This document shows, one piece after another, positions 1 through 34,075 of a DNA stretch of 34,075 bases. Below the pieces are notes generated by a model, which searched no databases, had not been told where the DNA came from, and saw nothing but the letters and a program-made list of their open reading frames with translations. The position numbers and the translations under genes are program-made. Location: NCBI GenBank assembly GCA_044866725.1, contig JBIOUD010000066.1:1-34075 (forward strand). The letters are read 5' to 3'. The first letter of the stretch is position 1. Each line of letters opens with the position of its first letter. The DNA comes from Candidatus Limnocylindria bacterium (GTDB taxonomy: Bacteria > Chloroflexota > Limnocylindria > P2-11E).

Positions 1-128
1 CAGATGCATCCGTGCGAAACCTGGGATCGAAGGAAGCGGACGTCGCGAAACATGGCGAAACCAGTGAGGACCAGAGCCGTCAGAGCGGCGGTCAGCATGA
101 CGAGGTCCGAACGAACAAGGTCGAGCAT
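1..128 (-). CDS. hypothetical membrane protein, 5' part only (gene continues past the window start)
   Basis: ATG at 128-126, 2 nt after the stop of the yggT-like gene. It reads MLDLVRSDLVMLTAALTALVLTGFAMFRDVRF with one hydrophobic helix. It is truncated by the window edge and absent from the ORF track. No family recognised. Confidence 0.3.
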   Translation of the reverse strand, partial: MLDLVRSDLVMLTAALTALVLTGFAMFRDVRFLRSQVSHGCI

Positions 129-130
129 GA

Positions 131-538
131 CTACGACGGCGTCAGCTCCCCGCGTCGACCCGTGACAGCGCGGACGACCGCGACGATGAGCCCGGCGACG
201 AGCATGAAGAAGATGATCGAAAGCACTGTCGCAATCTCGATGCCCGAGGTGCCCGCCGGCTGGGCGAAGATGCCGCGGAACGGCGCGACGAGCGGCTCGG
301 TTAGCGCGTTGATCGCCGCGACGAAGCCCTGGTCGGCGTTCGCGCCGAACAGCTTGAAGGAGAATCTGACGACGAGAAGGACTTCGAGCACGCTGAACAC
401 GAGCGCGATCACGCGGCTTGCGGTCCACATCGAGGCATTCTGTGGGCCCGCAGTCGAGACGGTCACGTTCGTCGGAGCGCTTGACGTAGGCGTTGGCGTG
501 GCCGTGTCCGCTGGTTGAGTGGTCGTTGTTGTTGTCAT
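131..538 (-). CDS. yggT: YggT family integral membrane protein
   Basis: ORF 131..568. Thr/Pro-rich N-terminus, then VLEVLLVVRFSFKLFGANADQGFVAAINALTEPLVAPFRGIF and a second TM helix, which is the YGGT pattern. ATG at 538 (MTTTTTTQ) is preferred over the TTG at 568. Confidence 0.75.
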   Translation of the reverse strand: MTTTTTTQPADTATPTPTSSAPTNVTVSTAGPQNASMWTASRVIALVFSVLEVLLVVRFSFKLFGANADQGFVAAINALTEPLVAPFRGIFAQPAGTSGIEIATVLSIIFFMLVAGLIVAVVRAVTGRRGELTPS

Positions 539-571
539 GCGCCGATCGTGCGCTAACAACTGCGCCAAGTC

Positions 572-587
572 ATGACCAGACGGTCAT
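572..587. promoter_or_regulatory. ATGAC-N6-GTCAT palindrome, copy 1 (ATGACCAGACGGTCAT)
   Basis: Exact 5+5 inverted repeat in the gap between the dipeptidase stop (595) and the yggT ATG (538). Extended to GGTCATG on the right. Confidence 0.55.
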
Positions 588-594
588 GCTCTAG

Positions 595-1899
595 CTACCG
601 GAACCAGGCCTCCTCGAGCACACGCATCACGTTCCCGCCGATGGCTTTCGCGACATCGCCGTCGGAGTAGTCGTGTTTCACCATCCAGCGGACGATGTTC
701 GGGAACGCCTCGGCAGGGTTCTCGATGCCGTCGACGAACTCGACCTCGTCGACGTGCTCGGACCCGCGAGCCGCGCCGATCGAGAGCTGCTTCGCGAAGT
801 AGCGGTGCAGACCGACGTGGTCGCCGAACAGGGTGTCGGGTCCGAACGCGACATGGTCGATCCCCACGAGATCGGCGCAGTACTCGAAGTGCTCCATGAA
901 GCTCTCGATCGAGTGCCGTGGGTGCTTCTTCGTCAGCGTCGTGTGCGGTGCCGCCTCGATGCCGATGACGCCACCCTTCGCGGCCATCGCCTTCAGCACC
1001 TCGTCGGGTTTCATGCGCTTCGTGTTCCAGAGCGCGCGGGCGCCCGCGTGCGTGATAAAGATCGGCTTCTCGCTCGTCTCGATGGTGTCGAGAGAGGTCT
1101 GGTCGGCGGAGTGCGAGATGTCGATCGCGATGCCGAGCTTGTTCATCCGGCGCACGGCCTGTTTCCCGAACTCCGTGAGGCCGCCGTCGCGCGACTCCTT
1201 CAGACCGCTGCCAAGCGTGTTCGCCTCGCTGTACGCGATGCCGGATGAGCGGATGCCGAGACCGTAGAGGATGTCGAGCCGGTCGACCTCGTTCTCGATC
1301 GCAGTCGCGGCCTCGAGGGACGCGATGAACGCGATCTGCCCGTTCTTCTTCGCCTGCCGGATATCGTCGAGCGTCTCGCCGCGCGCGACGAAGTCCTGAT
1401 GCGCGATGTCCGAGAGGCGCATGCCGAGGTCGTAGATGATGTCGTCCCACTTCCAGCCGGCCTTCGACGTGATCGTCGCCGTGCCGTCCATGAGGCAGTC
1501 GAAGACCGCGTCGAGCCCCGACCGGGCCATCCCTGCGTAGCCGGTGACGTCACGGCCCTGACGGCGGTACTCGGCCAGATCGGCGAAGTCCTCGGGGACG
1601 ATGAAGCAGTGGTCGTGGAGCGAGATCGCAAGGTTCTCGTCGAGAAGCCTCTGCACTCGCTGCTCCTGGGCGTCGCTGACCTCGACCTTGCGCGATGGCA
1701 CGCGGTCGAGCTCCTTCGCGAGCTTGAACTCGCGGTAGTCGGTGCCCGGCGTGAGGTACTGGAAGCTCTTGAACCCAGAGTACTTCGTGCGCTTGCCGGC
1801 GTCTGTGGTCTTCACGGCCTCTCCCCTGTGCGCTGACTTCGCGTGGCGTCCGCCGATACTAGCGAGCGCGGCGCGGATCGAGCGCATCGCGTAATCCAT
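595..1899 (-). CDS. membrane dipeptidase, peptidase family M19
   Basis: LAISLHDHCF, IAIDISHSADQT, FITHAGARALWNTKRMKPDEV, GVIGIEAAPH and HVAFGPD motifs typical of renal-dipeptidase-like M19 enzymes. Start uncertain: it overlaps the upstream permease by 41 nt, and ATG 1887 is also possible. Confidence 0.85.
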   Translation of the reverse strand: MDYAMRSIRAALASIGGRHAKSAHRGEAVKTTDAGKRTKYSGFKSFQYLTPGTDYREFKLAKELDRVPSRKVEVSDAQEQRVQRLLDENLAISLHDHCFIVPEDFADLAEYRRQGRDVTGYAGMARSGLDAVFDCLMDGTATITSKAGWKWDDIIYDLGMRLSDIAHQDFVARGETLDDIRQAKKNGQIAFIASLEAATAIENEVDRLDILYGLGIRSSGIAYSEANTLGSGLKESRDGGLTEFGKQAVRRMNKLGIAIDISHSADQTSLDTIETSEKPIFITHAGARALWNTKRMKPDEVLKAMAAKGGVIGIEAAPHTTLTKKHPRHSIESFMEHFEYCADLVGIDHVAFGPDTLFGDHVGLHRYFAKQLSIGAARGSEHVDEVEFVDGIENPAEAFPNIVRWMVKHDYSDGDVAKAIGGNVMRVLEEAWFR

Positions 1900-2662
1900 C
1901 GCCGAGAAAGTTGAACGCGAGCACGACGATCGTGATCGCCAGCCCCGGATACAGCGCGAGCGCGGGCGCCGTGAACACGTACTGCTGCGCGCGTTGCAGC
2001 ATGTTGCCCCAGGAAGGGAGCGGTGGCTGGACGCCGAGGCCGAGGTAGCTCAGCGCGGACTCGGTGAGGATCGCGAACGCAACGCCAAGTGTGGCCGAGA
2101 CGATGAGCGACGGTATGGCCTGCGGCAGGATGTGCCGCACGAGCAGGCGCGGTCCGGGCACACCGAGCGACCGGGCGGCGAGGACGAAATCCGCCGCCTT
2201 CCAGCGGAGGGTCTCGCCGTAGACCACGCGCGCCACGGGCATCCAGGAGAGCCCGCCGATGACCAGGATGAGCGTCACCACGTTGGCGCCCAGCACGGTG
2301 ATCACGACGAGGATGAAGAAGAACGCCGGCACGGCGAGCATCGCGTCGGTGAAGCGCATCAACAGGAGGTCGATCCATCCGCCGTTGAAGCCGGCGAGGG
2401 CGCCGACGAGGACACCGATCAGCACGGCGGCGGCCATCGCCGCGAGGCCCACGAGCAGCGTGACCCGACTGCCGTGAAGCAGCCGGCTCAGCACGTCGCG
2501 CCCGATCTCGTCCGTCCCAAGGGGATGCGCGGGCGTGGGCCCGAGCAGGCGCTGCGCGGGATCCGTCGCCTCGGGAGCGAGCGACCATAAGAGCGGCCCG
2601 ACAAGCGCGAGGGCGCCTGCGAGCAGGAGCACGCCGAGCGCGACGACGCCGAGTCGCGTCAC
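1859..2662 (-). CDS. ABC transporter permease, DppC/OppC-like (peptide/nickel type)
   Basis: 267 aa with about 6 TM helices. HPLGTDEIGRDVLSRLLHG N-terminal motif and the EAA-like loop ARSLGVPGPRLLVRHILPQA are typical of binding-protein-dependent transport system inner-membrane components. Confidence 0.85.
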   Translation of the reverse strand: MTRLGVVALGVLLLAGALALVGPLLWSLAPEATDPAQRLLGPTPAHPLGTDEIGRDVLSRLLHGSRVTLLVGLAAMAAAVLIGVLVGALAGFNGGWIDLLLMRFTDAMLAVPAFFFILVVITVLGANVVTLILVIGGLSWMPVARVVYGETLRWKAADFVLAARSLGVPGPRLLVRHILPQAIPSLIVSATLGVAFAILTESALSYLGLGVQPPLPSWGNMLQRAQQYVFTAPALALYPGLAITIVVLAFNFLGDGLRDALDPRRAR

Positions 2663-3573
2663 GAGAGGCGCACGCGCGGATCGATGCGCGTGTATGCGAC
2701 ATCGACCGCGAAGCTCGCCAGCACCGCTATCGCTGCGACCACGACGGTGAGCCCGGTGATGAGCGGGTAGTCACGCCCCTGCGCCGCCTCGAGCCCGAGC
2801 CTGCCCATGCCGGGCCAGCTGAAGACGGCCTCGGTCACGACCGTGCCACCGAGGAGACGCGGCACGAGCGCGCCGATCGCGCTCACGACGGGAATGAGCG
2901 CGTTCCGCAGTGCGTGACGGAGGACGACGGTGCGTGGCCCGAGGCCCTTCGACCTGGCGGTGCGGATGTAGTCCTCTTGGAGCACCTCGATCGTCGCCGA
3001 GCGGACGAAGCGAACCACGGTCGGAAGGACCGTGGTGGCGAGGACCGTCGCCGGCAGGACGAGGTGCGTGATCCGATCCACGAGCGTGTCCGAGGCGACC
3101 GAGGTCACGCCGGCAGAGGGCAGCACGTCCAGCGACACCGCGAACAGCAGGATGAGGACGATCCCGAGCCAGAACACCGGGACCGAGAGCCCGATGGCGG
3201 TGAGGAGGCTGAGCACGTGGTCGATCGGCCTGCCGCGGTGCAGCGCCTGTACCAGTCCGATCGGGATCCCGAGCAGGATCGAGAGAGCGAGGGCCGTGCC
3301 CGCGAGGACGAGCGTGTTCGGCAGCCGCTCCCCGATCCGCTGCACGACGGGCTCGTCTGTGAGCAGCGACGTGCCGAGATCCCCGCGCACCGCACCGGCG
3401 ACCCACTCCGCGTACCGCTGCGCAACGGGCCGATCCAGACCCATGCGCTTGATGAGCGCCTCGCGCTGGTCGGCCGAGACGTCGAAGCGCATCACCGATG
3501 CCGGGCCACCCGGTGCGAGGTTGACGAAGAAGAACGTGAGGGCGCTCGCGAATACGATCACGAGCGCCCCCAA
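2659..3573 (-). CDS. ABC transporter permease, DppB/OppB-like
   Basis: 304 aa, multi-TM. EDYIRTARSKGLGPRTVVLRHALRNALIP is the EAA motif. 4-nt overlap with the next permease. The TTG start in the track probably truncates the conserved N-terminus (see finding). Confidence 0.85.
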   Translation of the reverse strand: MGALVIVFASALTFFFVNLAPGGPASVMRFDVSADQREALIKRMGLDRPVAQRYAEWVAGAVRGDLGTSLLTDEPVVQRIGERLPNTLVLAGTALALSILLGIPIGLVQALHRGRPIDHVLSLLTAIGLSVPVFWLGIVLILLFAVSLDVLPSAGVTSVASDTLVDRITHLVLPATVLATTVLPTVVRFVRSATIEVLQEDYIRTARSKGLGPRTVVLRHALRNALIPVVSAIGALVPRLLGGTVVTEAVFSWPGMGRLGLEAAQGRDYPLITGLTVVVAAIAVLASFAVDVAYTRIDPRVRLS

Positions 3574-3599
3574 CGCCAGGCGCTGGATGAGAAAGCGAG

Positions 3600-5228
3600 C
3601 TACTTCTTAGCCAACCACCATTCGCCGATGTAGTGCATCGCGTCGCGCAGCCCGAGCTCGGGCACGCCCTTGAGCGACGCACTCAGGACATCGATCTCCT
3701 GCGGATACCAGAGGAAAAGGTATGGCAGCACCTCGGACGTGTACGCCTGAAGCTGCTTGTAGACGGCCTTCCGAGCCTCGAGATCGCTCGCACTCTGCCC
3801 CTGCACGAGCAGGTCATCGAGCTTCGCGTCCTGGTAACCCGGGATGTTGAAGCCCTTCCCCGCGGCGCTGGAGTGGTAGTACGGGAAGACGTCTGGGTCG
3901 CTCGGGTAGGTCCACCAGTTGACCGTGGCGGTGTAGTCGCGACGGACGACGTCCTTCTGGATATAGGAGTTCCATTCCATCGTGTTCAGGTCGACGATCA
4001 CGCCGACCTTCTTCAGGTCCTGCTGGATCAGCGCGTTCACAGGCTCGAGAACTCCGCGCTGACCGACGTCCATCGTGAACTGAAATGGCTTGCCGTCCTT
4101 CTGGAGGACGCCGTTCGCTCCGGGTGTCCAGCCGGCGGCCTTCAGCAGCTCGGTCGCCTTGGCCGGGTCATACGGGTACTTCGATGCGAGCGAAGGGTCG
4201 TAGTAGGCCGCGAGCGCCGGGGTGATGGGCGAGTTCGCGATCGACCCGTATCCGAGTTCGACCGACTTGATGATGGCCTGGCGGTCGATCGCGTGAACGA
4301 ATGCCTGACGCACGCGGACGTCGGTGAACCGGGAGTCGGTCTGGTTCAGCGAGAGCCAGTAGTACTGGACGAGGGGCCGCGACGCGACGACCAGACCGCT
4401 CGCACTCTTGACGCGATCAACGGCCGCCTTGTTGTCGAGGATCATGATCGACAGGTCGCCGGACAGCGCCTGCGCGACCTGCGTGTTCGGGTCGGCGACC
4501 ACCGTGAAGACGACCTTGTCGAGATACGGCTTTGGCCCGAAGTAGCTGTCGTTGCGGACGAGGGTCACGCTTTGGCCCGAGGTGTACTTCTCGACCTTGA
4601 ACGGTCCGGTGCTCACGGGCGTGCCCTTGTTAAAGGACGCGGTCGTCAGCGGATTCGCGGACAGGATGTGCTTCGGCAGAATGCCGGCGTTGTACGCCAG
4701 GAACGACGGCAGTGCCGCGAACTTGCGACTCAGGTCGAAGCGCACGGTGTTGGGATCTACAACGGTGACGCTCTTCAGCGCCGCATAGCTGGCGCGGTTC
4801 TGTGCGCCGAGATCCGGCTTCAGGACGATGTCGTTGAATGTGAACGCCACGTCGTCGGCCGAGAACGCCGTTCCATCGCTCCACTTCACGCCGCTTCGCA
4901 GCTTGAAGGTCCAGCTAAGGCCGTCGGTCGCAGTGGTCCAGCTCTCGGCGAGGTCCGGCGCTGGCGCCAGATCCTTCCCCGGCTTGGTGACGCCCGCGTA
5001 CAGGACGCGGTTGATGAAGAGCGACTCGACGAACGCGTTCGGGCTCCATGGATTGAGCGTCGGATCGGCGCCGATCGGGATGGTGACGGTGCCTCCCACA
5101 ACTGCCGCCGCCGATCCGGCCGTCGAAGCGCTGGGTGTGCCGGGCGTCGACGGGCTCGCGCACGCGGACGCGGCGAGCGCCCCCGCGAAGATGACCGAGA
5201 TGACACGGAGCGCTGGATATCGCATCAC
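3600..5228 (-). CDS. ABC transporter substrate-binding lipoprotein, family 5 (peptide/nickel, DppA/OppA-like)
   Basis: 542 aa. Signal peptide with lipobox-like ALAASAC. LVQYYWLSLNQTDSRFTDVRVRQAFVHAIDRQAII and the overall length are typical of SBP_bac_5. AAGGAGG lies 7-10 nt upstream of the GTG/ATG start pair. Confidence 0.85.
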   Translation of the reverse strand: MMRYPALRVISVIFAGALAASACASPSTPGTPSASTAGSAAAVVGGTVTIPIGADPTLNPWSPNAFVESLFINRVLYAGVTKPGKDLAPAPDLAESWTTATDGLSWTFKLRSGVKWSDGTAFSADDVAFTFNDIVLKPDLGAQNRASYAALKSVTVVDPNTVRFDLSRKFAALPSFLAYNAGILPKHILSANPLTTASFNKGTPVSTGPFKVEKYTSGQSVTLVRNDSYFGPKPYLDKVVFTVVADPNTQVAQALSGDLSIMILDNKAAVDRVKSASGLVVASRPLVQYYWLSLNQTDSRFTDVRVRQAFVHAIDRQAIIKSVELGYGSIANSPITPALAAYYDPSLASKYPYDPAKATELLKAAGWTPGANGVLQKDGKPFQFTMDVGQRGVLEPVNALIQQDLKKVGVIVDLNTMEWNSYIQKDVVRRDYTATVNWWTYPSDPDVFPYYHSSAAGKGFNIPGYQDAKLDDLLVQGQSASDLEARKAVYKQLQAYTSEVLPYLFLWYPQEIDVLSASLKGVPELGLRDAMHYIGEWWLAKK

Positions 5229-5297
5229 GTTCGCCCCTCCTTGTGCTGCCGCCGAGTCTACTTCGGGGGAGCCGCGGCCCGATCATCCTGTGCGGTC

Positions 5298-5327
5298 TTG
5301 ACAGCGGGGCTCGCCGCGCTGTATTAA
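5298..5327 (+). promoter_or_regulatory. sigma-70-like promoter of the ArsR/SRPBCC operon (TTGACA-18 nt-TATTAA)
   Basis: TTGACA at 5298-5303, an 18-nt spacer, then TATTAA at 5322-5327. Followed by an unusually AT-rich stretch (to about 5347) and GGAGGGAG just upstream of the ATG at 5361. Confidence 0.5.
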
Positions 5328-5360
5328 ACCAGATAGTTAAATAAAGCGACGGAGGGAGCG

Positions 5361-5711
5361 ATGGCGGTCGACCGGCTGAGCCTCACGTTCGGCGCCCTCG
5401 CCGATCCAACGCGCCGCGCGATCCTCGCGCGTCTCGCGAAGGGCGGCGCATCGGTCAGCGAGCTCGCCGAACCGTTCGACATGAGCCTCCCCGCGGTCAG
5501 CAAGCACCTGAAGGTGCTCGAGCGCGCCGGGCTCGTCTCGCGCGGCAAGGAGGCGCAGTGGCGGCCGGCGGCGATCACGGCGGGCCCGCTCAAGGAAGTC
5601 GACGACTGGGTCGAGCGCTATCGCGACATCTGGGAGCAGCGACTCGATCGCCTCGACGAGTACCTCAAGGAACTACAGGAGAAGGAGAAACGACATGGCC
5701 GCAAGGGATAG
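5361..5711 (+). CDS. ArsR/SmtB family transcriptional regulator
   Basis: LTFGALADPTRRAILARLAKGGASVSELAEPFDMSLPAVSKHLKVLERAGLVSRGKEAQWR is the canonical ArsR winged-HTH signature. Confidence 0.9.
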   Translation: MAVDRLSLTFGALADPTRRAILARLAKGGASVSELAEPFDMSLPAVSKHLKVLERAGLVSRGKEAQWRPAAITAGPLKEVDDWVERYRDIWEQRLDRLDEYLKELQEKEKRHGRKG

Positions 5712-6663
5712 CGTGGCGGAGATAGACACCAAGGAGCTGCTCATCGAGCGCGTCTTCGACGCGCCACGCGAGCGCGTGTTCGACGCTTTCACGAAACCGG
5801 AGCACCTGCAGAAGTGGTGGGGGCCGAAGGGGGTCGGCATCGGCGTGGCCGAGTTCGAGGCGCGTCCAGGCGGGAAGATCTTCCTCGCCGAGCATTTCGC
5901 TGGTGGAGTGAACTACATCGCCGGGACCGTCCGTGAGATCGAGCGGCCCTCGCGCCTCGTGTTCGCGATGCACTTCGCGAACGAGAAGCGCGAGCGCGTT
6001 TCCCCGCCTGATCACTCGGCGCTCGGCGCAGCGTGGGACGGGGAGATCGTCAGCGACGTGACGTTCACTGCCGAGGGTCAGCGCACGCGCGTCACCATCC
6101 GCACGCCGCGGTCCGGCGTCACGGCCGAGTGGGCCAAGCTGGCGCGCCTTGGGTGGGGCGAGTCGCTCGACAAGCTCGACTACGCCATCGCCGACGACAT
6201 GACGGTCGCACCGGCGGGCGAGCGCGACATCGTCATCACGCGCACGTTCAACGCGCCGCGTTCCCTCGTGTACCAGGCACTGACGGATCCCGAGCACGTG
6301 AAGAAGTGGTGGGGCCCGCGCCAGTACGGTGCGGTCAGCGCGGTCGGCGATTTCCGCGCAGGCGGCACGTACCGCTACGCGCAGCAGGGACCGCAGGGCG
6401 AAGTCGCGTTCCGCGGCCAGATCCGCGAGGCGTCGCCCGAGCGCCTGGTCTACACCGAGGAGTTCGAGGCCATGCCCGGCCACGTTTCCGTGAACACCGT
6501 CACGCTCGATGAGCGCGATGGAAAGACGTACCTGACGCTCCGCTCGGTCTATCAGTCGAAGGAAGACCGCGACGCGGTCATCGCCTCGGGCATGGAGTGG
6601 GGCGCGCGCCTTTCGTACCTGCAGCTCGACGAGGTGATCGACTCGCTCGACAAGGCGGCCTAG
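5695..6663 (+). CDS. tandem SRPBCC (AHSA1/Aha1-like, START-fold) domain protein
   Basis: Two internal copies of the same domain: ERVFDAPRERVFDAFTKPEHLQKWWGPKG and TRTFNAPRSLVYQALTDPEHVKKWWGPRQ. GGAGAAGGAGA Shine-Dalgarno upstream. Overlaps the ArsR gene by 17 nt, a common ArsR-SRPBCC pairing. Confidence 0.85.
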   Translation: MAARDSVAEIDTKELLIERVFDAPRERVFDAFTKPEHLQKWWGPKGVGIGVAEFEARPGGKIFLAEHFAGGVNYIAGTVREIERPSRLVFAMHFANEKRERVSPPDHSALGAAWDGEIVSDVTFTAEGQRTRVTIRTPRSGVTAEWAKLARLGWGESLDKLDYAIADDMTVAPAGERDIVITRTFNAPRSLVYQALTDPEHVKKWWGPRQYGAVSAVGDFRAGGTYRYAQQGPQGEVAFRGQIREASPERLVYTEEFEAMPGHVSVNTVTLDERDGKTYLTLRSVYQSKEDRDAVIASGMEWGARLSYLQLDEVIDSLDKAA

Positions 6664-6753
6664 CGACACGAGCCTCCAAAGAGCGTCCGGCACACAGCGG
6701 TAGCCGTATCGTCGCTCTGGCCCGCGCGACCGCGGTGTTGAGGGGGACAACCT

Positions 6754-9183
6754 GTGGATCGGACGCTTTTGGAGATCGTTCGGCAGCGCCTCGATCAGGG
6801 CGGCCACGCGAAGACGCCGTGGGCGAAGCTCGTCCTTGCCGCATGTTCGAGCAATGACGCGCTCGCGGCGGCGCTCGAGAGCGCGGAGTGGAAGCCCGCC
6901 ACGACGGGCAAAGGCGAGGTCGTCTCTGGTCCGGCGTACCTCAGGTCCGTCAGGGTGGAGGGCTTTCGCGGCATCGGCGCTCCGTCGACGCTCGAGCTCC
7001 CGCCTGGGAACGGCCTCACGCTCGTCGTGGGAAGGAACGGCTCGGGCAAGTCGAGCTTCGCGGAGGCCGTCGAGCTCCTGACGACGGGCACGAACCGTCG
7101 CTGGTCGACGCGCTCGAAGGTATGGCGGGAGGGTTGGCGCAATCTTCACCACGACACCTCCGAGGTCCGCGTCGAGTTCGTCCTCGAGGGCGACGGCATC
7201 GCGGCGGCCACCCTGCAGTGGCCCGCCGACGGCGACGTCGAGAACGGGACGCGCACGGTCCAGCGCGCTGCCGGAAAGAGAGCGCCGCTCGAGTCGCTCG
7301 GTTGGACGCGGTCGCTCGAGCTCTACCGTCCGTTCCTCTCGTACAACGAGCTCGGCGCGATGTTCGACGAAGGGCCGACCGCGCTGCACGACAAGCTCTC
7401 CGCGATGCTCGGCCTCGACGATCTCGCCGCCGCGCAGAAGGCGCTGCAGGACGCGCGGCTCCAGGCGCGTCGCGCGACCGATGCGGTGCGCGCGAAGACG
7501 GCCGGCCTCGTCACGCAGCTGCGTCTGGTCGACGACGATCGCGCGGCAAAGGCGCGGCAGGAGCTCGAGGGCGCCACGCCGGATGTGGCCGCGCTCCGGA
7601 GGCTGCTCGTCAAGACAGAGGAGCGCGAGGAGTCGCACGGTGCGGCGATGCGACAGCTCGCCGAGCTCGAGCCCATCGACGCTGAAGCGATCGCGCGCGC
7701 GGCCGACGGCCTTCGCAAGGCGGTCGCGGCGCAGGAGGCGCTCGCGGATACGCCGGCGGCAGAGGCGCGCGAGCTCGCGCAGCTGCTCGGGTCGGCGCTC
7801 GCGTACCACGAACGGCACAAGCCGAAGAAGTGCCCGGTGTGCTCCTCGGGCGATCTCGGGAAGCCCTGGCGCGACGCGACCGCGAAGCACGTGAAAGAGC
7901 TCGAGGCGCGCGCCGCGAAATTCGACGAGACGCAGCGCACCGCGAGCGCGGCGCTCTCCCGCCTCACCGGCTTCCTTCGGCCCGTGCCCGCGGCCGTGAC
8001 GAGCCTAAGAAACTCGCCCGTCGATACGACAAAGCTCTCCACCGCGTGGGCGGCATGGTTCACGGCGGACGACGCGGGCGTGAAGGCCGCGGCGCGTCGC
8101 ATCGAGACGCAGGCCAGAGAGCTCGCCGCGCTCCTCGCGACCGCGCAGGAGCAGGCGCGCGCCGCGGTGAAGACGCGCGATGATGCGTGGGCGCGCGTCG
8201 TGCCGGCCCTCGCGACGTGGATCGACGAGGCCGACGCGGCCGCTGCGGCATCCGGTCGTGTCGGTGACGTCAGTCGCGCCGAGGAGTGGTTAAAGGACAC
8301 GGGCGACGAGATCCGTGCGGAGCGCTTCACGCCGGTCGCCGAGCACGCGCGACGCCTCTGGGAGCTCATGCGTCAGCAGAGCAACGTCGAGCTCGAGGCG
8401 CTCACGCTCGAGGGCAGCGGCGCGCGGCGTCGTTCCGACGTGCGCGTCGAGGTCGACGGGAAGCCCGCGCAGGCGCTCGCTGTGATGAGCCAGGGTGAGC
8501 TGCACGCCATCGCGCTCAGCCTCTTCGTCCCGCGGGCGACGGCCACCGAGAGCCCGTTCCGCTTCATGGTCATCGACGATCCGGTGCAGTCGATGGATCC
8601 GGCCCGCGTCGACGGCCTCGCGCGAGTGCTCGAGCTCGTCGCCGCTGACCGGCAGGTCATCGTGTTCACGCACGACGATCGTCTGCCCGAGGCGGTACGC
8701 CGCCTCGAGATCAAGGCGACGATCCTCGGCGTCACGCGGCGTGAAGGATCGGTCGTGGAAGTGCGGACCGAGGCGGATCCGGTCACGCGCGCGATCGCCG
8801 ACGCGCGCACGCTGGCGTTCACGGACGAGCTGCCTCTGGAGATCGCGCGCCGGACGGTCCCGGGTTTCTGCCGCCTCGCGATCGAGGCCGCGTGCTGGGA
8901 GGTCGTGCGCAAGCGACGGCTGCTGCGTGGCGACTCGTTCGTGAAGGTCGAGGAGTCCATCGCCGAGGCGAAGACGCTGACGCAGCTCGCGAGCCTTGCC
9001 CTCTACGACGAGAAGGACCGGGGTGCCGACGTGCTTCCGCGCATCAACCGCGACTTCGGGCCCGAGCAGGGCGATGCGTTCAAAGGGAGCAACACCGGCC
9101 CGCACGACGGATACGCCGGCGACCTGAAGGCGCTCACGCAGCGCACGTCGACGCTCACGGCGCAGCTCCGGAAGCTCAAGTGA
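6754..9183 (+). CDS. Rad50/SbcC/RloC-like ABC ATPase with coiled-coil insert, CxxC hook and a helical C-terminal domain
   Basis: GAGGGGG Shine-Dalgarno 7 nt before GTG 6754. Walker A GRNGSGKSS (7030-7056). About 370 aa of Ala/Arg/Glu/Leu-rich coiled-coil-like sequence with KKCPVCSSGD near its midpoint (Cys codons 7831 and 7840). Signature-like MSQGE (8485-8499), Walker B FMVIDD (8563-8580) and VIVFTHDDR. An extra helical domain of about 135 aa runs from about 8776. Confidence 0.85.
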   Translation: MDRTLLEIVRQRLDQGGHAKTPWAKLVLAACSSNDALAAALESAEWKPATTGKGEVVSGPAYLRSVRVEGFRGIGAPSTLELPPGNGLTLVVGRNGSGKSSFAEAVELLTTGTNRRWSTRSKVWREGWRNLHHDTSEVRVEFVLEGDGIAAATLQWPADGDVENGTRTVQRAAGKRAPLESLGWTRSLELYRPFLSYNELGAMFDEGPTALHDKLSAMLGLDDLAAAQKALQDARLQARRATDAVRAKTAGLVTQLRLVDDDRAAKARQELEGATPDVAALRRLLVKTEEREESHGAAMRQLAELEPIDAEAIARAADGLRKAVAAQEALADTPAAEARELAQLLGSALAYHERHKPKKCPVCSSGDLGKPWRDATAKHVKELEARAAKFDETQRTASAALSRLTGFLRPVPAAVTSLRNSPVDTTKLSTAWAAWFTADDAGVKAAARRIETQARELAALLATAQEQARAAVKTRDDAWARVVPALATWIDEADAAAAASGRVGDVSRAEEWLKDTGDEIRAERFTPVAEHARRLWELMRQQSNVELEALTLEGSGARRRSDVRVEVDGKPAQALAVMSQGELHAIALSLFVPRATATESPFRFMVIDDPVQSMDPARVDGLARVLELVAADRQVIVFTHDDRLPEAVRRLEIKATILGVTRREGSVVEVRTEADPVTRAIADARTLAFTDELPLEIARRTVPGFCRLAIEAACWEVVRKRRLLRGDSFVKVEESIAEAKTLTQLASLALYDEKDRGADVLPRINRDFGPEQGDAFKGSNTGPHDGYAGDLKALTQRTSTLTAQLRKLK

Positions 9184-9551
9184 GACCGAAGGAGCTCGCC
9201 GACGCCGCCGAGCAGGTGCTCGTCGACCCGAGCGACGCGCTCTTCGGTTGCTGGGCTCGCGCTTCCGCTTTGCTCGCGCGTCAGTCGCTGGAGACGGCGA
9301 TGGATGAGCTCTGGCGGAAGCGGGCCCCGATCGTCAGGCAGTGCTCGACGACGGCGCAGCTCCTCGTGCTGCCCTCGTACCTCCGCGATCAGGAGGCGGC
9401 CCGCGACGCTGCGTACGCGTGGAGCGCGCTGTCACGCGCGTGCCACCACCACGCCTACGAGCTCGCGCCGACCGCGTCGGAGCTGCGCTCGCTCATCAAA
9501 CTCACGCGGCGCGTTGCGGCCGCGATCGAGGCGGCGACCACGCTCGCCTGA
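9180..9551 (+). CDS. small all-helical protein, HEPN-like (R-x4-H-x-Y), coupled to the ATPase
   Basis: GTG at 9180 overlaps the ATPase TGA (GTGA). 123 aa: VRPKELADAAEQ...SRACHHHAYELAPTASELRSLIKLTRRVAAAIEAATTLA. The track shows it only as the tail of the longer shadow ORF 8892..9551. Its sequence resembles the C-terminal domain of the ATPase. Confidence 0.6.
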   Translation: MRPKELADAAEQVLVDPSDALFGCWARASALLARQSLETAMDELWRKRAPIVRQCSTTAQLLVLPSYLRDQEAARDAAYAWSALSRACHHHAYELAPTASELRSLIKLTRRVAAAIEAATTLA

Positions 9552-9555
9552 CGCG

Positions 9556-10632
9556 CTAGCGCCGGGTCCACGCGAGGAGGTCGTCGACAGCGAGCGAATT
9601 CACGACCCGCTCGATCGTCACGCCGGTCTCGACGGCCTTATCGGCGCCGTATGCGAGCCACTCGAGCTGACCGGGTGCGTGCGCATCCGTGTCGATCGCG
9701 AAGCGGCAACCAATCTCGGCGGCGAGCGCGAGGAGATCGTTCGGCGGGTCGAGGCGCTCGGGTCGGGAGTTGATCTCGACCGCGGTCCCGAACCGTTCGC
9801 AGGCCGCGAAGACGATCTCGGCGTCGAACTGCGACTGCGGCCTCCCGCGCCCGACGACGTAGCGGCCGGTGCAGTGTCCGAGCACGTCGGCGTGCGGGTT
9901 GGCGATCGCGGCGACCATCCGCCGCGTCATCTGCTCCTTCTCCATCCGCAGCTTCGAGTGCACTGATGCGACGACGACGTCGAGCCGCGCGAGGATGTCG
10001 TCGTCCTGGTCGAGCTTGCCGTCCTCGAGGATGTCCACTTCGATCCCGCTGAGGATGCGGAACGGCGCCATGTCGCGGTTCAGAGCGGCGACGATGTCGA
10101 GCTGCTTCAGGAGGCGCTCGCGCGAGAGACCGTTCGCGACGGTCAGCCGGGGCGAGTGGTCGGTCAGCGCGATGTAGTCGTGCCCGAGCGCTCGTGCTGC
10201 GCGGGCCATGACGTCGATCTCGGCGCCGCCATCGCTCCACAGCGAGTGCGTATGGAGGTCGCCCTTGAGCGCAGCGACGAGCTGGTTACCCTTGCCCACC
10301 GCGATGGCGGTCTCCTGCTCGAGCTTGTCGAGGTAGGCCGCCGTGCCGGAGGTCACGACCTCAGCGATGACCGCGGCCGTCTTCGGGCCGATGCCATCGA
10401 GTTGCTGGAGCGTGCCGGTGGCAACGAGCGCGCGCACGTCGTCAGCTGCGAGGGCTCTCACGACCTCCGCCGCGCGCAAGTAGGCGCGGACGCGATAGGG
10501 CGCTTCCCTCGCTCGATCCATCAGGTAGGCGATCCGTTCCAGTGCCTCAGCGGGGTCCATCGGCGCCGACGGTACCTCTGCCGTCTCCCGGAGCGCGCGG
10601 GCGTAACCAGAAGCCAATGACCGTTCGGTCAT
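9556..10632 (-). CDS. HhH + PHP domain phosphoesterase (PolX-like, without a polymerase palm)
   Basis: N-terminal helix-hairpin-helix region (LQQLDGIGPKTAAVIAEV), then PHP motifs GDLHTHSLWSDG, IALTDHSP, SGIEVDI, ASVHS and AIDTDAH. Start is either ATG 10632 (inside palindrome copy 2) or ATG 10560 (MDPAEALERIAYL). The track start at 10722 is unlikely. Confidence 0.85.
   Translation of the reverse strand: MTERSLASGYARALRETAEVPSAPMDPAEALERIAYLMDRAREAPYRVRAYLRAAEVVRALAADDVRALVATGTLQQLDGIGPKTAAVIAEVVTSGTAAYLDKLEQETAIAVGKGNQLVAALKGDLHTHSLWSDGGAEIDVMARAARALGHDYIALTDHSPRLTVANGLSRERLLKQLDIVAALNRDMAPFRILSGIEVDILEDGKLDQDDDILARLDVVVASVHSKLRMEKEQMTRRMVAAIANPHADVLGHCTGRYVVGRGRPQSQFDAEIVFAACERFGTAVEINSRPERLDPPNDLLALAAEIGCRFAIDTDAHAPGQLEWLAYGADKAVETGVTIERVVNSLAVDDLLAWTRR
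10617..10632. promoter_or_regulatory. ATGAC-N6-GTCAT palindrome, copy 2 (ATGACCGTTCGGTCAT)
   Basis: Near-perfect 16-bp palindrome (7+7 arms) in the divergent region between the PHP gene and mini-protein A. Confidence 0.55.
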
Positions 10633-10712
10633 GACGGTTTGAAGCAAGCGACCGAGAGTTTCATTGCGAACGCAGGCCAGACACGCCCGCCAGTTCGCGC
10701 GGGAGGTAGATC

Positions 10713-10928
10713 GTGCCCGCACTTATCCAGTTCCGCTGTCGCGCGATCGAGCACCAGAGCCCTGCCGTCCTGAACGTGACCGTCAGTCCGATCACGCTGT
10801 ACGAGCACCTCTGGGCCTACTGCCCACTCGGTGTGTCCGCTGGCCACGCGTGGGCAAGGCTCGAGATCGGACGTTCGCTCGACGAGATGAGGCGAACGAG
10901 GTTCAGCGAGGCGCGGCTCGCCACGTGA
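10713..10928 (+). CDS. 71-aa Cys/His mini-protein A (C-x4-H ... WAYC-x7-H-x-W), uncharacterised
   Basis: GGGAGGT Shine-Dalgarno about 5 nt before GTG 10713. Protein-like composition. Clear paralogy to the mini-protein at 15709..15969. Confidence 0.5.
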   Translation: MPALIQFRCRAIEHQSPAVLNVTVSPITLYEHLWAYCPLGVSAGHAWARLEIGRSLDEMRRTRFSEARLAT

Positions 10929-11008
10929 GGCGAGCTCGGCGTCCGTGATCTGGCCGGTGCCAGGACCACGTACTCCGGACATGCATCAGACACATGTGGG
11001 AGGAAGCG

Positions 11009-11440
11009 ATGACCGAGAAGAGCCTCTACGACCGTCTCGGCGGTGTTTTCGCTATCGCGGCGGTGGTCGACCACTTCAGTGACGCGGTGGTGCAGAACCC
11101 CATCGTTGGCAAGACCTCGAAAAACGCGGCCCTGCGCGAGTGGCATACCAAGAACCTGAGCCGTCTGCCGGGACTCAAATTCATGCGGACGCTCTGGGTC
11201 TGCGACGTAGCCGGCGGACCGCTGCGGTACACAGCCACCAAGCCGGGGCAAACGACGATCGGACTCGAAGAGGCTCACAAGGACCTGCGGATCTCACCGG
11301 CTGAGTTCGATGAAGTTGCCGCAGTTCTCGGCCGCACACTCGACTACTTCAAGGTCCCCGAGCCGGAGAAAGACGAAGTCCTCGGTGCGTTTGCGGCGCA
11401 CAAGAACGAGGTCACGTCAGGGCACAAGGCAGCGGCGTAA
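11009..11440 (+). CDS. group 1 truncated hemoglobin (trHbN-like globin)
   Basis: SLYDRLGG...AIAAVVDHFSDAVV...LKFMRTLWVCDVAGGP...GLEEAHKDLRISPAEFDEVA is 2-on-2 globin-like, with a proximal His in EEAHKDL. GGAGG lies 5 nt before ATG 11009, which is preferred over ATG 10994. Confidence 0.85.
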   Translation: MTEKSLYDRLGGVFAIAAVVDHFSDAVVQNPIVGKTSKNAALREWHTKNLSRLPGLKFMRTLWVCDVAGGPLRYTATKPGQTTIGLEEAHKDLRISPAEFDEVAAVLGRTLDYFKVPEPEKDEVLGAFAAHKNEVTSGHKAAA

Positions 11441-11465
11441 GTCAAACCATCGTCACAGGGATATT

Positions 11466-11496
11466 CGCGCTGCCCGAGCCGTGGTCGGGCAGCGCG
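11466..11496 (+). terminator. GC-rich hairpin between convergent genes (possible bidirectional terminator)
   Basis: CGCGCTGCCCGA / 7-nt loop / TCGGGCAGCGCG gives a perfect 12-bp stem. It lies 26 nt after the globin stop. There is no clear U-tract (TCTATCC follows). Confidence 0.5.
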
Positions 11497-11571
11497 TCTA
11501 TCCACGGGGGTGGTGAGTAGTCAGGTAGACGTGGGCTCAGCCGGACCGTACCGGTGGCACCGCGGAGGTGC

Positions 11572-11587
11572 ATGACCGAACTGTCAT
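11572..11587. promoter_or_regulatory. ATGAC-N6-GTCAT palindrome, copy 3 (ATGACCGAACTGTCAT)
   Basis: Exact arms. Located in the convergent gap between the globin terminator hairpin and the 3' end of the OmpR-type regulator. Preceded by GGAGG. Confidence 0.45.
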
Positions 11588-11618
11588 CGTCGGGATCGCG
11601 CAGAGCCGGCGGGAGCTT

Positions 11619-12356
11619 CTAGGTGTCCTCCGCCACGAAGCGGTAGCCGCTGCCGGACACGGTCTGGATGTATCGGGGCTTGTGCCAGTCGTTCTGCAGC
11701 TTCGTCCGCAGCGCACGAACGTGGCGGTCGACGACGTTGCTTTCGATCACGAAGTCGGTACCCCACAGCGCGTCGAGGATCTGCTCGCGCGTGAGGACGG
11801 TTCCGGCGTTCGCCGCCAGAAGATAGAGGAGCGCCTGCTCAAGTGAGCTGAGGTGGAGCTCGTGATCGCCCGCAAGCACCTTCCGGTTCAGGACATCGAT
11901 CTCAAGGTCGCCGATCCGCAGCTTCGGCACGAGACTCCCGGGATCGCCGTGCGTCCGGCGGAGGACGGCCCGTGAACGCGCGACCAGGTCGTCTGGCACG
12001 AAGGGGATGCCGATGTAGTCGTCCGCACCCCGCTCGAATGCGTCGAGCTTGCCGCGCAGGTCGCTGCGCCTTGTCAACGCGATCACGCCGACCGGGCCTT
12101 TGGCGCGCGCGTCATCGATCAACTGCATGCCGCGCCCCGCCTCGAGGTCGATGTCAAGGATGAGCAGGTGTGGCTTCCACGAGGCGATCGCGGAGCGGGC
12201 GCCCGCCACCGTCGTTTCGGAGCGGCGCTCGTAACCGCCGTGCCGGAGCGTCAGCTCGACTGTGTTCGCGATCGCGCGATCGGCGATCGCGAACAACGCG
12301 CGGATCACTGGTTTGACTTTGGACTGTCGCCGCTCACCGCTCGGCCGCTGCTTCAC
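11619..12356 (-). CDS. OmpR/PhoB-family response regulator with an atypical receiver
   Basis: The C-terminal winged helix (LSSLEQALLYLLAANAGTVLTREQILDALWG...VVDRHVRALRTKL...IQTVSGSGYRF) is canonical. The receiver keeps LLILDIDL and IALT but reads ADDYIGIPF where ADDYxxKPF is expected. AGGAGG lies 8 nt before GTG 12356. The 571-aa track ORF is a shadow extension. Confidence 0.85.
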   Translation of the reverse strand: MKQRPSGERRQSKVKPVIRALFAIADRAIANTVELTLRHGGYERRSETTVAGARSAIASWKPHLLILDIDLEAGRGMQLIDDARAKGPVGVIALTRRSDLRGKLDAFERGADDYIGIPFVPDDLVARSRAVLRRTHGDPGSLVPKLRIGDLEIDVLNRKVLAGDHELHLSSLEQALLYLLAANAGTVLTREQILDALWGTDFVIESNVVDRHVRALRTKLQNDWHKPRYIQTVSGSGYRFVAEDT

Positions 12357-12379
12357 GAGAGTGGCCTCCTGCAGAGATT

Positions 12380-13537
12380 CTACGATTGGACGTTCGCGGG
12401 CAGGCTCAGCACGAATGTGCTTCCGGCGCTCGAGCTTGATTCCAAGCGCAGCCTGCCGCCATGCCGCTCGGCGAGCCGCCGACTGATGTACAGCCCCAGA
12501 CCGGTGCCCCGTATGTGTCTTGTGAGTGCTGTGCGGTAGAACGGCGTGAAGATCGCTTCTGTCTCCTCCGCGGGGACACCCAGCCCGAGGTCGACGACCC
12601 GGAGTTCGGCGACGCTGCCGTTCAGCATCAGCGAGAGGGCGACGGGCGCATCCTCGGCACTGTACTTGAGCGCGTTCGCGATGAGGTTGTCGAGGATCTG
12701 CGCGATGCGCGCAGGATCGCCGAGCACGCGCACGGATGCGCGCGGATGCGCGAACGTGATCCTCGGCATCGGCGCGTAGTCGTGGATCGCGACCGCGTCG
12801 GCCACCGCGGTCACGAGGTCCACCGGCACGACGGTGAGGCTGAGGCTGTTCGAACTGAGGCTGGCATGATCGAGCAGATCGCCGATGAGGTGGCCCATGC
12901 GATCGACCTGCGCAAGCGCGAGGTCCAGCGCGTAGCGTTCGCGTTCGGGGTCTCGCCCGATCCGGCGACGCGCGAGCTGCATCTGACCGCGGATCACGGT
13001 GAGCGGTGTGCGCAGCTCGTGCACGACCGTCCGGAGCAGATCGGTCTGTGGCCAATCCGCCGCGAGACGGCCGACGTCTGGGAAGACGCTGATCGGCAGC
13101 GTCGTCACGTGTGGCTCCGGTGGAGCGATCGGCGACGGACGCTCGACGGCACTCTTCACTGTCGCCAGGAACTCGTCCACGACGAACGGCTTGCTGATGA
13201 TCCCCGCGAACCCCGCGGCGACGCTCCGCGGCGACCGCTCCGCTCGCGCCTCCGCGAGCGACGCGCCGTCCGCAGTGAAGATCACGACGGGAAGAGAGGG
13301 ATGCGCGCGGCGGATCGCCGCTGCGTCGTCCCACGTCCGGCTCTCGCCGGTAGCGGGGACCTCGCCGTCAAGGATGACGCAGTGGGGCTGCCAGCGGTCG
13401 ACGGCCGCCTCGATCTCGCCGTGATCGGCGATCGTGATCGGGTGGTAGCCGGCGCCCGAGAGGACCTCCGCGACGAGCGTGGTCAGCGCGGGGTCGTCCT
13501 CGACGAGCAAGACGTTCCTCATATCCACGAATGGCAT
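12380..13537 (-). CDS. cytoplasmic REC-HisKA-HATPase hybrid histidine kinase
   Basis: N-terminal receiver (VLLVEDDP, CVILDG, VIFTAD, ISKPF), H-box VVHELRTPLTVIRGQ, N-box DNLIANALKY, G-boxes DLGLGV and GTGLGL. No TM, PAS or GAF region visible. The alternative start ATG 13522 (MRNVLLVEDDP) is coupled to an upstream mini-ORF. Confidence 0.9.
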   Translation of the reverse strand: MPFVDMRNVLLVEDDPALTTLVAEVLSGAGYHPITIADHGEIEAAVDRWQPHCVILDGEVPATGESRTWDDAAAIRRAHPSLPVVIFTADGASLAEARAERSPRSVAAGFAGIISKPFVVDEFLATVKSAVERPSPIAPPEPHVTTLPISVFPDVGRLAADWPQTDLLRTVVHELRTPLTVIRGQMQLARRRIGRDPERERYALDLALAQVDRMGHLIGDLLDHASLSSNSLSLTVVPVDLVTAVADAVAIHDYAPMPRITFAHPRASVRVLGDPARIAQILDNLIANALKYSAEDAPVALSLMLNGSVAELRVVDLGLGVPAEETEAIFTPFYRTALTRHIRGTGLGLYISRRLAERHGGRLRLESSSSAGSTFVLSLPANVQS

Positions 13538-13562
13538 CGTCTAGCAAGCGGGCATACGAGGC

Positions 13563-13578
13563 ATGACCGTTCTGTCAT
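13563..13578. promoter_or_regulatory. ATGAC-N6-GTCAT palindrome, copy 4 (ATGACCGTTCTGTCAT)
   Basis: Exact arms, 26-41 nt upstream of the kinase start and 10 nt downstream of the preceding gene's stop. Confidence 0.55.
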
Positions 13579-13587
13579 TGGTATGCG

Positions 13588-14142
13588 CTACACGCGGTTG
13601 TCATAAATACGAACACCAAGAGCGCGGCTCATCGGGAGCGGCCACTCAAACGCATCTGGACGAGGCTGATCGCCCGTCCCACCAAGGAGGATGAGGAGTC
13701 CCGCGAACGTCCCGATCGGCGAGCCGACCCACAGCAGCCCGGCCGGCGATGGTGAGCCGGCGGTCGCGCTCGGACGTCGCGCGAGCGAGTCTGGGTGCGC
13801 GTCGTTGATGCCTGATTCCGTCACGGCGAGCCGGTAGTAGGTCGGCGGGCTCTGGGAGCGCTCGGCGATGCGAAGTCGGTATGTCTTCGGAATCTGCCAA
13901 TCCGAGACGAGCGAGCCGAGCACGTCCCGCGGATCATGACCGCGGTCCGAAGCGTCGTCGTCAGCGAAAGCACGAACGATCGCGACATCCCGTCGCTCCT
14001 CGATGCTCGTGAGGAGTGGGACCGCGGGATCACGCGCGCGGTACGAGCCCGCTAGCAGACGGGCGACGGTGCCGTCGGTATCGGGCGAGACGAGCCGAAA
14101 CTCGTGGAGCTCGAGACTGTGAGGGCGTTCAGCGATGGACAT
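13588..14142 (-). CDS. hypothetical protein with C-terminal TM helix
   Basis: ORF 13588..14163, with ATG 14142 (MSIAERPHSLELHEF) preferred. Protein-like composition and one hydrophobic segment (LLWVGSPIGTFAGLLILLGG). No family recognised. Confidence 0.5.
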   Translation of the reverse strand: MSIAERPHSLELHEFRLVSPDTDGTVARLLAGSYRARDPAVPLLTSIEERRDVAIVRAFADDDASDRGHDPRDVLGSLVSDWQIPKTYRLRIAERSQSPPTYYRLAVTESGINDAHPDSLARRPSATAGSPSPAGLLWVGSPIGTFAGLLILLGGTGDQPRPDAFEWPLPMSRALGVRIYDNRV

Positions 14143-14175
14143 GTCACGAGCATCGCCGCGCACCGAGGCGGTGTC

Positions 14176-14191
14176 ATGACACGAACGTCAT
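14176..14191. promoter_or_regulatory. ATGAC-N6-GTCAT palindrome, copy 5 (ATGACACGAACGTCAT)
   Basis: Exact arms, preceded by GTC (GTCATGAC). Lies in the divergent region between 13588..14142 (-) and 14176..14472 (+). Confidence 0.55.
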
Positions 14192-14472
14192 GGCGCGACC
14201 CGGATGACGGTTTTGTCATCCCCGCGCCGGGGTTGAAGCGTACGGTCGCACGCATGCTCGATGTCTATCTCTGGTTCTTCTCGGGCGTCGTGCTCGGTCT
14301 ATGCGTCATGGGTTTTATCGCGATCGCTTCGTTCGACCGTGGGGTCGACAGCGTGCGTCGCCGGGCTTGGGGCATCGAGCTGGCGGCTCGTCATGCGCTC
14401 GTTGCACGCCGCAGTGCGCATCTCGCGCCGGACGCGGTACAGACCAGGGAGCGTCACCGGATCGCGAGCTGA
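14176..14472 (+). CDS. small hypothetical membrane protein (72-98 aa depending on start)
   Basis: Frame of track ORF 14104..14472. One TM helix (YLWFFSGVVLGLCVMGFIAIASF). Candidate starts are ATG 14176 (inside palindrome 5) or ATG 14254. Third-position bias is moderate and there is no clear Shine-Dalgarno. Confidence 0.35.
   Translation: MTRTSWRDPDDGFVIPAPGLKRTVARMLDVYLWFFSGVVLGLCVMGFIAIASFDRGVDSVRRRAWGIELAARHALVARRSAHLAPDAVQTRERHRIAS
14204..14219. promoter_or_regulatory. ATGAC-N6-GTCAT palindrome, copy 6 (ATGACGGTTTTGTCAT)
   Basis: Exact arms. Its centre is 28 bp from the centre of copy 5. Confidence 0.55.
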
Positions 14473-14643
14473 CCAGCGATGCCAGCTCCGGATACGCGCG
14501 TCGCGCCGGAGATGTCTGGCTACACCCGCCGGCGACGATCGCGCGCACGACGCTCCAGACGTCGCCCAAACACTCCGCAGGCGGACCTTTGAGTTACCGA
14601 GCGCTGGAGGGGCTCCGTCCGCCGCGTTGAAATACCCGTGGAG

Positions 14644-14805
14644 TTAGCCGACGCGCAGACCGGCGAAAGCCAAGAACGCGGCGAGGACGACGAGGCCGAA
14701 GAGCGTCCAGAGCGCCTCAGGGCGCGTCAGCAGAGGTGGGCGAGCGGCGGGAAAGCCGTCCACCCAGTCTTCGTTCCGTGACTCGTCAACGACTGCTGTG
14801 GCCAT
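14644..14805 (-). CDS. 53-aa hypothetical membrane protein
   Basis: GGGAGGA Shine-Dalgarno 5 nt before ATG 14805. MATAVVDESRNEDWVDGFPAARPPLLTRPEALWTLFGLVVLAAFLAFAGLRVG has one C-terminal TM helix. The frame is also open from ATG 14868. Confidence 0.4.
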   Translation of the reverse strand: MATAVVDESRNEDWVDGFPAARPPLLTRPEALWTLFGLVVLAAFLAFAGLRVG

Positions 14806-14866
14806 CGTGTCCTCCCCGCCCCTGGAAAGGGCGGGCCAAATCGTCGGCTTTGCGCCGAGGTCGGTC

Positions 14867-14882
14867 ATGACGAAACCGTCAT
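14867..14882. promoter_or_regulatory. ATGAC-N6-GTCAT palindrome, copy 7 (ATGACGAAACCGTCAT)
   Basis: Exact arms, preceded by GTC. About 60-75 nt upstream of ATG 14805 and 50 nt downstream of the SnoaL-like gene's stop. Confidence 0.55.
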
Positions 14883-14932
14883 CCGCATGCGGCCATTTGT
14901 TCGATGCGAGATGACGGCCACGCGCACTGGCG

Positions 14933-15322
14933 TCAGCGCACTGGAGCGGGCGTCTGCTGGTGGAAGACCATCTTCCAGCCATCTGACCTGCGAACGTAGA
15001 TGCTTGCCATGAGTGCGTCGTACACGTGGGCGCCGCGCTTCGCGATCGCGCGGTACAGCACGAGGCGCCCGCCGCTGCCGACACGGAGCACGCGCGGGTC
15101 TTCGATCTTGTAGCTCGACCACGGCTTCTCCGCGCGCATCGCCGCGAGGCTCTCCTTCTTCGTCATCGCCGAGCCGGGAAACACCATCATCGCGTCGTCG
15201 GTCATGAGGTCCGCGTAGAAGGCCGCCCCGTTCGGCGTGCAGAGGGCGTCCCAGCCGCGCCGCTCGAGATCGATGATCTCTCGCTCGTCATAGACGGTCC
15301 GTCGATCGGCATCGTTGGTCAC
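14933..15322 (-). CDS. SnoaL-like / DUF4440 (NTF2-fold) protein
   Basis: 129 aa. EREIIDLERRGWDALCTPNGAAFYADLMTDDAMMVFPGS...YRAIAKRGAHVYDALMASIYVRRSDGWKMVFHQQTP matches the NTF2-like pattern. GTG start. Confidence 0.7.
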   Translation of the reverse strand: MTNDADRRTVYDEREIIDLERRGWDALCTPNGAAFYADLMTDDAMMVFPGSAMTKKESLAAMRAEKPWSSYKIEDPRVLRVGSGGRLVLYRAIAKRGAHVYDALMASIYVRRSDGWKMVFHQQTPAPVR

Positions 15323-15362
15323 CGTTCCTAGTCTGCAATAGCCGCACCGACCGACGCGCGGA

Positions 15363-15743
15363 CTAATTCAGCCGGCTGCGCTTCGCGGTGACCGCGAGAG
15401 ACTCGACGGCTTCGACGAAGCGGTCGAAGCGGAACGGCTTGCTCAGCGTCATCGAATGCGGTCCCCTCACGAGGTTTCGGGCCGGTCTGTTCCCATCGAC
15501 GATGAGCACCGGCACCTGTGACTCGAAGGCGCTCGAGTGGATCGCCTCGAGGACGACATCTCCTCTGGAACGTGGCGAGCGCAGATCGACGATGACCACG
15601 TCCAGCTCGGCTGTCAGCTGCCTCACGGCCTCCTGCCCGTTCCGGGCCTTCAGGACCTCATGTCCGCGCTCTCGCAGCAACTGCTCGTAGAGATCGAGCA
15701 GCGGCTCGTCATGCTCGACGGCGAGGATCTTCAGCGCCTGCAT
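15363..15743 (-). CDS. single-domain CheY-like response regulator
   Basis: Start taken at ATG 15743 (MQALKILAVEHDEPLL). Receiver landmarks DVVIVDLRSP and LSKPF. The 62-aa N-terminal extension in the track ORF has off-frame-like composition. Confidence 0.8.
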   Translation of the reverse strand: MQALKILAVEHDEPLLDLYEQLLRERGHEVLKARNGQEAVRQLTAELDVVIVDLRSPRSRGDVVLEAIHSSAFESQVPVLIVDGNRPARNLVRGPHSMTLSKPFRFDRFVEAVESLAVTAKRSRLN

Positions 15744-15969
15744 CTGGGCCCTTCCGATAACGATCGAGGTCCGCGTGACGTATCTCGGTAAAACGCATCC
15801 CACCGCTCTCACGCCAGGTGTGCGGCTCATCTCCGAGCGCGGCCGAGCAGTAGGCCCACCGCTGGCCGACGACGGTGAGATGGCCGTCGCCGTCGGGCAC
15901 CTTGCGCCCGGTGCGCAGGTGGTCCGCACCAACGCAAATGAGGTCGACGGGTACGTGGTCTTCCGGCAG
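15709..15969 (-). CDS. Cys/His mini-protein B, paralog of 10713..10928
   Basis: ...DLICVGADHLRTGRKVPDGDGHLTVVGQRWAYCSAALGDEPHTWRESGGMRFTEIRH... aligns with mini-protein A across the C-x4-H and WAYC-x8-H-x-W landmarks. The only canonical start (GTG 15900) would delete the first Cys/His pair. GGAGGT lies 8 nt before an in-frame CTG at 15969. The gene overlaps the CheY-like gene by 35 nt. Confidence 0.45.
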   Translation of the reverse strand: MPEDHVPVDLICVGADHLRTGRKVPDGDGHLTVVGQRWAYCSAALGDEPHTWRESGGMRFTEIRHADLDRYRKGPDAGAEDPRRRA

Positions 15970-16006
15970 CGCCGCTACCTCCGTCGAAGTACGAAAAGTT
16001 GACTCA

Positions 16007-16012
16007 ATTATA
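16007..16012 (-). promoter_or_regulatory. perfect TATAAT -10 box in an AT-rich patch, reading toward mini-protein B and the CheY-like gene
   Basis: The minus strand reads TTCTATAATTGAGTCAACTTTTCG. It is the only strongly AT-rich patch in this region (about 15985-16020), directly after the rlmB stop. I see no good -35. Confidence 0.45.
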
Positions 16013-16038
16013 GAAAACGATGCGGTCGCTCTGCGCGA

Positions 16039-17772
16039 TCACTCGGCCGGCTTCTTGCGCGGCGCACGCTTCGCGGCGGCGGGCTTCCTCGCACGCGGCG
16101 CGCGCTTCTTCGGTGCATCGGCGACCGCCTCGGGCTCGTCGGCTGTGTCCGCGCGCGCGTCAGCATCGGCAGCCCCCGCGCCGCTGCCGTCGTTCGCCTC
16201 CTCGTCGGCCGGCTCGTCGACGTTCACGTCGTCCACGCCATCCGATTCCGCGGGCGTGAGGACCTCGCCGTCATCGCGCTCCATCTGCTCGTCGAGCGGA
16301 TCGATCTCCGCCTCGTCCATCTCGCCTTCGGCGATCTCACCGAATGCCTCGTCCTGCGGCATGAGCGCCGCGGGCCGCTCCGGTCGCGGTGTGCGCGTGT
16401 CGGCCGGCGGCACGTTGCGCCGGCGCTGGCGAAGTGCTTCATAAAGGACGACCGTCCCGGCCGACGCGGCGTTGAGCGACGCGACATGTCCTTCCATCGG
16501 GATGCGCACCACCTGGTCGCAGCCTTCGAGCACGAGACGGCGGATGCCCTCGGCCTCGCCGCCGATGACGATCGCCGTCGGTCCGCGATAGTCGACCTCG
16601 TCGTAGAGGAGGTCGCCCGTCTCGTCGGTCGCGACGACCCAGATGCCCTTTTCCTTGAGCGCGTCGATAGCCTGCCGCAGGTTCGCGACCTCGGCGATCA
16701 TCAGGTGCTCGCTCGCGCCGGCCGATGTCTTCGCGACCGCGGGCGTGAGGCCCACGGCGCGATGCTTTGGAATGATCACGCCGTCGACGCCGGCGCCCTC
16801 CGACGAGCGCAGGAGCACGCCGAAGTTCTGCGGATCCTGCAGCGAGTCGATCGCGAGCACGAGAGCGGGTTGGCTGAGTCCGTCGAGGTGGTCGAGGAAC
16901 TCATCGAGCTCGACACCCTGCTTCCCCTCCGCGATCGCGACCACCCCCTGGTGGCTCTCGATCGGAGACAGCCGCGAGATCTCCATCGCGTCGACGTAGC
17001 GGACGAACACGCGTCGCTGCTGCGCCTCCAGGATGAGCTCGCTCACCGGCCCGGTCTGCGTGCCCCGCTCGTTCGAGATGAAGAGACGTTTGATGGTGCG
17101 GCCCGCGCGGATCGCCTCGAGCACGGCGTGCGGACCGGCGATCGGCTCACCCGCTTCGTGCGACGGCGCCGCGCCCGAGCGCGGCCCCGCGGTGACGCGA
17201 CGGATCTGCTCGGTGTACTGCGCGCCGGTGCCCGGACGGGGCCGGCGCATGCCCGACATCGGAGGCCGCCCGGCGCTCGGACCGCGGGAGCGGAATCCGC
17301 CGCCCGCGGGTCGGAACGCGCCGCCGATGCCGCCGGTGCGGAATCCACCGACCGGTGGCGCGGCCGGGCGTTGTCCCGCCACCCAGCCAGGTCCGCGGAA
17401 CGGTCCGGTGCGGCGCTGCGCCTGTTGCTGACGCCGCTCGTATGCGGCGAGCTCGCGCGCCTGCGAGGACTCTTCGTCGCTGGGACCGGGTGCGCCAGGT
17501 GCGCCCGGCAGACGGGGAGCGCCGGGTCCGCGCTGCGGCGGACCGCCGAAACGCTGGCCACCGCCGCGACCACGACGGCCGCGACGTCGACCGCGACTCG
17601 CGAAGTCACCGCCACCGAACGGACGCGGCATTCCTGTCCCGCCGTCGGGCGCGATGGGTCGTCCGCCCTGTGGATCGTCCGGGCCCGCCGCCGGCCGATC
17701 GGTCTGCGGGCCCTCCGCCTCGTTGCCCGCGTCGGGCTCGAACCGCTCTTCCTGTGACTCTTCCATCGTCAT
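16039..17772 (-). CDS. rlmB: TrmH/SpoU-family 23S rRNA 2'-O-methyltransferase (RlmB-like) with long low-complexity tails
   Basis: Core GPHAVLEAIRAGR...LVLAIDSLQDPQNFGVLLRSSEGAGVDGVIIP...IVIGGEAEGIRRL...IPMEGHVASLNAASAGTVVLYE. Conserved position after cysS. About 210-aa RG/P-rich N-tail and about 115-aa acidic-then-Lys/Arg C-tail. Confidence 0.85.
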   Translation of the reverse strand: MTMEESQEERFEPDAGNEAEGPQTDRPAAGPDDPQGGRPIAPDGGTGMPRPFGGGDFASRGRRRGRRGRGGGQRFGGPPQRGPGAPRLPGAPGAPGPSDEESSQARELAAYERRQQQAQRRTGPFRGPGWVAGQRPAAPPVGGFRTGGIGGAFRPAGGGFRSRGPSAGRPPMSGMRRPRPGTGAQYTEQIRRVTAGPRSGAAPSHEAGEPIAGPHAVLEAIRAGRTIKRLFISNERGTQTGPVSELILEAQQRRVFVRYVDAMEISRLSPIESHQGVVAIAEGKQGVELDEFLDHLDGLSQPALVLAIDSLQDPQNFGVLLRSSEGAGVDGVIIPKHRAVGLTPAVAKTSAGASEHLMIAEVANLRQAIDALKEKGIWVVATDETGDLLYDEVDYRGPTAIVIGGEAEGIRRLVLEGCDQVVRIPMEGHVASLNAASAGTVVLYEALRQRRRNVPPADTRTPRPERPAALMPQDEAFGEIAEGEMDEAEIDPLDEQMERDDGEVLTPAESDGVDDVNVDEPADEEANDGSGAGAADADARADTADEPEAVADAPKKRAPRARKPAAAKRAPRKKPAE

Positions 17773-19163
17773 GCTCCTTCGCGGTCCTCACGTTCCCAAC
17801 GCTGACCGTCCTTTGTGTCCTTGACGCGTATCCGGAACCGACGCCAGAGCTCGTCGCGGAGCTCGTCGGATCGCTTGAAGTCCTTGTTCGCGCGAGCCTT
17901 CTCGCGCTCGGCGAGGAGCGCCCGCGCATCCGCCGGCAGATCCGCGGCCGCCTCGGCGCGCTCGCGGAGCGAGAGCCCGAGCACGCGGTCCATATCGAAG
18001 AGCAGGCCGAGCGCGCGGCGCTTCGTCTGGGCGTCGCCGGTCGCCGCATGGCCGATCGCCGCCTCGGCCTGCGCGAGCGCGGCCGCCATGTTGAAGTCGT
18101 CGGCGATCGCTGCGCCGAAGGCCACGCGGATCGGATCGTCCTCGCGCGCCGGAGTGGCCTGCATGCCCGCGGACTGCCACGCCTCGGCGATGACGCCGCG
18201 CCACTTCTCGAGACGGCGGGCGGCGGCGTCGAGGCTCTCCCAGGTGAAGTCGACCCCCTTGCGGTAGCTCGTGCCGAGCGCGAGGAGCCGGAACGCGAGC
18301 GGGTCGATGCCGCGCTCCTCGATGTCCGCGAGCTTCAGAAAGCCTCCGGCCGACTTCGCCATCTTCGCGCTGTCGAGCTTGAGGAAGCGCGTGTGCATCC
18401 AGTAATTCGCGAACGGTTTGCCCGTCGCAGCCTCCGACTGGGCGATCTCGCACTCGTGATGCGGGAAGAGGTGGTCCTCACCGCCCGAGTGCATGTCGAA
18501 CGTCTCGCCGAGGTACTTCATCGACATCGCGGAGCACTCGATGTGCCATCCGGGGTTGCCGGACCCCCACGGCGAATCCCACTGCTGCAGATCCTCGGGC
18601 TTCGCCTTGCGCCACAGCGCGAAGTCGAAGGTGTTGCGCTTGTTCGGGTTGACCTCGACGCGCGCGCCGGCTTCACGCTGGTCGGGCGGTTCGGGGTTGA
18701 GGCGCGTGCCGTAGCCGGGGAACGTGCTCGTGTCGAAGTACACGCCGTCCGCGGCGACGTACGCGTGGCCCTTCGCGATGAGGCGCTCGATGAGCGCGAT
18801 CATCTCGGGGATGTGCTCGGTCGCTTTCGGGACGATGTGCGGCTCGAGGATGTTGAGCTTGCGGCGGTCGATGAAGAACTGCTTCGTGTAGCGCTCCGCG
18901 ATGACCAGCGGCTCGACGTGCTCGCGACGTGCGCCAACGGCCATCTTGTCCTCGCCGCCGACATCGGCGTCGCCGACGAGGTGACCGGCGTCCGTGATGT
19001 TCATCACGTGCTTCACGCGGTAGCCGAAGTACTCGAACGTCCGGCGCGCGACGTCGGCACTGAGATACGAGTAGAGGTTCCCGATGTGCTGGTAGTCGTA
19101 GACGGTCGGCCCGCAGTTGTACGTGCCGATCTCGCCGGGTACGCGCGCGTCGAACTCGCGCAC
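17769..19163 (-). CDS. cysS: cysteine--tRNA ligase
   Basis: CGPTVYDYQHIGNLYSY (HIGH region), KMAKSAGG (KMSKS) and overall class I CysRS similarity. Homology (AIKLYDSATRS) continues upstream of the GTG at 19163, so the true start is probably near 19217 (see finding). Confidence 0.9.
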   Translation of the reverse strand: MREFDARVPGEIGTYNCGPTVYDYQHIGNLYSYLSADVARRTFEYFGYRVKHVMNITDAGHLVGDADVGGEDKMAVGARREHVEPLVIAERYTKQFFIDRRKLNILEPHIVPKATEHIPEMIALIERLIAKGHAYVAADGVYFDTSTFPGYGTRLNPEPPDQREAGARVEVNPNKRNTFDFALWRKAKPEDLQQWDSPWGSGNPGWHIECSAMSMKYLGETFDMHSGGEDHLFPHHECEIAQSEAATGKPFANYWMHTRFLKLDSAKMAKSAGGFLKLADIEERGIDPLAFRLLALGTSYRKGVDFTWESLDAAARRLEKWRGVIAEAWQSAGMQATPAREDDPIRVAFGAAIADDFNMAAALAQAEAAIGHAATGDAQTKRRALGLLFDMDRVLGLSLRERAEAAADLPADARALLAEREKARANKDFKRSDELRDELWRRFRIRVKDTKDGQRWEREDREGA

Positions 19164-19231
19164 CGAACGGGTCGCGCTGTCGTAGAGCTTTATGGCGGTA
19201 CCGGTCTGGATCGGGATGAGCCTCTCCTTAG

Positions 19232-19702
19232 TTATTCGAGCTGCGCGATGGCAAGCGCGGCGATGGCCTCGCCAGCGCCGACGAGCCCGAGCCCGTCGTT
19301 GGTCGTCGCCTTGACGCTCACCTTGTCGACGTCGACCTCGAGCGTCCTGGCGATCGCTTCACGCATCGCCTGCACGTGCGGCGCGAGCCGCGGCTCCTGC
19401 GCGATGACCGTCGCGTCCAGCGAGCTGATCGCAAGACCACGCTCGCGCACCAGACCGCCGACCTTACGCGCCAGCTCCGTGCTGCGCGCACCCGCATACG
19501 CGGGATCGTCACTCGGGAAGTGCCGACCGATATCCCCGAGATTCGCCGCACCGAGGAGCGCGTCCATGAGTGCGTGTAAGAGGACGTCGCCGTCAGAGTG
19601 ACCGGTGCAACCCTTCGGGTGTTCGATCGCGACACCGCCGAGAACGAGCCGGCGACCCTTCGCGAGACGATGGATATCGTAGCCGATGCCCGCCCGCGTC
19701 AT
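19232..19702 (-). CDS. ispF: 2-C-methyl-D-erythritol 2,4-cyclodiphosphate synthase
   Basis: MTRAGIGYDIHRL...GHSDGDVLLHALMDALLGA...ATTNDGLG. ATGA overlap with the ispD stop. The longer track ORF (to 19933) is an upstream shadow. Confidence 0.9.
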   Translation of the reverse strand: MTRAGIGYDIHRLAKGRRLVLGGVAIEHPKGCTGHSDGDVLLHALMDALLGAANLGDIGRHFPSDDPAYAGARSTELARKVGGLVRERGLAISSLDATVIAQEPRLAPHVQAMREAIARTLEVDVDKVSVKATTNDGLGLVGAGEAIAALAIAQLE

Positions 19703-20388
19703 GGCACGAGCGCGGGGAAGCCCGCAAGGCCCTTCGCGACGAGCTCCCGCGCGTAGGCGAGGTCCTCGAGCGTCGTGATCTTCAGATTGCGCCGCTCCCC
19801 CAGCACCATCTTCGGCCGGACGCCCGCGGCGACGAGGGCCGCGGCGTCGTCGCCGAACGAGCGGTCGCCGGCCGCCGAGCGCGCGCGCTCGAGCAGCTCG
19901 CGGCGGAAGACCTGCGGGGTCTGCGCGGACCAAAGGCCCTCGCGCTCGACCTCTTCGACTGCGGCGCCTGCCTCATCGGCACGGCGTACGGTGTCGGCGA
20001 GCGGCAGGCCCGCGACGGCGGTTCCGCCGGCCGCCGCGATCTCGACGCATCGCGCGAAGAGGCTCGGCGGGACAAAAGGGCGGGCCGCGTCGTGGATCGC
20101 GATCACGTCCGCATCCTTCGCCGCGTCGAGCGCGGCCCACGACGAGGCTGTGCGCGTCGCACCGCCCGGCACCACCCGCGCGCTCGGGAGCCGCTCGCGG
20201 ACGACGCGCGCGATCTGATCCAGGTTGGCGTTCTGGGCGACGACGATCACGTCGTCGAAGCAGCGCGCGGCCACGCCGGACGCGAGTGACCACGCGAGGA
20301 CCGGCTGGCCGCCGAGATCGGCCAGCACCTTGTCCACGCCGGCGCGGGTCGCGCTACCGGCGGCGAGGATCGCAAGGGCGCGACGCAT
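19699..20388 (-). CDS. ispD: 2-C-methyl-D-erythritol 4-phosphate cytidylyltransferase
   Basis: AILAAGSATRAGVDKV...IHDAARPF...TPQVF motifs. Conserved ispD-ispF adjacency. Confidence 0.9.
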   Translation of the reverse strand: MRRALAILAAGSATRAGVDKVLADLGGQPVLAWSLASGVAARCFDDVIVVAQNANLDQIARVVRERLPSARVVPGGATRTASSWAALDAAKDADVIAIHDAARPFVPPSLFARCVEIAAAGGTAVAGLPLADTVRRADEAGAAVEEVEREGLWSAQTPQVFRRELLERARSAAGDRSFGDDAAALVAAGVRPKMVLGERRNLKITTLEDLAYARELVAKGLAGFPALVP

Positions 20389-21461
20389 TAGTGCGAGGCC
20401 GCTCTCGGACGGCGCGCATCGGTCGTCTCGCCCTTCGGCTGGGCGAAGATCATCCGCCCGCCGACCGTCTGCAGGACGCGCATGACCGTGACCGTGACGT
20501 CGCTGTCGAGATAGCGGACACCGCCCTCGACGACGACCATCGTCCCGTCCTCGAGGTACGCGACGCCCTGACCGGGCTCGCGGCCCTCCTGACTGACGCG
20601 GACCGTCAGCTCGTCGGTCGGTAGCACGACGGGGCGCACGGCTTTCGCGAGGTCGTTCACGTTGAGCACGGTGATGCCCTGGAGCTCGGCCACACGATTG
20701 AGCCCGTAGTCGTTGGTCATGATCGGCACGCCCATCGTGCGGGCGAGTGACACGAGCTTGCCGTCGGCCCCAACCCCCGCGGGATCCGCCTCCAGCAGCT
20801 CGATGCCGACCGTCGATTCCTTCTGCATCTTCGCGAGGATCTCGAGACCGCGCCGTCCGCGTTCCCGCCGGCTGTTGTCCGATGAGTCCGCGAAGTGCTG
20901 GAGCTCCGCAAGGATGAAGCGCGGGACGACGAGCGTGCCCCGGATGAAGCCGGCCTTCACGACGTCGGCGACGCGGCCGTCGATGATCACCGACGTATCG
21001 AGGAGCGCGCGCTCCTCACCGAGCTTCTCGCGACGGCCCTGGCGGATCTCACTCGCCAGGGCGCCCAGATCCGCGCGTTTGATCGACCCTGCCGCCGCCC
21101 CCCCGATGCCGAGGACGAGGGCCGTGAGGAGCGGCGCGTACCTCCCTATGTCGCCGGGAAGGAACGAGAGCGGGAACGCGAGGAACAGCGCGAGCATGAG
21201 TCCGACGGCGGCGCCGAACGCGCCGCCGACGAGGTCGCCCGCCGATGTGCCGCGGATCCACCCGGCGACGATGCGCGCGGGTGCCACCGTGACGTACGGC
21301 GCGCCGAGCCAGCCGAGGATCGCGCACGCGGCAGCGAGAAGAAGGACGACAAGGACCTGATTGCTGACCGGCGTGACGTTGGTGACCTCGAGCAGCGAGG
21401 CGCCGAGATAGAACCCGAAGAACCAGCCGATGAGTGCTGCGACAAGACGAAGAACGAACAC
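20388..21461 (-). CDS. membrane-anchored PIN + TRAM domain protein (YacL-like)
   Basis: Four N-terminal TM helices, a PIN region (LLDTSVIIDGRVADV...ELQHFADSSD) and a C-terminal TRAM-like barrel (LTVRVSQEGREPGQGVAYLEDGTMVVVEGG). AAAGGAG lies 8 nt before GTG 21461. Same position as yacL in the Bacillus-type cluster. Confidence 0.85.
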   Translation of the reverse strand: MFVLRLVAALIGWFFGFYLGASLLEVTNVTPVSNQVLVVLLLAAACAILGWLGAPYVTVAPARIVAGWIRGTSAGDLVGGAFGAAVGLMLALFLAFPLSFLPGDIGRYAPLLTALVLGIGGAAAGSIKRADLGALASEIRQGRREKLGEERALLDTSVIIDGRVADVVKAGFIRGTLVVPRFILAELQHFADSSDNSRRERGRRGLEILAKMQKESTVGIELLEADPAGVGADGKLVSLARTMGVPIMTNDYGLNRVAELQGITVLNVNDLAKAVRPVVLPTDELTVRVSQEGREPGQGVAYLEDGTMVVVEGGVRYLDSDVTVTVMRVLQTVGGRMIFAQPKGETTDARRPRAASH

Positions 21462-21594
21462 GCTGACGACTCCTTTCTTTCCGACGTTCGGACGCCAGAC
21501 AGGAGCGCCGCCCGGCCGAAGAAGATGTGGCCGCCGACGTCGCTGCGCTGCCAGAGAGATGGATAGAACATGGGCGGAAGTCTAGTTGCGGCTG

Positions 21595-23022
21595 CTAGCC
21601 CTCTGAGATGCCAGACCGTTGCAATGCCTCGCGTAGGGACGCGGCGCCCACGACCTCGATCGGCGTCCCGTTGAGATCGGGGAGGCTCGCCTGCGGGACG
21701 ACCGCGCGAGTGAAGCCGAGGCGCTGCGACTCCTTCAATCGTGCCGCGATCCGCTGGACTCGCCTCAGCTCACCGCCGAGACCAAGCTCGCCGATGAACA
21801 CTGTGCGGGGGTCCGCTGGTCTGTCTCGCAGCGCGGACGCGAGCGCGACCGCGACGGCGAGGTCCGTCGCGGGCTCGCGCACACGAAGACCGCCGACGAG
21901 GTTCACGTAGACGTCGTGCTGACCGAGGCCGATGCCCGCGCGCTTCGCGAGCACCGCGAGGAGGACCGCGAGGCGCTGCGGGTCCGTGCCGCTCACCGTG
22001 CGACGTGGAAGTCCGAACGACGTCGGTGTCACGAGTGCTTGGATCTCGACAAGGAGCGGACGCGTGCCTTCGACCGTCGGCACGACCACGCTCCCAGCGA
22101 TCCCCTTGTTGCGCTCCTCGAGGAACACCTCGCTCGGGTTCGCGACCTCGCGCAGACCGTTCTCTCCCATCTCGAACACGCCGACCTCGTCGGTCGAGCC
22201 GAAGCGGTTCTTCGTCGCTCGGAGGATGCGGAACGCGTGGAAGCGCTCGCCTTCGAGATAGAGGACCGCGTCGACGATGTGCTCGAGCACGCGCGGGCCC
22301 GCCACCGCGCCCTCCTTCGTGACGTGGCCGACGAGGAAGATCGGTACATCGTCGCCCTTCGCGACCTCGAGGAGGCGCGCGGCGCATTCCCGGAGCTGCG
22401 ACACGCCGCCCGCCGCGGAGGCGACCACGTCCGACGACATCGTCTGGATCGAGTCGATGACCGTGAAGATGGGATGGATCCGGCGAATCGCCTCCATGAT
22501 CGTCCCGAGGTCCGTCTCCGCGAGCACGAGGATCGTCCGGCTCTCGATGCCGAAGCGCCGCGCGCGCAGCTTGATCTGCGCGGCCGACTCCTCACCCGAT
22601 ACGTAGAGGACGGTGCCGCGCGTCGCGAGGGACGCCGAGGCCTGCATCAGGAGCGACGACTTCCCGATCCCTGGGTCGCCCCCCAAGAGGACAAGCGAGC
22701 CGCGCACCACCCCGCCGCCGAGGACGCGGTCGAACTCTCCAATGCCTGTCGAGATGCGCTCCTCGGCGTCGGCCGGCACCGCGTCGAGCGGGATGGCCTC
22801 GCGCGGCGCGCGGACCGGGCCCCGGCCTTTCGGTGCCGCGACGACGCGCTCCTCGACAAGGGTGTTCCATCCGCTACACGACGGGCAGCGCCCGATCCAC
22901 TTCGGAAACTGGTTGCCGCAGGACTGGCAGACGAAGGCCGTCTTCGGTTTGGGGGCCACACGTGAAGTATCGGCCTGCTGTTCACGTCGTATCAGAGCAG
23001 TAGCGCCACCCGGATGACGCAT
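21595..23022 (-). CDS. radA: DNA repair protein RadA/Sms
   Basis: Zinc finger FVCQSCGNQFPKWIGRCPSCSGWNT, Walker A GGDPGIGKSSLL, the KNRFG motif and a Lon-like C-terminal domain. The likely real start is GTG 22959 (VAPKPKTAFVCQSCG). Confidence 0.9.
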   Translation of the reverse strand: MRHPGGATALIRREQQADTSRVAPKPKTAFVCQSCGNQFPKWIGRCPSCSGWNTLVEERVVAAPKGRGPVRAPREAIPLDAVPADAEERISTGIGEFDRVLGGGVVRGSLVLLGGDPGIGKSSLLMQASASLATRGTVLYVSGEESAAQIKLRARRFGIESRTILVLAETDLGTIMEAIRRIHPIFTVIDSIQTMSSDVVASAAGGVSQLRECAARLLEVAKGDDVPIFLVGHVTKEGAVAGPRVLEHIVDAVLYLEGERFHAFRILRATKNRFGSTDEVGVFEMGENGLREVANPSEVFLEERNKGIAGSVVVPTVEGTRPLLVEIQALVTPTSFGLPRRTVSGTDPQRLAVLLAVLAKRAGIGLGQHDVYVNLVGGLRVREPATDLAVAVALASALRDRPADPRTVFIGELGLGGELRRVQRIAARLKESQRLGFTRAVVPQASLPDLNGTPIEVVGAASLREALQRSGISEG

Positions 23023-23050
23023 GAACCGCAGCCTGAAGCGCTGGTAGTAC

Positions 23051-23062
23051 GGCGGTACCGCC
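23051..23062. promoter_or_regulatory. perfect 12-bp palindrome GGCGGTACCGCC in the radA / giant-protein divergent region
   Basis: Flanked by the only AT-rich patch of this intergenic region (TTTTATAGT). That patch reads as a -10-like TATAGT on the plus strand (23066-23071) and TATAAA on the minus strand. Confidence 0.25.
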
Positions 23063-23092
23063 TTTTATAGTCGGCGCGACACTGAGGCGGGT

Positions 23093-26000
23093 TTGAGGGG
23101 ACGAGCGGAAGTGGTGGGGACGGTCTTCTCTCGCAAGTTTGGCGTCGGCCTTCTTACGGCCGCGCTCGTTCTTGCCCAATCCGCATCCTTCCTGCCGTTC
23201 CTCGACCACCTGGTGCCGGCGGGCGCGAGTGCCGCGAATTTCGCCGGCCGTATCTACGTCGGCAACGAGACCGATGGCACCGTGTCGGTCGTCGAGCTCA
23301 TCGATGGCGTGTACGTGACCGTCGCGACCGTCGACGTCGGTGGCACACCGTACGGCGTGACCGTCCGGCCGGGCGGCACGCAGGTGTGGGTCGCGGACTA
23401 CGCCGGCGGGAAGGTGGACGCGATCGACGTCGCGACGAACACGATAGTCACGACCGCGACCGTCGTCGGCAACCCACACAGCGTCGCGTTCAACTCCTCA
23501 GGCACGCTCATGTACGTCACCGTGCCCCAGTCGACCAACCCCCTTGCGGATGACACCGTTTGGGTGTTCGACGCGACCGTCAGCCCGCCGTATCCGATGG
23601 CGACGATCCCGGTCGGCGCGGACCCGGCGGGTATCACGACGCGGCCGGACGGCAAACGCCTGTACGTCGCGGACTACGGCTCGAACACGGGCGACACGGT
23701 GACGGTCATCGACATCGACCCGGGCAGCGGGACGCAGAACACCGTCGTCGCGACCGTCACCGTCGGGACCGGCCCGTTCAGTGTCGCGTTCCAGCCGGAC
23801 AGCTCGCGCGCGTACGTCGCCAACCGCGGGAGCGACGACGTCACGGTCATCGACACGGCCACGAACGCCGTCGTCACGACGATCGCCGCCGGCGGTGGCT
23901 CGATCTTCGTCGCCGTGAACAGGGCAGGCACGCGGGCGTTCGTGACGAACATCGACGATGACAGCGTGTCCGTCATCGACACGACAACGAACACGGTCGC
24001 CACGACGTGGGACAACGTTGGGCTCTCGCCGCGCGGCATCGCCCTCAATCTCGACGATTCGATCGCCTACATCGCTTCATCGAGCAACGACGAGGTCGCC
24101 GTCATCGAAACGACCGGGACGTACCTCAACACGATCGGCGTCGGCACGCAGCCCTTCTACGTCGCGGTCATCCCGGACGTCACGCAAATCAGTGGCATCG
24201 CCGAGTGTCCGAACGAGATCGAGGGCACGACGCTGCTGCCTGGTGCCACCGTCGAGCTCTTTAGCGGCAGCGCGCTCCTGGCGACGACGATCGCGGATCT
24301 CCGCACCGCGGAGTACGGCTTCATCGGCGTGGCGCCGAACGCGACGTACACGCTGCGGTACACCAAGACGTTCTTCGTCGAGCCGAGGGCGATCACGGTC
24401 ACATGCTCGACGACCGTCACGACGGACGGCAGCGGCAACGGCACGGGCGGCGTCGGCACCGGCGTCAACAACCGTCATAACCACACCTGGGTGACGGCGT
24501 TCCAGATCGCGTCGGGCTCACCGATCACGGACTTCGTGTTCGAAGAGGGCCAGTCGACGTGGTTCAAGATCCCGATCACCCGCGGCCAGCGCGTGACCGT
24601 GAAGCTCACGAACGTGCCCGCCGACCTCTCACTCGCGCTCTACAAAGACATCAAGCAGATCTTCGACGCAGAGATCGCGGCGCTCGCGGGCACTGACCCA
24701 CTGCAGACGGTCAGAGACCACGACGCATCGGTCGCGCCGGACGCGCTGTCGCCCGACGCGCTCTCGCCGGACGAGCTCTCTCCGGACGAGCTCTCGCCCG
24801 ACGCGCTGTCGCCCGACGCGCTCTCGCCGGACGAGCTGTCGCCAGATGAGCTCTCCCCCGACGAGCTGTCACCGGATGAGCTCTCGCCTGACGCGCTCTC
24901 GCCTGACGCGCTCTCGCCCGACGAGCTGTCGGCGGCGTATTCGGGCGCGCAGACCGCGGCGCTCATCGGCGTGTCGGCACATGTCGGGCTCTCGCCCGAG
25001 CAGATCTCCCGCAACACCTGGGACAACACCGGCTACTTCTACATGCGCGTGCGCGGCCACAACGGCGCCTACAACGCGACCGCGCCGTTCACGATCGAGG
25101 CCACCGCGATCGACAACCAGTGCGGACCGGTCTCGCTGGTCGACTACCCGCAGTCGCCGACGGTCACCGGCACGGGCGCGCTCACGCTCGTCCTCACGAA
25201 CAGCGCGCGGTTCCCTGGTGGTGTCGGCGCGGACGTGCTCGCGAAGGCGAACGAGCCGACGTTCCGGGATCGCCTCGATGTGAAGGCGATCGTCGTCGAC
25301 CTCGCGACACCGCTCGCCGCCGCGTACACGCAATGGGACACCCATAAGGCGTGCCCATCAGCCGCGAACATCGTCGCGCACAGCATCAAGGACATCATCC
25401 GTGCGTACGCGACCGCCAACCCCTCGCTGCGCTACGTCACCTTGCTCGGCAACGACAGCGTCGTCCCGTTCTTCCGTCAGCCGGATCAGTCCGGGCTCGG
25501 CAGCGAGAAGGACTACTTCCCGTCGGTGCTGGACACGACGGCGAGCCAGGCGAGCCTGCGCCTCGGCTACGTGCTCACGCAGGACTTCTACGGCAGCCTG
25601 CGGCCAATATCGCGCTTTGATCACGAGCTGTACCTGCCGGACCTCGCCGTCGGTCGCGTGGGCGAGACGAGCAGTCAGATCGCCGCGATGATCGACGCGT
25701 TCAAAGCGACCAACGGCACGGTCGCGCCGACTCGCGCGCTCGTTGCCGGATACGACTTCCTCTCCGACGCCGCCGGCTTCATCGCCGACCAGCTGCAGGC
25801 GAACGCGCTCACGGTCGATCGCGCCCTCATCCAGCCCGTCGGTGATGGCCCGACGGCGCCGACCGCCTGGACCGGCGACCAGCTCAAAGCGAAGCTGTTC
25901 GGGACGACCACCTTCGGGATCCTGAGCCTGAACGCGCACTTCTCCGCGAACACGCTCCTCGCCGCCGACTACGCCACCCGCGTGCGCACCTCTGACATCG

Positions 26001-28249
26001 CTGCGCTCCCGGCGAGCGACGCGCGGTTCCGGAACGCGCTCATCCTCTCCACCGGCTGCCACTCCGGCTACGGGATCGTCGACGGCGATCAGACCGCGCT
26101 CACCGACCCGATGGACTGGTGGCAGGTCCTCGCCGCCCGCGGTGCGACCCTCGTCGGCGGCACCGGCTACCAGTACGGCGACACCGACTTCATGAAGTAC
26201 AGCGAGCAGCTGCTCGCCAACACGACGCTCGAGCTGCGCTACGGAACCGGTGGTGTGCCGATCGGGGTCGCCCTCGCGAACGCGAAGCGCACTTACGTGT
26301 CAAAGCTCCCGACGCTCGGCGGCATCGACGAGAAGGCCGTCGCCGAGGCGACGCTCTACGGACTGCCGATGCTGAAGTACGACCTGCCCGCGGGCTCCCG
26401 TCTCGTGCGGCCGACGCCGACGGCTATCGGCGCCCTCTTGCCCGGCACGAGCGCCGGCCTCTCGTTCGCCGACCTGCCGCTGACGAACGCGCTCACGCAG
26501 AACCTGCGCACGCTGCAGGTCGTGGGCGGCGGCACGCAAACGGCGATCTACTACGACCTCCTCGGGATGATCGCGGTGCAGCCCGGCCAGCCCGTGCTGC
26601 CGCTGCGCACGCTCGACGCGGCGAAGACGGGCCAGGTCGTGCGCGGCGCCGTTCTCCTTGACGCGACGTACGCCGATCAGGTCAACGTGGTGCCGTTCAC
26701 GGACGTGGCGACAGCGGACGTTCGCGGCGTGCACCCGCGGTACCAGACCGACGTGTTCACACCGGTGCGACCGTTCGACCTCAACCACTTCAGCGGCGAG
26801 ACGTTCGTGAGCACGCCATTCCAGTTCCGCTCGGACCCCGGTGAGACGAACGGCACCGCGCGGCGCTTCCTCACGCAGGACTTCCGCCTCTACTACTCAT
26901 CGCTCGCAGACGCACGGGCGCTCGCGGCGGCGCCGACCGTGTACCACGTCGACCTCGTCCCCGACGGTGCTGGGAACGTCGACGTCACGGTGATCGTCGG
27001 AGGACTGCTCTCGGTGGGCATCGAGGAGGTATTCGCGACGTTCACCGGTGAGAGCGGGCCGCTGCACGGCTCATGGACTTCGACCGCTCCGCTCGCAGGC
27101 CTGTCGGACGTGTCGCGGGACGACGCGTTCGCCCGCACCTACACGGGCTCGATCCCGCTCGGCGGGTCGGACCCGGATGACTTGCGCGTTGTGATCCAGG
27201 CGGTCGGTGGCAACGGCCTCGTCACCTGGGCGAGCAACGACGGCGCGTACTACCGCGTCGTGGACGAGACGGCGACGGTCGCCGCGCCGAAGGTCGCCAC
27301 CGCACTCAGCCTGACAGTGCCCGCGACAGGCGTGTACCGCACGAGCATTCCGGTGAGCGCGGTGCTGACCGCCGCCGGCGAGCCGCTCGCGAACAAGCCC
27401 GTCGCGTTCCGCTCCGGCGGCATCCGCGTGAACGCGGTGACGAACGGAAGCGGCGTCGCGTCGACGAACCTCTTCCTTACGTCCGCGCCGGGCCCAGCGC
27501 TCGTCACGGTCGGCTTCGCCGAGGAGCAGGAGTACCTGGCCTCGGGGGCGGAGGCGCCGATCACCGTCATGAAGGCGCCGACCACGCTCGTCGCGTTCGA
27601 CACCGTGCCCTTCCCGACGGGCGGCAGCGTGCTCCTGGCCACACTTCGTGCGTCGTTGACCGGTGAGACGCTGCCACTGCAGCCCGTGACGCTAAGCGGT
27701 GGCGGGCGCACAGTGCAGACGTACACCGACGGCTTCGGTCGCGTGCGTCTCGACAGCACCGACGGCTTCCCGACCGGCGCGTACTCAGTGACGATCGCCT
27801 ACGCCGGCAACGACCGCTACCTCGCCGCGGCGACCGCAACGGTGCTCATCGTCCAGTTCGACACGACGACCTCAGTGACCGCGGGTGGCTGGTTCACCAC
27901 ATCGAACAGCCTGAATCTCGCGGACGGGAACAAGGCGAACTTCGGCGCGAGCCTGAAGTACAAGCAGGGAACGATCGTTCCGGTCGGCAACCTGGAGCTG
28001 CAGCTGAACGAAGCGAACCTCACGCTGAAGGCGACCTCGTTCGACTGGCTCGCGATCGGCTCGGGCCGAGCGGACGCCACCGGGCGCGCGACTATCAACG
28101 GTCAGGCCGGCTGGAGCTTCCACGCGACGCTCTTCGATGGCCCCGACCGGTTCGCGATCGTCGTCTGGAACGACACGACCGGCTCCGAGGCGTCACCGGC
28201 CTACAAGACGGGCGGCGCGCTCGGCGGCGGATCGATCTCGATCCACTAG
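23093..28249 (+). CDS. 1718-aa secreted multidomain protein: YVTN beta-propeller, split PPC domain, peptidase C25-like (clan CD) domain, Ig-like repeats
   Basis: Signal peptide (FGVGLLTAALVLAQSASF). About 7 YVTN-type blades (aa about 50-365; recurring VxVID..TN.V..T..VG..P.GVA). PPC-like GQSTWFKIPITRGQRVTVKLTNVPADLSLALY...GYFYMRVRGHNG. RYVTLLGNDSVVPFF plus candidate dyad LSLNAHFS (His949) and LSTGCHSG (Cys989). C-terminal Ig-like segments. The start could be GTG 23111/23114. Confidence 0.9.
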   Translation: MRGRAEVVGTVFSRKFGVGLLTAALVLAQSASFLPFLDHLVPAGASAANFAGRIYVGNETDGTVSVVELIDGVYVTVATVDVGGTPYGVTVRPGGTQVWVADYAGGKVDAIDVATNTIVTTATVVGNPHSVAFNSSGTLMYVTVPQSTNPLADDTVWVFDATVSPPYPMATIPVGADPAGITTRPDGKRLYVADYGSNTGDTVTVIDIDPGSGTQNTVVATVTVGTGPFSVAFQPDSSRAYVANRGSDDVTVIDTATNAVVTTIAAGGGSIFVAVNRAGTRAFVTNIDDDSVSVIDTTTNTVATTWDNVGLSPRGIALNLDDSIAYIASSSNDEVAVIETTGTYLNTIGVGTQPFYVAVIPDVTQISGIAECPNEIEGTTLLPGATVELFSGSALLATTIADLRTAEYGFIGVAPNATYTLRYTKTFFVEPRAITVTCSTTVTTDGSGNGTGGVGTGVNNRHNHTWVTAFQIASGSPITDFVFEEGQSTWFKIPITRGQRVTVKLTNVPADLSLALYKDIKQIFDAEIAALAGTDPLQTVRDHDASVAPDALSPDALSPDELSPDELSPDALSPDALSPDELSPDELSPDELSPDELSPDALSPDALSPDELSAAYSGAQTAALIGVSAHVGLSPEQISRNTWDNTGYFYMRVRGHNGAYNATAPFTIEATAIDNQCGPVSLVDYPQSPTVTGTGALTLVLTNSARFPGGVGADVLAKANEPTFRDRLDVKAIVVDLATPLAAAYTQWDTHKACPSAANIVAHSIKDIIRAYATANPSLRYVTLLGNDSVVPFFRQPDQSGLGSEKDYFPSVLDTTASQASLRLGYVLTQDFYGSLRPISRFDHELYLPDLAVGRVGETSSQIAAMIDAFKATNGTVAPTRALVAGYDFLSDAAGFIADQLQANALTVDRALIQPVGDGPTAPTAWTGDQLKAKLFGTTTFGILSLNAHFSANTLLAADYATRVRTSDIAALPASDARFRNALILSTGCHSGYGIVDGDQTALTDPMDWWQVLAARGATLVGGTGYQYGDTDFMKYSEQLLANTTLELRYGTGGVPIGVALANAKRTYVSKLPTLGGIDEKAVAEATLYGLPMLKYDLPAGSRLVRPTPTAIGALLPGTSAGLSFADLPLTNALTQNLRTLQVVGGGTQTAIYYDLLGMIAVQPGQPVLPLRTLDAAKTGQVVRGAVLLDATYADQVNVVPFTDVATADVRGVHPRYQTDVFTPVRPFDLNHFSGETFVSTPFQFRSDPGETNGTARRFLTQDFRLYYSSLADARALAAAPTVYHVDLVPDGAGNVDVTVIVGGLLSVGIEEVFATFTGESGPLHGSWTSTAPLAGLSDVSRDDAFARTYTGSIPLGGSDPDDLRVVIQAVGGNGLVTWASNDGAYYRVVDETATVAAPKVATALSLTVPATGVYRTSIPVSAVLTAAGEPLANKPVAFRSGGIRVNAVTNGSGVASTNLFLTSAPGPALVTVGFAEEQEYLASGAEAPITVMKAPTTLVAFDTVPFPTGGSVLLATLRASLTGETLPLQPVTLSGGGRTVQTYTDGFGRVRLDSTDGFPTGAYSVTIAYAGNDRYLAAATATVLIVQFDTTTSVTAGGWFTTSNSLNLADGNKANFGASLKYKQGTIVPVGNLELQLNEANLTLKATSFDWLAIGSGRADATGRATINGQAGWSFHATLFDGPDRFAIVVWNDTTGSEASPAYKTGGALGGGSISIH
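24737..24931 (+). repeat. 13 tandem 15-bp in-frame repeats encoding PD[A/E]LS
   Basis: CCN GAY GMG CTB TCN x13, read directly. Peptide order is A A E E A A E E E E A A E. Synonymous positions differ between units. Confidence 0.95.
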
Positions 28250-28277
28250 CTCGCTCTCGTCCTGCCCGCTTCGCTGG

Positions 28278-31200
28278 CTATCCCAGTCGCGAGAGCGCGA
28301 CCTCCGTGCGCTGCAGCTCCGCGGGCTCATCGATGGCGACGAGCACTTCGCGGCTCCGCTCGAGATGCTCGCGCGCCGCGTCGCGGTCCCCGCGGGCCGC
28401 CGCGATCTGTCCGAGGACCCGGTCGGTCATCGCGACCTGGTGCTGCGCCGAGACGGCGGTCGCGAGCTCGCGCGACCGCTCCGCCGCGGCGGTCGCCGCT
28501 TCGAGGTCGCCGAGCGCGAGGTGGGCCGACGCGATGAAGCGGTAGAGGTCCGGCAGGTACGTCGTCGTGCCGAGCGCGGTGTATCGCGTCTCGGCGTCGC
28601 GCAGCACCGCGAGCCCACGGGCGGGATCGCCGGAATCTGCGATCGCCGCGCCCAGGCCGGTGAGGGCGAGCGCGACACCGGACGTGTATCCGATCGGCGT
28701 CCAGGCCGCGATCGAGCGCTCGTAGGCGGCGATCGCTCGCGATAGGTCGCCCTGCGTACGGTGCACCTCGCCGATGTTGTTGTGGGTCGTGCCGATGCCC
28801 CACGGATCGCCGATGCGCTCGCGCAGCTTGAGGCTCGCGTTCGCCTCGCGCAGCGCGTCGTCCCAGCGACCCATGCGTCGATACACGACGCCGAGGTTGC
28901 TGTGGACGTTCGCGAGGCCGATGGGATCCCCGGCCCGCTCGTAGATCTCGAGCGCCTGCCGGTAGAAATGCTCGGCGTCGTCGCGCTTGCCCGCGAGGAA
29001 CGACACGTTGCCGAGCTGCTTCAGCCCCTCGGCGAGGACGCTCTCGACGGCGCCACCCGCACCCAGCAGCACGGTCGCGCTCATGACGGCGGCGGTGAGC
29101 GCGCGGCGGGCGCCGTCGTAGTCCCCGCGACGCCACGACAGCTCGCCGGCTTGGATCTCGATCTGCGCCGACTCGATGTCGGTGAGTCCCTTCATGGCGG
29201 CGCGCGCTTCGTCGAGCGCATCTGCGGCGGGTGCGTAGTCAGACTTCAGCAGCATCGCGGCCGCCGCGCGCCGCCACGTGCGCGCGAACGCGATCGGCTC
29301 GTCGGCCACCATCTCGCGCGCGGCGGCGAACGACGCGAGCGCTTCGTCATACCGGCCGGTCCGGAGCTGCACCTCGCCGATGCGCTCGAGGATCGACGCG
29401 GCCTGCGCCGGTGAGGCCTCGCGTGACCGCGCGAGCGCGCTGCGGTAGAGCGCGATCGCCTCGCCGTTCGCGAAGAGGCCCTTCGCGCGGTCGGCCGCGC
29501 GGAGGAGCCAGTGCGTCGCGCGCGCATCGTCCTCACCGCGCTCGAAGTGGTACGCGAGGACGTCGACGAACTCGTCGAGCCGGTCCGCGTACAGGCGCTC
29601 GATCGTCACACCGATGCGCGTGTGCATCCGCCGGCGCTCCGCGAGCAGCTGCGTCTCGTAGACGACCTCCTGGATCAGTGCCTGGCGGAAGGAGTACGTG
29701 AGCTCCGGCCGCACCGCGGTGGCTGTGATGAACGCCTCCTGCTCGAGGGCGGCAAGGTTCGGCCCGAGCGGCACGTCGACGAGGGGCTCGAGGACACGCG
29801 CCCAGAAGGTGCGGCCCATGACCGACGCGGGCCGCACGACTTGTTTGGGCGTGTCGGCGAGCCGGTCGAGACGCGCTTCGAGGACCTCCTGGATCGTCGT
29901 CGGCATGCGCTTCGCGACGTCGAGCGACGCCGTGACGGTCCCGCGCTCCTCGCGCAGGCCGCCGCTGCCCTGCAGCTCGCGCACGATCTCTTCGATGAAG
30001 AACGGGTTGCCGCCGGTCCGCTCGAGCACCGCATCGGAGAGCTCATCCGCGACGCGCAGCTCGATGAGCGATTCGATGAGCGCGCGGGCGTCCGCGTCTT
30101 GGAGCGGCTCGACCTCGAGAAGCTCTGCGTTCCACGGCGGGGTCCACTGCGGCCGCGAGGTCGTGATGAACAGACCCGGCAGCTTCGGGATCAGCCGGAC
30201 GAGCTCGACGAGCACCTGAAGGCTCGCGTCATCGATCCAGTGGAGATCCTCGGCGACGATGACGAACGGCGCGCGTTCGCCCGCGCCCTGAAGGAGTCCG
30301 CGAAGGAGCGCGATGAGCAGGCGCTGCTTGAGCTGCGGATCCTGCGGGGCCGAGTCGCTGTAGCCGAGGATGTCGAGGACGAGGTCGAGGGCCGGCTCGT
30401 CCGTCGTGCGCCCGAACCGCGCGAAGCCCGCGACGATGGCCTCGCGCGCGATCGCGCGATCGTCGGCGCCGTGGATTCGGAAGGCGCCGCGGATGAGGCT
30501 GGAGATGAGCGCGTACGGCGTGTTCGTCTCGTACGAGGCGCACCGTGCCGACATCCGCTCGATCCCGCCGGCAAGCTCCCCGCGGAACTCCGTCACGAGG
30601 CGGCTCTTTCCGACGCCCGCGTCGCCACTGATGTGTACGACCTGCCCGGCCCCGTGGAGCGCGCCGCCCAACGACTCGCGCAGATGCTCGATCTCCGCGT
30701 CGCGTCCGACGAGCGGACTGGCCTCCGGCTCGACCTCCTCGTCCCGGCGGCGCAGCACGCGATACGCGGCCACCGGCGTCGCCTTGCCCTTGAGCGCGAC
30801 CGGCGCGAGCTGCTCGAACTCGAACGCGTGCAGCGCGAGATGCTGCGTGGTCTCGCTCACGATGACGTGTCCGAGCGGCGCGGCGGATTCGAGCCGCTGC
30901 GCCGTATTCACCGCGTCACCGACGACGGTGTACGCGCTCTGCACGTCGCCGCCGAGCATGCCGGCCACGACCTCGCCGGTGTTGATGCCGATGCGCAGCG
31001 AGAGCCGCACGCCGTGCTGGCGCTCGAGGTCGGCGTTCAGCTTCGCGATCGACTCCTGCATCGAGAGCGCGGCTCGGATCGCGCGCTCGGCATCGTCCTC
31101 GTGCGACAGCGGCGCGCCGAAGACGGCCATCACCGCGTCGCCGATGTACTTGTCTATCGTCCCCTCGTAGCGGCGGATCTGCCTCGCGAGCTGGTTGAAG

Positions 31201-31499
31201 TACGCGGCGAGGATCACGCGCAGATCCTCCGGATCGAGCTTCTCCGCGAGCGGCGTCGATCCCGAAAGGTCCGCGAAGAGAACCGTCACGACCTTGCGCT
31301 GTTCGCCGAGCGTCGAAGCGCCAAGATCGGGCACCTGCAGCGATGTGCTTTCGATCTGCGCGAGCGGAGCGTGCGCGCTCGCGGCCTGCGCCGCGGCGAT
31401 GGGAGTCCCACACGACGCGCAGAAGCGATCCTTCGCGCGGACCGCGGCACCGCAGGTCGCGCAGGTCGCCTTTCGTGCGGGTTGCCGGACGCTCGCCAT
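28278..31499 (-). CDS. zinc-ribbon + class III adenylate/guanylate cyclase + AAA (STAND-type) ATPase + TPR protein
   Basis: Start taken at ATG 31499 (MASVRQPARKATCATCGAAVRAKDRFCASCGTPI). Cyclase motifs VVTVLFADLSGST, KYIGDAVMAVFG and GDAVNTAQRLES. P-loop ISGDAGVGKSRL. The C-terminal half has repeated TPR-like ALxxYxxAL units. No HTH output domain seen. Confidence 0.9.
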   Translation of the reverse strand: MASVRQPARKATCATCGAAVRAKDRFCASCGTPIAAAQAASAHAPLAQIESTSLQVPDLGASTLGEQRKVVTVLFADLSGSTPLAEKLDPEDLRVILAAYFNQLARQIRRYEGTIDKYIGDAVMAVFGAPLSHEDDAERAIRAALSMQESIAKLNADLERQHGVRLSLRIGINTGEVVAGMLGGDVQSAYTVVGDAVNTAQRLESAAPLGHVIVSETTQHLALHAFEFEQLAPVALKGKATPVAAYRVLRRRDEEVEPEASPLVGRDAEIEHLRESLGGALHGAGQVVHISGDAGVGKSRLVTEFRGELAGGIERMSARCASYETNTPYALISSLIRGAFRIHGADDRAIAREAIVAGFARFGRTTDEPALDLVLDILGYSDSAPQDPQLKQRLLIALLRGLLQGAGERAPFVIVAEDLHWIDDASLQVLVELVRLIPKLPGLFITTSRPQWTPPWNAELLEVEPLQDADARALIESLIELRVADELSDAVLERTGGNPFFIEEIVRELQGSGGLREERGTVTASLDVAKRMPTTIQEVLEARLDRLADTPKQVVRPASVMGRTFWARVLEPLVDVPLGPNLAALEQEAFITATAVRPELTYSFRQALIQEVVYETQLLAERRRMHTRIGVTIERLYADRLDEFVDVLAYHFERGEDDARATHWLLRAADRAKGLFANGEAIALYRSALARSREASPAQAASILERIGEVQLRTGRYDEALASFAAAREMVADEPIAFARTWRRAAAAMLLKSDYAPAADALDEARAAMKGLTDIESAQIEIQAGELSWRRGDYDGARRALTAAVMSATVLLGAGGAVESVLAEGLKQLGNVSFLAGKRDDAEHFYRQALEIYERAGDPIGLANVHSNLGVVYRRMGRWDDALREANASLKLRERIGDPWGIGTTHNNIGEVHRTQGDLSRAIAAYERSIAAWTPIGYTSGVALALTGLGAAIADSGDPARGLAVLRDAETRYTALGTTTYLPDLYRFIASAHLALGDLEAATAAAERSRELATAVSAQHQVAMTDRVLGQIAAARGDRDAAREHLERSREVLVAIDEPAELQRTEVALSRLG

Positions 31500-31537
31500 G
31501 ACGGAAAGCCTACGGGCAGGAGTGCGCGGTGTGGTCG

Positions 31538-32530
31538 TTACATCTTGCCGGTTGGGAGGATGTGGAGCCAGGTCAAACCCGGCTTGAGCGGTATGGGGGC
31601 GCCGCTCGCGTCCTTGAAGGCGTACATCGCGTCCCCCTCGCGTGCCCATGTGCCGTCATAACGCTTGCCGTCGCGGAGGATGACGACCTTTCCGCTGCCG
31701 GTCGAGCGGTAATCGACGGACGGCGCGCCGGCCGCGTCGGCGGTGCCCGGGATCTCCGTTACATCGGTGAGGATCACGACCACGTTCTCGGGAAGGACCT
31801 CGGTACTGCCGTCGGTCGTCTTCGCACCGCCGTTGTACGCACGGTGGTACGCGCCTTTTCCGGCGTCGTACGCGTACGTGATCGGGTCGGACGTCGGCAC
31901 AGTGAGCGTCGCGCCGTCGACGGACGCCGTCGCGGCTTCGCCGAACTGCAGCCCGGGCACCGTGACCTTGTCGCTCCCGCCGACCTGTCGCAGCTTCGCG
32001 CCCGTCGTGTACGCGTTGTACGGAGCCGGGCGGTCGCTTGTCCGCTCGAACGCGTCGGCGTGTTCGAACTCGTCGACGTCCACGAACGCGCCGCCCTTCG
32101 CGGCGTCGCGCACGAGCTTGGTCACCTGCTCGGACGCACCGACGTGCCCGAGGATGGCGTGCAGCGACGAGAGGTAGTTGAGGTCGGACTGGCGAGCGCT
32201 CCGCACCGGCCCGACCTTACCGGGGTCCTTCGAGTGGAAGACGACCGCGAAGCGCGTGATGCCGCCCTCCACCGGGATCTCGAGCACGACGTCCGCGTCG
32301 GCGAGCCCGCTCTGTGGCCGCGCTGACGGGTCCGCCGCGACCTTCACGACGATCGGCCGCTTCTTCACGCTGTCTCCGTCGGGCGCTTTCGTCCCGCGCA
32401 GCGGCCACACCGCCGGGGCGGCCGCGGACGCCGCTGTCGCGGCCGTCGGCTGGCCGACGCCGCGGTCGGACTCCCCACAGCCCGAGATGACGACTGCGAG
32501 CGCGCCGAGCAGAGCGGCGAGATGGCGCAT
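31538..32530 (-). CDS. DUF3048 (YerB-like) lipoprotein
   Basis: Start at ATG 32530 (MRHLAALLGALAVVISGC lipobox). RPIVVKVAADPSARPQSGLADADVVLEIPVEGGITRFAVVF is the characteristic DUF3048 N-terminal motif. The longer track ORF is an upstream shadow. Confidence 0.8.
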   Translation of the reverse strand: MRHLAALLGALAVVISGCGESDRGVGQPTAATAASAAAPAVWPLRGTKAPDGDSVKKRPIVVKVAADPSARPQSGLADADVVLEIPVEGGITRFAVVFHSKDPGKVGPVRSARQSDLNYLSSLHAILGHVGASEQVTKLVRDAAKGGAFVDVDEFEHADAFERTSDRPAPYNAYTTGAKLRQVGGSDKVTVPGLQFGEAATASVDGATLTVPTSDPITYAYDAGKGAYHRAYNGGAKTTDGSTEVLPENVVVILTDVTEIPGTADAAGAPSVDYRSTGSGKVVILRDGKRYDGTWAREGDAMYAFKDASGAPIPLKPGLTWLHILPTGKM

Positions 32531-32580
32531 GCCGCTGGTGTTGCAACCGCTGTACCGCCGAGCGAGCGGGTCTGGCGCGA

Positions 32581-33456
32581 CTACATGTTCGCGGGCGCGA
32601 AGCGGTACTCGTCGACGTCGCTGACCGGCTCGTAGCCGATGTCCTGATAGATCCTGTTCGACGTCGGGTTCGCGAGGTCGGTGAACAGGAAGCAGAACCG
32701 GCGACCGGCGTCCAGCTGCGCCTGGCTCAGCGATGCGACGAGCGCGCTCGCGTACCCGCGGCGCCGCCGCTCTGGAGGTGTGAACACGGCGCTCACGCGG
32801 ATGCCGTTCGGCGTCCGGCCGCCCGCGCCGGCCATCGATACAGGTCCTCCGTCCTCCCAGAGGTGGAGCGCTCCGCCATCGATCCAGTAGCTCGCCGATT
32901 CGCGCGCGTGCTCGAGGGAATCGTTGTGGTCGGGCTGCGACTCGATCGCGAACGCGCGGAACCATGACGCGATGAGTTCGCTATCCGCGCGCGTGGCGAC
33001 GCGCATCCGGCCAGCGACCTGCCGCGGGGGCTTCACCTTCGTGAGCCGGTAGACGCGGCTCGCCATCACGACACGCGCCTTCAGGTCGTGACGGTCGGAC
33101 CACTCGCGGGCCGCGATGGCCGCGAGTGCCTTCGGGCCGCTCATCCCGGGGATGGCGTCCGTCTCGGACTCAAGGCGGTCGAGGATCGGCCGTAGGGCGC
33201 GCTCCTCGGTGCCCGCCGCGAGGATGAGGTTGAGCGGAGGCGTGCGCATGGCCGCGCCGACGACGCGACCGTCGAGATACACGACCGTGAAGAACGGCGC
33301 CTGGGGCCCGAACCTCCGGCCAGCCTTGAGCCCGGAGACGAGGCCGAGAATGAGGTTGTTCTCCGCCTCGCGGAGCGAGAGGAACGGGCCCGCTTCGGTC
33401 TCGAACTCCTCTGGACTGCGGGGCCGCGTGACCAGGCGCGCGAGCGCGCCCGGCAT
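32581..33456 (-). CDS. GNAT family N-acetyltransferase (two-lobed, about 290 aa)
   Basis: C-terminal acetyl-CoA motif VFTPPERRRRGYASALVASLSQ...FLFTDLANPTSNRIYQDIGY. Its start overlaps the clpC stop by 1 nt. Confidence 0.8.
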   Translation of the reverse strand: MPGALARLVTRPRSPEEFETEAGPFLSLREAENNLILGLVSGLKAGRRFGPQAPFFTVVYLDGRVVGAAMRTPPLNLILAAGTEERALRPILDRLESETDAIPGMSGPKALAAIAAREWSDRHDLKARVVMASRVYRLTKVKPPRQVAGRMRVATRADSELIASWFRAFAIESQPDHNDSLEHARESASYWIDGGALHLWEDGGPVSMAGAGGRTPNGIRVSAVFTPPERRRRGYASALVASLSQAQLDAGRRFCFLFTDLANPTSNRIYQDIGYEPVSDVDEYRFAPANM

Positions 33457-34075
33457 CAGGGCGCGACGGGCTCCGGCTTGGGCGCTTCGATCTCGGCCTT
33501 CTCGATCGAGAGCTTGCCGTCGACGGGATGCACGCGGACGGTGTCGCCCGGATGGAACTTGCCTTGGAGGAGCATCTCGGCGAGAGGGTCGGCGATCTCG
33601 TTCTGGATCGACCGCGCGAGGGGCCGAGCGCCGAAGTTCGAGTCGTAGCCGACCGAAGCGATGTAGTCCTTCGCCTCGATCGTGACGTCGAGCGTGATCT
33701 CCTGCGAGGCGAGCTGCTTTCGCACGCCGACGAGCTCGAGCTCGACGATCTTGCGGATCTCTTCCTTGCTGAGTGGCTGGAACACGACCGTGGCGTCGAT
33801 GCGGTTCAGGAACTCCGGGCGGAAGAAGCGCTTCATCTCTTCCTGCACGCGCTCCTTCATGCGCTCGTAGGAGGCGGCCAGGTCGCCCGCGTCACCCTCA
33901 CCCTTCGCGCGGAAGCCCAGCGAGGACTCGCTCTTGAAGAGCTTCTGCGCGAGGTTGCTGGTCATGATGATGATCGTGTTGCGGAAGTCGACGGTGCGGC
34001 CCTTCGCGTCCGCGAGCCGGCCCTCGTCGAAGATCTGCAGCAGGATGTTGAAGACCTCGGGGTGCGCCTTCTCGA
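33456..34075 (-). CDS. clpC: ATP-dependent Clp protease ATP-binding subunit ClpC, C-terminal part (5' end outside the window)
   Basis: The frame is open to the window edge: EKAHPEVFNILLQIFDEGRLADAKGRTVDFRNTIIIMTSN...RPEFLNRIDATVVFQPL...GARPLARSIQ (AAA+ D2 sensor and D2-small domain). Synteny with radA. Confidence 0.9.
   Translation of the reverse strand, partial: EKAHPEVFNILLQIFDEGRLADAKGRTVDFRNTIIIMTSNLAQKLFKSESSLGFRAKGEGDAGDLAASYERMKERVQEEMKRFFRPEFLNRIDATVVFQPLSKEEIRKIVELELVGVRKQLASQEITLDVTIEAKDYIASVGYDSNFGARPLARSIQNEIADPLAEMLLQGKFHPGDTVRVHPVDGKLSIEKAEIEAPKPEPVAP

What the first reader, a model, noticed from the sequence alone, without database searches (positions are those of the whole stretch)
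572..14882. Seven exact copies of a 16-bp palindrome ATGAC-N6-GTCAT, six of them clustered in 10.6-14.9 kb
Read directly from the sequence, the copies are: 572-587 ATGACCAGACGGTCAT; 10617-10632 ATGACCGTTCGGTCAT; 11572-11587 ATGACCGAACTGTCAT; 13563-13578 ATGACCGTTCTGTCAT; 14176-14191 ATGACACGAACGTCAT; 14204-14219 ATGACGGTTTTGTCAT; 14867-14882 ATGACGAAACCGTCAT. A manual scan of the whole window found no other exact copy. There are two one-mismatch look-alikes inside genes (8645-8660 CTGAC..GTCAT and 16259-16274 AGGAC..GTCAT). The arms are AT-rich in a roughly 70% G+C sequence. With p(A)=p(T)=0.15 and p(G)=p(C)=0.35, a rough expectation is far below 0.1 exact copies per 34 kb, so seven is not chance. 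Spacers favour a GTTC/GAAC-like centre, and four copies are extended to GTCATGAC. Every copy lies outside recognisable coding cores. Most sit 25-80 nt upstream of, or on, a start codon: yggT, the PHP / mini-protein A divergent pair, the REC-kinase operon, the 13588..14142 / 14176..14472 divergent pair (two copies) and the 53-aa membrane protein. A 5-6-5 palindrome has the geometry of a dimeric HTH operator, the same layout as Crp/Fnr-type boxes. It matches no consensus I can recall (LexA, DosR, Rex, CRP, IdeR, CIRCE, CtsR and BldD all differ in sequence or spacing). I infer an operator of a local regulon that ties the globin/two-component islet together. The cognate factor is unknown; the atypical OmpR-type regulator at 11619..12356 is the nearest candidate.
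Basis: partly seen in the sequence, partly recalled or inferred. Interest (0 to 1): 0.75.

Follow-up and report, generated by a model that had tools for sequence, protein, structure and literature searches.

The report
Promoter operator of a local regulator
The seven palindromes are real binding-site-like elements built into seven promoters around an unusual two-component regulator gene in an uncultured soil Chloroflexota bacterium, and their sequence core is the same as the known E. coli CusR "copper box", so this is a new example of a familiar kind of gene switch.

Summary
In detail: there are seven exact ATGAC-N6-GTCAT copies, against 0.03 expected by chance. The window comes from Candidatus Limnocylindria (Chloroflexota), not an actinobacterium.

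The dyad is conserved across this lineage. There are 88 exact copies in 726 kb around orthologous regulators, and none in 451 kb of control loci. It sits at a fixed position: a -10-like nAnnnT box starts exactly 22 nt after one arm, which puts the dyad centre at about -41.5. The start codon usually follows 6-7 nt after that box, which implies leaderless mRNAs. All seven window sites are directional promoters. Their targets are yggT, a 71-aa ORF followed by the globin, a short non-coding RNA, the kinase and regulator operon, a 184-aa partner protein, and two small membrane proteins.

Sites cluster within 3 kb of a multi-copy OmpR-type regulator whose receiver domain lacks the conserved lysine. 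Paralogs with a different recognition helix have no sites. The core sequence equals the E. coli CusR box (ATGACAAnnTTGTCAT), but the regulator is not in the CusR subfamily and the regulon is envelope/stress-like rather than metal-related.

Best reading: this is an auto-regulatory activator site for that regulator. Binding has not been tested. It is a new member of a known kind, of moderate interest.

The parts
572..587 (-). Dyad ATGACCAGACGGTCAT. Promoter points to the - strand: -35-like ATGACT, -10 CACGAT at 545-550, predicted start ~538.
   Evidence: (promoter-model (PWM) score 31.8), 70. yggT homologs carry the dyad upstream in 9 of 11 loci.
131..538 (-). yggT-family membrane protein (135 aa). 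Leaderless target of site 572.
   Evidence: Pfam YGGT. The ATG lies 7 nt after the -10 box. Regulon cluster 3, n=12.
10617..10632 (+). Dyad ATGACCGTTCGGTCAT. Promoter points to the + strand: -35-like ATGACG, -10 GAGAGT at 10654-10659, predicted start ~10666.
   Evidence: (score 23.0). The dyad also overlaps an upstream in-frame ATG (10632) of the divergent PolX-like gene.
10713..11440 (+). Inferred transcription unit of a 71-aa ORF (10713-10928, with a GGGAGG ribosome-binding site) followed by a truncated globin (11009-11440).
   Evidence: GC3-based gene call. Pfam Bac_globin. Co-transcription is inferred only. This unit was not seen in the other loci.
11572..11587 (-). Dyad ATGACCGAACTGTCAT. 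Promoter points to the - strand: -10 TACGGT at 11545-11550, predicted start ~11538.
   Evidence: (score 24.2).
11450..11538 (-). Candidate ~90-nt non-coding RNA: a C-rich stretch (CACCACCCCCG) followed by a strong hairpin that is also the globin terminator read from the other strand.
   Evidence: No ORF follows the promoter. Fold energy -41.2 kcal/mol, z = -5.35. No Rfam match. An analogous ORF-less C-rich transcript follows dyad promoters in L002, L009, L015 and L031.
13563..13578 (-). Dyad ATGACCGTTCTGTCAT. Promoter points to the - strand: -10 GACGAT at 13536-13541, predicted start ~13529.
   Evidence: (score 30.8).
12380..13528 (-). REC-HisKA-HATPase hybrid histidine kinase with no membrane or sensor domain. 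Leaderless GTG at 13528, or ATG at 13522.
   Evidence: Pfam. Regulon cluster 1, n=32. Start-codon options.
11619..12356 (-). OmpR/PhoB-type response regulator (245 aa) with a degenerate receiver. It is the proposed dyad-binding protein and is co-transcribed behind the kinase.
   Evidence: Pfam Response_reg (38 bits) and Trans_reg_C. Conserved Lys replaced (DDYIGIPF against CusR DDYLVKPF). Recognition helix ESNVVDRHVRALR(T/A)KL is shared by paralogs that have sites. Site density peaks at this gene family.
14176..14191 (-). Dyad ATGACACGAACGTCAT. Promoter points to the - strand: -35-like ATGACA, -10 GATGCT at 14149-14154, predicted start ~14142.
   Evidence: (score 27.2). In 39 of 39 homologous partner genes a dyad lies upstream, and in 31 it lies 46-50 nt before the start codon.
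13588..14142 (-). 184-aa partner protein. It has no Pfam or NCBIfam family, is lineage-specific, and is normally the first gene of the regulator operon. Leaderless.
   Evidence: 681 homologs. AlphaFold2 pTM 0.72 with a tandem ferredoxin-like fold; weak Foldseek matches to ABM monooxygenase, HmoB and chlorite-dismutase-like proteins.
14204..14219 (+). Dyad ATGACGGTTTTGTCAT. Promoter points to the + strand: -10 TACGGT at 14241-14246, predicted start ~14253. It is divergent from site 14176.
   Evidence: (score 19.4).
14254..14472 (+). 72-aa small membrane protein (MLDVYLWFFSG...). Leaderless target.
   Evidence: Regulon cluster 4 (MPDLWFF family, n=7). Correct frame established. No Pfam family.
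14867..14882 (-). Dyad ATGACGAAACCGTCAT. Promoter points to the - strand: -35-like ATGACC, -10 GACGAT at 14840-14845, predicted start ~14833.
   Evidence: (score 33.5).
14644..14805 (-). 53-aa small protein with a C-terminal hydrophobic segment and a ~28-nt leader carrying GGGGAGGA.
   Evidence: Regulon cluster 5, n=5. Sequence.

Best explanation
Each ATGAC-N6-GTCAT dyad is the operator of a fixed promoter module: (R/G)T(G/T)AC-N6-GTCAT-G(A/C)C, then a -10-like nAnnnT box starting 22 nt after the arm, then in about half of the cases a start codon 6-7 nt further on (leaderless mRNA). The dyad spans about -49 to -34, with its centre at -41.5, and its last two bases plus the following G form the TTG-like part of a weak -35. 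The most likely binder is a dimer of the adjacent lineage-specific OmpR/PhoB-type regulator (11619-12356), placing one winged-helix domain on each arm in a head-to-head arrangement, as CusR-type regulators do on the same core sequence. From this position it most likely activates transcription by a housekeeping-type RNA polymerase, because the core hexamers are weak. The regulon is mainly local and self-reinforcing. It comprises the partner-and-regulator and kinase operons, yggT, small membrane proteins, Ice-binding-like and SPFH proteins elsewhere, a small C-rich RNA and, in this window, a globin. The promoter geometry, conservation and linkage to the regulator gene are shown. Binding by this regulator, the direction of regulation, the start sites and the input signal are inferred.
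For: Statistics: 7 sites against 0.03 expected. Lineage conservation: 88 exact sites in 726 kb of Limnocylindria loci, 0 in 451 kb of control loci. Fixed geometry: nAnnnT at offset 21 in 78 of 178 flanks, against about 4 elsewhere; G at -33 in 74 of 78. Unbiased recovery of the distal arm: anchoring only on GTCATG-N20-nAnnnT gives 156 hits against 6 in controls, and RTGAC re-emerges. Strict N6 spacing. A promoter position weight matrix (PWM) finds 173 promoters in these loci, 0 in controls, and all 7 window sites with a direction. Leaderless spacing: start codon 6-7 nt after the -10 box in 67 of 153. Footprint without motif selection: 39 of 39 partner genes have the dyad upstream. Linkage to the regulator: 10.0 sites per 10 kb within 1 kb of the gene, falling to 0.2-0.6 beyond 3 kb. 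Paralogs with helix SESKVVDWH have no sites. Precedent: the E. coli CusR box AAAATGACAAnnTTGTCATTTT (PMC11195947) was verified in K-12 DNA, and the CusR/HprR box CATTACAAAATTGTAATG has the same 5-6-5 layout (PMC9302797). ATTAC and GTAAT arm variants also occur here. Weak core hexamers, averaging 5.8 of 12 consensus matches, argue for dependence on an activator. A at -11 and T at -7 fit a sigma-70-type polymerase.
Against: No binding or expression data exist. Most structurally characterised OmpR-family regulators (PhoB, KdpE, OmpR) bind direct repeats, and this is an inverted repeat. The regulator is not in the CusR/CopR subfamily, and its DNA-binding domain is no closer to CusR than to PhoB or MtrA. 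Helix invariance carries little weight because the whole protein is 75-93% conserved. The helix-variant paralogs also differ in operon context, so their lack of sites could reflect regulon membership rather than specificity. Start sites are predicted, not mapped. A site overlapping -35 could also repress. Whole genomes could not be scanned, so the regulon beyond 10 kb from a regulator gene is unknown. Background density there is low but not zero.
Confidence: 0.65

Rival explanations
1. The same regulator binds the dyad but acts as a repressor or dual regulator. By occupying -49 to -34 it would block polymerase access to the -35 region, with induction by release.
For: The dyad overlaps the -35-like ATG(A/C)C. 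About 40% of promoters have a fair ATGACn -35. CopR bound to the shared palindrome represses one of two divergent operons in Pseudomonas (PMC11195947).
Against: A repressor does not need a fixed register, yet the dyad sits at one exact distance from the -10 box in nearly all cases. The core hexamers are weak (5.8 of 12), so little basal activity would be there to repress.
Confidence: 0.15
2. A different dimeric transcription factor encoded elsewhere in the genome, for example a Crp/Fnr-type protein acting from a class II position, binds the dyad. The regulator operon would then be merely its most frequent target.
For: A 5-6-5 dyad centred at -41.5 is the classic class II Crp/Fnr geometry. Most well-studied OmpR-family proteins prefer direct repeats. 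The regulator's DNA-binding domain is not specifically CusR-like.
Against: No Crp/Fnr-type gene lies in the window or in the annotated neighbour loci. Site density decays steeply with distance from the regulator gene, which is the behaviour of a locally encoded factor. The half-sites are not TGTGA/TCACA or TTGAT/ATCAA. The identical core is a proven OmpR-family site in E. coli (PMC11195947).
Confidence: 0.12
3. The conserved block is not a regulator site. It would be an extended promoter recognised directly by an alternative sigma factor, with GTCATGAC serving as a special -35.
For: The proximal arm, the G at -33 and the -10 box keep a fixed spacing. ECF-type sigma genes lie next to the regulator in L005 and L006.
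Against: The distal arm RTGAC, 11 bp further upstream, is conserved and forms a strict dyad, which a sigma factor would not require. The -10 box keeps the A(-11)/T(-7) signature of sigma-70-type factors. No sigma gene lies in the window. The 20-nt gap after GTCATG is too long for a -35/-10 pair, unless the -35 is the overlapping ATGACn.
Confidence: 0.05
4. The copies are chance matches, or remnants of a mobile repeat such as terminal inverted repeats.
For: Isolated matches to the longer pattern do occur by chance in unrelated metagenomic DNA.
Against: 0 of 100 shuffles reach 7 sites. Flanks are unrelated apart from the promoter elements. The dyad is conserved at orthologous gene starts across species at 50-90% protein identity.
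Confidence: 0.01

Closest known systems
E. coli CusR / PcoR copper box (AAAATGACAAnnTTGTCATTTT)
   Same: The core and spacing are identical: ATGAC-N6-GTCAT, flanked by C...G-type positions. It is bound by an OmpR-family response regulator. It lies between divergent operons, one of which encodes the regulator itself, so it is autoregulatory (PMC11195947; K-12 sequence).
   Different: The spacer here is G+C-rich (GGTTCC-like), not AAnnTT. The regulator is only 34% identical to CusR and fails the heavy-metal subfamily models. The kinase is a soluble REC-kinase, not a periplasmic CusS. The targets are envelope/stress-type proteins, not copper efflux. There are many sites per locus, whereas E. coli has essentially one.
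CusR/HprR shared box CATTACAAAATTGTAATG and the Pseudomonas CopR/CusR/CzcR palindromes
   Same: These are 5-6-5 inverted repeats recognised by several paralogous OmpR-family regulators that share one site (cross-regulation). ATTAC and GTAAT arm variants, and asymmetric distal arms (GTTAC here, GAAAC for CzcR), also occur (PMC9302797, PMC11195947).
   Different: The phylum, signals and regulon differ. Here the paralogs (three or more per MAG) have a degenerate receiver without the conserved Lys.
Class II Crp/Fnr-dependent promoters (site centred at -41.5)
   Same: A 16-bp 5-6-5 dyad centred at about -41.5 that overlaps a weak -35. This is inferred from the position of the -10 box.
   Different: The half-site sequence differs, and no Crp/Fnr protein was found nearby. 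The position is a resemblance in mechanism only.
PhoB pho box and the MtrA box
   Same: OmpR-family sites with an 11-bp half-site period that contain a GTCA core (CTGTCAT, GTCACA). The pho box replaces the -35 element. These consensus sequences are from my own knowledge and were not checked here.
   Different: Those are direct repeats bound head-to-tail. Here direct arrangements are absent: ATGAC-N6-ATGAC occurs 0 times.
Atypical OmpR-family regulators (HP1043/HsrA, ChxR, GlnR)
   Same: The receiver domains lack canonical residues. HP1043 is reported to bind an inverted repeat as a symmetric dimer (from my own knowledge; PDB 2hqr appears among the hits).
   Different: Those are orphans. This family sits next to a kinase and a dedicated partner protein, and most members keep the phospho-acceptor Asp.

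Membership tests
Operator of an OmpR/PhoB-family response regulator | An OmpR/PhoB-type regulator (receiver plus Trans_reg_C winged helix) is encoded with the sites. | tested here: met
   Pfam domains. KdpE, MtrA and PhoB are the nearest solved structures. Site density peaks at the gene.
Operator of an OmpR/PhoB-family response regulator | Two half-sites about one helical turn apart (10-11 bp centre to centre). | tested here: met
   5+6 = 11 bp. The spacing is strictly N6: 95 sites against 0-2 for other spacings.
Operator of an OmpR/PhoB-family response regulator | Direct-repeat (head-to-tail) half-sites, as for PhoB, OmpR and KdpE. | tested here: not met
   The arms are inverted. ATGAC-N6-ATGAC occurs 0 times and GTCAT-N6-GTCAT twice. 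Inverted sites are, however, normal for the CusR/HprR branch (PMC11195947, PMC9302797).
Operator of an OmpR/PhoB-family response regulator | Demonstrated binding of the regulator to the site. | not testable with these tools
   Needs EMSA, DAP-seq or footprinting.
CusR/CopR/PcoR/HprR copper box | An inverted repeat A-T-(G/T)-A-C N6 G-T-(C/A)-A-T. | tested here: met
   for the window. One search shows ATGACAATTTTGTCAT in the E. coli cusR-cusC intergenic region. Consensus sequences from PMC11195947 and PMC9302797.
CusR/CopR/PcoR/HprR copper box | The cognate regulator belongs to the heavy-metal response-regulator subfamily (TIGR01387 / PRK09836). | tested here: not met
   The full-length protein scores 120.6 bits against a cutoff of 279.2. 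The DNA-binding domain alone scores 68 on TIGR01387, against 78 on PhoB. The CusR control scores 141 and 215 on its own models.
CusR/CopR/PcoR/HprR copper box | Control of copper/silver efflux or oxidase genes, with a periplasm-sensing CusS-type kinase. | tested here: not met
   The targets are YggT, the partner protein, a REC-kinase, Ice_binding, Band_7, DUF5670 and small membrane proteins. The kinase has no transmembrane or periplasmic domain.
CusR/CopR/PcoR/HprR copper box | An A+T-rich central spacer (AAnnTT). | tested here: not met
   The spacer consensus is G-G-(T/A)-(T/C)-C-(G/C).
Class II Crp/Fnr site | A dyad centred near -41.5 relative to the transcription start. | tested here: inconclusive
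   The geometry relative to a conserved -10-like box fits, but start sites are predicted, not mapped.
Class II Crp/Fnr site | TGTGA/TCACA or TTGAT/ATCAA half-sites, and a cNMP-binding/HTH_Crp regulator. | tested here: not met
   The half-sites differ. No such protein is among the window ORFs. The only trace is a sub-threshold HTH_Crp_2 hit inside the ArsR-type protein. Genome-wide absence cannot be tested.
Atypical (phosphorylation-independent) OmpR-family regulators | Loss of conserved receiver residues. | tested here: met
   The conserved Lys is replaced by I, V, L or another non-Lys residue in every family member examined. The phospho-acceptor Asp is N, H or E in L032, L037, L043, L048, L051 and L046. 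The first acidic residue of the pocket is variable.
Atypical (phosphorylation-independent) OmpR-family regulators | Orphan status with no cognate kinase, and activity without phosphorylation. | tested here: inconclusive
   A REC-kinase is adjacent and belongs to the same regulon. Whether it phosphorylates this regulator cannot be tested here.
Alternative-sigma (ECF-type) promoter | Conserved -35 and -10 blocks only, with no dyad requirement. | tested here: not met
   The distal arm, 11 bp upstream of the proximal one, is independently conserved. The -10 box has the A(-11)/T(-7) signature of sigma-70-type factors.

The most novel reading that the evidence does not exclude
The dyad is the shared operator of a lineage-specific, multi-copy signalling module in Limnocylindria. 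The module would consist of a phosphorylation-impaired OmpR-type regulator (no conserved Lys, sometimes no acceptor Asp) whose activity is set by a dedicated ferredoxin-like/ABM-fold partner protein, possibly binding heme or a small ligand, rather than by classical phosphotransfer. Several paralogous modules would converge on one operator to drive a leaderless envelope/desiccation-type regulon that includes a C-rich small RNA.
Probability: 0.25. Interest if true: 0.65.

Novelty: new member of a known kind. Interest (0 to 1): 0.45.

Why it matters
This gives a ready-made, testable regulon for an abundant but uncultured class of soil Chloroflexota: an exact operator, predicted start sites, target genes and a candidate regulator. 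It shows that the CusR-type 5-6-5 inverted repeat is used by OmpR-family regulators well outside the proteobacterial heavy-metal branch, and for non-metal functions. It also documents a very regular architecture of a site at -41.5 combined with leaderless mRNAs, which could be used to annotate promoters and true start codons in these MAGs. It does not reveal a new principle of regulation.

Tried and rejected
- An exact look-up of the source contig through the globin protein found nothing (one search was a coordinate error).
- A literature search for the literal string ATGAC-N6-GTCAT found nothing. A search on Limnocylindria plus response regulator found nothing relevant.
- I looked for an alternative dyad in the same geometry near the helix-variant (type 2) regulators, which would have been strong covariation evidence. 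None was found. Those genes have a different conserved promoter and no partner gene.
- I tested whether the regulator's DNA-binding domain is specifically CusR-like. It is not.
- The partner protein's fold gave only weak matches, with TM about 0.55. I use this as a lead only.
- Rfam found no known RNA in the window or in four related loci.
- The generic sigma-70 consensus scan found no promoter in 10.4-15.4 kb. These promoters are too far from the E. coli consensus for that tool.
- The metagenome-wide pattern scan was dominated by chance matches in unrelated DNA and added only weak support.
- My early family scans of window:14256-14472 were in the wrong frame. I redid them as 14254-14472, again with no family.
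- I considered and rejected actinobacterial regulators with GAC/GTC cores (DosR, GlnR, MtrA boxes), because of spacing, orientation or taxon.

Full report
**Observation.** In 100 dinucleotide-preserving shuffles the mean is 0.03 and the maximum 1. The window is 64-74% G+C. The one-mismatch look-alikes at 8645 and 16259 exist, and there is a third at 23835. None of these three reached the reporting threshold of the later promoter-model scan.

**Gene context and organism.** Pfam annotation gives the following layout:

| Coordinates | Strand | Product |
|---|---|---|
| 131-538 | - | YggT |
| 595-1899 | - | M19 dipeptidase |
| to 5228 | - | Opp-type ABC transporter |
| 5361-5711 | + | ArsR-type regulator |
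| 9556-10632 | - | PolX-like HHH/PHP protein |
| 11009-11440 | + | truncated globin |
| 11619-12356 | - | OmpR-type response regulator |
| 12380-13528 | - | REC-HisKA-HATPase kinase |
| 13588-14142 | - | protein with no known family |
| several | both | small ORFs |
| 14933-15322 | - | DUF4440 protein |
| 15363-15932 | - | REC-only protein |

Housekeeping genes follow. Homologs of the regulator are 78-93% identical, number in the thousands, come almost entirely from metagenomes, and where named are Candidatus Limnocylindria or Chloroflexota.

**Conservation.** I fetched 59 loci around orthologs and paralogs of the regulator. Another 27 loci around distant OmpR-family regulators (under 45% identity, mostly Actinomycetota) serve as controls. 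The exact palindrome occurs 88 times in 726 kb of the Limnocylindria loci and 0 times in 451 kb of controls. The spacing is strict: N6 gives 95 sites, while N4, N5 and N7 give 0-2. Direct or everted arrangements give 0-2.

**Promoter architecture.**
- In the flanks of the sites, a hexamer nAnnnT starts exactly 22 nt beyond one arm in 78 of 178 flanks, against about 4 at other offsets.
- Oriented by that box, the module reads ATGAC-N6-GTCAT-G-(A/C)-C ... (C/G/T)A(C)nnT, with G at -33 in 74 of 78 cases.
- If the box is the -10 element (-12 to -7), the dyad spans -49 to -34 with its centre at -41.5. The bases ATG(A/C)C at -35 to -31 then resemble TTGAC.
- To remove selection bias I anchored only on GTCATG-N20-nAnnnT. 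This gave 156 hits in Limnocylindria loci against 6 in controls, and the distal arm re-emerged as RTGAC (T 134, G 121, A 138, C 144 of 156).
- A position weight matrix (PWM) built without the window finds 173 promoters in those loci, 0 in controls, and all seven window sites, each with a clear direction.
- In 67 of 153 promoters with a called ORF, the start codon begins 6-7 nt after the -10 box, which implies leaderless mRNAs.
- The core hexamers are weak, averaging 5.8 of 12 matches to TTGACA/TATAAT. This favours dependence on an activator.

**Window targets.**

| Site | Strand | Target |
|---|---|---|
| 572 | - | yggT, leaderless ATG 538 |
| 10617 | + | start ~10666, then a 71-aa ORF and the globin (co-transcription inferred) |
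| 11572 | - | start ~11538, a ~90-nt ORF-less C-rich RNA ending in a strong hairpin |
| 13563 | - | kinase and regulator operon |
| 14176 | - | 184-aa partner, leaderless ATG 14142 |
| 14204 | + | 72-aa membrane protein, ATG 14254 |
| 14867 | - | 53-aa protein with a Shine-Dalgarno leader |

**Regulon across loci.** The targets are:

- the partner protein, followed by the regulator (40 promoters)
- the REC-kinase (32)
- Ice-binding-like secreted proteins (17)
- YggT (12)
- the MPDLWFF small membrane protein (7)
- the 53-aa protein (5)
- SPFH/Band 7 and DUF5670 proteins, and a stand-alone OmpR-type DNA-binding domain

This is an envelope/stress-like set, not a metal-resistance set. In a footprint that did not use the motif for selection, 39 of 39 partner genes found by protein homology have the dyad upstream, 31 of them 46-50 nt before the start codon. 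For yggT it is 9 of 11. Many kinase promoters use GTTAC as the distal arm.

**Who binds.**
- Site density is 10.0 per 10 kb within 1 kb of a type-1 regulator gene, then 4.2, then 2.2, and 0.2-0.6 beyond 3 kb. In the window no site lies between 15 and 34 kb. This is the behaviour of a locally encoded, autoregulated factor.
- The regulator is multi-copy, with three or more paralogs per MAG.
- Paralogs with the recognition helix ESNVVDRHVRALRAKL have sites. A sub-family with SES(K)VVD(W)H (L007, L042, L046 and the second copy in L035) has none. That sub-family also lacks the partner gene and uses another promoter.
- No other DNA-binding protein is consistently present.

**The receiver domain is degenerate.** The conserved Lys is replaced in all members (DDYIGIPF against CusR DDYLVKPF). 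The acceptor Asp is N, H or E in six paralogs. Pfam scores the receiver at only 38 bits.

**Comparison with known systems.**
- PMC11195947 states that E. coli CusR binds AAAATGACAAnnTTGTCATTTT and that pcoE carries TGACAAnnTTGTCAT.
- I verified ggcaaaATGACAATTTTGTCATttttc in the K-12 cusR-cusC intergenic region.
- PMC9302797 gives the shared CusR/HprR box as CATTACAAAATTGTAATG.
- The dyad core, its 5-6-5 layout and even its flanking C...G are therefore those of a proven OmpR-family operator.
- ATTAC and GTAAT variants also occur here.
- The same papers describe several paralogous regulators sharing one palindrome, which parallels the multi-copy family here.

**Membership in the CusR family fails.** The regulator is 34% identical to CusR. 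It scores 120.6 on the heavy-metal subfamily model against a cutoff of 279.2. Its DNA-binding domain alone is no closer to CusR than to PhoB or MtrA. The spacer is G+C-rich, the kinase is cytoplasmic, and no copper genes are controlled. So it works like a CusR box but is not a CusR system.

**The partner protein.** It has 681 homologs, all without a domain assignment. AlphaFold2 (pTM 0.72) predicts a soluble tandem ferredoxin-like fold, with weak similarity (TM about 0.55) to ABM-type monooxygenases, heme-binding HmoB and chlorite-dismutase-like proteins. It may be the input module for a regulator that cannot be activated normally. That is speculation.

**Reverse test.** A metagenome scan with CATGAC-N6-GTCATGAC mostly returned chance matches in unrelated DNA. 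The only high-G+C loci with several predicted promoters (L096, L131, L136) all encode the type-1 regulator, the partner and the kinase.

**Verdict.** The best explanation is an autoregulatory, probably activating, operator for the adjacent atypical OmpR-type regulator, built into a fixed -41.5 leaderless promoter module. I put confidence at about 0.65 for the full chain and about 0.9 for the statement that it is a promoter-linked regulator site. It is a new member of a known kind.

Noticed in passing
window 11450-11538 (-); L002 ~9160-9290 (+ coordinates), L009, L015, L031: ORF-less transcripts behind dyad promoters. Four loci share a conserved ~75-nt RNA, GCCACCCCAACCCCUCCCCACA followed by a GC-rich hairpin. 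The window has an analogous C-rich segment plus hairpin. This is a possible anti-Shine-Dalgarno-type small RNA. There is no Rfam family for it.
   Followed up: partly
L007, L042, L046, L035:1174-1863: A second sub-family of the regulator with helix SES(K)VVD(W)HVR. It is an orphan with no partner gene, has no dyads nearby, and has its own conserved upstream block ...gtgTAGCCTcgggtccGTGcccgagtga....
   Followed up: partly
window 13588-14142 (-): The 184-aa partner protein has 681 lineage-restricted homologs, no Pfam or NCBIfam family, and a predicted tandem ferredoxin-like fold. Its highly conserved motifs are RLAVTESGIN and WPLP.S..LGVRIY.
   Followed up: partly
L018 ~12150-12500, L022 ~4700, L024 ~9400: Stand-alone OmpR-type DNA-binding domain genes (~115 aa, no receiver) sit behind dyad promoters. 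They have a conserved hairpin leader gcgttgc(n)gcaacg.
   Followed up: no
L011 3927, L014 8224, L016 3636, L021 4727, L023 870, L049 2252: A conserved structured-looking leader, gccgcgacg..tgtcgcg.gctcgaaa.ggacggcggc, lies between a dyad promoter and a Cys-rich secreted or membrane protein gene.
   Followed up: no
L014, L018, L040, L043 (record titles): Near-identical Limnocylindria-type loci (regulator 70-83% identical, 66-69% G+C) sit in MAGs labelled Saccharimonadales, Udaeobacter, Gemmatimonadota and Acidiferrales. The contigs are probably mis-binned.
   Followed up: no
window 9556-10722 (-): The start of the PolX-like HHH/PHP gene is ambiguous. The in-frame ATG at 10632 is the last triplet of dyad 10617-10632, while the Pfam domain begins near the ATG at 10560. 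This gene is not driven by a dyad-type promoter.
   Followed up: partly
window 1-34075: The window appears to be a whole contig. The partner protein's own database entry lists a longest contig of 34075 bases.
   Followed up: no
window 23093-28249 (+) and 28278-31649 (-): There is a very large (1718 aa) beta-propeller-containing protein. Convergent with it is a zinc-ribbon, adenylate/guanylate cyclase, AAA and TPR protein (1123 aa). Cyclase genes also neighbour the regulator in L002 and L005.
   Followed up: no
L001 5436-6143 (-) and 10001-10708 (+): Two regulator paralogs (66% and 82% identical to the window's) lie 4 kb apart on one contig, with eight predicted dyad promoters in the locus.
   Followed up: no
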